A DNA stretch of 64,000 nt, taken from an uncultured Acidobacteriota bacterium. GTDB lineage: Bacteria; Acidobacteriota; UBA6911. The notes under the pieces are model-generated. The model was given only the letters and a program-made list of their open reading frames with translations, did not search any database and was not told the origin of the DNA. Every line of letters begins with the position of its first letter. Positions within the stretch are counted from its first letter, which is position 1. Positions 1 to 64,000 of the stretch are shown here, in pieces. The position numbers and the translations under genes were made by a program. The stretch is from positions 1 through 64,000 of the forward strand of contig CAWEJX010000008.1 of the NCBI GenBank assembly GCA_963809485.1, written 5' to 3'.

Positions 1-21
1 CGAATCCCGTTGGGGACGCCA
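1..21 (+). tRNA. 3' end of a tRNA, probably tRNA-Glu (cut by the window edge)
   Basis: CGAATCCCGTTGGGGACGCCA matches a T-loop tail, T-stem, acceptor strand GGGGAC, discriminator G and CCA. The anticodon is outside the window, so an att-site duplicate cannot be excluded. Confidence 0.7.
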
Positions 22-138
22 TACTCCGTAAAACCCTCCAATCTCTTGGTATAGAAATCCATCGTGGGATATAATCTTTGCTTAGGCATTCCGGATGCGT
101 TTTTAGAAGGCTTTTTGAGATAAAACTGTTCGAGGGCT

Positions 139-336
139 ATGCCGCGAAAAATAGGGGAGCTAATTCGGGACCTAAAGGCAGCTGGCTTTGCGGATCGCGG
201 AGGAAAGGGAAGTCATCGAAATTTTGTGCACCCGAAAGTCTCCCGACCGATAACAATTTCTGGGAAACCTGGCGATGATGCGCACGCATACCAGGAAACC
301 GCAGTTCGTTTGGCAATTGAGGAATCGAAAAAATGA
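139..336 (+). CDS. hicA: HicA-family toxin (type II TA)
   Basis: 65 aa with a G-K-G-S-H motif. Its stop overlaps the next start (ATGA). Confidence 0.88.
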   Translation: MPRKIGELIRDLKAAGFADRGGKGSHRNFVHPKVSRPITISGKPGDDAHAYQETAVRLAIEESKK

Positions 337-572
337 AGGAAAGTTCCAAGTATGCAAAGATAGTGGAATGGTCCGAAGAAGACCAATGTTTCGTCGGAAG
401 TTGCCCGGGTCTCATTTATGGCGGCTGCCACGGCGACGATGAAAAACAGGTCTTTGAGGAATTGTGCTCGATCGTGGAGGAAGTCATCGAGATCTACAAA
501 AGAGACAACAAGCCTCTGCCTCCGCCTACCTCAGGGAAGGACTACGCGAATAAGATGTTGGATGTTGCTTAG
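333..572 (+). CDS. hicB: HicB-family antitoxin (short, no DNA-binding domain)
   Basis: KYAKIVEWSEEDQCFVGSCPGL...CHGD...PLPPP pattern, translationally coupled to hicA. Confidence 0.85.
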   Translation: MKESSKYAKIVEWSEEDQCFVGSCPGLIYGGCHGDDEKQVFEELCSIVEEVIEIYKRDNKPLPPPTSGKDYANKMLDVA

Positions 573-1105
573 CCCAATGAGCATTCCGAACCCCTCGGTT
601 CTGATACAAGGATCTCCCGCCCAGTTGCGAAAACCGTCCACCAGGGGACGCCATTCGTTCAATCCGTACGGCTTCTCACTCAATAGAGGCAATCAATTCG
701 GGATTATTTGAAGGAAAAAATCAGTAAATTTCTCCATTGATGCACTACTTTTTGGGGCAGCAGGCATATGGCACTTTTTACAATCTGCCACGACCCCCCG
801 ATGTCGACTGGGAATCTGGTATCGGCCCTAAGAAAAAGCCAGTCCGGGGAGCGGATCCTGTGACATGCAAGAATGCCATCATCAGGGACGAGCCTCTACT
901 GTTGCAGCATGCCTGCATCAGATAGAATGGAGGCATCCCGAAAATATCCCATGCATGAGCACTTTTTGCGGGAGGTTACTTATGCAAAGCAATTGGCAGG
1001 CGATGCAGAGTTTTTGGGAGGGATTCGACTACCAATTACTTGTATGTTTTTTCAGGCAAACGATAAATGCATTTATAGGCATGAGATTTGCTCGAACCGG
1101 CCCGA

Positions 1106-1297
1106 TCACAATTCCTGACCCCAAACTTTCGAGTCATCAAAGCGTCTTCCTTTACTGCTGCCCTGACAGGCCCATCGGAATAGGTATCTGAGAAACACCG
1201 GCCCGTATATGAGCAGCAGGACCAGAGCAACCGCCTCCCACGTGTGCTTTTCGAGGACTACATTCAGTCTCCCCAGGACAATGCTCAACTCCCCCAT
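1106..1297 (-). CDS. possible small membrane protein
   Basis: 63 aa with one hydrophobic stretch and a G-rich RBS-like sequence before ATG. No recognisable family. Confidence 0.25.
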   Translation of the reverse strand: MGELSIVLGRLNVVLEKHTWEAVALVLLLIYGPVFLRYLFRWACQGSSKGRRFDDSKVWGQEL

Positions 1298-1559
1298 TTA
1301 CCCCCCTCGTGATGTGACCGTCTGGCTAAGTGCCGAAATCCCATGTGCCGCAGGATTGTCAACGTGTGCCATCACCTCCATCATGTCCTGTCTTCCGTGT
1401 CACCAATTCCAAACAAATCCTCCGCGATCAGCGCGCCGCATTTCATAGCCGTTGCCCGGAATGCTCTCGCGCTTTTCGACCGTATAGCTTATCATATCGG
1501 TAAACGGGAGTTAAACGATTGTCAAACTTAGGTCAATCATTGTAAAAGCTGTTTAAGCC

Positions 1560-3018
1560 CAATACTGTTCACTTAATGAGTCGGATATGATTCTCAACCA
1601 CTATCCACTTCGTTCTCGCTCGCTTACGCGGCCGCAGCGGATAATTGCTCATCTTTCGTTTGAGGCCGCGAGGATTGCTCCGCGATCGGCTAGATACGAC
1701 GCGCTCTTGCAGGATCTCCATCAATACCGCCTCATGGAATGCTTTCCTGTCCCGAGGGGGGAATTGACGCGAACCGCGCGATTTTCCTGCGGACCACGCG
1801 GACCGCGTGCAGGAATGAAAGTGTATCCGGATCTTCGTTGGCCTTCAACGCCGCCTCGTGCATCAGTCCGCGGATGGCGAAGTGCGCCATCATCAATCCG
1901 TAAAATTCTTGCTGCACCAGATCTGGGGTTTTGCTTCGTAAGACAATCCGGGAGCCGCGCAAATGCGTCTTGAGTTCGTCCAAGGCCGTTTCGATTTCCC
2001 ATCGTTCATGATAAAGCGCCGCCAACTCAATCGCCGGGGCGGCCTCGTGATCCAAAATCGTTGTCAGCAGCCGGTAGATAGGTTCGGCTCCGGGAATCCC
2101 CTCCAGCCTATATTCGACAACGCGAACAGTCACTCCATTCTGACCATGCCGCTGATCCTTGGGCGACTCATAAATCCTGCTCAGGTACGAGCCGTCGGGC
2201 AGACGTTTCTCGCACGGAAGGCGCAGATTCTTTTTTACCCTCCAGAGCAGGTCTGCGCCGGTCGAACGTGCCTGATTCCACAACGCAAATCCAAAGAAGT
2301 TTCGGTCGGCAAGACACAGCATCCCTTTGGCCAAAGAAGACAATACTTGTTTGGCCAGGGTAATCTCTCCCGTGTCTACTCCTCCCATCCGGGTTCCAAA
2401 CAACACGTGAGTTCCATTTTCAACCAGGGATACGAAGCGAATCTGGGGAAACGCACTCTTGCCTCGGCTGGCGGAAGGCCGGCCAAACGACTTTGCATTA
2501 TCTTTTTCGTCTGCGGTATCCAAAGTGCTGCCATCTATGCTGACCAGACGCCACCTGCGATACCATGCCCCTTGGGTCGACTCGACAGCAATAGGTTTCA
2601 CAATCCTGTCGTGCAATCGCTGGAGTGGTTCCCATCCCAGACGTGTACGCGCCTGAGAAATACCGGACTTGCCCGTCACCTTGACAGTGGCCCCCGGTCC
2701 CAGAAGCCACTGGATGCCTTCAAAAAGGCAGCGCAGCACCTCGCGGTAGGAGGACTGCATGTACAAGGCCAATGCGATTACATAGTAGACAACCACGTGA
2801 GCGGGCAGATCCCTTTGTCTTACGCTGGCTTTGCCCGTACCGCGGAGCACAGCCTGGATTGCAGCGGGCGGAAACGTCTTTGTCAGTACCCCCAGGCTGA
2901 TGAAATCGGTTATACGTGTGCCGCTGGGGAGTTCAGCAATAGTTCGTGCCATAAGTGGTCCTCCTGTCAAATTTATTGACAGGATACCACAGATTACACT
3001 GTTAAGTGAACAGTATTG
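1560..3018 (-). mobile_element. complete IS4-family insertion sequence (1459 bp)
   Basis: Perfect 17-bp TIR CAATACTGTTCACTTAA (1560-1576 and 3002-3018); 10-bp direct repeat TGTTTAAGCC at 1550-1559 and 3019-3028. Confidence 0.95.
1732..2952 (-). CDS. IS4-family DDE transposase
   Basis: IDGS, LADRNF and the YREK-type signature YHERWEIETALDELK; GGAGG RBS before ATG 2952. Confidence 0.95.
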   Translation of the reverse strand: MARTIAELPSGTRITDFISLGVLTKTFPPAAIQAVLRGTGKASVRQRDLPAHVVVYYVIALALYMQSSYREVLRCLFEGIQWLLGPGATVKVTGKSGISQARTRLGWEPLQRLHDRIVKPIAVESTQGAWYRRWRLVSIDGSTLDTADEKDNAKSFGRPSASRGKSAFPQIRFVSLVENGTHVLFGTRMGGVDTGEITLAKQVLSSLAKGMLCLADRNFFGFALWNQARSTGADLLWRVKKNLRLPCEKRLPDGSYLSRIYESPKDQRHGQNGVTVRVVEYRLEGIPGAEPIYRLLTTILDHEAAPAIELAALYHERWEIETALDELKTHLRGSRIVLRSKTPDLVQQEFYGLMMAHFAIRGLMHEAALKANEDPDTLSFLHAVRVVRRKIARFASIPPSGQESIP

Positions 3019-3182
3019 TGTTTAAGCCGGGAAAACGCTTACAATGACAGCCGATGAATCCGATCCTGCCGCAAACTCACCGGGGCTGAAAATGCCATGT
3101 ATGCAATAAGATATAGCCAAAAGGAGTCGGCGGCAGAAAATCGCGGCCCTCTGACGGGAGCCAAAAAGAAAATCACTGCCAC

Positions 3183-3258
3183 ATATTGAATGTCGAATCT
3201 TGAACCGCAAAAGTCAGGATTGGACTTCGAAATTCATCATTCTGCGGTTCAAAGGCTG
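3183..3258. repeat. family-B internal palindrome (TCGAAT heptamer hairpin) fragment
   Basis: GAACCGCAAAAGTCAGGATTGGACTTCGAAATTCAT...TTCTGCGGTTC is near-identical to 32560-32650. Confidence 0.75.
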
Positions 3259-3273
3259 TGAGGATGGATTGCG

Positions 3274-3460
3274 AGTCAGGCCTGAAAGATTGGAACCGCT
3301 CAAAGCGGTTGGAGGAGTTACGCTGGTCTTGCTCGCCGACCCTCGTCGAACAAATCGGCGTTTGTCAGCGCTTTTGTCAGCGTATCTCAGCGTTTCAAAA
3401 TAAGGAGCTGTCAAACTCTATAAGTCCCCCGGCAGAGCCGGGGATTTACCAATAGAATTA
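3274..3460 (-). mobile_element. family-A miniature IS200/IS605-like element, copy A1 (internal deletion, right hairpin lost)
   Basis: Homologous to 37080-37473; retains the CCCCGGCAGAGCCGGGG and AACCGCTCAAAGCGGTT hairpins. Confidence 0.8.
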
Positions 3461-3558
3461 ATCGCGCGTTCACGCCAATACCTCGAAGCTTCAAGTTTTC
3501 TTTGAGAAGCAGGGCCGTAGCTCTGATTTTTTCCCGTATAGAATGCCGCAATTGCCTG

Positions 3559-4929
3559 CTACAGGGGTTTGAACCGGCTCTTGGGAACTTTGCAGATCGG
3601 GCAAACCCAATTGTCGGGTATTTTGTCGAACGGCGTGCCGGGAGGAATTCCGCCGGCAGGATCGCCCTTCGCGGGATCATAGACATACCGGCAGACCGAA
3701 CAGATATATTTTTCCTGCACAGGTTCCTTTGCAGGCGCCTGTTGGGGCGTTTCAGCGGGCCGGCTGATGCGGTCTCGAACGGCATCGGCAAGAGCGTCCA
3801 GAGCGGCATATGTTTCCGCCCTGGGCAAGCCTTTTGCCAGGACCGGCGGAAGGAATTCAAGCTTCAGGCCCGAGAGCAACGACTGTAGTGTCTCAGTCAG
3901 CCTCCCTCCCCAGCCGAACGATCCGATCACCGAGGCAAATTTCGCCTTGGGATTCAGCGCGTTGGCCAGCAGTGCGGCGTAGGCGGCCTTGGGGTGCGGG
4001 CCGGCCAGGACCATCGGGGAGCCGATCACAATCCCTGCCGCATCCACAAGCATCATAGCCAGCTTTCCCGTGTCCGCCTCGGCCAGGTCGAGCTGCTCGG
4101 CCAAAACTCCGCGCTCGGCGCAGGCCTCGACAAAGTAGCGCACCATAAGGCGCGTGCTTTCATGCATGGAGACGTAGGGCACAACCACAGTCTTCTTCGC
4201 GGGACCGAAAATCCACTCCCGGTGGGCATCCACGATCAGCGCCGGGCGCTTGTGGATCGGGCCGTGGCTGGGCGCGATGGTCTGCGCACCAAGCTTTTCC
4301 GCTTTGCTGAAATTTTTCGCGATTACCTCCCGGAAGGGCATCATGATCTCGGCGTAATATCTCTTGGCGGACTGAAGGAGCGCCCCTTCGTCGGACACGT
4401 ACAGGTCGGCGCTCGCCAGGTGGGAACCGAACAGGTCGCAGGAAAACAGAATTTTCTGCTCGGGCAGCCATGTGAGGATGGTCTCGGGCCAGTGAACCCA
4501 TGGGAAACTGATGAACTGCAGCGTCTTGCCTCCGAGGTCGACGGTGTCCCCGTCTTTGACCGTAACGATGCGGTCCTCAGGCACGGCCAGCAAGTCCATC
4601 AGGAGCTGCTTGCCTCTATCGCTCGTCACCGCTTTGGCCATGGGATAGGCTGAAAGCACATCGGGAATGGCGCCGGAATGGTCCTGCTCGGCATGATTCG
4701 CGACCACATAGTCGATCGCCGAAACCTTCAGATCCTTCAAGCGCGCGAAAAGCACGTCTTTCATTGCCGGATCGACTGCGTCAATAAGCGCCGTTTTTTT
4801 CGTACCCTGGACAAAGTATGCGTTGTAGCTTGTCCCGTCGGGAAGCGGAATAAGGCTGTCAAAAAGCTTCCGATCCCAATCCACGGCTCCGACCCACCAG
4901 ATCCCTTCGCTTATTTTGCGTGCTTTCAT
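3559..4929 (-). CDS. flavodiiron protein (FprA family) with C-terminal rubredoxin domain
   Basis: [20 protein letters not shown], flavodoxin domain, C-terminal CSVC...WVCPIC. Confidence 0.92.
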
Positions 4930-5134
4930 CTTCAACCAATCCTTTCGAGTAGTGGAACTATACCAGGGATGATTTTAGACGAATCTGGGGAATAAACAAA
5001 ACAGAAGTAGTGGGCAGCAGGCAGCAGGAATCAAGAAGCCCGAATTTGGGATTTTTCTTTTGGGGAAAGAATACAGGAATTGGGTAGTTTGGGTCCGCGC
5101 TTTTCCGGCCTCCGGCTTCTTTCCTCGAGGTATT

Positions 5135-5332
5135 CTACTTGCCGATTTTTCCTATCAGGCGGGCCGGGAGCGTGATTATCGAGCGAATCAGCTCCAGCAC
5201 TCCTCCTACGGCTATGCCGAGAATTCGGAAAGGAAGCAGTATCAACCAAACCAGCGGATACAGGACCAGCGCGAGGAGCGCAAGCGGCCAGCACAGAATG
5301 AACAAAATGCACCAGAGCAGAAATTTCAGCAT
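5135..5332 (-). CDS. small hypothetical membrane protein
   Basis: 65 aa hydrophobic ORF MLKFLLWCILFILCWPLALLAL. Confidence 0.7.
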   Translation of the reverse strand: MLKFLLWCILFILCWPLALLALVLYPLVWLILLPFRILGIAVGGVLELIRSIITLPARLIGKIGK

Positions 5333-5393
5333 AGGTGGCCTCAAAAAGAGCAATCGTTGGTTTTTATTGAGGAAATGCCGTTCGAAATCTTCT

Positions 5394-6155
5394 TCACCCT
5401 TCTTTTTGTTTTTGCGCAAGTTCTCCGAGGATAGCGCCGAATTCATCCAGGTAATCTCTCTTGCTTCTGTGTGAGGGCAGGTGCCAGGTCATTTCCTGGA
5501 GGTTCCGCGTCATGGTCGGTATCCAGGGATAGGGGATGGAGATCAGCAGAGTCTCTTTGGCGAAAAGCTCCCTGCCTTTCATGCCGTGCACCATTTCGGG
5601 GACGATGAAGTTCACGTGGCCGCTCTTGAACGGATAGATAAAGATCCAGGAGCACCCCATGACAGGCGTGGTTTTTGAGGTGTACAACTCGCCCGTGGAA
5701 TAGGTCATGGATCGCATCACGATCTCCGCTCGGCCGGGATCGGCCGCGATGATGAGCAAATCGGGCTCGAACACCAGCTTATCGATCGGGGAGAAGGCCA
5801 CATAATTCACCACATTCTTTTCGAATTTCGGGACGTGCTGGTAAAAAGCGTAATTCGCCCGCGCTTCCTGAAAGACCTGCAGTTTTTCCCCTATTTGACC
5901 ACTCTCGGCAAACGGCTCCATATCCTGCATGCCCAGCAGGATTTTGCCGACGCAGGTTTCGTTGTGCTCCTTTCCGAAGTAGAAGGGCTTTCGCGTTTTT
6001 TGCGCCTCCGCCAGCAGTTCACACAAGGAAAGGTTTTTTTCGGCCGTCAACGCATCCATGCCCTCAGGTTTGAAGAACTGGAACTTGATACCGATAGGCG
6101 GAATTTCAAGGTCGAGCTTAGAATATATGGACAGATCTGTTTGGAGCGGTTTCAT
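5394..6155 (-). CDS. DUF169-family protein
   Basis: PIGIKF...LSLCE...TCVG...EPDLLII pattern; GGAGG RBS before MKPLQ. Confidence 0.75.
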   Translation of the reverse strand: MKPLQTDLSIYSKLDLEIPPIGIKFQFFKPEGMDALTAEKNLSLCELLAEAQKTRKPFYFGKEHNETCVGKILLGMQDMEPFAESGQIGEKLQVFQEARANYAFYQHVPKFEKNVVNYVAFSPIDKLVFEPDLLIIAADPGRAEIVMRSMTYSTGELYTSKTTPVMGCSWIFIYPFKSGHVNFIVPEMVHGMKGRELFAKETLLISIPYPWIPTMTRNLQEMTWHLPSHRSKRDYLDEFGAILGELAQKQKEG

Positions 6156-6459
6156 CGTTTTACCTCCCGAGGGTGCCTTTGGCGAATTGTAAATCTCTTT
6201 TATCACAAGCCGGGCAGACAGAGCAATTCCGATGCGTCCGGGGCCGCCCGCAAGGCCGCAGGAGGCCCTAATCCCGGGATCTGCCTGTGCTCTGCCGTAA
6301 TCTTTCATTTCTTGTGTCCCGGTGGGGAATGTGCTAAAACACGCCATGTTTGGAGATAAACCGAAGCAGAGGCAGGATGAAGCCGGGCATGGGCGCAGGC
6401 TCCGCATATTTCCGAAGTCATAGGGCTATGTTAACGATATACAAATAGGAGATAAGGAT

Positions 6460-7269
6460 ATGAGACTTGATGGAAAGACGGCACTTATTACAGGCGGAGG
6501 CAGGGGCATCGGCGCTGCCATCGCGAAAAGGTTTGTGGATGATGGAGCTAAGATCGTCATCAGCGATGTCCGCAAAGACCTGCTGGAGGAAGCGGCAAAG
6601 TCCTTTAATTCCAAGAATGTGGAAATATGTGCGGGCGATGTGACAAATTTTGAAGATGTTCAAAAGATGGTTGCCGCAACCGTGAAGTTCGGCGGCAAAA
6701 TCGATGTTCTGGTCAACAATGCCGGTATCGATCCCGGCGGGTCGATTGTCGACATCGATATCGCGCTTTGGAAAAAGATTCTCGATGTGAATCTCAACGG
6801 CCCGTTTTTTTGTATGAGGGCCGCGATTCCTGAGATGATCAAGCAGGGCGGGGGATCCATAGTAAACATCGCATCGCTGGCCGGTGTGCGCTGCCTGCCT
6901 TCCATGCCGGCCTATTGCGCTTCCAAGGGCGGACTCATACAGCTGGCGCTGCAGTGCGCGCTGGAATATGGCCCCCAGAAGATCCGCAGCAACGTTGTTG
7001 CTCCAGGCGCTACCAAAACCGAGATGCTCATCAATGCAATGAGCAGCCTGACCAAGGCGATCAAGAGGGACGCGTTCGAAGTGCTTGCGGAAAGCGTGCC
7101 CTTGCGCCGCGCCGCCACACCGGACGAAATCACCGGTGCCTGCTCTTTCCTGGCCAGCGACGACTCCGCGTTTATTACCGGAGCTGTGCTCATGGTAGAC
7201 GGCGGCGCCGCCATCGTCGATGTTTCCGGCGCATCCGTAGCCCGCGCAGGTGTTGGTTGGGGAGTGTAG
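6460..7269 (+). CDS. short-chain dehydrogenase/reductase
   Basis: TGGGRGIG, NNAG, YCASK. Confidence 0.93.
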   Translation: MRLDGKTALITGGGRGIGAAIAKRFVDDGAKIVISDVRKDLLEEAAKSFNSKNVEICAGDVTNFEDVQKMVAATVKFGGKIDVLVNNAGIDPGGSIVDIDIALWKKILDVNLNGPFFCMRAAIPEMIKQGGGSIVNIASLAGVRCLPSMPAYCASKGGLIQLALQCALEYGPQKIRSNVVAPGATKTEMLINAMSSLTKAIKRDAFEVLAESVPLRRAATPDEITGACSFLASDDSAFITGAVLMVDGGAAIVDVSGASVARAGVGWGV

Positions 7270-7272
7270 GAA

Positions 7273-7323
7273 TTGACGATTGACGATTGACGAGGGAAAT
7301 AAGCTTGCCTCGTCAATCGTCAA
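7273..7323. repeat. hairpin of TTGACGA heptamers between convergent genes, terminator-like
   Basis: (TTGACGA)x3, then an inverted TCGTCAA x2. Confidence 0.65.
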
Positions 7324-7365
7324 GATGTTAGAAACCGCTAAATCCTGATTTTTGCCTGAGCCTGG

Positions 7366-7818
7366 CTATTTGCTGGGTATCATGGGGTATTTCAGCTCAA
7401 CCCACCGCAGTGATCCTCCGCTCAGGATTTTGATCTTGTCCCGATCGTAACCCAAATCGTACAGCTCCTTGGCGATATTGGCGCTGCTGGCATCGTCCGT
7501 GCAGTCGCAGTAGGTCACGATCAGCTTGTTCATGGGAAGCGCCATCAGCATCATCTGCCGGTTCATCGGATCCGATGTGGGATCATAGTAGATATTGACG
7601 GCACCCTTGATATGCCCGGCGGAATAGCTGCCGCTGTCCCGTGTGTCTACGACTACCAGATCCCCGCCTTTGTCGATCATCTGCTTGAGCTCTTCCACCT
7701 TCACTCGAGGCAGGTTGGGCAGGACCACTTCCTCTGCGTAGGAATATGCGGCAAAACCGGCGATCAGCAAAAACAAGGGGATTAGGAGCATCGCTGCCAT
7801 AGAAATGTTAATCTTCAT
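7366..7818 (-). CDS. exported rhodanese-like domain protein
   Basis: Signal peptide, VVDTR, GHIKGAVNI, YCDC loop, LSGG..W. Confidence 0.85.
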   Translation of the reverse strand: MKINISMAAMLLIPLFLLIAGFAAYSYAEEVVLPNLPRVKVEELKQMIDKGGDLVVVDTRDSGSYSAGHIKGAVNIYYDPTSDPMNRQMMLMALPMNKLIVTYCDCTDDASSANIAKELYDLGYDRDKIKILSGGSLRWVELKYPMIPSK

Positions 7819-8192
7819 TGTTCCTCTCTATTCGTGTTGAAATATATCTTGCATGACAAGTTTATCCTGCCATCGTCATTCGTCAAAATACAATAACAAA
7901 TGACGGTTTGAGAAGCCGCAAGTTTCATCTGTTCGGGCAAAAAAAGCGCTGCCGAATTCGGCAGCCGGCCAATGAGCTATTTCCCGCACAAAGCTCGAAA
8001 TCCCGGCCATTTCCTCCTGTCTCTGCCCATTCCGGCCCCTGTCTCCGGCAGCCAAATCTGTGCTTGTGTCGCAATCCGGAATGGCCTATAAGTAGATTCA
8101 CCGCAAAGACGATACGGCGCGGAACAGTTCGCAATCCTGCATCATCTCAAAGAGGTGCGGCAACAGATATTAATCATCCCAGGAGGTTTACA

Positions 8193-9287
8193 ATGAAAAT
8201 CAAAGCTGCCGTGGTGCGTGAAAAAGGAGGCCCTTTTCTAATCGAGGAAATTGAGCTGGATGAGCCCAGGGCCGATGAAGTCTTGGTGAAAATTGCCAGC
8301 TCGGGGCTTTGTCATACGGACCTGGTTGCCCGTAACCAATATATGCCGATACCGCTGCCGGGCGTCTTCGGGCACGAAGGAGCCGGGGTTGTTGAAAAAG
8401 TGGGTGCGCAGGTCACCAAAGTAAAACCCGGAGACCACGTGGCCACCAGTTTCATGTCCTGCGGCACCTGCGTGCCCTGCAAGAAAGGCATCCCGGGTTG
8501 GTGCACCGAGTTCAGAAGACTGAATTTTGGCGGAAGGCGCGCCGACGGTTCTGCAACCATGAAGAAGGGAAGCGAGACCGTATACGGCTCGTTTTTTGGG
8601 CAATCGACCTTCGCAAATTACGCTGTTATGTCTGAACGCAGCATCGCGAAAGTTCCGTCGGATGTACCATTGGAGATACTCAGTCCCCTCGGGTGCGGCA
8701 TTCAGACCGGCGCAGGCGGCGTCATCAACACCCTGAAGGCACGGCCCGGCTCCGAAATCGCGGTCTTCGGCATCGGATCGGTCGGCCTGAGCGCCATCAT
8801 GGCAGCCGTTGTATCCGGCTGCACAAAGATTATCGGAATTGACGTTGTGCCCGAACGGCTGAAGCTGGCCAAGGAGTTCGGGGCCACCGACATCATCGAT
8901 TCCAGCAAGGCCAATGCAGTTGAGGAAATCCGGAACCTCACCGGCGGAGGGATTGAGTTCACCCTCGAATGCACCGGCATACCGAAGGTGTTCCGCCAGG
9001 CTGTGGATTCGCTCATGATGGGCGGCACCTGCGGCCTGATCGGTGTCGCGCCGGTCGGGGTGGAAGCAAGTCTCGAGATGCAGGTGATCCTCGACGGGCG
9101 AACCATCAAGGGTATCGTCGAAGGCGACTGCATACCGGAAATTTTCATACCTCAGCTGATTCAGTTCTATAAACAGGGACGATTCCCGTTTGACCGCCTG
9201 ATAAAGTTCTATACTCTCGAACAGATCAACGAAGCCGCCGAGGATTCCGAAAAGGGGAAAACCCTCAAGGCCGTCCTGCGGCCGTAA
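8193..9287 (+). CDS. Zn-dependent alcohol dehydrogenase (aryl-alcohol dehydrogenase-like)
   Basis: GLCHTD, GHEGAG, structural Cys4 site, LGCGIQTGAG; AGGAGG RBS. Confidence 0.92.
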   Translation: MKIKAAVVREKGGPFLIEEIELDEPRADEVLVKIASSGLCHTDLVARNQYMPIPLPGVFGHEGAGVVEKVGAQVTKVKPGDHVATSFMSCGTCVPCKKGIPGWCTEFRRLNFGGRRADGSATMKKGSETVYGSFFGQSTFANYAVMSERSIAKVPSDVPLEILSPLGCGIQTGAGGVINTLKARPGSEIAVFGIGSVGLSAIMAAVVSGCTKIIGIDVVPERLKLAKEFGATDIIDSSKANAVEEIRNLTGGGIEFTLECTGIPKVFRQAVDSLMMGGTCGLIGVAPVGVEASLEMQVILDGRTIKGIVEGDCIPEIFIPQLIQFYKQGRFPFDRLIKFYTLEQINEAAEDSEKGKTLKAVLRP

Positions 9288-9322
9288 CGGCTGCGTTTTG
9301 CTTTGGATTTTGGGCATAAATT

Positions 9323-9395
9323 TTAACGCTGACCTGCGCCGATAAACGCTGACGTACGCTGAAAAAATATAAAGAGTATTATTTTCCCAGCGTTT
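9323..9395. repeat. ACGCTGA-based short repeats related to the cargo of copy A4
   Basis: AAACGCTGACGTACGCTGA is also present at 26815-26833. Confidence 0.55.
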
Positions 9396-9467
9396 AATGT
9401 TAATTGGGTACGGGTCTCCAGAGACTTTCGCAAAACTGCCGGAGATCCGTCCTCATTAAACTTTGCA

Positions 9468-10316
9468 TTAAAACAGCTTGTTTGGGACCGGCTGCAATCC
9501 CAAAGCCTCGCGGACCGGGGCAAAGCTTTTCCTGTGAATAGGCACGGGTCCGAGTTTTTTCAGCGCGTGCAAATGCTCGAGGGTCGGATAGCCCTTGTGA
9601 GCAGCGAAGCCATAGCCGGGATATATGCGATCCTGCTCGATCATGTAGGTGTCCCGCGTCGTTTTGGCAATAAGGGAGGCGGCGGCAATGCTCGCAGATA
9701 GGGCGTCGCCATGAATGATGCCGTTTTGAGGACAGGGGCAGCCGGGTATTTTGCGTGCATCCACCAGCGCGAAATCGGGCTGCGGGTTGAGTCCGCATAC
9801 GGCACGGCGCATCGCCAGGAGGCCGGCGCGGTAGATGTTCAGCCGGTCGATCTCCCCGACTTCGGCACGGCCCGCGGACCAGCAGACTGCATTTTTTTTG
9901 ATCTCCGCAGCCAGCGCATCCCTTTTCCGTTCGTCCGTGATTTTTTTTGAATCGTCCAGACCGCGCAGGCGGTAATTGTCCGGAAGAATGGCGGCGCCGG
10001 CGATCACCGGTCCCGCCAGCGGCGCCATGCCGGCCTCGTCGACTCCCGCTATGAGTTTGTATCCCTGTACCGCCAGTGCATTCTCAAATCGGAAGAGCTC
10101 GTCGAGCCGCTGTTTTTCGCTCAAATCGATCTGACGGCGCTTGCGTATTTCCAATGCCAGCTTTCGGGCCCCGCTCCTGACATCCTTTTCAAGCGCTTCG
10201 AGAAGCTGGTCGGATATCGGCTGGTCCGCGGCCAGGATGAATTCTCTCAATCTCCCCAACGGTTGCGCGATGAATGAGTCGACGGAGGTGTCCGGGATTA
10301 GCTTCCTGACAGACAT
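9468..10316 (-). CDS. rnhB: ribonuclease HII with N-terminal extension
   Basis: AGVDEAG, DSKK, IAAAS..AK..RD, HKGY, HRKSF. Confidence 0.93.
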   Translation of the reverse strand: MSVRKLIPDTSVDSFIAQPLGRLREFILAADQPISDQLLEALEKDVRSGARKLALEIRKRRQIDLSEKQRLDELFRFENALAVQGYKLIAGVDEAGMAPLAGPVIAGAAILPDNYRLRGLDDSKKITDERKRDALAAEIKKNAVCWSAGRAEVGEIDRLNIYRAGLLAMRRAVCGLNPQPDFALVDARKIPGCPCPQNGIIHGDALSASIAAASLIAKTTRDTYMIEQDRIYPGYGFAAHKGYPTLEHLHALKKLGPVPIHRKSFAPVREALGLQPVPNKLF

Positions 10317-10376
10317 ATAAACTCCCGTTTCCACTGCCCGATACATACCGAATGAAGCGAAGACGATGGGCGGCGC

Positions 10377-13003
10377 CTATGGAGAGGCAGCCGGCTTTAT
10401 TTCGCGCCGGCCTCCCCGGGCGAGCGTTAGTTTAAGGCTGTTAAGGTACGGGTCGGATCCCTTAAAAATATTATCCGGGAACCTGTAGTAGCACAGGATG
10501 CTTTGGAAGATCCTGGTGCCCAGGTAGGAATTCAGCCACATCCCGGACAGGTACTGCAGACGCAGATTTTTGTCCCGGTTGATTTGAGCTTTCTGCGTCC
10601 AATCCCCCAAATCGGAAGCTTGCCCGGCGAAGGTAGCAAACAAATCAACCACAATACTGTATTCCTGATCCTCAGGGCGGCCAAATCCCACTTCCTCCAA
10701 GGACTGCCTCACCGGTTGATACTCGGGACGGTTCAGCAGCTGCTGCGTCCTGTCCAGATCAATTTGAGCCGGTGAGGCGCGCCCCAGGAGCATGGCATCG
10801 TACCCCTCCAGTTGCTCATCGTTGCTGAAAATCATTCCGTCCTTAAAGACGCGAAAGAACGTGGCAATCATGCTTTTCGACGAAGCCATGCTGCTTTCGT
10901 ACAGGGGAATCCAGAGGCTCATTACACCACCGGGCGTCAGGTGCTTCTTGCACATCTCATAAAACTCGATGGTGTTGAGCGCTGCGCTTCCTTTGACCCA
11001 CGGATCCACGGGATCCGAGGTGATCACGTCAAACTTAACGTCATCCGGAAGAGTGCGGACATAATGGCGCCCGTCGTCATAGACTACCGTTACTTCCTTG
11101 CCGTTTACGACTCGTGGATTTTGCCTTGGAGACGCCGTCAGCCACATGGTAGTTTTCCTTGCCGAACATGGGGGCCACGACCTGGGGCACCAGCGGTTCG
11201 ATGTCGCAGATCACGATTCGCTTGACGCCGGGATAAAGCACAAAGGTTCCGGCTGTGACACCGGCTCCGCAGGCGATGACAAGGACATTTTCGACCTTGT
11301 TCCGGATTCCTGCAAGTCAGCGCGGAAAGATGACCGAGCATACGCTGAAGACGCATGTCCCGGGGCTGGCTGGAGGCCTGGACTTTGCCGGCGCCGTGGA
11401 AAAAGCGTGCGCCCGCGGCCGACTTGGTGACAGCCACCGAAACATTCATGCCTTCGCCGAGATAGGTGCAATATAATCGTGAAGCGCTTTGCACATCCGG
11501 TTTAAGGGCGTTTTCACTGATCAATTCCGGCTCGGCCTGGGCTATATGGGTTGCGCTGAACCGCCCCCACGCAATCATCACCCAGGGTATGCTGGAAACC
11601 GTGTGAACCAGAAAGGTAATTACCAAAAGCGCAACAATCGTCCAGGCAAGCCCGGAATGCGAAATTATGGCCCGGGAGGATTTTCCCGTTTCCCGACCGG
11701 AATGCCTGAAAGAGACTGTGGATGCCAGCATGAGGATTCCGGAGACCGCCGCCGCAAGGATCAGTATCCGCTGGGCCCATTGAGACCCGAACTGCGGGAC
11801 CACAAACATGCTGAATGCCAGCGAGCCCAGGATGGCGCCTGCCGTATTGGCGGCGCATACAGCGCCAACCATACGGCCCGGGTCCCGGTCCGAGGCGGCC
11901 GTAGCTGCAATAGCAAGCGGGAAGCTGGCTCCCCAGAGCATGGCGGCGGGCAAAACCATCCAGGCCGTGCGGAGAATATCAAGCTGAAACAGAAACCATG
12001 GCCCCCCGTCGCCGGTAAAGATGCCCGGATTGACCGGCCAGTAGGGAAGGGATTTTGAAATGACAAACGCCGCCCAGGCGATGGCTCCCGTCAGCAGCAA
12101 TTGGCAGACGCCCAGCAATATTCGCGGGTTCCGGGATACGCGTGACATCAATGAGCCGGCAGCGCTGCCTATTCCCATTCCCAACAAAAACACCGCCAGA
12201 ATTATTGAAAAGGTATAGACGGTGGCGCCCAGCAGCAACGACAAAAGCCTTGTCCAGACAACTTCGGCCCCCAGGGCGCTCAGCCCGGAAAGCGCTATGG
12301 CAAGATATACAAATAAGGCGCCGGAAAATTGCGGGGCTGAGGCCGGTTTTGCATCGCTGGAGTTTCGCGGGGTGGAGGATTTTCGTGACAGCATCATGGC
12401 GAATGCGGCGACCAAGAGGTTGAGGCTTGCCGCGGCACAGGTGGCAACCGGCATGTCGAAGATCCGGAGCAGCACGAAACCTGACAGGAAGCATCCGGCA
12501 ACGGCGCCGGCGATATTGGCGCCATAAAAAAATCCCATCCAGGAAACGCCTTCGGGAGTCGATCTCACAAACCGGGCGGCGGCAGGAAGCGTAGCGCCCA
12601 TGAGCACCGTCGGGGGAATCAGGCATATCGCGGCCACCAGCGCGCGGGCAAAAACACCATGCCCATAGAAACTCTCATAGAGGCGAGCCAAAGGCGGCAA
12701 TCCGAACAGAACAATTATCGCGCAAAGCCCGATGCCTACCTCCAGCAGGGCATAAACCTTTAAAGGGTGAGCGGATTGGGAAATGCGGCGCGGCAGCAGC
12801 AGGCTTCCCAGGCACATTCCACCCATGAATGTTCCCAGCAATATTCCCAGAGATACGCCCGAGGAGCCTATCACGAGTTCCAGCAGCTGAAGCCAGACCA
12901 CTTCGTAGACAAGCGCCGCAAATCCGCTGCCGAAAAATAAAAGCAGAAGCCAGGGCAGCAAACGACGGCGCCCGTAATCACACTCAGCCGGATTGATCTG
13001 CAT
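10377..13003 (-). CDS. fused membrane/spermidine-synthase-like protein, two apparent frameshifts (about 11300 and 11125)
   Basis: SGFAALVYEVVW TM repeats, then VLVIACGAGVTAG and DDGRHY...FDVITSDP in successive frames. Confidence 0.8.
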
Positions 13004-13243
13004 CGCCTGCACAGAGCCTTGCAATATCACGAGCCTGAATCCTCAACGAGGCCGGCTCTCCAGAGCCGCCCGATCGGTGCTTCGACCTGCATCAAACGGG
13101 TTTGGAGGGCTGTCCTCACTCAACCTGGCGAGGGCTGTCAGTCACGCCAGATTTTCCCTGGAATGAAAGGCAGACTAACATAGATCGGCCGGCATGTGCT
13201 AGTCTGGCTCCGGGAACAGGCTCAATGCCATTGAGGAGACGCC

Positions 13244-14905
13244 ATGAGAAGCGACGCCATCAAAAAGGGAATCGAACGCGCGCCCCAGAGAGCTGCGCTT
13301 TATGCGGTCGGCTGTGGCAAGGCGGATCTGGAAAAGCCCTTCATCGGAGTCATCAGCAGCTCGAGTGAAATCTTCCCCGGGCACTTGCAGCTGGATACCG
13401 TGGCTCAATGGGTGAAGGCGGGAATCCGCAGCGCCGGCGGGGTGCCCTTCGAAATGGGCACCATCTCCATGGGCGAATGCATCAACGAAGGGCAGCCGGG
13501 GATGCGATACAACCTGCCCAGCAGGGAATTCATCGCCGATTCCATCGAAATACTGGCGCAGGGATACGCTCTGGACGGCCTGGTTCTGATCCCCAATTGC
13601 GACAAGATCGTGCCCGGGATGCTCATGGGCGCTGTCCGGGTTAACATTCCGTCGATTTTCGTCAGCGGCGGGCCCATGCTGGCCGGAAAGATCCTTGAAG
13701 GCGGTGAAACGAAGCTGATCGACATCTCAAAGGTCAATGAGGGCATGGGGCGTACGCTGAGGGGTGAAATCAGCGAGGCCGACCTGGAGGCGCTGGAGGA
13801 ATCCGCCTGTCCCACCTGCGGCAGCTGCGCGGGAATGTTCACTGCCAACAGCATGAACTGCCTGACGGAAGCCTTGGGCATGGCGCTCGCCGGCAACGGC
13901 ACAATTCCGGCAGTGAATACGCGCAGAATCCATCTGGCCAAGGATGCGGGCGAGACCATTATGGAACTGGTCAAGCGGCAGCTTTGCCCGCGGGATATTG
14001 TCACTGGCGGCGCGATTGAAAATGCCTTTACGGTTGCTATGGCAATCGGGGCCAGCACCAATATCGTATTGCACCTGCCCGCCATCGCACACGAGGCGGG
14101 GATTGAATTTCCTATTACCAAAATCAACGAAATCAGCCGGCGCACGCCTCTGCTCTGCAAGTTCAGCCCCGCCGCCGATTTCTGGCTGGAGCACCTGGAC
14201 ATGGCCGGCGGCATTCCGGGCGTCATGAAGGAACTCCGGCCGCTGCTCAACCTGGAGTCGAAGACCGTCAGCGGAAGATCGTTGGGCGAAATGCTGGAGG
14301 CGGCCCAGGTCAGAGACAGGAAGGTGATCCGATCGGCTTCAAATCCCTATGAGACTTCCGGAGGCATCACGGTGCTTTTTGGGAACCTTGCGCCGGAAGG
14401 CGCGGTTATCAAAAGCAGCGCTTCCGGCGTCCGCAGACACCGCGGGCCGGCAAGGATTTTTGATTCCGAACACGAAGCCACAGACGCCATCATGAAAAGA
14501 AATTTCCGCAGCGGAGATGTTCTGGTAATCCGCTACGAAGGGCCGAAAGGAAGTCCCGGCATGGTGGAAATGCTCTGGCCCACTTCTCTTCTGTGCGGAA
14601 TGGGCGCAGACAAGGATGTAGCCCTGGTCACCGATGGACGGTTTTCCGGCGCCACCCGCGGGATAGCGGTCGGCCATATCTCCCCGGAAGCGGCTTCCGG
14701 AGGCCTTCTTGCTGCGGTCCGGGATGGCGATATAATTGAGGTCGACATTTCCGAGCAAAAGATAGGCGTCGAATTGCCGGACTCGGAGATAAACGAGCGT
14801 TTAAGCGGACTGGCGCCTTTTGTGCCCAAAGTGAAATCCGGCTATCTTAAGAGGTATATGGAGAAGGTTACTTCGGCGAGCCAGGGAGCGGTGCTTCAGG
14901 AATAG
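13244..14905 (+). CDS. ilvD: dihydroxy-acid dehydratase (IlvD/Edd family)
   Basis: NCDKIVPG, CGSCAGMFTANSM, RYEGPKG.PGM.EM, TDGRFSG. Confidence 0.88.
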   Translation: MRSDAIKKGIERAPQRAALYAVGCGKADLEKPFIGVISSSSEIFPGHLQLDTVAQWVKAGIRSAGGVPFEMGTISMGECINEGQPGMRYNLPSREFIADSIEILAQGYALDGLVLIPNCDKIVPGMLMGAVRVNIPSIFVSGGPMLAGKILEGGETKLIDISKVNEGMGRTLRGEISEADLEALEESACPTCGSCAGMFTANSMNCLTEALGMALAGNGTIPAVNTRRIHLAKDAGETIMELVKRQLCPRDIVTGGAIENAFTVAMAIGASTNIVLHLPAIAHEAGIEFPITKINEISRRTPLLCKFSPAADFWLEHLDMAGGIPGVMKELRPLLNLESKTVSGRSLGEMLEAAQVRDRKVIRSASNPYETSGGITVLFGNLAPEGAVIKSSASGVRRHRGPARIFDSEHEATDAIMKRNFRSGDVLVIRYEGPKGSPGMVEMLWPTSLLCGMGADKDVALVTDGRFSGATRGIAVGHISPEAASGGLLAAVRDGDIIEVDISEQKIGVELPDSEINERLSGLAPFVPKVKSGYLKRYMEKVTSASQGAVLQE

Positions 14906-14986
14906 ACCTTTTCCTGGCTGTATTGCCGTCTATGTCGCCTGAATGAGCTGGATCTGCAGTTTGTGTGATTTTCAAGGGGGGATCGG

Positions 14987-15706
14987 GTGTGGGGACTTAA
15001 GGGAGCCATTGCCGCGCTTACTGCCGGATTTCTTTCTACAGCGGCATCGCCCGCAATCGCAAGCGAGCCGATCCGTGAGGAACCTCAGGTTTTTTCAGTT
15101 TCGAGCGCCGCTCAGAGCGGTGGGATTTCTGCTGTCGAAAGCGAAACAACCGCTCATTTCCCGGGCATGATTGCCACGGCCGCCGCAGTACAGCCCAAAC
15201 CGTTGACGGGCAAGGAAAAATTCCGGTTATACCTTAGAGACTATGCCAGCCCGGAAGCATTGGCTTTCAACGTTACGGGCGCCGGAATAGCTCAAGCGAG
15301 AGATTCCGTACCGGAATGGGGCCAGGGGATGGAAGGCTACAGCAAACGCCTGGGCTCCCGACTGGCAGGACGTGTGATCAAACATTCCATTCACGATGGC
15401 CTGGGCGCTCTTCTGCGGGAGGATCCCCGCTACTTCCATTCCGATAAAGCCGGAGTCTGGCGGAGAACACTATACGCCACCGGCCAGACTTTTGTGGTCC
15501 ACAAGGATTCGGGCGATACGCGGCCGGCATTTTCTCGCTTCATAGCAATATCCAGCGCTACTTATATATCCAGGCAATGGCATCCACAGGCGGACCGCAC
15601 CATTGGCAAATATTTTTCAGCGGGCGCAATCTGGCTCGGTATCGATGTGTCTCGAAACGTTTTCGAGGAGTTCTGGCCCGAGATAAAGAGAAAACTCCAG
15701 CGCTGA
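14987..15706 (+). CDS. exported hypothetical protein
   Basis: Signal peptide; EWGQGMEGY.KR, EDPRY and EFWP motifs typical of an acidobacterial family. Confidence 0.7.
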   Translation: MWGLKGAIAALTAGFLSTAASPAIASEPIREEPQVFSVSSAAQSGGISAVESETTAHFPGMIATAAAVQPKPLTGKEKFRLYLRDYASPEALAFNVTGAGIAQARDSVPEWGQGMEGYSKRLGSRLAGRVIKHSIHDGLGALLREDPRYFHSDKAGVWRRTLYATGQTFVVHKDSGDTRPAFSRFIAISSATYISRQWHPQADRTIGKYFSAGAIWLGIDVSRNVFEEFWPEIKRKLQR

Positions 15707-15769
15707 ATCCTCTCATCTCGACTCCCGACTGGGATGGAATCAGCCGCCGATAACCGGGAGTTTTGCATT

Positions 15770-16048
15770 ATGAAGCTGATAAACTCGATTCTGATCCACG
15801 AAGCAGACAATGTCGCCACTGCCATCGTCGATCTCAACAAGGGAGAAGTCGGCCGGTACTCCTGCAAGGGAGGGATCGTTGAAGTGGTGGTTACGGAAAA
15901 AATTCCCCAATTCCACAAGTTTTCCGTGCACGACGTGCCCAGGGACGGTTTGGTCCGCAAATACGGCGAGGTCATAGGACAGGCGACGCGTGATATCGTC
16001 AAGGGTGCGCATGTTCATGTGCACAACATCACCAGCCCGGAGAAGTGA
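15770..16048 (+). CDS. UxaA-family SAF-domain small subunit
   Basis: DNVATA, HKF, KYGEVIG, GAHVHVHN. Confidence 0.88.
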   Translation: MKLINSILIHEADNVATAIVDLNKGEVGRYSCKGGIVEVVVTEKIPQFHKFSVHDVPRDGLVRKYGEVIGQATRDIVKGAHVHVHNITSPEK

Positions 16049-16054
16049 CTGAAA

Positions 16055-17221
16055 ATGAAATTTCACGGATATCGAAGACCAGATGGACTGGCGGGAATAC
16101 GGAATCATGTCCTCATCCTGCCTACGGTAGGCTGCGCTTCGGAAACATGCCGCATCATTGCCGGCCTGGCAGACGGCGCGGTGAGCCTGGCAAATCAGAA
16201 CGGCTGCGGCGAGGTTGAAGGCAACAGACGGCTGACGCAGACAGTCCTGGCGGGACTGGCGGCAAATCCAAATGTTTACGGCACGATCCTGGTTGGCCTC
16301 GGATGCGAACTGAATCCGGTTGATGATATGGCCGCCATCATCCAATCCAAAACCAGCAAACCGCTGGTCAAGATCGTCATCCAGGACGAAGGCGGCACCG
16401 TAAACACCATTCGCAAAGCGGTAAAGCTGGCCGAGCAGCTTGCGGCGGAAACAGCGAGCTGCCGGCCTGAGGAGATGGATATATCCGAGCTGTTTTTGGG
16501 AATTGAATGCGGCGGTTCCGATGCGACCTCCGGATTGGCGGCAAACCCCGTGATGGGCTATGTCAGTGATTGCCTGGTCGACCTCGGGGCAACCACCGTT
16601 TTCAGTGAAACCCCCGAAATTATCGGGGCGGAGCATATCCTTGCGCGGCGCTGCCAAACGGCTGCCATGGGAGACAGAATACTGGAAATGTGCAGGGACC
16701 TGGAGGAAGGCCTGAAAAAAATTAACGAGGATTTGAGGTCCGGCCAGCCTTCTCCGGGGAACAGGGAAGGCGGGATCACGACCCTTGAAGAGAAATCCCT
16801 CGGCTGCATCCACAAGGGAGGCACGCGCCCCATAGCGGAAGTCGTGGAATGCGCTCAGCGGCCGGCGCAGAAGGGGCTTATTTACATGGATACGCCAGGC
16901 TACGACCTGCTTTCTGTAACGGCCAAGGTTGCCGCGGGCTGCCAGCTGATTGCTTTCACCACAGGGAGAGGGAACCCGATCGGCAACCCGGTTGCCCCCG
17001 TGTTGAAGGTGACGGCAAACCGCGATACGTACTGCAGGATGAACGATAATATGGATATGGACCTGAGTCCGGTCCTCGCGGGTGAGATGACGATTGAACA
17101 GATGGGCCGCAGGGTCCTCGATGAAATCCTCAGGATCGCCGATGGCAAAAAAACCAAGGCGGAGATCCACGGATTCGGGTTCAGTGAAGTGGTCGTTCGG
17201 AGAATGTGCGACTACGTCTGA
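16055..17221 (+). CDS. UxaA-family dehydratase large subunit (altronate dehydratase / SuyB-like)
   Basis: GYRRPDG..GIRN, LGCE, CGGSDATSG, EEKSLG, FTTGRG. Confidence 0.88.
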   Translation: MKFHGYRRPDGLAGIRNHVLILPTVGCASETCRIIAGLADGAVSLANQNGCGEVEGNRRLTQTVLAGLAANPNVYGTILVGLGCELNPVDDMAAIIQSKTSKPLVKIVIQDEGGTVNTIRKAVKLAEQLAAETASCRPEEMDISELFLGIECGGSDATSGLAANPVMGYVSDCLVDLGATTVFSETPEIIGAEHILARRCQTAAMGDRILEMCRDLEEGLKKINEDLRSGQPSPGNREGGITTLEEKSLGCIHKGGTRPIAEVVECAQRPAQKGLIYMDTPGYDLLSVTAKVAAGCQLIAFTTGRGNPIGNPVAPVLKVTANRDTYCRMNDNMDMDLSPVLAGEMTIEQMGRRVLDEILRIADGKKTKAEIHGFGFSEVVVRRMCDYV

Positions 17222-17241
17222 ACGCAAATTATCTCCGCCCC

Positions 17242-17471
17242 AATTACATCGGTAAATCCCCGGCTCTGCCGGGGGACTCAAAGAGTTTGACAGCTCCGTA
17301 TTTTCAAACGCTTATAAAAGCGCCGACAAACGTCGATTTGTTCGGCGAGGGTCGGAAGCGCCTCATCGGCTTTTGCCCGCGTATGTCAGCGTTCAAGACC
17401 GGCGTAACTAGCCCAACCGCTTTGAGCGGTTCAAATCTTTCAAGCCTCCGGCTTTGTCGGAGGTACCTGAC
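17242..17471 (+). mobile_element. family-A miniature element, copy A2 (internal deletion)
   Basis: GGTAAATCCCCGGCTCTGCCGGGGGACTC ... AAGCCTCCGGCTTTGTCGGAGGTACCTGAC. Confidence 0.85.
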
Positions 17472-17535
17472 GTATTCCCATCTTCGCTTCACCATCATGA
17501 AAGTGGTGGCGATAACGAAAACAGTTTCGAAAATT

Positions 17536-17563
17536 TGTGACATCTGTCACAGCATCTTATAAT
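17536..17563 (+). promoter_or_regulatory. CRP/FNR-type (or Rex-like) palindrome next to a -10 box
   Basis: TGTGA-CATCTG-TCACA at 17536-17551; TATAAT at 17558-17563. Confidence 0.6.
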
Positions 17564-17630
17564 GTTGTACAGATAGTGTGAGAGTATATGGGGGTTCGAG
17601 CATCTAAATAGGTTCAAAGGAGATGATGCT

Positions 17631-18482
17631 ATGTCACGCTTAAAATACGCCCTTTTGGGGCTGATATTAGTTGCTTTTGCCGGATGCAAACCTGCAAGTC
17701 AGGATCAAGCGGCCCAGCAGCCGCCGGCACAGCCTGCAGTGCAGCAGCCTGAAGCCCAGCAGGCGCCGGAGCCGACTCAGGTACCGCCCGCACAACAGTC
17801 TCCGGTGCAAGCAGCCCGTCAGACCGGAACTGTCAGACAGCCGGCGCAGAAAGCGGCGGCCCCTGCCCAGCAGACTCCGGCTGTACCGGTTCAGTCGGCT
17901 TCCAATGTCGCTCCGACTGCAGTCGCTCCTGCAGCCGCACCGGAACCCGTAAAGCCGCCGGAACCGAAATTTGTCACATTGCCCAGCGGCACTCCGATAA
18001 ATGTCCGGCTTGATTCAGCTTTGAGCACCGGCGTGAATAAAACAGGCGAGACCTTCCGAGCTATAGTGGACAAAGATGTAGCCGTGGGCGGAAAAGTCAT
18101 TGCCCCGCGTGGAACCATCGTCGAGGGCAAACTGACAAATGTCGAGCGGTCCGGACGTGTCGAGGGACGTGCGGCAATGTCTCTCCAATTGTCCAATCTG
18201 CTTTTGGAGGACCAAGCCTACGCTCTGCAGACCGACACTCTTTCCTTTGAAGCCGAATCGACCAAGAAGAAGGATGCCACCAAGGTTGGAGTCGGCGCCG
18301 GGATAGGAGCCGTTATTGGAGCCATTGCGGGAGGCGGCAAGGGAGCAGCTATAGGTGCGGCTGTTGGCGGAGGAGCCGGAACCGCCGCCGTTGTGGCGAC
18401 ACGCGGGAAAGAAGTGGTGCTGGACGCGGAACATCAGCTGAGTTTCGAACTCAGGCGCGATGTCAGCGTCAAGCTTCAATAA
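17631..18482 (+). CDS. lipoprotein with Pro/Gln/Ala-rich linker and glycine-zipper C-terminal domain
   Basis: Lipobox FAGC, LPSGT.I.VRL, GAGIGAVIGAIAGGGKGAAIGA. Confidence 0.8.
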   Translation: MSRLKYALLGLILVAFAGCKPASQDQAAQQPPAQPAVQQPEAQQAPEPTQVPPAQQSPVQAARQTGTVRQPAQKAAAPAQQTPAVPVQSASNVAPTAVAPAAAPEPVKPPEPKFVTLPSGTPINVRLDSALSTGVNKTGETFRAIVDKDVAVGGKVIAPRGTIVEGKLTNVERSGRVEGRAAMSLQLSNLLLEDQAYALQTDTLSFEAESTKKKDATKVGVGAGIGAVIGAIAGGGKGAAIGAAVGGGAGTAAVVATRGKEVVLDAEHQLSFELRRDVSVKLQ

Positions 18483-18599
18483 GCGCGACAGCGTCAGCCG
18501 GTTCCTTTTCACTGAAGAAGAGTTGAGGCCTGGAGGCTATTGGGATTCGCCCGCAGGTCTCCAGGTCTCGAACGCTGATGCAAGATTGACGCTCGAGCC

Positions 18600-19724
18600 T
18601 TATCCCCGGTCCAATATTCTCCTGTAGTATGCCTCGTAGGCTGGAATAATCTTTTGGGAACAGAAACGCGCTTGAGCTGTGCTCCTGGCGCGCTTTCCCA
18701 TCTCTTCGCGGCAGGAATCCCTGGCAAGGATAGAGAGAGACCGTTCCGCCATTGTATCAACGTCTTTAGGCTCTACAAGGAATCCTTCCACCCCGTCCGT
18801 GACGACCTCGGGCAATCCGCCGACTTTCGAAGCCACAACCGGAACTTCGCAGGCCATGGCTTCCAGGGCCACCAGACCGAAAGATTCGGTTTCGCTGGGC
18901 AGCAGAAGGAGGTCGGAAATGCCTATCAACTCTTCAATGTTGTCCTGCTTGCCCATGAAATGCACTTTCGCATCGACGCCGTTGTTGCGCGCCGCCCATT
19001 CCGCATTGCTGCGCTCGGGGCCGTCTCCAACCATGAGCAGCACCGACGGGATCTCCCGCTGAACACGCGCGAAAATATCCACAACATCCGTGGGCCGCTT
19101 GACGGCTCTGAAGTTGGAAACGTGGATCAGGATTTTTTCATCCGGAGAGGCGAACTGATTCCTCAACTCCGCATTCAAGGAAGGTTTGTACTTGTCGCAG
19201 TTGACAAAGTTATAGATCACTTCAATTTCGTTTTTGGCGCCGATGATTGATGGTCGCTTCTTTCAGAAAACGCGACACGGCCGTCACTCCGTCGGACTGA
19301 TCGATGGAAAAGCGCGTGATCGGCAGATAGGAACGGTCGGAGCCGACCAGGGTGATATCCGTTCCATGAAGCGTCGTAACGACGGGAAGCCTGCGCGGGT
19401 GCAGCATGGATTTTGCCAGAAACGCGCTGACGGAATGCGGGATGGCATAGTGACAATGCAGCAGATCGAGACTCTGCGATTCGGCGATTTCCGCCATTTT
19501 GGTGGCCAGCAGCCAGAGTATAGGGAGGATGGTCGAAAAGCGGGTAGGCGGGGACTTCCACTTCGTGAAAATGAATGTTATCAACTTCCCGGTTCAGGCG
19601 CATCGGGAAGCTCATAGCTGATGAAGTGAATCTCATGTCCGCGGTCGGCCAGTTCCATTCCCAATTCGGTGGCGACGATGCCGCTTCCGCCGTAGGTCGG
19701 GTAGCAGGTAATTCCAATCTTCAA
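18600..19724 (-). CDS. bshA: N-acetyl-alpha-D-glucosaminyl L-malate synthase BshA, three apparent frameshifts
   Basis: [47 protein letters not shown] and ESFGL are spread over several frames. Confidence 0.85.
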
Positions 19725-19766
19725 GATTCCCTCCGAAATGCGCTAAATGCCGTCCGCGGATAAATG

Positions 19767-22700
19767 TCACTCCAATGCTGCGCTTATCAGGGTGTCCTGC
19801 TCCAAACGGAACTTCTTGAACGAACCGGACGCGGGACTCGCTCTTTCGGGCCGCCCGATGTAGCGAAAATCACGCGCAAAAGGAAGAGCGGGCGTGATGT
19901 GCCTGTGCACGTAATGCAAGGCTCCCATGTTTTGGGGCTCCTCCTGAACCCAGCAGATTTCGTCCAGGCCGGGATAGGTTCCGAGAATCCTGGACAGGTT
20001 CCATTCCGGGAAGGGATAGAGCTGCTCAATTCGTATCAGGGCAATTTCGGCGGTTTTGCGCTTTTCCCGTTCTGCAAGAAGATCGTAGTACACCTTTCCG
20101 GCGCAAAGTAGCACGCGTCGAACGGACTGCTTGTCGGCAATGCCCGGATCGTCCAGCACCAGCTCGAAGTGGCCGTCGGCAAGTTCCTGCGGGTCGGAGA
20201 CCGCTGCCGGATGGCGCAGAATGCTTTTGGGCGTCATGACGACCAGGGGGATCCGTTTGGCGTCGCGCATCTGCCTGCGCAGCAGATGAAAATATTGGGA
20301 AGGGGAGGTCGGGAAGCAGACCCGCATGTTGTCCTCGGCACAAAGGGTGAGGAATCGCTCCAGGCGGGCGCTGGAATGCTCGGGACCCTGTCCTTCAAAT
20401 CCATGGGGCAGCAGGAGAACAAGATCGCAGGGTTGCTCGCCATTTGACTTCGGAGCTGGCGATGAAGTTGTCGATAATGACCTGAGCCGCATTGGCAAAA
20501 TCTCCAAATTGGGCTTCCCAAAGGACAAGTGCCAGCGGATCGGCCACGCTATAGCCGAACTCGAAACCGAGCACCGCAGCTTCGGAAAGCGAACTGTCGA
20601 ATACCTCGAAAGAGGCCTGGTCGCCGCTTATGTTCTTCAGGGGAATATACTGCGCGCCGGTTTCCAGATCGAAGAGGACCGCGTGCCGCTGGCTGAAGGT
20701 GCCGCGCGCACAATCCTGCCCGCTCAGACGCACAGGAGTTCCCTCGTAGACGAGCGTGCCGAATGCCAGCGCTTCGGCAAAACTCCAGTCGATGGGCGGA
20801 GAACCGTCCACAAGTTCCCGCCGCTTGGCCATGAAACTTGCAAGCTTCGGGTGCAGACGGAAGTCTTCAGGAACAGTCGACAGCCCGCGGGCTACTGTCT
20901 TCAGCATCTCCATTCCTACGCTGGTTTCCTCGGAAGGCTGAAATTCCCGAAGCTCCTCTTCCGAAACCGCAAGCGGTACATCGGGCTCGAAATGCTGATC
21001 TCCCTTCTGGCTCGCCTGATAGGCCGCTTCCAGGCGCATTTTGACCTGCCTGCGCAGCAGGTCGACGGCCTCGAAGGTCACAATCCCCTGGCGTTCAAGC
21101 TTTTCGGAATAGAGAGTCAGAACGGACGGCCTCTCGCTGATTTTTTTATAGAGCAGCGGTTGCGTATAGCTGGGTTCATCCGCTTCGTTGTGGCCGTGGC
21201 GCCGATAGCAGAAGATATCTATCACGACATCTTTTTTAAAGCGGTGACGATAAGCGATGGCCAGAAGTGCCACCCGGATCGCGGAATCAGGATCATCGCC
21301 ATTGACATGAAAAATCGGCGCCTGCACGGCCCGCGCAAGATCGGTAGGATAGGGGGAGGAACGCGCTTCCACGGCGGCGTCGTAAACCCTATCTGGTTGT
21401 TGATAATGATGTGAATGGTGCCGCCGGTCCGGTACCCGTAGAGCTGCGAAAGGTTGATGGTTTCCCATACGACGCCCTGGCCGGCAAAAGCTGCATCTCC
21501 ATGGATAAGAATCGGGAGGACCTGTTCGCGCATCGCATCGCCGCGCCGCTCCTGTTTGGCGCGCACGATTCCTTCAATTACCGGATTCACCCATTCGAGA
21601 TGGCTGGGATTGGGAGCGACGGAAACTGAAATTTCTGCACCTTCCGGCGACCGGAATTTGCCGACGGCACCGAGGTGATATTTGACGTCGCCGGAACCCT
21701 GGGTCGTCAAAGGATCTGCTATTTCCTCAAATTCAGAAAGAATTTTGGCCAGCGGGATGCCGATGATGTTGGCAAGCACATTCAATCGTCCCCGGTGCGC
21801 CATTCCGATGACGGCCTCCGCGGTGTGCGATGCGGCGAAACCGGAAAGTATGGTCGCCAGAACGGGAATCAGGGTCTCCGCTCCTTCGAGGCTGAATCGC
21901 TTGTGTCCGATGAATCTGGTGTGAAGGTATTTTTCAAATCCTTCGGCTGCCGCAAGGTTTTTCAGTATCTGCAGCCGCAGTTCAGGATCCGGAGGGTTGC
22001 CGGCAACCGGAGCTCCACGCGCTCCTGGATCCAGGTCTTTTCCTCCGGATCCTGTATGTGCCGGTATTCCACCCCGATCCTGTGGCAATAGGCTTCGCGA
22101 AGAGCGGCAAGAATCTGGCGCAGAGTTCCGCGCTCCATGCCTCCCAAACCGCCGGTGGCAAATTCGCGATCCAGATCCCACATCGTCAGCCCGAAATTGG
22201 CAGGATCCAGTTCGGGATGATAAAGCTGAGACACTCCGAGCGGATCGAGATTCGCGATCAGGTGTCCGCGCACCCGGTATAGATTGATCAGGCGCAAGAC
22301 GCCGATCTGCTTTTCCAGGTCCTCCCGTGCGGAGCCCATTCCCAGCAGCGACGGATGCTGGTCGCGCGCCCACTTGATCGGGGCTGCGGGAAGCTGCAGG
22401 TCCTCAAAAATCTGTTCATAAAAGGAATCCTGACCCAGAAGCAGATCCTTGATGCGCCCGAGAAATTCCCCGGATTCCGCTCCCTGAATGATCCGGTGAT
22501 CATAGGTGCAGCTGATCGTCATGACCTTGCTCAGTCCCAGGCTCGAAAGCGCTCGCGGTGACCAGGCGTGGTATTCCGGCGGGTATCCGATGTTTCCGGT
22601 GCCAATGACGGCGCCCTGGCCCTTCATAAGACGCGGGACCGAAGACGCCGTTCCCACGGTGCCGGGATTGGTCAGAGTGATCGTGGTGTCCTGAAAATCT

Positions 22701-23164
22701 TCGGGCACCAGCACTCCCTTGCGGACGCGGTTGATAATGGAATCATAGGATTGCATAAATTCCTGGAAAGACAATTTGTCCGCGTTCTTGATATTGGGCA
22801 CAAGCAGAGTGCGGGTCCCGTCCTTCCGCGTGCTGTCGACGGCTATTCCCAGATTGATCGCCGGCTTGACTCTCCGGTGTGGCTCTCCCTCGATGACATC
22901 AAAGGAAGCGTTGATTGCGGGGAAGCTGCGGAGCGCTCGCACGATAGCCCAGGCGATAATGTGCGTAAAGGAAACCTTGCCGCGATCGCCGGACTCGAGA
23001 TGCTCGTTGATGATCCTGCGGTTTTCCTCGAGAAGCTTGACGGCAATGGTCCGATAGGATGTGGCAGTGGGTATGCCGAGGCTGGCCTCCATGTTTTCCA
23101 CCACGCGCGCGCTTCCGCCACGCATTATTTCGGCGCGGCTCTCAGGTCTTTCTTCGGGTGCCAA
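19767..23164 (-). CDS. sucA: Kgd/OdhA-type 2-oxoglutarate dehydrogenase E1 with fused acyltransferase domain, three apparent frameshifts
   Basis: YDHRIIQGAESG, GMAHRGRLN, HGDAAFAGQG, WEAQFGDF, LLPHGFEGQGPEHSSAR. Start taken as TTG after AGGAG. Confidence 0.88.
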
Positions 23165-23349
23165 GGACGATTCTCCTGCGTGATCTGGATTAGGGCCCGG
23201 ATCGCAACCGGCGCGAATCCCCTGCACCCTATATAGCATAAAGAGGCGCATGCTCCTAGACCGCATTTGGCGCCGCATTTCCCATAGCCGCCGCTCGGAC
23301 AGGCATGGATATTGCCGGTTCCTGGTTGCGGATTGCAGGTTTCAAAAAC

Positions 23350-23480
23350 TGCTCGCCGCCCCTCGCCGAACAAATCGGCGTTTGTCATCGCTTTTGTCAG
23401 CGTATCTCAGCGTTTCAAAATACGGAGCTGTCAAACTCTTTGAGTCCCCCGGCAGAGCCGGGGTTTACCCATAGAATTAT
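23350..23480 (-). mobile_element. family-A miniature element, copy A3 (left-end half only)
   Basis: CTCGCCGAACAAATCGGCGTTTGTC...CCCCGGCAGAGCCGGGGTTTACC. Confidence 0.8.
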
Positions 23481-23533
23481 GGAATCGGACTGCATCTTTG
23501 CTGATTGAGATGGATTATGTCATCATGCAGGGC

Positions 23534-24064
23534 ATGTCTATATTTCGCATATTGGGGATTCCATCGGATGGTCCCGGAAAATCGAGCCCGGAAACGGAGG
23601 CCGTCCGCAAAATAACCCGCGCACTGGACCAACTCGAGCCGGCGCGCGCCAAATTCATTGCGGCCTTCGCATATCTGCTCAGCCGCGCGGCCCGCGCCGA
23701 TTTGAATATCAGCCCCGCAGAAACCCGGACCATCGAACGGATCGTAATGGAGCACGGCCATTTGCCGGAAGAGCAGGCGGTGATCGTCGCGCAGATGGCA
23801 AAAACGCAGACGGTCCTTTTCGGCGGAACCGAAAACTATCTGGTGAGCCGCGAGTTCAATGCCGCCGCCACGCATGGCGAGAAAATGGCCCTGCTGGATT
23901 GCCTCTTCGCAGTGGCGGCTTCGGAAGACGCCATCTCCACCATCGAAGACAACGAAATCAGCCAGATTGCCGACGAATTGAGAATCGAGCACCGCGATTT
24001 CATATCCGTCCGGTCGCGGTACCGCGATCATCTCGCCGTGCTGAAAAAAAATCAGCATCGATGA
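23534..24064 (+). CDS. TerB-family protein
   Basis: AARADLNIS.AE...LFAVAASED.IS..E...I..IADEL. Confidence 0.8.
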   Translation: MSIFRILGIPSDGPGKSSPETEAVRKITRALDQLEPARAKFIAAFAYLLSRAARADLNISPAETRTIERIVMEHGHLPEEQAVIVAQMAKTQTVLFGGTENYLVSREFNAAATHGEKMALLDCLFAVAASEDAISTIEDNEISQIADELRIEHRDFISVRSRYRDHLAVLKKNQHR

Positions 24065-24238
24065 GCGCAGGCGGCTTGGATTGACATCGATCTTCGGCGG
24101 AGTCATACTGCTGCAGGATTCAAAAAGCGGCATGTCCGGCGCTTTCCCGACGTGGAATTCGCAGCTCGCGAAAATGTAACAATGAAGCTTGAGCCGGAGA
24201 TTTAAGACCGGGATGCACAGCTTCCAGAGTGATATGCG

Positions 24239-24769
24239 ATGAGGGAACCAAGAACGCATCGACCGATAGACCGCAACCGCAAAAAGAGAGCGGTTCCGCT
24301 TTCTTTTTTGCGCACCTCAGAAGCGGTCAAAACCGTGGTCAACCACCCGCGCCGGCTCGAGGAGCTGATGCGGATGCTCGAGGACAAAGATCGGGCAGTC
24401 CGGGGACGGGCCGCAACGACACTGGCGCGCCTTTCGGAATCGCACCCCGCCCGTTTGCTTCGAATCGTTGAACGGCTCAGGGAAGGGCTGAGGGATGACT
24501 CCGCGTATGTTCGATGGCACCTCATCTATGCTTTGGGCGAATTGGGATCGCGCTTCCCGTCGCAGTTGCAGGGTTTTTTAAATGACATCGCAGGCCGCCT
24601 CGATGATGACGACCGCGTCGTTCGCGTTCTTGCATGCCGGACTCTGAGCCGCGTCGCTGCTGCCAAGCCGGGAATTATCGGGGAGCTGTTCAAAGGTCTC
24701 AAGCGTGAACCGCCGCCTGCTATCGCAAAAGCGCTCGGGCGTGCCGGATCCAAATCCCGCGGCGCCTGA
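24239..24769 (+). CDS. HEAT-repeat protein
   Basis: Repeated L.D.D..VR..A..L units. Confidence 0.75.
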   Translation: MREPRTHRPIDRNRKKRAVPLSFLRTSEAVKTVVNHPRRLEELMRMLEDKDRAVRGRAATTLARLSESHPARLLRIVERLREGLRDDSAYVRWHLIYALGELGSRFPSQLQGFLNDIAGRLDDDDRVVRVLACRTLSRVAAAKPGIIGELFKGLKREPPPAIAKALGRAGSKSRGA

Positions 24770-24811
24770 AAATCCTCTCCGTTTCTGCCCGCCCGCCACC
24801 ATCGAAATAGC

Positions 24812-25078
24812 TAATCCAAAAGGAGATCCACCGGTGCTGCCGGTGATGCAGTATAGGTTTGACACATACAGAAGAATGAATATCGAATTTCCAATGTCGA
24901 ATGTCGAACCGCAGAAGTCTTCGAGATTTGTTATTCCGTATTCTGCATTCTGCGGTTCAAAAAGCTGCAAGGATGTTTATTGGGGGTGGAACCGGTTTAA
25001 TCTTTTGTCGTTTGCGATCAGGCTCCTGCGATGGGCCGGCAACCGCCGCATCAAGAAGGACTCTCTGGAAAGGGCATG
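24812..25078 (+). mobile_element. family-B miniature element (degenerate)
   Basis: TAAT..GATCCACCGGTGCTGCCGGTG..GTTTGACA left end, TCGAAT palindrome, and TTTGCGATCAGGC block shared with 44066 and 55523. Confidence 0.65.
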
Positions 25079-25780
25079 CTAGCGCCTGCGGAGGAGAACG
25101 TAAACGGCTCCGACGCCGCCGTCCTTTAAAGGGGCGGAGGCATAGGCCACCACATGACGCGACATCCTTCGGGTCGAGAGCAGACGCTGCAAAGCTTCCT
25201 TGAGAGTCGCTCTGTCAGTGGGGGAATTGATGCCTCGGCCGTGAATGATCTTTATACAGCAAGGCCGCAGAAGGGACATCCTGACAATGTAATCTTCCAC
25301 TGCAGTCTGCGCCTCGGCCCGGTTCAGGCCGTGCAAATCGATTTGCCCCTGAATCGAGTAAAGGCCGTTCCTCAAATTTGGCAAATATCTTTTCCCCGCC
25401 ACGCCGATCCATCCTTCAATGTACTCGGGATGGTCCAGGATGCTCAGCGGTGAATCCCCGTCCATGGCTTCCTGCATGAGCCGCCGCTCTTCTTCGGCGG
25501 GATCCGCGCCGTGCTCCGGTGCGGGTTTGCGCAAGGGGGATGGGTCGTGGCGCCAGCAGACCCGCTCTACTCCATTCATAGCTTCCTTGAAAATTTCCTC
25601 GTCGCTGCGCTGCGGCTCGGCTTCCGGAGCGTCAGCCCGTGGAGTATCGACTTTGGGGGGATTCGGAGGCACCGGGACGGGAGAGGGTTGAGGAGCCTTC
25701 AGTTGAAGCCCCGCCCTGTTTACGAGGTCGGAAAGCTGTCCCAGGGATTCACCGGTGGAAGAGTTTTTTTTGCTTGCCAT
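25079..25780 (-). CDS. Smr/MutS2 C-terminal domain protein
   Basis: IDLHGL, IIHGRG.NS, DGGVGAVYVLLR. Confidence 0.88.
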   Translation of the reverse strand: MASKKNSSTGESLGQLSDLVNRAGLQLKAPQPSPVPVPPNPPKVDTPRADAPEAEPQRSDEEIFKEAMNGVERVCWRHDPSPLRKPAPEHGADPAEEERRLMQEAMDGDSPLSILDHPEYIEGWIGVAGKRYLPNLRNGLYSIQGQIDLHGLNRAEAQTAVEDYIVRMSLLRPCCIKIIHGRGINSPTDRATLKEALQRLLSTRRMSRHVVAYASAPLKDGGVGAVYVLLRRR

Positions 25781-26023
25781 GGCTGGTCCGTGCCGGGCTT
25801 GAGCTGCAGCCAGGCGAATGCCGCAGCCTTGCCTGATATTCATAATAAGGTCCCCGGAGTCAAAAAACCACCCGGGAATCGACTGCGGGGCAGGAGGCCG
25901 CAGCATCCAAGGCCGGATGGGTTGCGGGCTTGCATTTGTCGAAGGGTTCCCATAATCTGATTTCTGCCTTAAATGGATTCTGGAATCGTCCAGGCGCGGC
26001 GCACAAGCCTCAAAGGAGAAGGA

Positions 26024-26344
26024 ATGATCGAATTAACGCCTGTTGCCATTGACAAGGTCAAGTCAATCCTTGCGCAACGGAAAGAAGAATCGGGCCTCAG
26101 GATTATGGTCAACGCCGGAGGGTGTTCCGGGTTCAGCTATCAGATGACTCTGGAACAGCAGCCCCAGGCCGACGATGAAGTTATCGAAATGGATGGATTG
26201 AAGGTCTTCGTCGATTTGCAGTCGTTTGCATTGCTGGACGGGGCAAAAGTGGATTACGTGGAAGGACCGGATGGGTCCGGGTTCAAATTCGATAATCCCA
26301 ATGAGGCATCTTCCTGCGATTGCGGTGAGTGCTTCGAAGCCTGA
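26024..26344 (+). CDS. HesB/IscA-family Fe-S assembly protein
   Basis: GGCSGFSY, GFKFDNPN, CDCGECF. Confidence 0.9.
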   Translation: MIELTPVAIDKVKSILAQRKEESGLRIMVNAGGCSGFSYQMTLEQQPQADDEVIEMDGLKVFVDLQSFALLDGAKVDYVEGPDGSGFKFDNPNEASSCDCGECFEA

Positions 26345-26382
26345 TCCGCTTCAGTTCGCCGGAGATCGTCGCCGGAGCAACC

Positions 26383-26754
26383 ATGACAGGCAAAGCGAGG
26401 ACAGACGGCATCAGGCTTGCCGGGGTTAAACTGCGGCCCCGCATCGGCACAACTGCCGAGGAGCGGAAAATGCCTCAGGAGTGCGAAGCCGATCTGACGC
26501 TCTGGGGAGACTTTGAGGCGGCAGCCGCGACAGACAGCCTGGAAAGAGGCATCGATTACTGCAGGGTCCTTACGGCCATGCAGGAGACGGCCGTTGAACG
26601 CGAATACAGCCTGCTGGAAACGCTTGCCTATAAAATAGCCCGCACTGTGCTGCGCGGCTTTCCCGTAAATCGGGTGCATCTGAAGCTGCGCAAACGCCCT
26701 GCCGTCCTGCTCGGCCAGCTGGATTACGTCGAGGTGGATGTGGAAGCGCCCTAA
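26383..26754 (+). CDS. folB: dihydroneopterin aldolase
   Basis: IG..AEER..PQ, IDY, LLETLA. Confidence 0.82.
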   Translation: MTGKARTDGIRLAGVKLRPRIGTTAEERKMPQECEADLTLWGDFEAAAATDSLERGIDYCRVLTAMQETAVEREYSLLETLAYKIARTVLRGFPVNRVHLKLRKRPAVLLGQLDYVEVDVEAP

Positions 26755-26910
26755 TTCTATTGGTAAACCCCCGGCTCTGCCGGGACTCATAGAGTCTGAC
26801 AGCTCCGTATTTTGAAACGCTGACGTACGCTGACATGACGCTGACGTACGCTGAAAAAAATTTAATTTTTGTCGGCGTAAATCGGCGTCCGTTCAGCGTG
26901 CGTCAGCGTT
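26752..26910 (+). mobile_element. family-A left end with ACGCTGAC-repeat hairpin, copy A4
   Basis: Starts at the folB stop (TAA-T); left hairpin, then AAACGCTGACGTACGCTGA...TCAGCGTGCGTCAGCGTTT. Confidence 0.75.
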
Positions 26911-27021
26911 TATGCCTCTGAAAACAAATCCATAGGCCTGGGGCCGGATTCCTCTGTACGGGAGCCCTCAATTTTGGATATATTGGACAGCTGAAACAGG
27001 TGCCCCTGAGGGAGAAATGAT

Positions 27022-27495
27022 ATGGAAATTGAATCGGGAGAAGGTCCAGGATTCCTTACCACGAACCTGGAACGGGCAGTAGCCTGGGCGCGCAAATATT
27101 CCATTTTCGTTTATCCTTTTGTTACCGCTTGCTGCGGCATGGAATATATGTCGACGGCATCCGGGCACTATGACATGGATCGCTTCGGCGCAGGGCTGCC
27201 CCGTTTTTCGCCAAGGCAGGCGGATGTTCTTCTGGTTGTAGGCACCATCAGCCATAAGATCGCACCCATCCTGCGGCGCGTTTACGACCAGATGTGCGAG
27301 CCGAAATGGGTTGTGGCATTTGGTGTGTGCACCTGCACGGGCGGATTCTACGACAACTATGCGACGGTGCAGGGGATTGACACTATTCTGCCGGTCGACA
27401 TCTATATCCCCGGATGTCCGCCGCGCCCGGAAGCGGTGCTGGATGGCCTGATGAAGCTGCAGACCAAGATAGAAAACCAGAAACAGGTGCTTTAG
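27022..27495 (+). CDS. nuoB: NADH-quinone oxidoreductase subunit B (paralog 1)
   Basis: [21 protein letters not shown]. Confidence 0.93.
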   Translation: MEIESGEGPGFLTTNLERAVAWARKYSIFVYPFVTACCGMEYMSTASGHYDMDRFGAGLPRFSPRQADVLLVVGTISHKIAPILRRVYDQMCEPKWVVAFGVCTCTGGFYDNYATVQGIDTILPVDIYIPGCPPRPEAVLDGLMKLQTKIENQKQVL

Positions 27496-27503
27496 AGGCG
27501 ACT

Positions 27504-28844
27504 ATGACCCCTACAGATACCAGCAAGGAAACCAGGAGCATGCTCCTGAACATCGGGCCTTCGCATCCCGCCATGCATGGAGTTATCCGCCTGATCACGG
27601 AACTGGAGGGAGAGAATGTAATCAAGGTGGAGGCCGAGATCGGTTACCTGCACCGGGCGTTCGAAAAAAGCTGTGAAAACTCGAGCTGGACCCAGGCCAT
27701 TCCTTACACGGACCGACTCAATTACGTTTCCCCCCTCATCAACAACTTCGGATACTGTGCAGCGGTCGAAAAACTTCTGGGAATTGAAATCACCGAACGC
27801 TGCAAGTACATCCGGGTGATCATGAGCGAGATCTCGCGCATCACGGATCACCTGACCTGCATTGCCGCTTCCGCGATGGAATTGGGGGCCATGACGGCCT
27901 TCCTGTACCTGATGAAAGCCAGGGAGTATCTCTACGACATTATCGAGGAGGTGACCGGCGGGCGCCTAACGATTTCCTACGGGCGGATCGGCGGCGTCAA
28001 GGGCGATTTGCCTGCGGATATAGGCCCGCAGATAGAATCGGCGCTCGTGAAAACCGAAAAGGAAATTTCCGAAGTGGACAAACTCTTGACGCGCAACCGG
28101 ATTTTTGTCGACAGGACCCGGGATGTGGGCATTCTCACTCGCGAGAATGCTGTCCGCTATTCGGTTACCGGGCCCATGGGCCGCGCCTCCGGCATCAACT
28201 ACGATGTGCGCAGGGCATTTCCGTATTTGGTTTACGACCGGATGGATTTCGATATTCCTTTGGGGGAACGTGGAGACAATTACGACCGATACCTGGTGCG
28301 CATGGAAGAGATGAGGCAAAGCATCCGAATCATCCGCCAGGCTATGCAGGAAATTCCGGATGGGGAAGTGCAGGTCGATCCGCATTTCAAGACCATGAAA
28401 TCCTTCGATCTGGTCGACGAAGCCAAAATGGGACGGACAGCAGGACTGGTAAACGTCATCAGCGAAGTGGAACCGACGCTGGAGGGCATGGAGCGGCCCT
28501 TTCACGACCGCGTCATGCCAAAAGACAAGAGAGTTGTTCTGCCCAACAAAGGCGACACTTACGGCAACATCGAAGGCCTGATGAACCATTTCAAACTCGT
28601 AATGGACAACCACGGTATCTGCCCGCCGCCGGGAGAGACCTATTTTGCGGTGGAAGGGGCCAACGGCGAGCTGGGCTTTTTTGTCGCCAGCGATGGGAAG
28701 GATCGGCCTTACCGGGTTCGTGTCCGTCCTCCCTGTTTCTTCGGTATGGCGGCCCTGCACACCATGCTCGAGGGTTACATGGTTGCGGATATCGTGGCCA
28801 CCTTCGGGTCCATCAACATGATCGCGGGCGAGTTGGACCGCTAG
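27504..28844 (+). CDS. nuoD: NADH-quinone oxidoreductase subunit D (paralog 1)
   Basis: NIGPSHPAMHG, GYLHR, DRLNY, GELDR; no NiFe CxxC motifs. Confidence 0.93.
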   Translation: MTPTDTSKETRSMLLNIGPSHPAMHGVIRLITELEGENVIKVEAEIGYLHRAFEKSCENSSWTQAIPYTDRLNYVSPLINNFGYCAAVEKLLGIEITERCKYIRVIMSEISRITDHLTCIAASAMELGAMTAFLYLMKAREYLYDIIEEVTGGRLTISYGRIGGVKGDLPADIGPQIESALVKTEKEISEVDKLLTRNRIFVDRTRDVGILTRENAVRYSVTGPMGRASGINYDVRRAFPYLVYDRMDFDIPLGERGDNYDRYLVRMEEMRQSIRIIRQAMQEIPDGEVQVDPHFKTMKSFDLVDEAKMGRTAGLVNVISEVEPTLEGMERPFHDRVMPKDKRVVLPNKGDTYGNIEGLMNHFKLVMDNHGICPPPGETYFAVEGANGELGFFVASDGKDRPYRVRVRPPCFFGMAALHTMLEGYMVADIVATFGSINMIAGELDR

Positions 28845-28942
28845 CCGGAACGTCTCACTGCGTTGCCCGGCACAACGGCGGGGTCAGGCTGGATCCGGAG
28901 GTTCCGCAATAGCAGACACCGCACAAATTTTCTCAAGGATCT

Positions 28943-29692
28943 ATGGTTAATCTCAAATCGAAGCGTGAAATCGAGGTCATGCGCGATGCGGGACGCATTG
29001 TCGCATCGGTGCTCGAGGAGCTGCGGGGGCTTTGCAAAGCCGGGGTATTAACCAAAGAACTGGACCGCCGCGCCGAGGTAAAAACCTCGAGGTACGGGGC
29101 CGAGTGTGCCTTCAAGGGATACAGGGGCTACCCGCGTGCACTCTGCGCTTCGATCAATCACCAGGTGGTGCATGGCATTCCCGGAGACATCGAATTGAAG
29201 GACGGCGATATTGTTGGCCTTGATTTCGGTGTGCTCTATAAAGGCTATTTCGGGGACGCGGCTATCACAGTGCCGATAGGCCAGATACCCGCTACAACGA
29301 AAGAACTCCTGCGAGTGACGGAGGAATGCCTTTACCTGGGCATCGAACAGATGGTCCCGGGAAACCATTTGGCAGACCTTTCCCGCGCGATTCAATCGAA
29401 CGCCGAATCGCACGGCTTTTCCCTGGTAAAGGAGTTCGGCGGCCATGGGATCGGCAAACACATGCATGAGGACCCCATGGTGTTGAACTATGTCACGGAT
29501 GGGCGAGGCATCAGGTTCCGGCCCGGGATCGTGCTGGCGATTGAGCCGATGGTTAATATGGGCACGGACCGCGTGCAGATTCTTGCGGACGGCTGGACGG
29601 TTGTCACTCTGGATGGGAAGCCGTCCGCTCATTTCGAGCACACGGTAGCCATCACCGACAACGGCCCGGAGATCCTTACCAGGCTGTCCTGA
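28943..29692 (+). CDS. map: methionine aminopeptidase type I
   Basis: VVHGIP, GHGIG..MHEDP, AIEPM, SAHFEHT. Confidence 0.95.
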   Translation: MVNLKSKREIEVMRDAGRIVASVLEELRGLCKAGVLTKELDRRAEVKTSRYGAECAFKGYRGYPRALCASINHQVVHGIPGDIELKDGDIVGLDFGVLYKGYFGDAAITVPIGQIPATTKELLRVTEECLYLGIEQMVPGNHLADLSRAIQSNAESHGFSLVKEFGGHGIGKHMHEDPMVLNYVTDGRGIRFRPGIVLAIEPMVNMGTDRVQILADGWTVVTLDGKPSAHFEHTVAITDNGPEILTRLS

Positions 29693-30492
29693 TGAAAACA
29701 CCTATGCTTAATAAAATCCTTCCCTTTTTGCGTTGCGTCCGCTGTATGGGAGTCGGGCTGAATCCGGATGACAGCGGCCTCTCCTGCCCGTCCTGCCATG
29801 CGCATTATGCGCTGCAGGATGGCATCCCGGACATGGCGGGGGAGGATTCACGGGAGGTTATCACTCCGTTTCAGCGCCTGATGCAAACTCCGGCCATCGT
29901 GTCCATCTATGAAAAAATCTGGCGACAGGTTGGATATTACATTGCCAGCTCGCGCTTTTTTGGCGAGGAGATGAAAACGGTTCTTCGGCTTGCGAGCGGG
30001 CGGCAGGGCGGCCGTGCGCTCGATCTGGCGTGTGGAACCGGCGTTTTCACGCGCCCGCTTTCCAGTCTTGGCAGCGAGTGCATGGTGGGCCTGGATCTGT
30101 CGTGGCCGATGCTGCGCCAGGCCCGGCGCATGGTAAAGAAGGAAAACATTCAGAATATTCTGCTTTTGCGCGGAACTGCATTTTGCCTTCCGTTCATCGA
30201 TGAGACTTTTCCCTTTGTGAACTGCTGCGGCGCTCTGCACCTGTTCGACCGGCCGGACGATGCATTGAAGGAAATCCGGCGGGTACTTGTCCGCGGAGGC
30301 CGTCTCTGCGTTCAGACCACCATCCGCCCGACACGTTCGGCGGGCATGGCCTACTTTCTCGAGCGATTCATACGGTTCGGCTTTTTCGACGAAGCCGGAC
30401 TGCTGAAAAAGCTGGAGCTTAAAGGTTTCCGCCTTATCGAAAGCGAGCGCCATCGCATCAGCTTCACATTCCTGGCGGAGCGTCTCGAATAG
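29692..30492 (+). CDS. class I SAM methyltransferase with N-terminal Cys4 (Trm112-like) domain
   Basis: CVRC..CPSC, LDLACGTG. Confidence 0.85.
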   Translation: MKTPMLNKILPFLRCVRCMGVGLNPDDSGLSCPSCHAHYALQDGIPDMAGEDSREVITPFQRLMQTPAIVSIYEKIWRQVGYYIASSRFFGEEMKTVLRLASGRQGGRALDLACGTGVFTRPLSSLGSECMVGLDLSWPMLRQARRMVKKENIQNILLLRGTAFCLPFIDETFPFVNCCGALHLFDRPDDALKEIRRVLVRGGRLCVQTTIRPTRSAGMAYFLERFIRFGFFDEAGLLKKLELKGFRLIESERHRISFTFLAERLE

Positions 30493-30538
30493 GCTTCGCC
30501 CGGATGACTCATAAAGTTTGACTGCTCCCGGATCAAAT
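30493..30538 (+). repeat. degenerate family-A left-end remnant
   Basis: GACTCATAAAGTTTGACTGCTCC versus consensus GACTCATAGAGTTTGACAGCTCC. Confidence 0.5.
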
Positions 30539-30872
30539 AATGCGGCTTTATGCCGGCAAGAACGCTGATAAGCGCCGGCGATCGTATTCAGCTGTGGGTT
30601 AGCCGCCAACGCCGATGGGGCGCCTATAGCGTCCGCTTTGCCCGTCTCGCAAAGTACTTTTGTGTGAAACAGGTTGGGCATGTGAGCCTGTCTATGATAT
30701 ATTTCAGCCACTTTGCATTCGAGAATGCAGGACTCCAGGCATTGCGAAACGCATACTCAATGCCCCAGGTGACCGGCTTTGAATCCCTGAGAGAATGCAG
30801 GTTAAATCTTTGTTGAAGATCATTTGCATAATAAATGTTATGATTTGGAGGCCGTCCGGAAGGAGTTAGAAC

Positions 30873-31826
30873 ATGTCTACCAGAAAATTAAAGGAAGAAA
30901 CCGAACTATTTTATTCCTACTTGCGCCAGAACGGCTTGAAGAAGACCTATCAGAAGGACTTGATCCTGGAAACGTTTCTCAACACCGAGGGGCATTTGAG
31001 CGTCGAGGATATTTATGCTCTGGTAAAGAAACGCGACAAAAAGGTCGGGGTGGTTACGGTCTTTCGTACTTTGAAGTCTTTGACGGCCTGCGGTATTGCC
31101 AGGGAAATTTCTCTGGGAGACGGTCTGACCCGATTCGAGCACAGCTATCATCATCCGCATCATCATCACATAGTGTGCACCGAGTGCCACAAAGCCATTG
31201 AGTTCATCTGCCCGGAGCTGGAAACAATCCAGGACGGGATTATTCAAAAATATCACTTTCAGCCGAGCCATCATCGGTTTCAAACATACGGCGTATGCGA
31301 AGATTGCCGCGAACACAAGCCTGCCGCGGACACTCAGAAGCACGACACGGAACGGATCTTTGCCCGCGACGCCATAAAAATGGTGCTCTGCATGGAGAAC
31401 CGTTGCCTGGAGTTCTTCAGGGATCTGGCAAAGCGAAATCAGGACAGTGGCGGCAAGGATGTCCTGGATTGGCTGACCCGCGAAGAGGAATCTCATATGG
31501 CAAGCCTGAATGCAAAACTCGACGAAATTATCCATCAGGAGAAGGACCTGGCCCAGGCTCCGGTCTTTCTGCACTTCGATCCTGATGAACTGGATGACGT
31601 GATCCCGGACCTTGCCGGCTATGAAAAGGCCGGCGAAGTCCGCCTGGACAGCCGGACTTCCCTGGAGGTGGCTTCAACCCTGAACCGCGGCACCGCCAAT
31701 TTTTTCAGGCAATTTGCCGACCGGTTTTCTGACACGCAGGGGAAACAGATACTCCTTCAATATGCCGCTCAGGAAGGCAGTCACAGTGACCTGGTGCGGC
31801 AGCGCATTAAGGAAATGCCCTCCTGA
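30873..31826 (+). CDS. Fur-family regulator fused to a ferritin/rubrerythrin-like domain
   Basis: HLSVEDIY, TVFRTL, HHHHIVCTEC, GVCEDC; then two helical pairs ending EEESH and QEGSH. Confidence 0.85.
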   Translation: MSTRKLKEETELFYSYLRQNGLKKTYQKDLILETFLNTEGHLSVEDIYALVKKRDKKVGVVTVFRTLKSLTACGIAREISLGDGLTRFEHSYHHPHHHHIVCTECHKAIEFICPELETIQDGIIQKYHFQPSHHRFQTYGVCEDCREHKPAADTQKHDTERIFARDAIKMVLCMENRCLEFFRDLAKRNQDSGGKDVLDWLTREEESHMASLNAKLDEIIHQEKDLAQAPVFLHFDPDELDDVIPDLAGYEKAGEVRLDSRTSLEVASTLNRGTANFFRQFADRFSDTQGKQILLQYAAQEGSHSDLVRQRIKEMPS

Positions 31827-31979
31827 TTTCCGGCAGAGCAGACAGCGGCCGTATCATGGGCCGGGACAAGGACGCAGCGAAAGGGAGTCGGGATAAAACC
31901 CGAAGCAACGGCTGCCGGCGGCGGGCCGGCAGTGGCAGTGTTGCGAAGGCATTGGGAATAACGGCAACGGATACCGGCT

Positions 31980-32471
31980 ATGATCCAGCGACCTCTGAAT
32001 CCCATCGAAAAAATCTACCTGATTGAAATAATCCGCGGCCTGGCTCTTACCGCGAAACACTTCGCCGTCAATTTCCCCCGGCATGTCATCCGCGGTCTGG
32101 GCTTCAAGATCGGCAAAGGCGAAACCGTCACCATAGAATACCCGGAAGAGCGCCGGCCCTACGCAGGAAGGCTGCGGACGCGGCATCGGCTAACGCGACG
32201 GCAGGATGGCTCCCCGAGGTGCGTTGCATGCATGATGTGCGAAACGATTTGCCCGGCGCACTGCATTCATATAGTCGCGGCTGAAAATCCGGATCCGAAT
32301 ATCGAAAAAATGCCCGGGACTTTCGATATTGATATCGGGGTCTGCGTGTTCTGCGGCTTTTGTGTGGAGGCCTGTCCGGAAGACGCCATCCGGATGGACA
32401 CGGGAGTCGTGGAACTGGCCGCGTACACCCGTGAAGGAATGATTTACAGGATGGACCAGCTGCTCGGCTGA
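31980..32471 (+). CDS. nuoI: NADH-quinone oxidoreductase subunit I (paralog 1)
   Basis: T.EYPEE, CVACMMCETICP, CVFCGFCVEACP. Confidence 0.9.
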   Translation: MIQRPLNPIEKIYLIEIIRGLALTAKHFAVNFPRHVIRGLGFKIGKGETVTIEYPEERRPYAGRLRTRHRLTRRQDGSPRCVACMMCETICPAHCIHIVAAENPDPNIEKMPGTFDIDIGVCVFCGFCVEACPEDAIRMDTGVVELAAYTREGMIYRMDQLLG

Positions 32472-32557
32472 ATCGGCAACTTCCGGAAAAACTGCGCGAC
32501 TGACTGCGGACCTCCCCAATCTGTTGGATGCGTTCCGCTCGCTTCAGCCTCTGACAA

Positions 32558-32765
32558 AAATATCGAATGTCGAATTTCGAATGTCGAGCCGCAGAAGTCA
32601 GGATCGGACTTCGAAATTCATTGTTCTGAATTCGACATTCTGCGGTTCAATTAACTGCAAAGGCCTTTAAAGCTCAGGAAACTTCCTTTATCTTTGGTTG
32701 GCCGCGGTCAAGCTTCCTTTGGGGGCAGCAGCCGCAAAGCCTCCGGCTCTGCGGAGGATCCTCAC
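32558..32765 (+). mobile_element. family-B miniature element (internal palindrome plus right end)
   Basis: TCGAAT repeats; AAAGCCTCCGGCTCTGCGGAGGATCCTCAC. Confidence 0.7.
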
Positions 32766-32999
32766 CGGCCCGATGGAACCCGGGACTGGTATCCTTGACT
32801 CCCTTTGCTGACCGAGGTACTATGGAATTGCTGTAAATGGGTGTCCTAAAGCAACTTGTGAGGAATCGGGGCGTGGCCCGATTCAGGCTGGAAATTGTCT
32901 CATAGCAATTGGGGCGGCCCGGCTGCCACACGTGCCTCGGTTCAAACCGGCACAGGGTTCATGCTTAACCACTGAATCAAAACGTCCTATCCGGAAGAG

Positions 33000-34412
33000 G
33001 TGACCTTGAGCACAGAGGATATTTCCTATGATGTTGCGGTTATCGGCAGCGGCCCAGGCGGTTATGTCGCGGCCATCAAGGGCGCCCAGCTTGGGCTGAA
33101 AGTGGCGCTGATTGAAAAATATTCAAGGCTGGGAGGGACCTGCCTCAATTGGGGCTGCATTCCCACAAAGTCGCTCCTGATGAACGCGGATCTCTATGAA
33201 AAGGTCATGCAGGGCAAGGAATTCGGCATCATCTGCCAGGACATCAGCCTTGATTTCCGACTGATAAAAGCGCGCAAGGACAAAATCGTCAAGAAGCTGG
33301 TCGCGGGCGTGGATTTTCTCATGAAGAAGAACAAAATCGACGTCCTGCGCGGCAGGGGAAAGCTCATCGCCCCGGGTACAATCCAGGTAGAAGGGGATGC
33401 TACGACGGAAGTGCATGCCCGGAACATAGTGATTGCATCCGGTTCCGAGTCAAAACTGCTGCCCGGCCTTGACCTTGACGGCCGCACCATCCTGACCAAC
33501 AAGGAGATTCTGGATCTGGAGAGTGTGCCGAAATCGCTCCTGATCATTGGATCGGGCGCTCTGGGCATCGAATTCGCCTCGATTTTCTCGCGTTTTGGTT
33601 CCGACGTTACGGTCGTGGAGATGCTTCCGCGCGTTCTTCCGCTCGAGGATGCCGATATCTCCGAAGAAGCGCGCAGGTTGTTGACGAAGAAGCGCATCAA
33701 ATTTCTTACGGATGCGCGTCTGGAGGAAATCGTTGTCCGGGACGGCAACGTGCATGCAACGGTTTCATTGCCGAAGGGAGAGACGGCGGCCATCGTGGCG
33801 GAAAAAGCCCTGATTGCCGTAGGGCGTAAGCCGGTGACCGAAGATTTGGGCCTGGAGAAGCTCCATGTATCCACTTCGCGCGGTTTCATAACGGTGGATA
33901 AAGGCATGCAGACAAACATCCCCGGCATCTACGCAATCGGCGATGTCGTGCCGACACAGGCTCTGGCTCATCTTGCCTCGCATGAGGGGATGCTTGCCAT
34001 GGAAACGATCGCGGGCAGAGCCGCGACGCCCATCAACTACGACCTGGTTCCAAGTTGTGTCTTCTGCCATCCCGAGGTTGCGAGCATCGGGCTCAGCGAA
34101 GCCACGGCGCGTGAAAGGGGATTCGAGGTCGTAACGGCCAGGTTTCCTTTTGCCGCCGTGAGCAAGGCCGCGATTCTCGGGGCCAACGAAGGATTTGTAA
34201 AGATTGTCAGCGAAAAGAAATATAAGCAGATCCTGGGTGTCCACATGATCGGGCCGCAGGTGACCGAGCTGGTTACGGAAGGGGCGGCCTTGATAGGACT
34301 CGAAGCCACCGCGGCCGACCTGTCTCATCTGATCCATCCACACCCCACAGTATCGGAGGGAATCATGGAGGCGGCGCACGCGCTTTATAGCGGGGCTGCC
34401 ATCCATATTTAA
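33000..34412 (+). CDS. lpdA: dihydrolipoyl dehydrogenase
   Basis: GGTCLNWGCIPTK, HPHPTVSE. Confidence 0.95.
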   Translation: MTLSTEDISYDVAVIGSGPGGYVAAIKGAQLGLKVALIEKYSRLGGTCLNWGCIPTKSLLMNADLYEKVMQGKEFGIICQDISLDFRLIKARKDKIVKKLVAGVDFLMKKNKIDVLRGRGKLIAPGTIQVEGDATTEVHARNIVIASGSESKLLPGLDLDGRTILTNKEILDLESVPKSLLIIGSGALGIEFASIFSRFGSDVTVVEMLPRVLPLEDADISEEARRLLTKKRIKFLTDARLEEIVVRDGNVHATVSLPKGETAAIVAEKALIAVGRKPVTEDLGLEKLHVSTSRGFITVDKGMQTNIPGIYAIGDVVPTQALAHLASHEGMLAMETIAGRAATPINYDLVPSCVFCHPEVASIGLSEATARERGFEVVTARFPFAAVSKAAILGANEGFVKIVSEKKYKQILGVHMIGPQVTELVTEGAALIGLEATAADLSHLIHPHPTVSEGIMEAAHALYSGAAIHI

Positions 34413-34419
34413 CAGACGC

Positions 34420-35172
34420 GTGACCGCTACCAAAAGCTGCCTGAGGCTCTGGCTGGGAGCCGTTTCGTATCCTGAGGCGCTCGATCTGCAGATGAAGATC
34501 TGCGCGGCGAAACGATGCGGCTTTGAAAGCGACGTGCTCCTGCTGCTGGAGCATCCGCCGACGATTACGCTGGGACGAAGCGCCAGGCAGAACCATCTCC
34601 TGGTATCGGAGGATGAACTGAAGTCCCGGAGCGTAGGCCTGTGGACCGCGGACCGCGGAGGGGATGTCACCTTCCATGGACCGGGGCAGCTGGTCGGCTA
34701 TCCCATTCTGACGCTCGGCGCCGGAGAACGGGATGTGCACGGATACATGAGAAACCTGGAGGAATCCCTTATACGCCTCCTTGCAGGCTATGGCATCGAA
34801 GGGGCGCGCGACGCGAAATTTACGGGCGTGTGGACCCGGCAGGGAAAAATCGGCGCCATGGGAGTCCACATCAGCCGTTGGGTAACGCGCCATGGATTTG
34901 CCTTGAACGTCAATACGGATTTGTCCTTCTATAATCTGATTGTGCCGTGCGGGATCGTGGGCCGGGGAGTAACGTCGATGCAAGTCCTGTTGTCCCGCAC
35001 TTTCGATATGGCGGAGGTTGCGGAGAGATTTGCCGGAGAATTCGGACGCGTTTTTAGCCGGGAATTGATCCCCATAAACGAAAACGCGCTGCATGAGGAG
35101 CTTAAGCGTTTCAGGCAGGATGAAGCGGGGAAGGATGCGTCCGACGCATTGCTCAGGACTTCAACCGTCTAG
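34420..35172 (+). CDS. lipB: octanoyltransferase
   Basis: LLEHPP, DRGGDVTFHGPGQLVGYP, HGFALN, IVPCGI. Confidence 0.93.
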   Translation: MTATKSCLRLWLGAVSYPEALDLQMKICAAKRCGFESDVLLLLEHPPTITLGRSARQNHLLVSEDELKSRSVGLWTADRGGDVTFHGPGQLVGYPILTLGAGERDVHGYMRNLEESLIRLLAGYGIEGARDAKFTGVWTRQGKIGAMGVHISRWVTRHGFALNVNTDLSFYNLIVPCGIVGRGVTSMQVLLSRTFDMAEVAERFAGEFGRVFSRELIPINENALHEELKRFRQDEAGKDASDALLRTSTV

Positions 35173-35286
35173 CCCTGCCTGAAAATCCTGCCTGCCGCAT
35201 TGCTCAGGCGGGCATGGATAATCCAGATTGAAGGTTACCGGTTGTGTAATTTGAACGCACATGTTCCAATACACGTTCCGGCAGGA

Positions 35287-35500
35287 AGTCAGGCACCTCC
35301 GGAAAAGCCGGAAGCTTGAAAGATTGGAACCGCTCAAAGCGGTTGGAGGAGTTACGCTGGTCTTGAACGCTGACTTACGCCGACACTCGCCGAACAAATC
35401 GGCGTTTGTCAGCGCTTTTGTCAGCGTATCTCAGCGTTTCAAAATACGGAGCCGTCAAACTCTATGAGTGCCCCGGCAGAGCCGGGGGGTTACCAATTAT
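35287..35500 (-). mobile_element. family-A miniature element, copy A5 (internal deletion)
   Basis: Both terminal hairpins present; homologous to A6 and A7. Confidence 0.85.
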
Positions 35501-35594
35501 TTGCGAGGTCAGGGCCTGCAAGCTGCAGGATTTGGGCGAATGGCGCAGGGTCCGTACGGACACCGGATGACAAATTCAGGAGGTGCGACATCCC

Positions 35595-36989
35595 ATGGCG
35601 ATTAAGGTATTGATGCCCCAAATGGGCGAATCCGTTTTCGAGGGCACGCTGACGAAGTGGCTGAAAAAGCCGGGCGATGCGGTGGTCCGCGATGAACCGC
35701 TATTTGAGATATCCACCGACAAGGTGGATTCGGAAATCCCCTCTCCAGCATCCGGAATTTTAAGCGAAATTCTGGTCGGTGAAGGCAAAACCATCCAGAT
35801 CAATACCATCTTGGCCATTATCACGGAAGCGGGCGAACAGGAAAAGGCGCCATCGGACTCCGGTGTCACGGCGGAGGCTGCCAAGGCTGCTCCCGCTGCG
35901 GAGCCTGAGAATCTTCCTGAACCGAAAGAAGCCGCGGTTGAGCCCGTGCCTCCCTCGCCGCCCGCAGCCGCGGGCCCGCAATCCGCAGGGCCTGCAATCA
36001 GGGTCCAGGACATCCGGACCTCACCCCTGGTTCGAAAGCTCGCGCGCGAACACAGCCTTGATCTGAGCCAGATCCGCGGAACGGGCCAGGAGGGACGCAT
36101 CACGAAGGACGACGTGCTTCAATATCTGTCCCGAAAAGAGCCGGTACCCGCAGCGGCAGCACTCGAAGTGATACCGCCGCCGGCACAACCTGAGAGCGCG
36201 CTGTCCGGGACGCCCTCCCTGGCCTCTGACGGCATCCCTGCCCCGGAGCCGGAAGCAAAGGCTGCTCCGCCTGCACCTGAGCTGATGCGGTTCATGGGCG
36301 AGTCGCAGACCGAAGCCATGACGCCGATGCGGAAGGCCATCGCCGATCACATGGTTCTGAGCAAGCGAACTTCCGCGCACGTGAACACTTTTTTCGAGGT
36401 GGACATGAGCGCGATCGTGCAGCTGCGCGAGAGCCACAAAGTGGATTTCATGAGACGGGAAGGAATCCCCCTGACCTTCTCTCCGTTTTTCGCAAAGGCT
36501 CTAGTCGATATTGTCCGTGAATTCCCAGTATTCAATGCCTCGGTGTCGGGCGACACCATCCTATACAAAAAACCTGTAAATCTCGGGATTGCCGTGGCGC
36601 TGGATACGGGGCTGATTGTGCCGGTTGTGAAGAACGCTCATCTTAAAAGCTTCACCGGGCTTTCGCTTGCCATGTTCGATCTGGCCGAGCGGGCCCGAAG
36701 CAAAAGACTCAAACCGGATGACGTGCAGAACGGCACCATCAGCATGACCAATCCCGGAAGTTTTGGCGGCCTTTTCAATACGCCCATCATCAGCCAGCCC
36801 CAGGTCGCCATCCTGGGGATCGGGGGGATCGAGAAACGTCCCGTGGTGATTCAGGATGCTATCGCCATCCGTTCCATGGTCTACCTGTCCCTCACTTTTG
36901 ACCACCGCATCATCGATGGGGCCGTTGCGGACCGGTTCATGGCCAGGCTCAAGGAGAGGCTGCAATCCTGGACGCAATGGATTGACTGA
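35595..36989 (+). CDS. 2-oxoacid dehydrogenase E2 (dihydrolipoamide acyltransferase)
   Basis: Lipoyl domain STDKVD, E3-binding domain, FDHRIIDG. Confidence 0.92.
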   Translation: MAIKVLMPQMGESVFEGTLTKWLKKPGDAVVRDEPLFEISTDKVDSEIPSPASGILSEILVGEGKTIQINTILAIITEAGEQEKAPSDSGVTAEAAKAAPAAEPENLPEPKEAAVEPVPPSPPAAAGPQSAGPAIRVQDIRTSPLVRKLAREHSLDLSQIRGTGQEGRITKDDVLQYLSRKEPVPAAAALEVIPPPAQPESALSGTPSLASDGIPAPEPEAKAAPPAPELMRFMGESQTEAMTPMRKAIADHMVLSKRTSAHVNTFFEVDMSAIVQLRESHKVDFMRREGIPLTFSPFFAKALVDIVREFPVFNASVSGDTILYKKPVNLGIAVALDTGLIVPVVKNAHLKSFTGLSLAMFDLAERARSKRLKPDDVQNGTISMTNPGSFGGLFNTPIISQPQVAILGIGGIEKRPVVIQDAIAIRSMVYLSLTFDHRIIDGAVADRFMARLKERLQSWTQWID

Positions 36990-37079
36990 CCGGTGTGACT
37001 GCAAAGCCCGGGATCTCAGGCCGGACGATGCTCCATTGAAACACGCGGACAGGGTCGCTTAAATTCAAAAGTGAAGGCG

Positions 37080-37473
37080 AGTCCGGCAGCTCCGGCAAAG
37101 CCGGAGGCTTGAAAGATTTAAACCGCTCAAAGCGGTTGGGCTAGTTGCGCCGGTCTTGAACGCTGACTTACGCGGGCAAAAGCCGATGAGGCGCTTCCGA
37201 TCCCCGCAGGGCCCAGCGCTCCGCGCTGGACAGTTTTCTGCGGCGGCACTGTGGCAAGAGCGCCGTGCGGCAAGCAGATGAAGGGTATGAGAAACCGGGC
37301 GTTTGCCACAGTGCCGCCGCAGAAAACTGCATCGGAAGCGCCTCATCGGCTTTTGCTCGCCGACCCTCGCCGAACAAATCGGCGTTTGTCCGCGCATTTA
37401 TCAGCGTTTCAAAATATGGAGCTGTCAAACTCTTTGAGTCCCCCGGCAGAGCCGGGGATTTACAAATGTAATC
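37080..37473 (-). mobile_element. family-A miniature element, full-length copy A6
   Basis: Terminal hairpins plus nested perfect inverted repeats 37176-37201/37331-37356 and 37231-37257/37303-37329. Confidence 0.88.
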
Positions 37474-37642
37474 ACTGCTTTCGCGGGTTGCCGTATCTGC
37501 GATGAAATCCGGCGCCGCATTGCGCGGCGGCCGGGAGGTTCAATTTTCCGAGGAATTTCTTGAAAAACCGGGCACCGGCAGATATGGTAGCCGTCAAAAA
37601 GCAATCAACGGTTTGGCCGCTCCGCGGTTTCGGAGACGAACT

Positions 37643-38032
37643 ATGCTATTGAGCTTTGCAGGCGTTCTGGTTTTCCTGGTGGTGGGTTTTATCATCCTGG
37701 CGCTCGTGCTTTGGTTTTCGCGCCTCATCCAGCCTAAAGGCACGTCCGGGCCCGATAAATACATTCCCTACGAATGCGGCGAAATCCCGGAAGGTTCCGC
37801 CTGGATACAGTTCAACATCCGCTTTTATGTTTTCGCTTTGATATTCATCATCTTTGACGTGGAGATCATCTGCCTTCTGCCCTGGGCAGTGGTTTTCCGC
37901 AAACTTGGGAGTCTCGCCTTCATCGAGGGGCTTATTTTCATCGGCATCCTTGCCGTGGGGCTGGCGTATGTCTGGAAGAAGGGCGATCTGGAATGGATTA
38001 AGGCCGGAGATCTCGAATCGCTGCGGAAATAG
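37643..38032 (+). CDS. nuoA: NADH-quinone oxidoreductase subunit A
   Basis: PYECG, FIIFDVE, WKKGDLEW. Confidence 0.93.
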   Translation: MLLSFAGVLVFLVVGFIILALVLWFSRLIQPKGTSGPDKYIPYECGEIPEGSAWIQFNIRFYVFALIFIIFDVEIICLLPWAVVFRKLGSLAFIEGLIFIGILAVGLAYVWKKGDLEWIKAGDLESLRK

Positions 38033-38079
38033 GTTTTTGGAAATACGGCATTCGCGTTTGATGGGGAAGGGAAACCGGA

Positions 38080-38583
38080 ATGGGTGTCATCGAGGGCAAA
38101 TTTGAAGAAAATGTGGTGATCACGTCCCTGGACTGGATTTTCAACTGGGCCCGCTCCAATTCGCCCTGGCCCCTGTCCTTCGGCCTGGCCTGCTGCGCCA
38201 TCGAGATGATGGCGACAGGCGCAGCGAGGTACGATCTGGCGCGATTCGGGGCGGAGGTATTCCGCGGCTCCCCGCGCCAGGCGGATATAATGATCGTGGC
38301 CGGGACGGTATCCCTGAAGATGGCGTCGAGGCTTAAAAGGCTTTACGACCAGATGGCTTCGCCGAAATACGTTATCTCCATGGGCAGCTGCGCCAACAAA
38401 GGAGGCCCGTACTGGAAGTACGGATATCATGTCCTGAAAGGCGTGGATTTGGTGGTGCCGGTGGACGTGTATGTGCCGGGGTGCCCGCCGCGGCCCGAAT
38501 CCTTGATAGAAGGGATCCTTAAACTGCAGCAAAAAATCAGAAACGAAACGATCGCCAAAAAAGGCAAGGAAGGTACTGCATGA
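38080..38583 (+). CDS. nuoB: NADH-quinone oxidoreductase subunit B (paralog 2)
   Basis: [18 protein letters not shown]. Confidence 0.95.
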
Positions 38584-39047
38584 TCCCGCAGGAAATCGCT
38601 GCGCTGCTGGCCGAATCTTTCGGCGGCAAGGTGCTGGAATCCAATCCGGATGCCCTCATGGCCTGGAGCGCGGTGGAGCCGTCTTCGCTGTTCGAGGTTT
38701 GCCGGTTTTTTCGCACGGACAGCCGTCTCGATATGGACCACCTTGAGCTGCTGGGCGGGGCCGATTACAAGGACCGCATCGAGGTGGTGTATATCCTTTA
38801 TTCCATGAAGCACCACCACCGCTACACGATAAAATGCCGCCTTCCCCGGCAGGCTCCCGCCGTGCAGACCGTCGAATCGTTGTGGAGCGTCGCCAACTGG
38901 CACGAGCGGGAGGCCTACGATATGTTCGGAATTGTGTTTGAAGGGCACAGCGATCTGCGCAGGATCCTTTGCCCGGACGATTGGGAAGGGTACCCGCTGC
39001 GCAAAGATTATGTGCTCCCCACAAGCTATCACGACATGCCGGTTTAG
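38580..39047 (+). CDS. nuoC: NADH-quinone oxidoreductase subunit C
   Basis: [18 protein letters not shown]. Confidence 0.95.
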
Positions 39048-39057
39048 GAGAGGATAG

Positions 39058-40179
39058 ATGGACGCATCATATAGCGGCGAGGTCATGACGCTGAACATGG
39101 GGCCGCAGCACCCTTCGACGCACGGAGTCCTGCGTCTCGAGCTGAAAACGGACGGCGAAATCGTCGCCGATGCCATTCCGCACATCGGGTATCTCCACCG
39201 TTGTTTTGAAAAACACGCGGAGAATATTGAATACCCCGGGATTATTCCCTTCACGGACAGGATGGACTACTGTGCGGCTATGAATATGGAGCTCGGGTAC
39301 GTCCTTGCGATCGAGAAGCTCATGGATATACGGATCAACAACCGGGTGCGTTGCCTGCGGATTATCATGGCCGAACTGGGGCGTATCGCCAGCCACCTGA
39401 TTGCGGCCGGCACTTACGGCAACGACATCGGATCTTTTACTCCATTCATGTGGTGCTTCCGGGACCGCGAAACGATTCTGGATCTGTTCGAGGAAACCTG
39501 TGGCGCGCGCCTGCTTTACAACTACAACTGGATTGGCGGCTTGATGTACGACGTCAATCCCGGATTCGAAAAAAAGGTGCTCGAGTTCCTGGATTATTTC
39601 GAGCCCCAGGTCGACAACCTCAACCGGTTGCTTTCCGATAACGTCATATTTATCCGCCGCACGGCGCACGTGGGTATTCTTCCTCCCGAGCTGGCCATCA
39701 GCTACGGAGTAACGGGACCCAACCTTCGCGGCAGCGGAGTCGCTTTCGACGTGCGCAGGGACGAGCCGTACCTCGGCTATGAAGATTTCGATTTCGATGT
39801 GGCTGTGGGCAAAGCGGATTACGGGCCGATGGGATCCTGTTGGGACCGCTACATGGTCCGCATCCGCGAGGTCAAGGAAAGCTGCAAGATAGTGCGCCAG
39901 GCTATCGCCAGGCTGACGCCCGGTGACGTCCACGAATCCGTGCCCAAGCGCGTGAAACCTCCCGCTGGAGAGATCTATATGCGCACGGAATGCCCCCGCG
40001 GGGAGCTGGGCTACTATATTGTCAGCGACGGCAGCACCAAACCCTACCGGGTCAAGGTGAAATCTCCTTGCTTCACGGTAATGAGCGCCTTCAGGGAAGT
40101 GAGCAGGGGAGCCATGATTGCCGACATCATCGCAATCCTCGGCAGTTTTGACATCGTGCTGGGTGAAATCGACCGCTAG
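39058..40179 (+). CDS. nuoD: NADH-quinone oxidoreductase subunit D (paralog 2)
   Basis: [20 protein letters not shown]. Confidence 0.95.
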
Positions 40180-40192
40180 CAGAGGAAGCCTG

Positions 40193-41242
40193 ATGGAATC
40201 TGTTGTCCGGATTTTGCAGTGGATACCGAAATACGATCATCTCCCGGAGCTTGCGCGCGTCGCGATTCCCCTCCTGATAAGCTGCCTGCTCGTGTTCGCG
40301 CTGCTGGCCCTGATGGTTCTTTTCCTGGTGTGGCTCGAGAGAAAGGTTTCGGCGCATGTACAGGACCGCCTGGGGCCGATGGTGGTGGGAGGATGGCATG
40401 GCTGGGCGCAAACGATTGCCGACGCGCTTAAGCTCCTGCTGAAGGAGGATATCGTCCCGGCGTCCACGGACAGGATGCTGTTCAAGACGGCGCCTTTCGT
40501 CGTGTTCCTCGGCGCCTTCACCGCCTATGTGGTCGTGCCGTTCGGCGCCTCGTCGTTTGTCACCGATTTGAACATCGGGATTCTCTATATCGTCGCGGCC
40601 TCCAGCCTTTCCGTCGTGGGCATCATCATGGCGGGGTGGGCATCCAACAACAAGTATTCGCTTTACGGAGGCATGCGCGCGGCGGCCCAGATCATCAGCT
40701 ATGAAATTCCTGCCGCCATGGCCATTATGACGGTGGTCATCTATGCGGGAAGCCTGTCGATGGTGGATATCGTGAACGCCCAGAAGGGCGGAATCCAGAA
40801 CTGGTTCATTTTCCGCAATCCCTTTGTCTTTCTGGGATTCATAATTTATTTCATCGCGTCTCTGGCCGAAGTCAACCGCACCCCTTTTGACATTCCCGAG
40901 GCCGAGTCGGAGCTTGTGGCCGGATTCCACACCGAATACTCCGGGATGCGTTTCGCGTTTTTCTTCCTGGCCGAATATGCCAATATGTATCTCGTTGCGG
41001 CCGTCGCCACCGCGCTTTTTCTGGGCGGGTGGACCCAGGTCCTGCCGGCGTCTGTGGCTCCGCAACTTCTGCCGGGACCGATTTTATTCCTGCTGAAATC
41101 GCTAGCGCTCATATTTCTTCAGATGTGGGTGCGCTGGTCGCTGCCGCGTCTGCGGGTCGACCAACTGATGTATCTGAGCTGGAAAATATTGTTGCCCATT
41201 TCGCTGGTGCTGATACTGGGCGTCGGATGGCTGGCCGTATAA
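40193..41242 (+). CDS. nuoH: NADH-quinone oxidoreductase subunit H
   Basis: ERK...[22 protein letters not shown]. Confidence 0.95.
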
Positions 41243-41266
41243 AGACTGGAGTCTCAGGGGACTTTT

Positions 41267-41755
41267 ATGTGGACGTACTTCAAGGATCTCGGTCTTGGCA
41301 TTATGACCGTCCTGAATTCTATGGCGGTTGCCTGCCGCCATTTTTTCACTCCAGCCGTCACCCTTCAGTACCCAGCGGTCAAATGGACGATGCCCGAGCG
41401 ATCCAGGGCGAGGCTTTTCAACAGGATCGAGGACTGCATCGGCTGCAGCCAATGCGCGCGGGTCTGTCCGACCAGCTGCATCACGATAAAAACTGAAAAG
41501 CGCGGCAGGGACGAACCCGAATTATTCGCGTCCAACGGAATGGCGATCAAGATGCGCACCTTTCTGTACGACATCGACACTTCGCTCTGCTGTTACTGCG
41601 GGCTGTGCACGTTCGCCTGCCCGACGCATTGCCTGGTTATGACGACCGATTATGAGAACTCCGTCTACGACAAGAACGAGCATATCTTCCACTTTGCCAA
41701 AGAAAAGCCGGCCGCCGGCGGCGCACTCAAAGATGCGCCTGCGGTTCAGGCCTGA
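41267..41755 (+). CDS. nuoI: NADH-quinone oxidoreductase subunit I (paralog 2)
   Basis: VTLQYP, two CxxCxxCxxxCP motifs. Confidence 0.9.
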   Translation: MWTYFKDLGLGIMTVLNSMAVACRHFFTPAVTLQYPAVKWTMPERSRARLFNRIEDCIGCSQCARVCPTSCITIKTEKRGRDEPELFASNGMAIKMRTFLYDIDTSLCCYCGLCTFACPTHCLVMTTDYENSVYDKNEHIFHFAKEKPAAGGALKDAPAVQA

Positions 41756-41763
41756 AACCGCCT

Positions 41764-42270
41764 ATGGAAAATAGTCTGATTGTCCCGATTGTTTTTTATT
41801 TTTTCGCCGCCATAACCATCGGCTCGGCCATGATTGTGGTTTTTGCGCGGAACCTCATACATTCCGCGTTCGCGCTGCTGTTTACGTTCGGCGGCGTCGC
41901 TGCGCTTTATGCTTTCATAGGCGCCGATTTTCTCGCAGCGACCCAGATGGTGATTTATGTCGGCGGGATTCTGGTGCTGTTGCTGTTCGGCGTCATGCTC
42001 ACCCATAAGCTGTACGACCTGAATCTTAAAGCGGAGACCTACCAGGTCTGGCCGGGCACCGCAGCCGTGCTGGTGGTGTTTGCTTTGCTGGTGACCTTCA
42101 TGCTGCGGACCCGCTGGTTCAGCGGCGGAAGGGGCGGGGATGATCCGACGACGGCCGCTATCGGAGAACTCTTCATGCAGGACTACATACTCCCATTCGA
42201 GGTTGCGTCGATTCTTCTGCTGATCGCTTTGATCGGCGCGGCCATGATTGTCAGGAGAAGACCCGAATGA
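41764..42270 (+). CDS. nuoJ: NADH-quinone oxidoreductase subunit J
   Basis: Q..IYVGGI.VL.LFGVML, PFE..S..LL.A. Confidence 0.93.
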   Translation: MENSLIVPIVFYFFAAITIGSAMIVVFARNLIHSAFALLFTFGGVAALYAFIGADFLAATQMVIYVGGILVLLLFGVMLTHKLYDLNLKAETYQVWPGTAAVLVVFALLVTFMLRTRWFSGGRGGDDPTTAAIGELFMQDYILPFEVASILLLIALIGAAMIVRRRPE

Positions 42271-42572
42271 TTGGACTCAGCCATTTCCTCATTGTCAGCG
42301 CAACGCTCTTCTGCCTGGGGCTTCTGGCGGTTTTTACGCGCAAAAATGCGGTGAACGTCCTTATGGGGGTCGAGCTGATTCTGAATTCCGCCAACCTCAA
42401 TCTGATCGCCTTTTCCAAATACTCCGCGGCAAAGATCGACGGCCAGGTTTTCGCCGCCTTCGTCATAGTGGTGGCCGCAGCCGAGGTGGCGGTCGCTTTG
42501 GCCATCGTGCTGACCATGTACCGGATTATCAAATCGGTCAATCTGGATCGGGCGGATACCTTGAAGGGGTAG
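42267..42572 (+). CDS. nuoK: NADH-quinone oxidoreductase subunit K
   Basis: ELILN, AAAEVAVALA. Confidence 0.93.
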   Translation: MIGLSHFLIVSATLFCLGLLAVFTRKNAVNVLMGVELILNSANLNLIAFSKYSAAKIDGQVFAAFVIVVAAAEVAVALAIVLTMYRIIKSVNLDRADTLKG

Positions 42573-42574
42573 TC

Positions 42575-44068
42575 ATGAATCCACAGATTCTCATGGATCT
42601 CAAAAAATTCTATCCCGAGCTGGCATTGAGCGTCGCGCTCCTTTGTGTCGTGATCGGCGATCTGGCCTTCCCGCGTTTTCATAAAAAAATCACATTCCTC
42701 ATCGCGGCGCTGGGCCTGGTGCTGGCTTTCCTCGCGAGCCTTCCGCTTTTCCAGGAACCTTCGGGCACCCTGTTTTTCGGCGTCCTGGCGCTGGACCCGG
42801 CGGCTGTTTTTTTCAAATGTTTCCTGATCCTCACTTCGTTCCTGATTCTCCTGGCGACTCCGGGATCCGTGGAACTCGGACAGAGGCGACTGGGCGAATT
42901 TTACTCCCTCCTGCTTGGAGTCACGCTCGGCCTTCTCCTGCTGGCCGCCAGCGAAGATATGCTGATGCTGTATCTGTCGCTGGAAATGGTTTCAATCGGA
43001 AGCTACATCATGGTCGGCTATCTGAAAAATGACCGGCAATCCAACGAAGCCGCGTTGAAGTACCTGCTGTTCGGCGCCGTATCTTCCGGCTGCATGCTTT
43101 ATGGATTCACGCTGTTCTACGGTCTGACAGGCACTACCAAGCTCATGGGCATGCGCGAGGTCCTGACCTCGGGCGGTGCGGCCGGGGACAACGCCGTGAT
43201 GCTCCTGATCGCCTCGACGGCAGTGCTCGCCGGATTCGGCTTTAAAACAGCGGCCGTGCCCTTTCATTTCTGGTGCCCGGATGTTTACACGGGCGCGCCG
43301 ACCCCGGTGACGGCGTTTTTAAGCGTCGCCCCCAAGGCGGCCGGATTCGCCATCCTGGTGAGATTTTTCTTCACCGGCCTGGCGCTCCCATCGGCCGATA
43401 CAGGCTCCTGGACCCCGCTGAGCTCCATCGACTGGCGGCTTCTCGTTCTGGTGTTGTCGATCCTGACAATGACGCTCGGCAACATTGCCGCACTGCGCCA
43501 GGAAAATATGAAACGCCTGCTGGCTTATTCATCCATTGCGCATGCCGGATATATCCTGATGGGAGTGGCGGTGCTGACCTCCCAGGGCATACAGTCGATC
43601 CTGATTTACCTGATCACCTACCTCTTCATGAATCTGGGGGCATTCCTGGTCGTCATCGAAATCTACAACCGAACCGGAAGCTTCGACCTCAAGGATTACC
43701 GGGGGCTTTACAGGCGCTCTCCGTTCCTGTCCATTGCCATGACAATTTTCATGCTTTCGCTGATGGGGATTCCGCCTCTGGCCGGGTTTTTCGGCAAATT
43801 ATACGTATTCGGCGCAGCCGTCAATGCGAACCTTGCGTGGTTCGCGGTTGTAGGGGCTTTAAACAGCGTTATTGCCGTCTATTATTACGCGCGGGTGATC
43901 AAAACCATGATCATCGAAGCCCAGGAAGACATGACCAGGATTGTCACACCCTGGACGGGTCTCGTCCTGGTCTGGTTCATGTTGCTCCCGACGGTAGGGC
44001 TCATGCTGTTCTGGAGTCAGATCCAGCAGCTGACCCTGACATCCATGAAGTTGTTCCTCGGGAATTGA
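42575..44068 (+). CDS. nuoN: NADH-quinone oxidoreductase subunit N
   Basis: EAALKY, FK..AVPFHFW.PDVY.GAP, KRLLAYSSIAH. Confidence 0.93.
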   Translation: MNPQILMDLKKFYPELALSVALLCVVIGDLAFPRFHKKITFLIAALGLVLAFLASLPLFQEPSGTLFFGVLALDPAAVFFKCFLILTSFLILLATPGSVELGQRRLGEFYSLLLGVTLGLLLLAASEDMLMLYLSLEMVSIGSYIMVGYLKNDRQSNEAALKYLLFGAVSSGCMLYGFTLFYGLTGTTKLMGMREVLTSGGAAGDNAVMLLIASTAVLAGFGFKTAAVPFHFWCPDVYTGAPTPVTAFLSVAPKAAGFAILVRFFFTGLALPSADTGSWTPLSSIDWRLLVLVLSILTMTLGNIAALRQENMKRLLAYSSIAHAGYILMGVAVLTSQGIQSILIYLITYLFMNLGAFLVVIEIYNRTGSFDLKDYRGLYRRSPFLSIAMTIFMLSLMGIPPLAGFFGKLYVFGAAVNANLAWFAVVGALNSVIAVYYYARVIKTMIIEAQEDMTRIVTPWTGLVLVWFMLLPTVGLMLFWSQIQQLTLTSMKLFLGN

Positions 44069-44354
44069 TTTTATGGGAGGTCCGCCGTCTCTGCCGGCGA
44101 GGCAATCTCGGTTTGACAAATGGCGGAGCATGCCTTTTCGCCGGCGTTCTGAATATCGAATTTCGAATGTCGAACCGCAGAAGCTATGGCAGGACCTCGA
44201 AATTCATTATTCTGCATTCGACATTCTGTGGTTCAAATAGCTTTCAGGACGGTTATTGCGGGTGAAACCGGCTTAATCCTTTATCGGTCGCGATCAGGCC
44301 CCTTTGAGGGGCCAGCAGCCGTTAAGCCCTGAGCTCTGCCGGAGGATACCTGGC
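44066..44354 (+). mobile_element. family-B miniature element, best-preserved copy
   Basis: Starts at the nuoN stop (TGA-T); left hairpin CCGCCGTCTCTGCCGGCG..GTTTGACA; TCGAAT palindrome; GGCCCCTTTGAGGGGCC; right end ..GCTCTGCCGGAGGATACCTGGC. Confidence 0.72.
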
Positions 44355-44366
44355 TTGAATCTCGAA

Positions 44367-45413
44367 TCAATCAGAGATATAGCGGCCTGTGTGCAGGTAA
44401 TTCATTACGACGGTAGTTCCCAGGGCTGCAAGGGATGCCAGACTGCAGCCTTCCGCCTCCGGAGCCAGGGATAGCCCCAATTCGCGGCTACGGAGGAAAA
44501 ATCGTCCAATCACAGGGGCAACAACTTTTTCGCGGGCGCCTGTCCAGCGGGAGATGGTCTCGACAAGAAAATGCCGGTTTTTCCTTATGAGGTCCTTGGC
44601 AAGAACGGTTCTCCTGTGGCCGTTGGATGCCGAAGAAAATATCCGGCTCAAATCGTCATCATAAAGCCCCAATGCTTTGTCCTTGAACTGATCCAGGGTT
44701 TCTCCGTAATACTCGATCAACGTATAGGTCTTCGAGTGGTAGGGGGAGTCTAGAGCTCCGGCGGTCACGCGAGGCCGCTTGTCTCTCAAACTGACCATGA
44801 GCCGGTCGACGTACTCCAGCTTTTTCAGCGACGGCCATTTTTTGTAAGTATTGCGCCAATTCGAACGCGGCGTCAGCCAGACGGCAAAAGTTTCCGCAAA
44901 ATCCTCATCCGGATGAGCCTGCGCATAATACTTCGGTTCTCCCTGGCTCTTTACGTAACTCCGGCTGAAGGGATTAAACTTAAACTTGAAGTTTGTCGGG
45001 TATGTAGCGTAAAAATCACCAAAATACTCGCGCCATTCAGGCTCATTATAAAGCATGTAGGCATAGTTTATGGCGTGGCCTGTTTCGTGGCGGAGCAGGA
45101 TCATGAGATCGCGCTTGTCGTAGGTTGCATATCCCATCTCCCGCTCTATCCTGATCAGTCTGTTATCAGCCAGGTGGAATGGAATGCCGATAATGGGAAC
45201 TCGGTCCGGACACCCCCATTCGTCGCCGGCACAGGCGAAATAATAAGCAGGCTTGAACGAGAGTTTCTTGGATTCAAGTTCCGAATAAAGCTTTTGGATA
45301 CAACGGAATAGCAGGGTCTGTTCGAATTCGAGAGGCAGGTCGCACACCCGCGTGTTCAGCAGTGTGTACCTTTCTGTCTCCCAGTTTAATTCAAGTTGAA
45401 GCTTCGTGGCCAT
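44367..45413 (-). CDS. putative zinc-binding metallopeptidase
   Basis: LRHETGHA (HExxH) and YAQAHPDEDFAETFAVWL. Confidence 0.82.
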   Translation of the reverse strand: MATKLQLELNWETERYTLLNTRVCDLPLEFEQTLLFRCIQKLYSELESKKLSFKPAYYFACAGDEWGCPDRVPIIGIPFHLADNRLIRIEREMGYATYDKRDLMILLRHETGHAINYAYMLYNEPEWREYFGDFYATYPTNFKFKFNPFSRSYVKSQGEPKYYAQAHPDEDFAETFAVWLTPRSNWRNTYKKWPSLKKLEYVDRLMVSLRDKRPRVTAGALDSPYHSKTYTLIEYYGETLDQFKDKALGLYDDDLSRIFSSASNGHRRTVLAKDLIRKNRHFLVETISRWTGAREKVVAPVIGRFFLRSRELGLSLAPEAEGCSLASLAALGTTVVMNYLHTGRYISD

Positions 45414-45619
45414 CGCAATGACTGCACTGAAAAGTCCTTTGATCCCGGTTAGGGAATCCTCGGCTGTCAAGCGGTGCCTGCATCATGCTGACCCCGCGCC
45501 GGACCGGCAAAAGGATTATATTCGATAGAATGGCCCTCGTGAAGAGGGTTTTATATAAATATATATTTGGCTATCCCATTGAAAACAAACGTGATAGATA
45601 TCAATGAAAACAGCCGAAG

Positions 45620-45976
45620 CTATTTGGGCTTGTCGGACGCAGAAATGCTGATTTCAGTTGCCGATCCGTCAATCGGAATGCCGTTGCGGCTTCCTTTGCC
45701 AAGCTCCAGCTTTACCTGGATAATGGAGAAGGCTTTAAGGTCCTTGAATTCCGCCGCTTTCCCATCGATCGTAATCTTGGCCGAGGAGGCATCCAGCAGA
45801 TATTTGGTTTTGCCCGGAATCTGGGAGACAAGTATCAGCTTCTCCGAAGCGGATATGGAGAGCAGCCGGTATGCGCCGGTTTCCACTGCCAGGCAAAGCG
45901 AAATCAAACCAAGCAGACACAAAGCCACGCCAATTTTTCGGGTTGTGAGAATCGCGACATCGGCCCTACCGAACAT
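45620..45976 (-). CDS. small exported hypothetical protein
   Basis: Hydrophobic N-terminus and beta-rich domain; start uncertain. Confidence 0.55.
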   Translation of the reverse strand: MFGRADVAILTTRKIGVALCLLGLISLCLAVETGAYRLLSISASEKLILVSQIPGKTKYLLDASSAKITIDGKAAEFKDLKAFSIIQVKLELGKGSRNGIPIDGSATEISISASDKPK

Positions 45977-46095
45977 CCTATGCCAGCTCCGCGAAAGTAA
46001 ATTACACTGATTGGAGTGTCATTCGCACTGTAAGGTTCAAAAATCCGGCGCACGTCCTCCGCTGGAACCTATTATAGCCATAATCCGTTTTTCTC

Positions 46096-46495
46096 ATAAT
46101 TCTATTGGTAAACCCATGGCTCTGCCGTGGGACTCATAGAGTTTGACAGCTGCGTATTTTGAAACGCTGAGATACGCTGACAAAAGCGCTGACAAACGAT
46201 TTGTTCGGCGAGGGTCGGCGAGCAAAAGCCGATGAGGCGCTTCCGATGGAGTTTTCTGCGGCGGCACTGTGGCAAGCGCCGTGCGGCAAGGAGATGGAGG
46301 GTATGTGAAAGCGGGCGTTTGCCACAGTGCCGCCGCAGAAAACTGTCCAGCGCGGAGCGCTGGCCCCTGCGGGGATCGGAAGCGCCTCATCGGCTTTTGC
46401 CCGCGTAAGTCAGCGTTCAAGACCAGCGTAACTCCTCCAACCGCTTTGAGCGGCTCCAATCTTTCAATCCTCGAGCTTTGCCGGAGGCACCTGAC
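46096..46495 (+). mobile_element. family-A miniature element, full-length copy A7
   Basis: TAAT-TCTATTGGTAAA left end through GCCGGAGGCACCTGAC right end; nested inverted repeats as in A6. Confidence 0.88.
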
Positions 46496-46681
46496 ATTCT
46501 TGCTGTTGTTCATTGAATCCTGCACTCCGTTTTTGTGTATGCCATCGTATGCTGCGGCATGCGCCCATCGATCTGCAACTCATACAGACGTTCCGGTTCA
46601 CCGCAACGGCAGGCGTATTTGCTTTACGGGTTGCGAGTTATGCGCCGGCGTGCTATCCATTGCAGAACGGGAGACGGCGAA

Positions 46682-47869
46682 GTGGGAAAAAGTGCAGCCC
46701 TAATGCTTTTATTGTTTTTATCCTGCGCCCCATCCGTCTTATCCCAGGACCTGAAGAAGTCAATAGTGTTTCCCCTCGAGATCCCATCTCAAGCGCAAAA
46801 GCTTGAGTGGCTGAGTGAAGGGATTGCCCTCTCTATTTCCGGGCAGCTTGAAGGCGGCGCCGTGAAGGCAGTGGACCGCAACGACAGGATTGAGGTGGTT
46901 GAAAAAATGGATCTGCCTCCGGGCGCGCAGCTCAGCCGGGCGAGCATGATCCGGGCAGCGCAACAGTCTGGCGTCGATCTTCTGATAATGGGCGTGATTG
47001 CGGGTACGGAATCCAGTCTTAAAATCCTTGTCCGGGCGCTCGATATCCAGTCCATGAAACTCAGCGGCGACATGGTGGCCAACGGCCCCCTGTCGGCGCT
47101 CCAGCAAATGGAAAACGAGCTAGCCTGGATGATCCTGAACAACACGGGTCTGAAAAGCGATGTTTCGAGAGAAGCCTTCGCATCGAGGACACGCAAGGAG
47201 CCCAACTCCGCATATTCTCTATTTATTCAGAGCCTCAGCACCGCCAGCGAAAAAGAGCAGCTTCGGCTGCTGTCCAAGGCAGTCGCCGAATACCGGGATT
47301 TCCCTCAGGCCCAGTTCCTGATCGGCCGCCTCTATTATCGCCGGGGCGAATGCGACAAAGCGTTGCCGCACCTCATGCTGGGCCGCGGGGAAGGCTGGCA
47401 GACGGAGGAAAACGAATTCATGTGCGGAACCTGCTATCTGCAGCAGAGTCTGCCCGACCTGGCGATTCAGACGCTCTCGAGCTTACCGTCCGCCTCCAGC
47501 TCCCATGAAGTGCTGAACAACCTTGGGGCGGCTTATCTGCTCAAAGGGGATGATGAGGGAGCTCGTCGCTGCCTCGAGGAAGCCCTGAAAATCGCCCATG
47601 CAGATTCGACAGCTTCCCTGAATTATGCAATCGTCCGGCATCTGCAGGGAAATGACGCGGAGGCCCGCAGGGTGCTGGAGGAAGCTTCAAAGGCGCACCC
47701 GAAGAGCGGAATGATTCATTTTCTCCTGAGCATTTTGCTCAAAGATGCGGGAGAGGTTGAAAGTGCCGCCCCCGCCGCAGAGAGGGCCAGGAACCTCGGC
47801 ATTAACGTGGAAAAGCTTCAGTCGGAAAATCCCCGGTCATGGTCCCGCGTCATCACCTCCTGGGAATAG
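46682..47869 (+). CDS. exported TPR-repeat protein
   Basis: Signal-like N-terminus, WLSEGIA domain, TPR helices (NNLGAAY); GTG start inferred. Confidence 0.75.
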   Translation: MGKSAALMLLLFLSCAPSVLSQDLKKSIVFPLEIPSQAQKLEWLSEGIALSISGQLEGGAVKAVDRNDRIEVVEKMDLPPGAQLSRASMIRAAQQSGVDLLIMGVIAGTESSLKILVRALDIQSMKLSGDMVANGPLSALQQMENELAWMILNNTGLKSDVSREAFASRTRKEPNSAYSLFIQSLSTASEKEQLRLLSKAVAEYRDFPQAQFLIGRLYYRRGECDKALPHLMLGRGEGWQTEENEFMCGTCYLQQSLPDLAIQTLSSLPSASSSHEVLNNLGAAYLLKGDDEGARRCLEEALKIAHADSTASLNYAIVRHLQGNDAEARRVLEEASKAHPKSGMIHFLLSILLKDAGEVESAAPAAERARNLGINVEKLQSENPRSWSRVITSWE

Positions 47870-47880
47870 ATGTGCAGCCC

Positions 47881-47920
47881 TAATCCAATGAAAGATCCAC
47901 CGGCTCTGCCGGAGGATAAT
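47881..47920 (+). repeat. isolated family-B left-end hairpin
   Basis: TAATCCAATGAAAGATCCACCGGCTCTGCCGGAGGA resembles 24812-24845. Confidence 0.55.
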
Positions 47921-48059
47921 ACTTCGCGCTGGAATCCATGGATCGGCAATCCTCCTTCTTCAGCCGATGTTGCCGGTTTTTCCTGCCTGTGTTCACCAAT
48001 TGCCGACGATTTGGGAACGACCTGGCAAAAACCGGGAGAGCAAACATATTCCGGCAAAC

Positions 48060-48088
48060 TTGACAAGGTTTCTCGTCCCACATAAGAT
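48060..48088 (+). promoter_or_regulatory. sigma70 promoter of tRNA-Leu
   Basis: TTGACA-17 bp-TAAGAT. Confidence 0.75.
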
Positions 48089-48103
48089 AGCCTAAATGGT
48101 TGC

Positions 48104-48190
48104 GCCGAAGTGGCGGAATTGGCAGACGCGCTAGGTTCAGGGTCTAGTGGGCTTAAGCTCGTGGGGGTTCGAGTCCCCCCTTCGGCACCA
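48104..48190 (+). tRNA. tRNA-Leu(CAG)
   Basis: GCCGAAG/CTTCGGC acceptor stem, CTAGG-TTCAGGG-TCTAG anticodon arm, long variable arm, GTTCGAG, ACCA. Confidence 0.95.
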
Positions 48191-48318
48191 TACCTTCCAT
48201 CCCGGATAGCTCAAAGCGCTGAAAGATTCAATCATCCGTTGGCAGAGTCTGCAGGAAGGCACCGTCTCGAGCACCGGACTCGTGAGGATATCCCTCGGCC
48301 TTGGTCGGCGTGGATTTT

Positions 48319-49296
48319 CTATCCCAGTGAGATAGGGACCGGAATGAACGAGAGGATCAAAATAGCCGCAGCGAGCAGACCCAGGAATATTCTTCCGGGT
48401 CCCAGTTCCTCCTCATCGCGCAGAGTTGAGGGATGGTAGAAGCGAACGCGCAATCCTATAACCAGAAGAAGCAGCGCAAAAAGCAGATACGATGGCGTCG
48501 GCCATCCCAGGAAGCTCAGAAGCACCAGGGCGATGCCAGCGCCAATCGAGATTCTTCTCTGCGCCGAACGTCCGAAAACCGCATAGGCTATATGGCCGCC
48601 GTCCAGTTGCCATATGGGCAACAGGTTCAGGCTGGTGGCCAGAAGGCCGAACCATGCAGCCATCGCGATGGGATGCACAAGCAGATCCTGGCTGGCCGGG
48701 GCATATCCCAGTATAAGGCGCGCAGACAACCGGAGGATCAGCGGCTCTCCAAAACTCAACCCTCCGGAGATGCTGCCCTTAGGAACAATCCGGGACAGGG
48801 CGAGCCCAATCCAGAGGGCTGGAAGCACAAAGGCGAATCCTGCCAATGGCCCTGCAATCCCTATATCGAATAGTGCGCGCTTGTGCCGGAACGGGGATTT
48901 GATCTTGATGAACGCGCCCAGGGTCCCGGCAATGGAGATGGGCGCCGGCACAAAATAGGGCGGAGTGCAATGGACACCGTAGTAACGGCAGGCCATAAAA
49001 TGCCCCATCTCATGAGCCAGCAGGATTACGATCAATGGGACGGAAAACGCCAGTCCCTGCAAAATCAGGCCAGGCCTCGACAATGTCAGCCGGGTGGCCG
49101 AAAAAAAACCGATATCTCCAAAGAAATAAAACAATCCCGCAAAGGAGGTGCTTAGAAGTGTTACACCGAAGAGTACCGCCGCAAGGATCCACTCGCGCCG
49201 GGCCGGGCTGGGTGCCTTGAATCGCGTTTCCACGCCGGGCGGACTCGTGCTCCACGGCGAAGTCACGGGCGGAAATTCCGGAAGATTACTGCTCAC
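48319..49296 (-). CDS. site-2 protease (M50) family protein
   Basis: AHEMGH, AGP, NLLPIWQLDGGH. Confidence 0.9.
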   Translation of the reverse strand: MSSNLPEFPPVTSPWSTSPPGVETRFKAPSPARREWILAAVLFGVTLLSTSFAGLFYFFGDIGFFSATRLTLSRPGLILQGLAFSVPLIVILLAHEMGHFMACRYYGVHCTPPYFVPAPISIAGTLGAFIKIKSPFRHKRALFDIGIAGPLAGFAFVLPALWIGLALSRIVPKGSISGGLSFGEPLILRLSARLILGYAPASQDLLVHPIAMAAWFGLLATSLNLLPIWQLDGGHIAYAVFGRSAQRRISIGAGIALVLLSFLGWPTPSYLLFALLLLVIGLRVRFYHPSTLRDEEELGPGRIFLGLLAAAILILSFIPVPISLG

Positions 49297-49335
49297 AACA
49301 ATATGGAGCCTTATGCTGACGTGATGGACAAGGTA

Positions 49336-49626
49336 TCACTCGGAAACACCGCTCGCTATCTTGTCGGCGCGTATTTCTTTACCAGGCTTAAAACGAATGG
49401 TCTTGCCCGGAGGAATGGCAACCTCTTCTCCTGTGCGAGGATTGCGTCCAACACCGCTTTTTCTGGGCTTGACGATGAATACCCCAAATCCCCGCAGCTC
49501 AATTCTTTCACCACGCTTCAGCGCATTCTTGAGCGAATTGAAGACAGATTCCACCGCAATTTCCGCTTTCACTTTGGTGATGTTCAACTGCTCAGCAACA
49601 CGGTTTACGATGTCCTGCTTTATCAC
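49336..49626 (-). CDS. HU/IHF-family DNA-binding protein
   Basis: IELRGFG, GRNPRTGE, FKPGK. Confidence 0.92.
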   Translation of the reverse strand: MIKQDIVNRVAEQLNITKVKAEIAVESVFNSLKNALKRGERIELRGFGVFIVKPRKSGVGRNPRTGEEVAIPPGKTIRFKPGKEIRADKIASGVSE

Positions 49627-49654
49627 GCTGAACCTCCCTTAAGTTAGTGAGGGC

Positions 49655-49683
49655 ATTTTACTTGTGGCAAAATTTGCTGTCAA
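49655..49683 (-). promoter_or_regulatory. sigma70 promoter of the HU/IHF gene
   Basis: TTGACA-17 bp-TAAAAT on the minus strand. Confidence 0.7.
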
Positions 49684-49804
49684 GCCATTTCTATTTACAG
49701 AAATTCCAGTCAATGATACAGTGGCGCGCCGCCGCCCCGATCGCCGGGAAAATATATCTGCAGTGGACCGGAAGCGTACACTGCAAATTTTGAGGAGACC
49801 GCCC

Positions 49805-50359
49805 ATGCCTGTACTGCCTGATCAATGGATCCGCGATATGGCTAGAAAGTCCCACATGATTGAGCCTTACGCTGATTTGCGCAAACGCAGCCGAAAGATA
49901 TCCTACGGAGCCTCTTCCTACGGCTACGACTACCGTCTCTCCGATGAATACAAAATTCCGGATTTCGGAGATGAAGATAGACTGGACCCGAAAAAGATGG
50001 ATAAGGCGCGATTTAAGGACTACAAGGGGCGATATTGCTGGATCCCCCCGAATTCCTACATCCTGGCCCGATCGCTGGAGTACTTTCGCATTCCCCGGGA
50101 TGTCCTCGCAATCTGTCAGGGCAAATCCACTTACGCGCGCAGCGGCGTGATTGTGAACGTGACGCCTCTCGAACCTGAATGGGAAGGCTACATCACCATG
50201 GCGCTGGTCAATGCAGCACCGGTCCCCGCTAAAGTCTACTCGAGAGAGGGTATTGGTCAGATTGTGTTCCTTCGTGCGGAAGATCAGTGCAAAGTTTCAT
50301 ATGCGGACCGAAAAGGCAAATACCAGGCGCAACAAAGGATCCGCCTGTCCCGCGTCTGA
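49805..50359 (+). CDS. dcd: dCTP deaminase
   Basis: SYGASSYGYD, GKSTYAR, TPLEPEWEG, GKYQ. Confidence 0.93.
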   Translation: MPVLPDQWIRDMARKSHMIEPYADLRKRSRKISYGASSYGYDYRLSDEYKIPDFGDEDRLDPKKMDKARFKDYKGRYCWIPPNSYILARSLEYFRIPRDVLAICQGKSTYARSGVIVNVTPLEPEWEGYITMALVNAAPVPAKVYSREGIGQIVFLRAEDQCKVSYADRKGKYQAQQRIRLSRV

Positions 50360-50476
50360 TTCCGGGATCGGGCCTGAATGGCAATACCCAATGCCCTGAG
50401 TCATGAAGGTTGACAGGCATCGTTTTGGATGTATTTATTAAAGCAGGCACATCTTCAAGGCATGGGAAAGGAACTG

Positions 50477-51043
50477 ATGACCGGAAAAAACCGCAGGGTA
50501 TTTCATCCTTGCCGCTTCGCGACAATAGCGCTGATCGGCATGCTTCTTTGCGGAGGATGCGGCTATCGGGTGCGCAGCTCGGCCGGCACACTCCCATCCG
50601 GCATGCAATCTCTCGGCATACCGACATTTATCAATCGCACGGGCCAGTATAAAATCGAACAAATAATATCCGCCGCAGTATTGAAAGAGTTTTCGCTCCG
50701 CACGAAAGCGAAAATCAACTCAAGCGGCTCCGGTGTGGATTCCGTGCTTCTGGGCGAAATCCGCGGTTTGAGCGCCGTGCCGGTGACATTTGGCAACCAG
50801 ACCTCCGGGTCGCAGACCTTTGGATCCGCTTTTCTGGTTACCGTCCAGATAAGCGCAAAATTGAAGCGGCTGCAGGATTCCGCCGTGCTCTGGCAAAACG
50901 ACAATTTTTTGTTCCGCGAAAGATATACGATGAACAGCAGCGTGCGGGATTTCTTTTCGGAAGAAAACCCGGCGCTGGAAAGGCTTTCCCGAAATTTTGC
51001 CGAAAGCCTCGCCGGCGCCATACTGGATCGGTCCAAACCTTGA
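50477..51043 (+). CDS. lptE: LptE-family lipoprotein
   Basis: GCGY lipobox-like motif, F.NRT; lies upstream of holA. Confidence 0.75.
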   Translation: MTGKNRRVFHPCRFATIALIGMLLCGGCGYRVRSSAGTLPSGMQSLGIPTFINRTGQYKIEQIISAAVLKEFSLRTKAKINSSGSGVDSVLLGEIRGLSAVPVTFGNQTSGSQTFGSAFLVTVQISAKLKRLQDSAVLWQNDNFLFRERYTMNSSVRDFFSEENPALERLSRNFAESLAGAILDRSKP

Positions 51044-52035
51044 TCATTTACAGCCTGGAAGAACTGGAAAACGATCTTCGTAGCCATGGTTTTCGGCCGC
51101 TTTACATGGTATTGGGCCCGGAGCAGTATCAGTGCCGGCTTGCCATAAGGCTGCTGAAAGAACAGGTCCTGACTCCCGATTCCGTTGCCTTCGATTACGC
51201 CGAATTTGCCGGGGCTGAAGCGGCCGCCTCGGAGATTATCGAAGCGGCCGGCACGTTCCCGATGCTCTCCAAGCGCCGACTGGTGCTTGTCAGGGACGCC
51301 GACAAACTGCGGGAATCCGAACAGGAAATTCTCATGAATTCCCTCGGCAGGCTTTCGCCGCGCAGTATGCTGATCCTTTCTGCCGAAGACCTGGACCGGC
51401 GGAAGAGGTTTTACAAAACGCTGCTGGACAAAAGCTGCGTTGCGGAGTTTCAAAAGCTGAAAGATGCCGCCCTTGAGCGTTGGGCCGCTTCATTCGTGGC
51501 ACGGGAAGGGTATCGCATCGGAACCGCATCGCTCAAAAAAGTGATCGATCTGGTCGGATCCGATCTGCAGGCGCTGGCTACGGAATTTGAGAAGCTTTTC
51601 TTATACGCGGGAGAACAAACAAACATTTCCGATTCCGCAATCGACGATTTGGTCCGCAGCAGCCGGCAGCATGGAATCTTCGAGCTCATTAATTCTATCG
51701 CTACCCACGATCGCGCCGGCTCTCTCAGGAAGCTTGCGGCATTGCTTGAAGCAGGAGAGCAGGCAATCGGCGTCGCGGCCATGATGGCCCGGCACTGCAG
51801 GCAGGTGCTCATTGCCAAGGAATGCCTTCTGAACCGAAGCAGCACAAGGGAGATAGGGAGCTTGCTGCAGATCAAGCCCTATTTTTTGGATCAGTTCCTG
51901 CGCCAGGCTCGTGTCGCGGATGTCGTCGTCGTCCGGCAGATGCTCATCAGTCTGGCCGAAATTGATCGGAAACTCAAATCGTCATCCGGCCAGGAACGCG
52001 CTCTCCTGGAAAAGCTCATCTGTGCGCTCGTGTAA
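51040..52035 (+). CDS. holA: DNA polymerase III delta subunit
   Basis: PLY...G.E.Y, FPM..RRLVLV, E.EKL..Y, D..LKS. Confidence 0.88.
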   Translation: MIIYSLEELENDLRSHGFRPLYMVLGPEQYQCRLAIRLLKEQVLTPDSVAFDYAEFAGAEAAASEIIEAAGTFPMLSKRRLVLVRDADKLRESEQEILMNSLGRLSPRSMLILSAEDLDRRKRFYKTLLDKSCVAEFQKLKDAALERWAASFVAREGYRIGTASLKKVIDLVGSDLQALATEFEKLFLYAGEQTNISDSAIDDLVRSSRQHGIFELINSIATHDRAGSLRKLAALLEAGEQAIGVAAMMARHCRQVLIAKECLLNRSSTREIGSLLQIKPYFLDQFLRQARVADVVVVRQMLISLAEIDRKLKSSSGQERALLEKLICALV

Positions 52036-52244
52036 GCGCTCCGGGATGGCGGATCTCCTGTGCCGGCCGTGGCTCGATTTACCAGTGGAACTGCGGGGCA
52101 CAGATCGCAAGGTCAAAGTCGCAGGTCCCTGATCCGGCAGCCGAAATCCGCAATATATAGGCGGATCCCATCAAGAGGCCGAATCGATAATCCGCATGCA
52201 TCAGCGCTTTTTTCAGCCTCTGCCAGCGTCTGCAGGGCATGGCT

Positions 52245-52475
52245 GATTACATTGGTAAATCCCCGGCTCTGCCGGGGAACTCAAAGAGTTTGACAGCTCC
52301 GGATTTTGAAACGCTGATAAAAGCGCTGACAAACGCCGATTTGTTCGGCGGGGATCGGAAGCGCCTCATCGGCTTTTGCCCGCGTAGGTCAGCGTTCAAG
52401 ACCGGCGTAACTCATCCAACCGCTTTGAGCGGTTCAAATCTTTCAAGCCTCCGGCTTTGCCGGAGGCACCTGACT
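52245..52475 (+). mobile_element. family-A miniature element, copy A8 (internal deletion)
   Basis: GATTACATTGGTAAATCCCCGGCTCTGCCGGGG ... CAAGCCTCCGGCTTTGCCGGAGGCACCTGAC. Confidence 0.86.
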
Positions 52476-52517
52476 AATCTGAGACCTGCGGCCTGCATTC
52501 GGGCGAATATGGGTGGA

Positions 52518-52799
52518 TTATGCCTGCTTGGATGCGGACAAAGCCGTGTTCAAACGCCTGGTTAAGCGGGATTTTTGGCGCGCTGCGGCATTTTTGCTGA
52601 TGGCTTTCTTGTGCCGGGACTTGTCGATTGCGGCATAGAGGCCAGACAACGAATTCTGCGCTTCTTCGGCCTTTCCGGCTTCCACTCGTTCCGTGAATTG
52701 TTTCAGGGTGGTACGCAAGCTGCTTTTGTTGTGTCGATTTGTGCTCCGGTGTTTCAGGTTTTGTCTGTGCGCCTTCAGGGCCGATGCATGATTGGCCAT
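52518..52799 (-). CDS. rpsT: 30S ribosomal protein S20
   Basis: MANHASALK, KNAAARQKSRL. Confidence 0.95.
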   Translation of the reverse strand: MANHASALKAHRQNLKHRSTNRHNKSSLRTTLKQFTERVEAGKAEEAQNSLSGLYAAIDKSRHKKAISKNAAARQKSRLTRRLNTALSASKQA

Positions 52800-52854
52800 T
52801 CTTTTAAAACTCCTTAAAGTAAAGTACCTTCTGCCCGTCTCCTAAAAACCCTTT

Positions 52855-52926
52855 ACTTTACAAGTATTTAACATGCATGTCAAATCAAATTTTCCGATTG
52901 ACTTCGATGAACGCCAGACCTAAAAT
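52855..52926. promoter_or_regulatory. back-to-back sigma70 promoters (rpsT and phoH)
   Basis: Minus strand TTGACA-17-TAAAGT (52883-52855); plus strand TTGACT-17-TAAAAT (52898-52926). Confidence 0.7.
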
Positions 52927-53036
52927 CCTCTCTAGACATGCGAGTGAGAGTCACGATCGGTTATTTCCCCATCGATTTCTGGAAATGTCTTTTACCCAAA
53001 ATCATTCCCAACAGCGAGGTCGGGCCGGATTTATAG

Positions 53037-54029
53037 ATGAGAAAAGTTCTGCTTTCGGATCGAAGTCTGCAACTGCTTTTCGGGCCCCTCGATGAAAACG
53101 TGAGATTCCTGGAAAACCTGTTCGGAGTTGCCATCCAGGCGCGGGATTCTTCTCTGACCATTGATGGAGAAGAGGAAGATGTCGCGGCCTTGGAAAAAAT
53201 CCTTCTGGATTTTTCAACTCTTGTCGACAAGGGTCATTTGATCTCGAACGGGGATCTCAAAGCTGCCTTCAAGCAAATCGCCGAGGACACGGCGCTTTCT
53301 CTGCATGATTTTTTTCCCAAGATGCAGCTGCTCCCCGGGGGAAAGCGCCAGGTCACGCCCAAAAGCCCGAACCAGCGGCGCTATGTGGAGGCAATTAAAA
53401 ACAACGACGTGGTTTTCGGGATTGGGCCCGGAGGCACCGGCAAGACCTTTCTGGCTGTTGCGATGGCCCTCACCTACCTGCTTGAAAAGAGCGTATCGAG
53501 AATCGTGCTCACCCGGCCTGCCGTCGAAGCGGGAGAGAAACTCGGATTCCTCCCGGGCGACATCGAAGAGAAAATCAATCCGTACCTGCGGCCCCTCTAC
53601 GATGCGCTTTACATTCTCATGGACGGCGAAAAAATCCAGCGCTACATGGAAGACGGAATCATCGAAATCGCGCCGCTCGCCTTTATGAGAGGACGCACGC
53701 TGAGCGATGCATTTATAATTCTGGATGAGGCACAAAACACCACCTCCGAGCAAATGAAGATGTTCCTGACGCGGATCGGCATGCGCTCCAAGGCCGTCAT
53801 TACCGGCGATATCACGCAGATCGATCTTCCCTTCGGCCGGAACTCGGGATTGATTGAAGCCAGGAGCATCCTGGGCGAAGTGCAGGGGCTCGCTTTCTGC
53901 TACTTCAACGAAAACGACGTTGTGCGGCACCATCTGGTGCGCTTGATTATCAAAGCCTATCAAAAACACGCCGAGAATGAGATGCGCGCGGAAGGAAACG
54001 GGAATAATGGCAAAGGATTCAAAGATTAG
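53037..54029 (+). CDS. PhoH-family ATPase
   Basis: [33 protein letters not shown]. Confidence 0.93.
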
Positions 54030-55116
54030 GCTGGGAATCGTCTTCGGGGGACGCTCCGGTGAACATGAAGTCTCGCTCACATCCGCCGCTTCCGTGATCA
54101 GCGCCCTGGATCCCGACGAGTTCGAGATCACGGCCATCGGGATCACCAAGACGGGCAAACTGGCAAGCGTCTCCGAAGTGCGCGCAATGCTGCCGCCCTC
54201 GCTGCTGCCGCGTGTTCAAATCAGCGAGGTGTTGCAGGGGGACGGTCCGGGATTACGGGTGGCATCGCGAACGCCTGAAAAACAGGAAGATTCCCGCAGG
54301 AATCCGCAGATCTTTTTCCCTTTGCTGCATGGCCCCTACGGCGAGGATGGAACCATCCAGGGTTTGCTCGAAATGGCCGGATTGCCCTTTGTCGGTTGCG
54401 GAGTGCTGGCTTCAGCCGTCGGCATGGACAAGGATGTCATGAAGCGGCTTTTCCTGCAGGCCGGTCTCCCGTCTACGCCCCACAGGACCGTGATGGCGCG
54501 GGATATAGCACAGGGAGTGGACTCCATACGAAAATCCGCTGCCCGGGAATTCGGCTATCCGATGTTTTCCAAGCCGGCGAATTTGGGATCGTCCGTGGGC
54601 ATATGCAAGATACATTCCGAGAGGGAGTTTGAAAAGTCGATCCGGTATTCGGCCCGCTTCGACCGCAAAATCCTGATCGAAAAGGGTATTGACGGAAGGG
54701 AACTGGAATGCGCAATTCTGGGGAACGATACGCCGCAGGCTTCCGTAGTAGGCGAGGTGGTATCGGCCCATGAGTTTTACGACTACGAAGCCAAATACAT
54801 GAGCCCGGCAAGCCGGCTGGAGATACCCGCGCGCATCGAAGATAAAAAAAAGGAGGAAATCCGCGATCTGGCCCTGCGTTCGTTCAGGGCCATCGATGGT
54901 TCGGGCCTGGCCCGGGTTGATTTTTTCCTGGAGCGCGCCACAAACAAAGTCTGGATCAACGAAATCAACACCATGCCCGGATTCACCCCCATCAGCATGT
55001 ACGCCAAACTTTGGGCCGCAACCGGTGTGGCGTTCGACGAACTGGTGCGCCGGCTGGTCGGGTTTGGCATGGAGCGGTTTCATGAGAAACTCCGGCTGCA
55101 GATTTCGGGCGAGTGA
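54007..55116 (+). CDS. ddl: D-alanine--D-alanine ligase
   Basis: [40 protein letters not shown]. Confidence 0.93.
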
Positions 55117-55276
55117 CCCCGGGGATGCAGAAGCGGCGATTTGCGGCAAGGGCATCGGACAGATGACCTTCGGATGTTTGCTGGATCATGAAAGGACGAT
55201 TCGGTTTGTCAGCATATACAAAATTTTTATATAACGGGCCTGACAGCTACAATGAGACAGGCAGGAGGAAACGCCC

Positions 55277-55525
55277 ATGAGCGATCTATTGCATGAGGAA
55301 CAACTCCGGCAGCAATTATTGCGGGAAAACGCGGAATTCCGGCGGCTCGCAGCGGAACATCAAGCATACAGCGATCAGCTGGAAGGATTATCGAACAAAC
55401 ACTTTCTGAGCGAAGAAGAGGAACTGCAGGAAAAGACGCTGAAAAAAAAGAAACTGATGCTGAAGGACCAGATGTATACCATGGTCCAGAAAGCTCGCAA
55501 ACAAAGGGAGAATGGATCCCGCTAA
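55277..55525 (+). CDS. DUF465/YdcH-like small coiled-coil protein
   Basis: EFRRL..EH...LKKKKL.LKD. Confidence 0.75.
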   Translation: MSDLLHEEQLRQQLLRENAEFRRLAAEHQAYSDQLEGLSNKHFLSEEEELQEKTLKKKKLMLKDQMYTMVQKARKQRENGSR

Positions 55526-55830
55526 TCCCTGGGGGAGATTTCCCGGCTCCGCAGACAAGGCCGCATCAGGCTATAAAAATACCGGAGCATGCCTTTCCCC
55601 GGTGTTCTGACAGCAGCCCGGAGCCTCAGCACTGTAAAATACTGAATATCGAGATTCGAATGTCGAACCGCAGAAAAGCCTCGAAATTCAATATCCGGTA
55701 TTCTGCGGCTCAAAAAGCTTCAGTGAAATCTATGGCGCATGAAACTTCCTTTATCTTTCATCGTTTGCGATCGGGCCCTTTAGAGGCGCTGGCAACCGCA
55801 AAGCCGCCGGCGTTGCGGGAGGCTGCTCGT
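55523..55830 (+). mobile_element. family-B miniature element (degenerate)
   Basis: Starts at a stop codon (TAA-T); shares GGAGCATGCCTT..GTTCTGA, the TCGAAT palindrome and TTTGCGATC.GGC blocks with 44066 and 24812. Confidence 0.62.
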
Positions 55831-55874
55831 TCTGCGGGGCAAGGGTGCGCGCGCAGGCGCGCGGGTGGGAAGGG

Positions 55875-56483
55875 ATGCCTATGGTGAAGGAGGGTTACCG
55901 GTTTATCATCCCATGTCTTATCGCGGGCATCCTGTGCGCGCTCCTGCACTTTGCCTATCCGGCGTTTCTGTTTTTTGTTCTTGCTGTTTTCATGGGCTTC
56001 TTTTTTCGCAACCCGACGAGAGAAATTCCGGATACCCCAAACCTGATCGTTTCTCCCGCGGACGGCAAGGTCGTAAGAATTTCCCAGACAGCCGGCGGCG
56101 AACAGACCCTCAGCATTTTTCTCAATATCTTTAACGTGCATGTCAACCGCTCCCCGATCGCGGGGGAATTGCAGAGCCTCGATTACCAGCGTGGAAAGTT
56201 TAAGGCGGCTTTTGACGATGAGGCTTCACGGGTGAACGAACAAAACATCCTGACTATCGCATGCGAAGGGACACCCGTCGTCGTGCGCCAGATCGCTGGG
56301 CTGATTGCGAGGCGTGTGGTATGCTGGAAGAAGCCCGGCGACAGGCTTGAGCGGGGAGAGCTCATTGGCCTGATCCGTTTTGGTTCCAGGGTGGATGTTA
56401 CCGTTCCCGAGCATGCCAGGATACGCGTCAAGGTAGGAGATAAGGTTCAGGGGGGCAGTTCCGTCCTCGGAGAATTGGCATGA
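55875..56483 (+). CDS. psd: phosphatidylserine decarboxylase proenzyme
   Basis: FFRNP, SPADG, HVNRSP, FGSR cleavage motif. Confidence 0.92.
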   Translation: MPMVKEGYRFIIPCLIAGILCALLHFAYPAFLFFVLAVFMGFFFRNPTREIPDTPNLIVSPADGKVVRISQTAGGEQTLSIFLNIFNVHVNRSPIAGELQSLDYQRGKFKAAFDDEASRVNEQNILTIACEGTPVVVRQIAGLIARRVVCWKKPGDRLERGELIGLIRFGSRVDVTVPEHARIRVKVGDKVQGGSSVLGELA

Positions 56484-57274
56484 ACACGCGCGCAGAGCCC
56501 AATGAATTGAGCCCGCAGGGAACCCGCCGCAAGCGGCTGGGCCGGGGAGTGTTCGTTCTTCCCAGCTTGTTTACCGTCGGCAATATTTTCTGCGGCTATT
56601 ATGCGGTCCTGTCGACCATGCACGGGAATTATGGTCAGGCTGCCTACGCGATCGGTCTGGCTATTATACTGGACATGCTCGACGGCCGGATCGCGCGGCT
56701 GACCAACTCCAGCACCGACTTCGGGTTGCAGCTCGACTCCCTGGCGGATGTGATTTCGTTCGGCGTCGCGCCTTCTGTCCTCGCGCTGGTCTGGGGATTA
56801 TCGACCGTGGATTTCCGGCTGGCGTGGACGGCGGCCTTTACCTTCACGATCTGCGGTGCAATGCGGCTTGCCCGCTTTAACGTCCAGGCAGCGAACCTGA
56901 AGCATTTTGTGGGCCTTCCGATTCCGGCAGGCGGAGGAATCATCGCAGCCATCGTACACTTTTTCCAGGAGCCCATAAAAAATCCTTTGGGCGCCAATTT
57001 GATGGTCGCGTGCGTTTTTTTTACGGCGTTTCTGATGATCAGCACGATTCGTTACAGCAGCCTGAAGCACCTTACCCTGGGGAAAAAATCACACCTGGCG
57101 ATTCTGGTGATGGCTTTGCTGGTTGCCCTGATTTTTAATTATTCCCGGCCGACGCTTCTCGCCCTTGCAGTGGTTTACCTTCTGTCCGGTCCGGCCCACA
57201 AGCTGTATGCATTGGCAAGGCGCAGGAAACCGGGAGAAGAACTCACTCTCGCAGATTCCGTTCAGCACCGATAG
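56480..57274 (+). CDS. pssA: CDP-diacylglycerol--serine O-phosphatidyltransferase
   Basis: DGRIAR...G.QLDSLAD, RLARFN. Confidence 0.92.
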   Translation: MNTRAEPNELSPQGTRRKRLGRGVFVLPSLFTVGNIFCGYYAVLSTMHGNYGQAAYAIGLAIILDMLDGRIARLTNSSTDFGLQLDSLADVISFGVAPSVLALVWGLSTVDFRLAWTAAFTFTICGAMRLARFNVQAANLKHFVGLPIPAGGGIIAAIVHFFQEPIKNPLGANLMVACVFFTAFLMISTIRYSSLKHLTLGKKSHLAILVMALLVALIFNYSRPTLLALAVVYLLSGPAHKLYALARRRKPGEELTLADSVQHR

Positions 57275-57390
57275 CGCGGAAGATCCCGGAAGGGCGGGCG
57301 GCATCGATTGGACCCGTTTCCGGTCGGCGCGAAAGCCGGGAACGCGGGTCGATAAATCGATCTCAATAATTCCTTTCCTTCAATATTGCT

Positions 57391-58143
57391 ATGCCGGTCT
57401 ACGAGGCTGAAGCCATTGTGCTGCGCCAATACTCGCTGGGCGATTCCGATCGAATCGTTGTCTGTATCACAAGGGAATTCGGAAAGATCAGGGCAGCCGC
57501 CCAGGGGGCCAAGAAACCCAAAAGCCGCTTTTCCGGTGCTCTGGAGCCCCTGAATCACGTGCGCCTGGAGTTTTATATCCGGGAAGGGCGCGACCTGGGC
57601 CAGGTCCGGCAGGTCGAACTCATTCATTCATTCCTCGGCAAAAACCCTTCCTTAAAACAGGTTTACGCCTTCAGTTATTTCGCAGAAATAGTCCATGAGA
57701 TCATTCAGGATAATCAACCGAACCCCTCGTTGTTCAGGCTATTATTGGCATCCCTCAAAGCGGGCGAGGGACGGGTTCCCGATCCGTCGCTGGCGCGATA
57801 TTTCGAAATCTGGTCCCTGAAGCTGAGCGGCCTGCTGCCCAATTATGCCTATTGCTCGAATTGTGGTAAGTGTGTTAAAGATGATGGGTTTTTTACATGG
57901 GTTGGCTCCGGGAATGTCTTTTGTCCGGAATGTGCGCGCGGGCGCGGACTGCGCATCGGGCCTGCGGCGGCAAGCGCGCTGCAGGATATGAACCGTTTTC
58001 CGCCCGAAATGTTTATGTCCCGGCCCCTTGCGGAAGATGCAGCGGCAGATCTCGAGCGGCTGACACAGAGGCTTTTGGAATTGCATTTGGAAAAACAGCT
58101 GAAATCCTACCGGATTTTGCGGGAAGCGCTTACGGGCCAGTGA
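57391..58143 (+). CDS. recO: DNA repair protein RecO
   Basis: D.DRIV, GAKKPKSRF, Cys4 motif. Confidence 0.92.
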   Translation: MPVYEAEAIVLRQYSLGDSDRIVVCITREFGKIRAAAQGAKKPKSRFSGALEPLNHVRLEFYIREGRDLGQVRQVELIHSFLGKNPSLKQVYAFSYFAEIVHEIIQDNQPNPSLFRLLLASLKAGEGRVPDPSLARYFEIWSLKLSGLLPNYAYCSNCGKCVKDDGFFTWVGSGNVFCPECARGRGLRIGPAAASALQDMNRFPPEMFMSRPLAEDAAADLERLTQRLLELHLEKQLKSYRILREALTGQ

Positions 58144-58149
58144 ATCGCA

Positions 58150-59049
58150 ATGCAACCGAAAAACTTTCAGGAAATAATTCTAACCCTTGAACGGTACTGG
58201 AATCGCCGCGGCTGCGTTCTTCAACAGCCTTACGATGTGGAGGTAGGAGCCGGTACCATGGCGCCGGAGACCTTCCTTCGCGTGCTGGGCCCGGAGCCTT
58301 ATCGGGTAGCGTACGTCATGCCCTCCCGACGCCCGGCGGACGGCCGGTACGGAGACAATCCGAACCGCGTTCAAAAACATCACCAATATCAGGTCATTCT
58401 GAAGCCTTCTCCTCGAAATGTGCAGGACCTGTACCTTCAGAGCCTGTCGGCGCTGGGCATCGATCTCAGGGAGCACGACCTGCGCTTTGAGGAGGACAAC
58501 TGGGAAGCCCCGACACTGGGGGCGTGGGGAATAGGATGGCAGGTCCTGCTCGACGGACTTGAAATTACCCAGTTCACATATTTTCAGCAGGCCGGGGGGC
58601 TCGACCTGGATCCCATAAGCGCCGAGATAACCTACGGGCTTGAGCGCATCGCCACATTCATTGCCCAGGTCGACAGCATTTATGATCTGAAATGGTCGGA
58701 CGATTACACCTACCGGGATATCCGGCACCGGGAAGAGGTCGAATTTTCCACCTATAATTTCGAAACTGCAGACATCGACATGCTGTTCAAGCTGTTTTCC
58801 CAGTATGAGGGGGAAAGCAAGCGCCTGCTGGGTCTGGGACTGGCGCTTCCTGCTTATGATTATTGCCTCAAATGCTCCCATACGTTCAATCTCCTGGACT
58901 CCAGGGGAGCCATCAGTGTAACCGAGAGAGTTGGAATCATTGCACGAGTGAGGCAGCTCGCCTGCGAGGTCGCGCGGCGCTACCTCGCAAGCCGCGAGAG
59001 CCAGGAATTCCCGCTTCTGCAATCCCGCGAAGCCGTGCAGGCCCCGTAA
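58150..59049 (+). CDS. glyQ: glycine--tRNA ligase alpha subunit
   Basis: [26 protein letters not shown]. Confidence 0.96.
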
Positions 59050-59055
59050 CCGGAT

Positions 59056-61134
59056 ATGGAAAAATCAGAGCTTGTCGTCGAATTAGGTGTGGAAGAAATA
59101 CCGGCCTCCATGATTGAGGAGGCGGCCCGTCAATTCTCGGAAATGCTCGTGGACTCGCTTCGGGAGCAGCGCCTCAGTGCGGGAGAGGGAATCGTGTGGC
59201 ATACGCCCCGCAGAATCATTGCAGGCATCCGCGATATCCCCGTGCGCCAGGAGGATCTGACCGAGGCGGTCACCGGCCCGCCCCGAAGCGTCGCTTTCGA
59301 TGCCGCGGGCGCGCCCACCCGGGCTGCCATCGCGTTTGCTCAAAAAAATGGCGCCGCGCTGGAACAGATGAAGATCGTTCAGACTGCCAAAGGCGAGTAC
59401 CTGACCATCGAGCGCGTGATGCGCGGCGCGAAAACGCACGAGATCCTGCAAAGCCTGATTCCGGCCTGCATTCGAAAAATCCAGTTTCCCAAAACCATGC
59501 ACTGGAGCCCGGACCACTTTCGCTTTGCGCGCCCGCTTCGCTGGATTGTCGCGCTCTTCGGGGGGAAAATCGTCCGTTTCAGCCTGGCGGATGTGACCTC
59601 TTCAAAATATACCGCCGGACATCGCTTCCTCGGGAAATGCAGAATTCCGGTATCCTCTCTGGAATCTCTGCAGCAGCAGTTGCGCAACAATGCGGTGATT
59701 GCGGACGGCGGTGAACGCCTGGCGCGCATCCAGGAGGGACTGCGCCGCGAAACGGAAGCCTGCGGCGGGCGACTGCTGGAAGATTCCGAACTGCTGAAGA
59801 TGGTTGTGAACCTGAACGAGGCGCCTTCCGTTGTGAGGGGGTCTTTCGAAAATCGTTTTCTTGCCCTGCCGCAGGAAATACTGATCACCGTAATGCGGGA
59901 GCACCAGAAATATTTTTCAATTCTGGACGGCGAGGGGCGGCTGATGCCGGAGTTCCTGACCGTGGTGAACCTTCCATCGGACCGGGCGGATATCATACGC
60001 GCCGGGCATGAACGGGTCTTGCGGGCCAGGCTCGCCGATGCGGATTTCTTCTGGGAGACCGACAGGAAATCGAAACTTGGGGACCGGGAGCCATCCCTCA
60101 AGGGTGTGCTCTTCCAGGAAAAACTGGGGTCCTATTATGATAAAACCCGGCGGGTGCTCACGCTGCTCCCCGAGATCGCAAAGGCAGTGAAACGGACCGA
60201 CCTTCTGGCGGATCTCGAGACCGCGGGGCATCTATTCAAGTGCGATCTTGTCACCGAAATGGTCAAGGAGTTCCCGGATCTGCAGGGAATTGTCGGCGGT
60301 CTCTACGCCAGGGCCGAAGGATACCCGGAAAATGTCTGGAGAGCCGTCTACGAGCAGTATCTTCCGAAGTCCACGAAGTCCCCTTCGCCATCTTCGGATA
60401 CCGGAGCAATCCTGGCCCTGGCCGACCGTCTCGATACCGTGTGCGGCTGCTTCTCCGTCGGTCTGATTCCATCCGGGTCCGGGGACCCGTTTGCCGTGCG
60501 CCGTCACGGGAACGGCATTCTCAAAATTATTTTCGACAACCGGTGGAGCATTTCCCTGAACCGGCTCCTGCAGCACAGCCTGGAGGCTTACTCGCTCGCC
60601 GCGAATGCTGCGTTGGACGCGCTTAAAGAATTTTTCGAAGGTCGCATGCGATTCCTTTTCGACGAGATGGGATATTCCTACGATTGCGTCCATGCGGCGA
60701 TGGCGGCGGGCTTCGATGATCCGCTCGATACGCTGGAGCGCCTGCGCGCCCTTGAGGAAATGCGCGAGGAGGCCGACTTTCTTTCGCTGGCCTCCAATTT
60801 CAAGCGTATAGTAAATATTCTGTCACAGGCAGGGGAACCGGCCGCTTCACTGGAGGAGTCCGGACTCAAGGATCCCGCTGAGCTTGCCCTGTGGCAATGC
60901 TACCTGCGCGTGCGGCCTGACGTGGAGGCGGCGCGACAGAGCCACGACTATGGGGCGGCGCTGCGATCTCTGGCTTCGATGCGCGGCGCCGTGGATGCGT
61001 TTTTCAAAGAAGTCATGGTGATGGCCGAGGATCCGGCGGTCCGAGCGAATCGCCTGTCGCTGCTGCGCTGCGTTTCGCAGCTGTTCCGAAGCATCGCGGA
61101 TATTTCCAGGATCGTCCTTGAAAAAGGCGCCTGA
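59056..61134 (+). CDS. glyS: glycine--tRNA ligase beta subunit
   Basis: ELGVEEIP, TPRR, MVKEFPDLQG, DPFAVRR. Confidence 0.95.
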   Translation: MEKSELVVELGVEEIPASMIEEAARQFSEMLVDSLREQRLSAGEGIVWHTPRRIIAGIRDIPVRQEDLTEAVTGPPRSVAFDAAGAPTRAAIAFAQKNGAALEQMKIVQTAKGEYLTIERVMRGAKTHEILQSLIPACIRKIQFPKTMHWSPDHFRFARPLRWIVALFGGKIVRFSLADVTSSKYTAGHRFLGKCRIPVSSLESLQQQLRNNAVIADGGERLARIQEGLRRETEACGGRLLEDSELLKMVVNLNEAPSVVRGSFENRFLALPQEILITVMREHQKYFSILDGEGRLMPEFLTVVNLPSDRADIIRAGHERVLRARLADADFFWETDRKSKLGDREPSLKGVLFQEKLGSYYDKTRRVLTLLPEIAKAVKRTDLLADLETAGHLFKCDLVTEMVKEFPDLQGIVGGLYARAEGYPENVWRAVYEQYLPKSTKSPSPSSDTGAILALADRLDTVCGCFSVGLIPSGSGDPFAVRRHGNGILKIIFDNRWSISLNRLLQHSLEAYSLAANAALDALKEFFEGRMRFLFDEMGYSYDCVHAAMAAGFDDPLDTLERLRALEEMREEADFLSLASNFKRIVNILSQAGEPAASLEESGLKDPAELALWQCYLRVRPDVEAARQSHDYGAALRSLASMRGAVDAFFKEVMVMAEDPAVRANRLSLLRCVSQLFRSIADISRIVLEKGA

Positions 61135-61355
61135 TGAAGTCTCCATGGAACCGTGGCTGCACAATACTTTGAGATTCTTCGAGCTCTTCGCGGTCCTTGA
61201 GAAGAGCTGCAAAAATCTCAAAGCTTTTATGTCCGGGGAAAGAGAGGGGATTTCCCCCAAGGTAATTCATTACATATACCGGATAACGCCCCGGAAGCAG
61301 CGGCAAGCTGCCATCATTTTTCCGGGACGCGTTGTCTCAAGTGAGGAATGCAAAG

Positions 61356-62672
61356 ATGATCTCCAAAGGAACTGAAATTGCGCCTGCAACCGGAAAGCTG
61401 GGCGTCGTGCTTCCCGGGATGGGGGCCGTTAGCTCGACATTCATCGCGGGCGTGGAAGCGATAAAAAAAGGCCTTGCCAAACCCGTCGGCTCATTGACGC
61501 AGATGGGCACCATCCGCCTGGGAAAACGCACGGAAAACCGTGTTCCCAAAATCAAGGATTTCGTGCCTTTGGCTTCCCTGGATGACCTCGTCTTTGGAGG
61601 CTGGGACATTTTTTCCGACAACATCTATCAGGCGGGAGTCAAGGCAGGAGTGCTGGAGCGCAACCTGTTGGATCAAATCAGGCCGTCGCTGGAAAATATA
61701 AGCCCGTGGCCGGCCGTTTTTGACAAATCCTATGTGAGGCGGCTCGACGGGACACACGTCAAAAAGGGCGTCAACAAGATGGACCTGGCCGAACAGCTTC
61801 AGGCCGATATCAGGAATTTTCAAAAGCAGAACAACCTCAGCCGCACCGTCATGATCTGGTGCGGGAGCACGGAGGTATTTTTAAAGCCGGAGGCTGTCCA
61901 CCAATCGGTTGAGAGTTTCGAGCAGGGATTGGTCCATAACGATCCGGCCATCGCCCCCAGCATGATCTATGCTTATGCGGCCATTAAGGCGGGGATTGCC
62001 TACGCGAACGGAGCGCCCAACCTGTCGGCCGACATACCGGCGCTTGTCCGGCTGGCCAAGGACCGCAACATACCGATCGGCGGCAAGGACTTCAAGACAG
62101 GGCAGACGCTCATGAAGACTATCCTGGCCCCCGGGCTGAAATCCAGGCTTCTCGGCCTCAACGGATGGTTCTCCACCAATATACTCGGAAACCGGGACGG
62201 GGAGGTCCTGGACGATCCCGCCGCTTTCAAAACCAAAGAGGAGAGCAAGCTTTCGGTTCTAGAGCATATCCTGCAGCCCGAGGTTTACCCGGACCTTTAC
62301 TCCAACTACACCCACAAGGTCCGCATCAACTACTATCCGCCCCGGGGCGATAACAAAGAAGGCTGGGACAACATAGACATATTCGGCTGGCTGGGATACC
62401 CCATGCAGATCAAAGTCGATTTTCTCTGCAGGGATTCGATTCTGGCGGCTCCCCTGGTGCTGGATCTGGTCCTCTTCCTGGACCTCGCACAGCGCTGCAA
62501 GATGAGCGGCATTCAGGAATGGCTTTCGTTCTATTTCAAGAGCCCCATGTGCGCGCCCGAGCTTTATCCCGAACACGATCTGTTCATCCAGCTCATGAAG
62601 CTCAAGAACACTCTGCGGTACCTGCGGGGTGAAGATTTGATCACGCACCTGGGCCTGGAGTATTACGATTGA
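61356..62672 (+). CDS. ino1: myo-inositol-1-phosphate synthase
   Basis: WCGSTE, GKDFKTGQT, NILGNRDG, CRDSILAAP. Confidence 0.93.
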   Translation: MISKGTEIAPATGKLGVVLPGMGAVSSTFIAGVEAIKKGLAKPVGSLTQMGTIRLGKRTENRVPKIKDFVPLASLDDLVFGGWDIFSDNIYQAGVKAGVLERNLLDQIRPSLENISPWPAVFDKSYVRRLDGTHVKKGVNKMDLAEQLQADIRNFQKQNNLSRTVMIWCGSTEVFLKPEAVHQSVESFEQGLVHNDPAIAPSMIYAYAAIKAGIAYANGAPNLSADIPALVRLAKDRNIPIGGKDFKTGQTLMKTILAPGLKSRLLGLNGWFSTNILGNRDGEVLDDPAAFKTKEESKLSVLEHILQPEVYPDLYSNYTHKVRINYYPPRGDNKEGWDNIDIFGWLGYPMQIKVDFLCRDSILAAPLVLDLVLFLDLAQRCKMSGIQEWLSFYFKSPMCAPELYPEHDLFIQLMKLKNTLRYLRGEDLITHLGLEYYD

Positions 62673-62674
62673 TG

Positions 62675-62741
62675 ATTGACGCATTGGACGTTGGAACGTT
62701 GGAACGTTCACACGCTTAAACGTTCCAACGTTTCGTCAATT
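62675..62741. repeat. hairpin of GGAACGTT octamers between convergent genes, terminator-like
   Basis: ATTGACG..AACGTTGGAACGTT / AACGTTCCAACGTT..CGTCAAT. Confidence 0.6.
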
Positions 62742-62744
62742 TGA

Positions 62745-64000
62745 TCAGGCTGTGTGGGAAATGTTCTGAGCGGACCCCAGCGCCGCCTGCGCCGCAGCCA
62801 GCCGGGCGATAGGCACCCGGTAAGGCGAGCAGGAAACGTAGTTCATACCCACCCGGTGACAGAATTGCACGGAGGACGGCTCCCCTCCGTGTTCTCCGCA
62901 AATCCCGACTTTCAGGTCCGGCCTCGTTTTTCTGCCCCTCTCCGTGCCGAGCTGGACAAGCTGCCCGACTCCCGTCTGGTCCAGGATCTGGAATGGATCG
63001 TCGGCAAAAATGCGGTTTTCGATATAGAACGGCAGGAATTTTCCGGAATCGTCGCGTGAAATGCCGTAAGTGGTCTGCGTCAGATCATTAGTGCCGAAAG
63101 AGAAAAATTCCGCAACCTGAGCCACCTGGTCCGCGGTCAGGGCAGCCCGCGGCAGCTCAATCATGGTTCCGACCAGATAGTCGATCTTCTGTCCGGCCTT
63201 CCTAAAAACCTCATCCGCAACCCGGCGGACCACATCGGCCTGCAACTTGAGTTCGTTGACGTCGGCGACCAGAGGGATCATGACTTCGGGGATTACGCGA
63301 ATTCCTTTTTTCCGGACACTCACGGCAGCCTGGAAAATTGCGCGTGCCTGCATTTCCGTAATCTCCGGGAAAACGACACCCAGGCGGCATCCGCGGTGCC
63401 CCAGCATGGGATTGGCCTCGTGAAGGGACTGCACGCTATCCCAGAGGATGCGCGCGCTGACCTTCAGTTTTCGCGCCAGCTTCTGAGTTTCCTTTTCCGT
63501 ATGAGGCAGAAACTCGTGCAGAGGCGGGTCGAGCGTCCGGATCGTGACCGGCAGCCCGTTCATGGCACGGAAGATTCCCTCAAAATCCCTTCGCTGCAAT
63601 TTCAGGAGCCGATCCAGCCCGCCTTTGTAAAGCCGTTTGGGGACCTCGATTGTTTTTTTGAGGCGTTTGCGGGCCTCCTGGATTTCCTTGCGCTTTTTGG
63701 GCGAGCCGCCCCTGTTCAGTTCGGCTTCCAGGACATTCAGCTCCCGCTCCAGCTGCTTGTAGTCGAGCGACCCGAGAATCATCTCGCGCACGTAGTCGAT
63801 GCGGTCACCGGCAAAAAACATGTGCTCGGTCCGGCACAAACCGATGCCTTCCGCGCCAAACTTCCTTGCAACCGCCGCATCGGCGGGAGTATCGGCATTG
63901 GTACGCACCTTGAGCCTGCGCACTTCGTCGGCCCAATCCATCAACTGTCCGAAATCCTCTCCCAATTCGGGATCGATCAGCGGCGCCTGGCCGAGGATCA
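62745..64000 (-). CDS. ppdK: pyruvate, phosphate dikinase (C-terminal part; 5' end beyond the window)
   Basis: [38 protein letters not shown]. Confidence 0.96.

Follow-up and report, generated by a model that had tools for sequence, protein, structure and literature searches.

Palindrome-associated transposable elements (PATEs) of the haloarchaeon Haloquadratum walsbyi are described as derivatives of IS605-type transposons (PMC3119063). Hairpins accompanying the class 3 TnpAY1 genes reach ~600 copies in Solibacter usitatus Ellin6076, and this system has been described as standing between ISs and REPtrons (PMC6006769). REP sequences, finally, are tagged with GTAG or CGTC and usually occur as inverted dimers, according to the description in PMC3733652.

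The repeat family A in the 64-kb window (the whole stretch of Acidobacteriota DNA analyzed here), together with family B, is very probably a non-autonomous, transposase-less derivative of the IS200 group (IS200/IS605 family), i.e., a bacterial PATE. The hairpin repeat would then belong to a type of mobile DNA already known from bacteria, unusually dense at this place. The two subterminal hairpin ends of the IS would have been retained, with tnpA swapped for an unrelated, strongly self-pairing sequence.

Inventory and Genomic Context

Repeat finding, blastn with three family-A copies as queries against the window, MAFFT alignment and nhmmer end profiles all recovered the same eight family-A copies (Table 1). 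These are the eight listed by the sequence-only reading, whose additional remnant at 30493 was also recovered, if weakly (nhmmer E = 1.3e-6), directly 3' of a methyltransferase gene (29692-30492). The copies measure 128-399 bp and occur in both orientations, and all eight are located between Pfam-supported genes, in agreement with the intergenic position first proposed. No protein family was found in the ORFs overlapping them (seven of seven mechanical ORFs without a Pfam match at E <= 0.01), and tblastn with TnpA gave no match inside the copies.

Table 1. Positions of the repeat copies and of the parts of the reference copy in the window.
Feature	Position	Strand	Basis
Family A, reference copy, complete, 232 bp	52244..52475	+ (IS top strand, tnpA-like orientation)	repeats, alignment, nhmmer, folding
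Reference copy, TGATT	52244-52248		
Reference copy, left-end hairpin CCCCGGC-TCT-GCCGGGG	52261-52277		
Reference copy, inner hairpin AACCGC-TTTGA-GCGGTT	52418-52434		
Reference copy, right-end hairpin CCTCCGGC-TTT-GCCGGAGG	52448-52466		
Reference copy, tail CACCTGACT	52467-52475		
Family A, complete, 231 bp	17241..17471	+	repeats, blastn, alignment, nhmmer
Family A, long, 399 bp, palindromic insert in core	46097..46495	+	repeats, alignment
Family A, long, 395 bp, palindromic insert as in 46097	37080..37474	-	repeats, alignment, folding
Family A, 217 bp	35287..35503	-	alignment, comparison with syntenic MAG
Family A, 187 bp, internal deletions, right-end hairpin gone	3274..3460	-	alignment, nhmmer
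Family A, about 128 bp, only IS left end kept	23350..23479	-	alignment, MAG comparison
Family A, about 160 bp, left end and variant core, no right end	26752..~26913	+	alignment, MAG comparison
Decayed remnant of left-end module	30499..30577	+	nhmmer, MAG comparison
Fragment of ACGCTGAC-repeat core module, missed by the sequence-only reading	9321..9367	undefined	E = 3e-4
Family B, best-preserved copy	44066..44352	+	repeats, end alignments
Family B, other copies, approximate bounds	3183-3260, 24808-25045, 32565-32759, 47877-~47925, 55533-55822	+ (all top strand)	

The second complete copy is 93% identical to the reference and starts 20 nt past the stop of an altronate/galactarate-dehydratase-like gene (16055-17221). 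Copy 35287 is flanked by lipB (34420-35172) and an E2 acyltransferase gene (35583-36989), and copy 37080 by the same E2 gene and nuoA (37502-38032). The insert of copy 46097 has arms consisting of AGTTTTCTGCGGCGGCACTGTGGCAA and its complement, and its loop is flipped relative to the one of copy 37080. In copy 26752, ACGCTGAC repeats of ~10 nt that surround an A/T loop make up the variant core. Copy 3274 adjoins a family-B fragment, and a gene for an IS4-family DDE transposase (1732-2970) is located 300 bp away.

Family B had been listed as a separate family. Its best-preserved copy has the two ends of family A around a different core, and, judged by these common ends, the two are better described as one superfamily. 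With eight family-A and six family-B copies (~3.4 kb of sequence in total), the window contains one copy per 4.6 kb, within the estimated 4-5 kb.

Ends, Hairpins and Folding

In the IS orientation, a family-A copy starts with T(A/G)ATT and 11 nt, followed by the hairpin CCCCGGC-TCT-GCCGGGG and a structured core. At the 3' side, AACCGC-TTTGA-GCGGTT precedes the hairpin CCTCCGGC-TTT-GCCGGAGG and the tail TACCTGACT; all three hairpins named beforehand were thus found. Judged by its sequence, the end that carries the TCT-loop hairpin behind a 16-nt leader corresponds to the left end of an IS. The left end was detected in all eight window copies (nhmmer E = 1e-34 to 2e-44) and the right end in six (E = 1e-17 to 5e-29). 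The subterminal hairpins are alike and lie on the same strand in direct orientation in six copies; the remaining two have one end only.

The core motif CCGGC-NNN-GCCGG, with one mismatch allowed and on both strands, occurs 37 times versus 4.2 expected from shuffles (none of 100 shuffles reached 37), and its exact matches are all inside family-A or family-B copies. Folded as single-stranded DNA, the 232-nt copy reaches -58.3 kcal/mol (z = -6.5) and the 395-nt copy -138.4 kcal/mol (z = -13.3). Covariation was observed among 11-12 homologues: 92-95% of the hairpin cells are paired, and shifting the partner by 1-3 columns lowers this value to 31-62%. The inner hairpin shows a GC <-> CG swap (six versus four sequences), and the terminal hairpin a CG <-> UA swap. 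Within the acidobacterial copies, the majority of hairpin mutations are pair-breaking, which suggests that many copies are dead. As had been claimed, terminal inverted repeats and target duplications are absent, at the 16 right ends and 29 left ends examined.

The unequal preservation of the two ends (eight versus six of eight) could also be expected from a one-ended mobile element, either rolling-circle (IS91/Helitron-like) or a retroelement, with one end intact and the other variably truncated. Three non-seed copies in metagenome-assembled genomes (MAGs; L007 19598, L017 7894 and L018 970) are indeed cut at differing internal points and keep the constant end, and a copy with the right end alone was not found. 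However, homology identifies this constant end as the IS200 left end, its use as the seed for the MAG loci biases the sample to it, and the truncations can be explained by deletions in hairpin-rich DNA. Moreover, a conserved GTTC/CTTG-type flank is absent, and the 316 scanned ORFs include neither a reverse transcriptase nor a Rep or IS91 gene. A one-ended element is, hence, extremely improbable.

Homology to IS200-Group Elements

About 55-60 nt of each family-A end align with the ends of IS200-group ISs encoding a Y1 TnpA of 143 aa. When PLSDB was searched by blastn with one copy, the two end modules were both detected on plasmids from other phyla (two listings, of 4 and 14 records). On Achromobacter plasmid pDCA-1 and Acidovorax plasmid p3-T1, the end module adjoins a 143-aa tnpA, whose product is a Y1_Tnp protein (Pfam E = 4e-39 and 4e-38, respectively). 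Two identical copies on pDCA-1 fix the limits of this IS at 670 bp. Its left part consists of a 21-nt leader, the hairpin CCCCGGC-TCT-GCCGGGG and, further on, GTTTGAC and tnpA. Its right part comprises GCCGC-TTTGA-GCGGC, the hairpin CCCCCGGC-TTT-GCCGGGGG and a 9-nt tail, ATGGTTACT. The order and spacing of these end parts agree with those of family A. The IS on p2META1 of Methylorubrum extorquens AM1, annotated as ISMex34, is 74% identical to the one of pDCA-1 and shares its ends, and transposase-less relatives are present on Desulfovibrionaceae and Rhodanobacter plasmids.

Both ends can be aligned across family A, family B, the plasmid mini-elements and the two ISs. The ISs are matched at their ends by profiles built from the window copies alone (E = 1.4e-6 for the right end on pDCA-1 and E = 8e-8 for the left end on p3-T1). 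The non-autonomous IS200/IS605 (HUH/Y1) reading, initially a matter of resemblance, is thereby supported by homology to elements that carry tnpA, even if their proteobacterial hosts belong to a different lineage from this Acidobacteriota genome.

Presence/Absence in a Relative and Target Site

A syntenic Acidobacteriota MAG (contig CAYYTC010000004.1) is 85-88% identical to the window. Copies 23350 and 35287, two of the eight, are missing from its orthologous sites (for copy 35287, L010 ~18235-18248), and the two filled/empty comparisons show zero duplicated host bases. Copy 26752 is present in the MAG at the orthologous site, and the remnant 30499 occurs in the MAG as well. Presence/absence polymorphism, whose lack the sequence-only reading had named among the refuting observations, therefore exists. 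Copy 35287, between lipB and E2 and thus one of those that, as first suggested, may act as RNA structures between co-oriented genes, is dispensable because the relative lacks it.

T[AG]ATT stands at the start of 21 of 29 copies, and in four independent family-A copies and one family-B copy, its TAA or TGA terminates the reading frame of the gene upstream. The TAA of copy 23350 (23477-23479, minus strand) ends the ORF 23477-24259, the first TAA of copy 26752 (26752-26754) ends folB, and the TGATT of copy 44066 starts with the stop codon of a nuoL-like gene (42248-44068). Three of the eight stop-codon T[AG]ATT pentamers of the window are occupied. The empty 23350 site has TATTT at the exact position, followed by CAG as in the window. 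No T[AG]ATT-like pentamer is present at the empty 35287 site (CCAGC in the MAG versus CAAAT in the window). The leading T(A/G)ATT is probably the host target, hard to tell from a sequence carried by the element.

The positions next to stop codons and the very stable folds could alternatively point to a structured noncoding RNA or regulatory DNA (a stabilizer of mRNA 3' ends, a terminator or a protein-binding site) under host selection and spread via duplication or recombination instead of transposition. In line with this, the left-end hairpin is co-stranded with the upstream gene in six of the eight window copies, and a weak promoter-like TTGTCA-16-CAAAAT occurs in three. However, the relative dispenses with copy 35287, and elsewhere such ends flank a transposase gene. 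A T run is missing 3' of both end hairpins, the terminator scan picked up neither of them, and the copies are decaying via pair-breaking mutations, deletions and truncations. The MAG loci lack an orientation bias (9 of 22 co-oriented, a rough count on unreliable longest-ORF calls). Rfam, which was to be searched for an already described RNA, yielded only a tRNA in the window at gathering score. At E <= 1, the sole further hit, a MIR820 match on the long palindrome (37227-37331), was rejected as spurious. A host-selected RNA or regulatory function is, altogether, very unlikely as the origin of the family.

For the transposase-less IS200 derivative that we favor, we infer the enzyme involved, where it cleaves, the target and any current activity on the model of IS608 and ISDra2. 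A Y1 HUH TnpA from elsewhere in the genome would bind the two near-identical top-strand hairpins in single-stranded DNA and would cut 5' of the left hairpin, at a distance of about 16 nt, as well as 3' of the right one, at 8-9 nt. The single-strand circle released in this way would be inserted, without duplication, 3' of a short target, probably 5'-T(A/G)ATT-3'. Since such a target contains TAA or TGA, stop codons would be frequent and harmless landing sites. The size classes may result from later decay: deletions between the hairpins or core repeats, growth of the palindrome, flipping of its loop and loss of the right end. In their present form, copies that have lost the right end (23350, 26752 and several of the MAG) would be immobile under this mechanism; yet copy 23350 is one of those missing from the relative.

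In IS608 and ISDra2, the top strand is preferentially located on the lagging-strand template. Throughout the window, the + strand is the G-rich one (positive GC skew). It bears the top strand of four of eight family-A copies, with no clear replication-strand bias, and of six of six family-B copies; the total, 10 of 14, is not significant.

Search for a Transposase

No tnpA was found in the window and about 300 kb from two related MAGs (about 370 kb in all, the related loci having been selected for holding copies). Among the 63 window ORFs, the sole transposase is the IS4 DDE enzyme. From 17 related loci, 253 of 281 selected ORFs, after removal of 28 that were L002 duplicates or orthologues of the window, were free of transposase families at E <= 1e-12 or 1e-10, and tblastn of the acidobacterial DNA with two TnpA proteins reached a best E of 0.077. 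The tnpA gene expected with these ends was, hence, encountered on the proteobacterial plasmids and not in this acidobacterial DNA, and mobilization in trans is, for this reason, a matter of inference. A TnpA with 89% identity to that of pDCA-1 has a Thermoanaerobaculia (Acidobacteriota) MAG as its stated source (P0094).

High density without a transposase in about 370 kb is also the pattern of REP/REPIN-like systems, in which a domesticated single-copy RAYT (TnpA-REP) or a class 3 TnpAY1 keeps and multiplies hairpins, the repeats being long-term residents with host functions. Acidobacteria do possess class 3 genes, with atypical flanking hairpins (PMC6006769). Furthermore, a single-hairpin unit of 45 nt was found at L015 11718, formed by the right-end head, one hairpin and the left-end leader; this unit equally supports the PATE reading, as it corresponds to the repeat-mediated core deletion known from PATEs (PMC3119063). 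Against a REP/REPIN-like system, homologues of the family-A ends are present on class-1 IS200-group ISs that retain tnpA, with two identical copies on one plasmid, and two family-A copies are polymorphic in close relatives. The ends are asymmetric and in direct orientation, as opposed to inverted REP dimers. Both hairpins lack the REP hallmarks (a GTAG/CGTC tag at a 20-40-bp palindrome, inverted dimers), and no GTAG, CGTC or CnGA foot, the motifs described in PMC3733652 and PMC6006769, adjoins them. A REP/REPIN-like origin therefore appears unlikely.

Comparison with Known Systems

Like the described REP/REPIN-RAYT systems, family A consists of short, GC-rich extragenic hairpins at high density, and the enzyme presumed to act on them in single-stranded form is a Y1 HUH protein (PMC3116915, PMC3733652, PMC2817692). 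Unlike REPs, it has two different ends and a core of 100-350 bp. With the class 3 TnpAY1 hairpins of Acidobacteria and Planctomycetes, it shares the phylum, the high copy number and the tie to a Y1 enzyme; those hairpins, with which family A could still be identical, have a 5' CnGA foot that is absent here, a distinction drawn from their description and not from hairpin sequences (PMC6006769).

The Haloquadratum PATEs, as described in PMC3119063, resemble family A in many respects. They lack terminal inverted repeats and target duplications and are too short for a transposase. Their near-terminal palindromes are similar at both ends, the distance from the 5' end to the palindrome exceeds that from the 3' palindrome to the end, and a target of 4-5 nt, to which T(A/G)ATT would probably correspond in family A, lies on the 5' side. 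Terminal-only versions arise by deletion between the palindromes, and other small elements are inserted in them, as in family A. In contrast to these haloarchaeal elements, mostly related to IS1341/tnpB-type elements, family A is bacterial and would derive from the tnpA-only IS200 group, and, as far as compared, its ends have no sequence in common with the Haloquadratum families (PMC3119063).

The ISMex34-like ISs are aligned with family A at the left end (leader, hairpin with a TCT/TTT loop, ...GTTTGAC) as well as at the right end (GCCGC-TTTGA-GCGGC, ~12 nt, a terminal hairpin with a TTT loop and an 8-9-nt tail ending in (T/G)ACT). The order of the parts, the asymmetric spacing and the absence of terminal inverted repeats are also the same. 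In family A, found in another host phylum, 60-330 bp of unrelated self-pairing sequence take the place of the 430-bp tnpA and its leader, and the copies are far denser per kb than these ISs, which occur once or twice per plasmid.

Copies and Anatomy of the Repeat

The eight family A copies predicted from the sequence alone were all recovered alike by the repeat search, blastn (three copies against the window), the multiple alignment and nhmmer end profiles, and the predicted coordinates are right to the base at most ends. The remnant placed at 30493 by the sequence-only reading was found as well. As had been described, the copies lie in both orientations (four per strand) and are intergenic, all eight between housekeeping genes supported by Pfam. 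The seven mechanical ORFs overlapping them belong to no Pfam family, in agreement with the claim that no credible ORF is present, and neither terminal inverted repeats nor duplicated flanks, also reported missing, occur at the copy ends examined.

The hairpins named beforehand are indeed parts of the full copy. In the orientation of the parent IS, it consists of T(A/G)ATT; ~11 nt, CTATTGGTAAA or ACATTGGTAAA; the hairpin CCCCGGC-TCT-GCCGGGG; GACTCAnAGAGTTTGACAGCTCCG...; a core, both halves of which pair into a long irregular stem; the hairpin AACCGC-TTTGA-GCGGTT; ~12 nt; the hairpin CCTCCGGC-TTT-GCCGGAGG; and a tail, (T/C)ACCTGAC, followed by T in 12 of 16 cases. The window contains 37 occurrences of the hairpin core CCGGC-NNN-GCCGG, against 4.2 expected by chance. 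Folded as single-stranded DNA, a 232-nt copy reaches -58.3 kcal/mol (z = -6.5) and a 395-nt copy -138.4 kcal/mol (z = -13.3).

The size classes arise from the core: the base form measures 229-232 bp, the ~190-217-bp forms have internal deletions, and those of ~395 bp contain a palindromic insert, part of which duplicates adjacent core sequence in inverted orientation. Copy 46096 carries the ~42-nt loop of this insert in the opposite orientation from copy 37080 and the related Acidobacteriota MAG locus L014, with the 26-nt arms unaltered: an inversion between palindrome arms. A core variant, also present in copies of the MAG loci L004, L008, L010 and L017, is made of ACGCTGAC units spaced ~10-11 nt apart, which occupy both arms of a hairpin with an A/T-rich loop. 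This helical periodicity might reflect a protein-binding array, or slippage alone. In the smallest family member seen, a 45-nt terminal-only unit in the MAG locus L015, one hairpin separates the tail sequence of the right end from the leader of the left end.

Family B has the left and right ends of family A, and the core alone differs; A and B are two core variants of one superfamily. At the site of a pure B copy (24808-25045), the syntenic MAG contig holds an A/B chimera, with the change of family at the common GCGGTTCAA, indicating that cores were swapped between the families. The IS top strand lies on the G-rich strand in four of eight A copies and six of six B copies, a strand bias that is uninformative. 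Together, the two families make up ~5% of the window and reach about one copy per 4-5 kb, the density first estimated.

About 300 bp separate the A/B cluster at 3183-3460 from an IS4-family DDE transposase gene (Nterm_IS4 + DDE_Tnp_1), which is unrelated to the hairpin elements. The sole RNA gene in the window according to Rfam and ARAGORN, a tRNA-Leu (CAG), is located ~180 bp downstream of the family B left-end fragment at 47877. Furthermore, two genes that are single ORFs in the MAG are split into overlapping ORFs between 18600 and 23278; the splits reflect pseudogenes or else indel errors of the window assembly.

Positions of repeat copies and associated features (window coordinates unless a locus is named)
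Feature	Position	IS top strand	Remark
Family A copy 3274	3274-3460
Family A copy 17242	17241-17471
Family A copy 23350	23350-23479		left end only
Family A copy 26752	26752-~26913		left end only
Family A copy 35287	35287-35503
Family A copy 37080	37080-37474
Family A copy 46096	46097-46495
Family A copy 52245	52244-52475
Family A decayed remnant	30499-30577		nhmmer E = 1.3e-6
Family A small core fragment	9321-9367		ACGCTGAC core variant
Core variant, copy 26752	26800-26911
Palindromic insert	37232-37330
Palindromic insert	46250-46345
Palindromic insert	L014 ~10100-10180
Family B copy	3183-3260	+
Family B copy	24808-25045	+
Family B copy	32565-32759	+
Family B copy	44066-44352	+
Family B copy	47877-~47925	+
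Family B copy	55533-55822	+
A/B chimera	L010 7780-7975
Terminal-only unit	L015 11718-11762
Family A copy with nested insert	L014 9959-10608
Plasmid relative	L019 4001-4090
Plasmid relative	L020 ~3893-4065
Plasmid relative	L022 2999-3275
IS4-family transposase gene	1732-2970
tRNA-Leu (CAG)	48104-48190
Glycosyltransferase gene	18600-19717		2 overlapping ORFs; MAG, single 388-aa ORF (L010:1689-2852)
2-oxoacid dehydrogenase E1/E2-like gene	19767-23278		4 overlapping ORFs; MAG, single 1153-aa ORF (L010:2856-6314)

Relation to Transposase-Bearing Elements

A blastn search of PLSDB with one copy hit the two end modules as separate matches, on plasmids from Desulfolutivibrio, Pseudodesulfovibrio, Solidesulfovibrio and Rhodanobacter, two of these matches being complete transposase-less elements of ~170 and 277 bp. 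The transposase-less relatives on the Desulfovibrionaceae and Rhodanobacter plasmids (L019, L020, L022) adjoin genes for partition or maintenance, namely parA and two kfrA-like genes. A DDE transposase adjacent to the Desulfolutivibrio module was rejected as a partner: it has its own inverted repeats and is unrelated to the hairpin module.

A second search, with the Pseudodesulfovibrio element, led to plasmids of Achromobacter, Acidovorax, Rhizobium, Azotobacter and Leptolyngbya. In two of these plasmids, Achromobacter pDCA-1 and Acidovorax p3-T1, a 143-aa gene annotated as IS200/IS605 transposase lies beside the module, and both proteins are Y1_Tnp (Pfam, E = 4e-39 and 4e-38). The limits of this IS are fixed by two identical 670-bp copies on pDCA-1. 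Position by position, families A and B align with both ends of this IS: the left one (leader, TCT-loop hairpin, ...AGTAGAAGTTTGAC) and the right one (GCCGC-TTTGA-GCGGC, ~14 nt, TTT-loop hairpin, ATGGTTACT). An element of Methylorubrum extorquens p2META1, annotated ISMex34, is 74% identical to the pDCA-1 IS and shares its ends. Moreover, profiles built from the window copies alone recover the plasmid IS ends, and hairpin pairing is kept through compensatory changes across 11-12 homologues. These alignments with tnpA-bearing elements imply that family A is related by descent to IS200-group ends, beyond a likeness of shape, and they bear out the HUH/Y1 end architecture proposed initially. The 670-bp IS has no match in E. 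coli genomes and could therefore not be connected with an E. coli IS200; a blastn search for distant matches in a phage collection gave none.

The direct homology to IS200-group ends also led to the rejection of other readings (IS91/Helitron-like, IS110, group II intron, integron attC, oriT), for which there were no conserved flanks, matching genes or Rfam hits.

Presence and Absence in Relatives

Related loci were collected by one pattern scan of genome contigs, using a degenerate pattern of 28 nt drawn from the part of the left end that is conserved. At least 18 loci were obtained; among the matches listed, 17 are in the Acidobacteriota MAG CAYYTC01 and one in JAFNAG01. The constant left end could suggest a one-ended or retro-type mechanism; the loci sample is itself biased towards the left end, and neither gene nor flank speaks for such a mechanism. 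One MAG family A copy (L014) contains a nested, classical MITE-like insert with terminal inverted repeats (GTTTCTGTCGCGAAA...), which, together with a TAGTTA duplication, point to a second, DDE-type small element active in these genomes.

Window 17754-37046 has a syntenic counterpart, 85-88% identical, in contig CAYYTC010000004.1. Comparison of filled and empty junctions, by separate alignment of each flank, showed that copy 26752 is common to both genomes and that the MAG lacks copies 23350 and 35287. The copies thus vary between close relatives, by insertion or precise loss.

The suggestion that copies between co-oriented genes act as RNA structures for the host is not supported. No Rfam family matches the copies at gathering score or at E <= 1, apart from a spurious MIR820 hit on the long palindrome, and conservation gives no support either, as one copy between co-oriented genes is absent from the relative. 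The terminator features do not favor this function either: in a scan of 35000-53000, terminator-like calls fell inside the long palindrome, with none at the end hairpins. The same scan gave a weak promoter-like TTGTCA-16-CAAAAT in three copies, which is not used as evidence. In the MAG, 9 of 22 copies are co-oriented with their neighbor genes, without bias, as far as longest-ORF calls, which mis-assign known genes (e.g., folB), allow; this count, too, is not used as evidence.

Target Site and Stop Codons

In IS orientation, 21 of 29 copies start with T(A/G)ATT (14 TAATT, 7 TGATT). The choice of A or G is independent of the subfamily-specific bases that follow, as expected of a host-derived target. 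At the empty 23350 site, the MAG has TATTT at the exact pentamer position, then the same CAG. The empty 35287 site, however, counts against a pentamer target, with CCAGC in the MAG vs. CAAAT in the window.

In 6 of the 29 copies, the TAA or TGA ends an upstream open frame that spans 141 codons or more. The frame at the MAG locus L007 is spurious, as the opposite strand carries a Pfam-supported aldolase gene, and two of the six are orthologous (folB). Four independent cases are left: folB, ORF 23477-24259, TrkH in the MAG locus L018 and an 862-aa ORF in L015. Family B copy 44066, at the stop of a nuoL-like gene, is a fifth. Eight T(A/G)ATT pentamers lie at the stops of the 58 listed window genes, and three are occupied. 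Probably the pentamer serves as the target, in the way that TTAC does for IS608, stop codons being among the few harmless insertion places.

Search for the Enzyme

A tnpA gene with homologous ends, of the kind that the sequence-only reading proposed to look for, exists on pDCA-1 and p3-T1 but was found neither in the window nor in the related loci. The IS4 protein is the sole transposase among the 63 window ORFs, and Pfam sweeps of 253 ORFs of related loci (128 + 125; strict thresholds of 1e-12 and 1e-10; 28 of 281 selected ORFs omitted as duplicates or orthologues) gave no transposase. With two TnpA proteins, tblastn returned nothing below E = 0.077. As the search spans ~370 kb chosen around non-autonomous copies, a tnpA gene may lie elsewhere in the genome. 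TnpA proteins of the pDCA-1 type are very common and very conserved: at least 8000 clusters match at E <= 1e-20 (8000 of 8000 scored), the best 120 of these 8000 are 87-98% identical, and, among the matches listed, a Thermoanaerobaculia MAG is given as the source of one with 89% identity.

The main rival, a REP/RAYT-like or class 3 TnpAY1 system, suits both the density and the lack of a nearby transposase, and class 3 TnpAY1 genes with high-copy hairpins are reported in Acidobacteria (PMC6006769). Against it, family A has two different ends in direct orientation, these ends are homologous to class-1 IS ends, and the tag is missing, as judged for class 3 hairpins from their published description. 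Among the papers listed on REP/RAYT or on MITE, IS605 and PATE elements in Acidobacteria, none describes this repeat.

A joint reading, in which an IS200-group element became a REP-like resident of the Acidobacteriota lineage, enzyme-maintained, steered by stop codons and shaping mRNA 3' ends, seems rather unlikely. Upkeep would fall to a rare or single-copy Y1 enzyme, or to one visiting on plasmids, the latter considered because the 87-98% identical TnpA clusters are widespread. The T(A/G)ATT target would steer copies to stop codons, with harmless build-up just after genes, and the end hairpins and rod-like core could shape mRNA 3' ends. If true, a class-1 IS200 would have given rise, independently and for a second time, to a repeat of REP type across a whole genome, and the rule of landing on stop codons would be built into it.

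Mechanism and Comparison with Known Elements

Homology of the ends supports the reading of family A as a bacterial PATE, a transposase-less derivative of the IS200 group (ISMex34-like). In the best-supported model, a Y1 TnpA, which would be supplied in trans, moves the element by peel-and-paste single-strand transposition, and the copies then decay. A dense acidobacterial repeat is hereby tied to a widespread ISMex34-like lineage with a highly conserved TnpA, and a concrete rule for the target is offered: T(A/G)ATT, in many cases with a stop codon. Spurious ORFs of 108-178 aa overlap the repeats, which also provide stop codons or adjoin them and likely break short-read assemblies; recognizing them as IS200-type PATEs averts false gene calls and accounts for contig ends.

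The left hairpin begins 16 nt from the start of family A, and the right hairpin lies 8-9 nt from its end. This asymmetry suits the IS200/IS605 family and agrees with PATEs as described in PMC3119063. The 45-nt unit of L015, the product of a deletion between two like hairpins, also agrees with that description. Of some interest are how densely the copies lie, how the ends are conserved across phyla, and the probable T(A/G)ATT target at stop codons. The mechanism class, this kind of derivative and its typical decay products are already described; the extension to another phylum is new.

Follow-up and report, generated by a model that had tools for sequence, protein, structure and literature searches.

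Opposite core orientations in a hairpin-bearing mobile repeat are probably subfamily states derived from a rare, old loop inversion

Two full-length copies of a mobile repeat, A6 and A7, were analyzed in a 64,000-nucleotide stretch of an Acidobacteriota genome (C8:1-64000; here called the window), in which they carry their hairpin cores in different orientations relative to the element. Probably, these two orientations, designated S and F, are the states of two subfamilies, which go back to a rare, old inversion of a hairpin loop that was multiplied by transposition, and they do not represent a switch. According to this explanation, the core forms the tip of a long, perfect DNA hairpin as its loop, and the mobile repeat around this hairpin is non-coding. 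In one S-form copy, the segment between the 26-bp arms would have become its reverse complement, either by an intramolecular template switch while the hairpin was replicated or because the two arms recombined or underwent conversion with each other. The flipped copy would have remained competent for transposition and would have founded the F subfamily. This lineage would have gained additional substitutions while making new copies, A7 among them, and A6 would be a member of the unflipped S majority. As A7 would descend from the flipped lineage and A6 from the S lineage, the two orientations in the window would be inherited subfamily states that are fixed per locus.

A6 (37080..37473, plus strand) is a full-length copy of a hairpin-rich mobile repeat of about 395 bp and has its core in the common state S. 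On the plus strand, the left arm of its outer stem (37172..37201) pairs with the right arm (37331..37360), and a side arm with two mini-hairpins is present on the 5' side only (37202-37230). The inner stem consists of a left arm of 27 nt (37231..37257) and a perfectly complementary right arm of 27 nt (37303..37329), which enclose a loop of 45 nt in the S orientation (37258..37302), all on the plus strand. A7 (46096..46495, minus strand) is a full-length copy that is inverted relative to A6 and has a flipped core (F). Its inner stem arms have 26 nt each (46250..46275 and 46319..46344, without strand assignment), and its loop has 43 nt (46276..46318, minus strand), the length of the family consensus loop, and is reverse-complemented relative to the element. 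When folded as DNA, the A6 hairpin reached -43.1 kcal/mol (z -10.2) and the A7 hairpin -39.3 kcal/mol (z -10.6), and in both cases none of 200 shuffles was equally good. The earlier note had described A6 and A7 as copies in opposite orientations with a core that is flipped between perfect inverted repeats of 26-27 bp, and both observations were verified. As expected for inverted copies, A7 has the ends and the asymmetric side arm of A6 as their reverse complements, and the loops are identical at 39 of 43 positions when both are read on the plus strand. Because the loops match on this strand although the elements are inverted, the loop is flipped relative to the element. A G/A mismatch just inside the 26-bp arms changes sides together with the loop, and the arms themselves are unchanged. 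Judged from the aligned sequences, the flip has exact limits, and its break points are inside the inverted arms.

The core orientation was tabulated for the copies in the genome, as the earlier note had proposed. A core was present in 107 copies genome-wide, 76 of them in the S state of A6 and 31 in the flipped F state. Six copies (3 F and 3 S) were dropped because their stems were too degenerate, and 101 copies (73 S and 28 F) were analyzed. Read in the S orientation, the loop is GGAGGTTAT in most F copies versus GAAGGGTAT in S copies, and two positions separate the F consensus from the reverse complement of the S consensus. The F-type loop sequence was found in none of the 73 S-oriented copies, and thus no back-flip was seen. 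Eight flank columns outside of the stem and the loop were associated with the orientation; for example, column 82 is a T in 19 of the 28 F copies versus 1 of the 73 S copies (Fisher p 8e-13). The numbers of F flank markers per copy form a nested series (0, 3, 4, 5, 6, 7, 8). F copies with at most four markers still have an S-type loop without a diagnostic substitution, and the first diagnostic loop substitution appears from five markers on. Copies with the second loop substitution have 5-8 markers, and 6-8 in all but three cases. Within the F subfamily, A7 takes an intermediate place, with 7 of 8 F flank markers and 1 of 2 F-type loop substitutions. No F flank marker is present in three F copies, which come from two loci (C21:178765/C7:2549 and C20:587644); these could stem from inversions of their own instead of being early descendants of the F founder. 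Two S copies (C4:135098 and C8:511226) bear F-type right-flank markers and require an extra event. They were read as recombinants between copies because their left markers and loops are S-type. It was also considered that the core orientation is set by the direction of replication or by the absolute strand. Neither a correlation with the replichore nor a core that keeps one absolute strand, both raised in the earlier note, was borne out; the orientation simply follows the subfamily, and all four combinations occurred (element plus/core plus 62, element plus/core minus 17, element minus/core plus 14, element minus/core minus 14).

The phylogeny of the copies suggests that the inversion happened once or very few times, long ago, and was spread by transposition. 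On a tree that was calculated from the flanks only, a minimum of 8 orientation changes was needed, compared to 24.8 in shuffles, and none of 500 shuffles was as low. The well-supported branches required only 1 change; however, only 2 of the 98 inner branches were well supported, and the event count therefore lies between 1 and about 8. A single clade of all 28 F copies was not rejected by an AU test (p-AU 0.735), and the tree constrained in this way was 23 log-likelihood units above the quick free tree. The earlier note had stated that an orientation that tracks the phylogeny of the copies would mean a single old inversion and not a switch, and the nested markers and the clustering on the flank-only tree correspond to this pattern, with a single origin not rejected by the AU test. 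With 1-8 events on a tree that is 8.8 substitutions per site long, the inversion rate per locus comes to about 0.1-0.9 times the substitution rate per site. At the only orthologous locus that could be compared (in the relative G006 and at C20:675428 of this genome; flanks about 90% identical), the orientation was S in both genomes, and at a duplicated C21/C7 locus (98.6% identical) it was F in both copies. All six copies recovered outside of this genome were S. The copies C7:2549 (F) and C20:241868 (S), which are 100% identical in one flank, were considered as one locus in two states, but the alignment revealed a hybrid contig end or a rearrangement with an F part from the C21 copy, which provides no evidence of switching. 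Among the public runs (Logan contigs), none contained half of the locus words, and the best values of 0.17-0.28 were close to the share of the element itself in the query. The joints listed for these contigs included none that changes strand at the core, a result that carries no weight for or against flipping.

The repeat family comprises about 260 copies, of which about 107 include the central hairpin, and makes up about 1% of the genome of this soil or wetland organism. The window contains three short copies at 17243..17471 (minus strand), 35287..35497 (plus strand, without the entire central hairpin), and 52245..52475 (minus strand), and the latter two are not present at the orthologous G006 sites. 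Short copies without the central hairpin are mobile, and their number is at least as high as that of the copies that have it. In G006, both the A6 site and the A7 site are empty, and one metagenome contig (X3) likewise has an empty A6 site. This empty X3 site already contains the last four bases of A6 (AATC), which thus may belong to the target and not to the element. The empty A7 site retains 9 of the 11 bases of a conserved motif that is located 3' of the right-end hairpin, and this one site points to the motif as a candidate insertion target. This 11-nt motif has 132 element-associated occurrences; about 57 unflanked matches, several of which are really element-associated, compare with about 22 expected matches and are near chance. 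Two variants of the motif follow the S and F subfamilies. No target duplication was seen at the three usable junctions; an empty G006 site at C12 has extra indels on both sides and was left out for the definition of the element ends. The repeat has no terminal inverted repeats, but small hairpins with 8-bp stems and 3-nt loops on the same strand near both ends, with a distance to the element end of about 10 nt on the left and about 16 nt on the right. A classical MITE was rejected because neither terminal inverted repeats nor a target-site duplication was found, and a literature search for MITEs of Acidobacteria yielded nothing specific. With respect to the local GC skew, the orientation of the elements was 63 against 19 copies, with 25 copies undetermined and a noisy genome skew. 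Four PF01797 (Y1 transposase) matches were found in the genome (95.67% complete), none of which has element-like flanks beyond chance matches of 10-12 nt or a similar end-like hairpin beside it, and a search of the genome for a TnpB domain was negative. At the gathering threshold, Rfam identified only a tRNA in the window, and a permissive scan of the element gave only hairpin matches far below threshold. With crude ORF calls, 100 of 229 right ends of the elements were inside a called ORF, and ORFs within the elements confound a test of gene orientation, which was set aside. The family was active after the split from the nearest sampled relative, and a transposase is not identifiable. The share of about 1% of the genome, this activity, and the lack of an identifiable transposase make the repeat family more interesting than the flip.

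The hairpins also contain other changes. In the inner stems of 101 copies, six arm positions are compensated, five of them independent, versus about 47 uncompensated positions; position 1, which is unpaired in the consensus, was omitted from this count. The outer stems of 104 copies have two compensated positions. By chance, about 0.07 compensated positions were expected (an estimate). In three copies, the stem-adjacent G/A mismatch has been corrected to a perfect pair. Furthermore, of 226 matched copies, 7 have TTT in place of AAA in the loop of the left-end hairpin, and these 7 span at least three marker backgrounds and several deletion architectures. From these products we infer the molecular route, and the inversion was likely caused by template switching or by arm-to-arm recombination at the hairpin. 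The earlier note had proposed template switching at the long hairpin as one route; it fits the anatomy, the compensated arms, and the TTT loops, although the event was rare and old. The same product is predicted by template switching, by recombination within the hairpin, and by antiparallel ectopic conversion between copies. The outcomes of template switching include loop inversion and multi-base compensatory changes, according to an excerpt of PMC8794818, and a part of PMC8604942 mentions both that the arms of inverted repeats are homogenized and that the spacer is inverted. Phrases for spacer inversion were absent from the searched part of PMC5941160. A literature search for bacterial repeats with flipped loops found nothing specific.

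The alternative that comes closest, albeit an unlikely one, is that many independent flips, at least five, have occurred in place after insertion, via template switching or arm recombination. Orientation would then be inherited only loosely. The 8 changes on the free tree, the marker-less F copies at two loci, and the recurrent inversion from AAA to TTT in the small left-end hairpin would be in line with this possibility. However, it does not agree with the nested F marker series and the 0 of 73 S-oriented loops with F-type sequence, nor with the single F clade, which is not rejected and outscores the free tree, and the orientation was retained at the orthologous and the duplicated locus. It is very improbable that the hairpin still flips slowly in living populations without a recombinase, with individual loci as mixtures, an exposed loop with AAGGAG and ATGs on one strand that gives the element an orientation-dependent output, and the F subfamily as no more than the fixed tip of this process. 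An assembly artefact is scarcely conceivable. Perfect 26-bp arms are difficult for short reads, so that a loop between them might be misplaced in some copies, and this assembly is not free of strain or duplication problems (contamination of 7.32%, hybrid contig end at C7), but F and S copies differ by inherited loop and flank substitutions, which cannot result from random errors of orientation.

The earlier note had also considered a mobile invertible switch, in which a recombinase or a dedicated activity would often flip the core and thereby present or hide SD-like/ATG sequences or a promoter. We regard this as exceedingly improbable. It is true that perfect inverted repeats bound a segment with AAGGAG and two ATGs, as the note had pointed out, that both orientations are common across the genome, and that recombinase matches of the serine family (4) and the tyrosine family (33) are present elsewhere in the genome. 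However, the orientation is tied to diagnostic loop and flank substitutions and clustered on the flank-only tree, the implied inversion rate does not exceed the substitution rate per site, and the short copies are mobile without the central hairpin. A coding function of the core was rejected, because the frame of 66 codons that it opens, up to a TAA at the element end, has no coding signal: the substitutions by codon position were 113/142/142, without bias, and 29% were synonymous versus 28% expected at random. A scan of the window with PF00239 and PF00589 (serine and tyrosine recombinases, the two families scanned) yielded no match, in agreement with the note's statement that no invertase is encoded there; the nearest match is at C8:67681-68199. 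To our knowledge, 43 bp is far below the lengths of segments that are inverted by known invertases, which also counts against a switch. The preferred explanation, an old inversion that was inherited within a subfamily, represents a clean natural case in which transposition carried one hairpin-loop inversion to about 30 loci. Superficially, such a transposed loop inversion looks like an invertible switch. This is a warning for inverton scans: two orientations among the copies of a repeat count as evidence of switching only when a single locus shows both.

A comparison with known systems places the inversion close to template-switch (quasi-palindrome) loop inversions, for which the Ripley model is said to describe the mutation. 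Common features are the reverse-complemented spacer, the breaks in the arms, the compensated arms, and the correction of mismatches; the loop of 43 nt and the arms of 26 bp are long in the present case. In addition, the inversion is located in a transposable repeat, so that about 30 loci carry the product of a single event, unlike the usual template-switch loop inversion. In plastid non-coding DNA, minute inversions at hairpins are described as recurrent and homoplasious among species. As in the present case, a small segment bounded by inverted repeats is found in two orientations among relatives; however, the plastid inversions recur, whereas inheritance within one repeat subfamily accounts for most or all of the flipped copies here. 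Invertons are phase-variable invertible segments that are driven by recombinases. They also have inverted repeats around a segment that occurs in two orientations, but here a nearby recombinase is lacking, the orientation follows the phylogeny of the copies, and the segment has only 43 nt. PATEs, a term used in PMC7290912, PMC4810608, and PMC10055086, are IS200/IS605 derivatives without a transposase. The repeat resembles them in the lack of terminal inverted repeats, the similar small same-strand hairpins near both ends, the lack of a clear target duplication (3 junctions), the presence/absence polymorphism between species, and perhaps an orientation bias against the local GC skew, which is noisy here. 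It differs in that the four Y1 matches have no element-like flanks and that no TnpB was found. Lastly, Alu elements are described by a master-copy model with subfamilies of non-autonomous repeats. The nested diagnostic changes along one productive lineage are alike, with the difference that one of the diagnostic changes of the repeat is an inversion and not a point substitution.

The two full-length copies of the repeat in the window, A6 (37080-37473, plus strand) and A7 (46096-46495, minus strand), share the left part, the asymmetric side arm and a perfect inner stem when read in element orientation. The arms of the inner stem, 37231-37257 and 37303-37329 in A6 and 46250-46275 and 46319-46344 in A7, pair over 27 bp and 26 bp, respectively; the enclosed loops are at 37258-37302 and 46276-46318. 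On the plus strand these loops were identical at 39 of 43 positions, and therefore they are reverse complements of each other in element orientation. This confirmed the claim of the earlier note that the core, i.e. the loop of the long central hairpin, is inverted relative to the element within perfect arms. The flip is genuine and far exceeds chance. Folded as single-stranded DNA, the two hairpins were much more stable than shuffles (z about -10, matched by none of 200), and the whole element forms stacked hairpins (-138 kcal/mol, z -13.9).

The repeat family was quantified by BLAST with A6 and separate probes in the source genome (G000; 6.04 Mb in 21 contigs, 95.67% complete, 7.32% contamination, with the window as C8:1-64000). 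The genome contains about 260 copies (267 left-end and 270 right-end matches, each of at least 50 nt), and the core was present in 107 of them. The rest are shorter, with deletions of several classes, and in most of them the central hairpin is missing completely. In an extreme derivative, around C4:66732, the left-end hairpin nearly abuts the CAATGTAATTA right-end motif. In contigs of four wetland and soil metagenome runs (X1, X2, X3 and X14; window 36900-37650), the summed depth reached thousands for the element ends and from about zero (X1) up to about a thousand for the central hairpin, these values being sums over contigs and not copy numbers. The lower depth of the central hairpin is in line with a greater abundance of short forms in the environment.

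The orientation of each copy was assigned from its left part, right part and side arm. The core was in the state of A6 (S) in 76 copies and in the flipped state of A7 (F) in 31. The shared plus-strand reading of the cores of A6 and A7 did not extend to the family: element and core were both on the plus strand in 62 copies, on plus and minus in 17, on minus and plus in 14, and both on the minus strand in 14.

For 101 of the 107 copies the stems could be located, and these were used for a lineage analysis (3 F and 3 S copies with too degenerate stems were dropped). Read in the S orientation, the loop was GAAGGGTAT in S copies and GGAGGTTAT in most F copies, and a few F loops were intermediate (A7: GGAGGGTAT) or S-like. 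After excision of stem and loop, eight flank columns were strongly associated with orientation; e.g. a T in column 82 was found in 19 of 28 F copies versus 1 of 73 S copies (Fisher p 8e-13). The F copies formed a nested series in which the number of F flank markers was 0, 3, 4, 5, 6, 7 or 8. Up to four markers the loop was S-type without a diagnostic substitution, the first diagnostic loop substitution occurred from five markers upwards, and the second was found in copies with five to eight markers, mostly six to eight. An F-type loop sequence, as expected after a back-flip, was found in 0 of 73 S copies. Two S copies, C4:135098 and C8:511226, carry F-type right-flank markers, but their left markers and loops are S-type, and we read them as probable recombinants between copies rather than back-flips.

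A maximum-likelihood tree of the flanks alone required 8 orientation changes; shuffled labels required 24.8, and none of the 500 shuffles reached so low a value. The resolution of this tree was poor: good support was obtained for only 2 of its 98 inner branches, and a single change is all that the supported ones enforce. A single clade of all 28 F copies was not rejected by the AU test (p 0.735), and under this constraint the log-likelihood was 23 units higher than that of the quick free tree. Private divergence was alike in both states (median 3.0% in S and 3.0% in F). In a duplicated locus (C21:178765 and C7:2549; 98.6% identical over 1.7 kb) the core was F at both sites. At the C7 site (C7:1-4117), the initial 2.3 kb match the flank of the copy at C20:241868 with 100% identity. 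Next comes an element that is identical to the C21:178765 copy in its left part and F core, and then a region with 98.6% identity to the end of C21 (C21:178607-180334). Either a rearrangement took place through the repeat, or the start of C7 is a contig end that is chimeric or mixes strains.

The family is also present in the closest relative sampled, G006, whose flanks are 85-90% identical. The orthologous sites of G006 lack all four copies of window 33001-53000, the full-length A6 and A7 as well as the short ones at 35287 and 52245, and the A6 site was also empty in one metagenome contig. Thus, the element is a genuine insertion, and it was active after G000 and G006 had diverged. Of the central hairpins in G006, only three are assembled in full, all S, and a further two are interrupted by the end of a contig. 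One of the S copies is orthologous to C20:675428 of G000 and S in both genomes. A second G006 copy is orthologous to C21:109040-109206, an insertion common to both genomes. In G000, a deletion between direct repeats of 7-8 nt has truncated it within the inner arm; in G006 this locus (L016 1381-2018) contains a nested insertion of about 245 bp, another small element, with terminal inverted repeats. A scan for the exact stem pattern revealed three further copies, all S, on metagenome contigs of other organisms. Three copies in one uncultured Acidobacteriota MAG duplicate G006 copies, with the same loops and G000 matches, and were counted once. All 6 of 6 copies outside G000 were therefore S.

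Two explanations of the flip were weighed, a mobile invertible switch and an inversion at the hairpin itself. In agreement with the earlier note, profiles PF00239 and PF00589 had no match in the window (C8:1-64000), and the tyrosine recombinase match closest to it is at C8:67681-68199. In the S loop, AAGGAG and ATGs open a frame of 66 codons with a TAA stop at the element's end. Substitutions were distributed 113/142/142 over its codon positions and 29% were synonymous versus a random expectation of 28%, and a protein-coding reading was rejected, as both values were at the random level. Rfam had no match for the element. Hairpin-less copies are mobile and numerous, and S and F forms have both multiplied, showing that neither the loop nor its orientation is needed for mobility. 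With 1-8 events on a tree totalling about 8.8 substitutions per site, a locus was inverted at about 0.1-0.9 times the rate at which a site is substituted. Phase-variation switches are many orders of magnitude faster.

A G/A mismatch just inside the arms swaps sides along with the loop, which places the break points within the 26-bp arms. Compensated changes occurred at 6 positions of the inner stem, in 5 independent events (101 copies; about 47 uncompensated), and at 2 of the outer stem (104 copies; 31 uncompensated), compared with about 0.07 coincident complementary pairs expected by chance, as estimated from the frequency of single changes. In three copies, the mismatch adjacent to the stem had become a perfect pair. 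Of 226 matched copies, 7 had TTT in place of AAA as the triloop of the left-end hairpin and 2 had CTT; these copies differ in their marker backgrounds, of which there are at least three, and in their deletion architectures, of which there are several. Inverted loops were not seen in four other small hairpins. The compensated arms, the corrected mismatch and the flipped triloop point to hairpin-templated events in the family. Products of template switching include loop inversion and multi-base compensatory changes (PMC8794818), and homogenisation of inverted-repeat arms and spacer inversion are named in PMC8604942. Template switching at the hairpin would invert the loop; recombination between the two arms, or conversion from another copy paired antiparallel via the palindromic arms, would lead to the same product. 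The flip belongs to a known class of hairpin mutation and was multiplied by transposition.

In window 33000-44068 the elements occupy intergenic gaps among genes of core metabolism, and A6 is flanked by a 2-oxoacid dehydrogenase E2 gene (35583-36989) and by the first gene of a NADH dehydrogenase (nuo) cluster (37502 onward). An insertion of about 287 bp from a different repeat family is present at 44066-44354; the orthologous G006 site consists of 2 nt without it, and copies with 77% identity are found elsewhere in G006 (C47, C32). A tRNA gene (48104-48187) was the sole Rfam match in the window at the gathering threshold.

Copies of the element start with (A/T)GTCAGG and finish with GGGTTTACCAAT(GT/AG)AATTA, and the flanks beyond are not conserved. 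The copies have no terminal inverted repeats, and no target duplication was found at usable junctions. Close to each end, on the same strand, is a small hairpin with an 8-bp stem and a 3-nt loop, the two being similar. TCAGCG(C/T)TT occurs as three direct repeats near the right end (about 37390-37415 in A6) and as one inverted copy in the left part (family consensus about 309-340 and 83-88; the C21/C7 copy lacks 22 nt here), and these repeats may be protein-binding sites. Element orientation was biased against local GC skew (63 to 19, 25 undetermined), the skew being noisy. The empty A6 site contains AATC. In the empty A7 site, the right-end motif is preserved at 9 of its 11 positions; this motif is otherwise near chance frequency genome-wide and follows subfamilies. 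The genome has four Y1 transposase matches, none with flanks or hairpins related to the repeat, and no TnpB domain was found in it. Although the link to a Y1 transposase, the defining one for PATEs (transposase-less IS200/IS605 derivatives), is thus missing, the anatomy of the repeat fits these elements.
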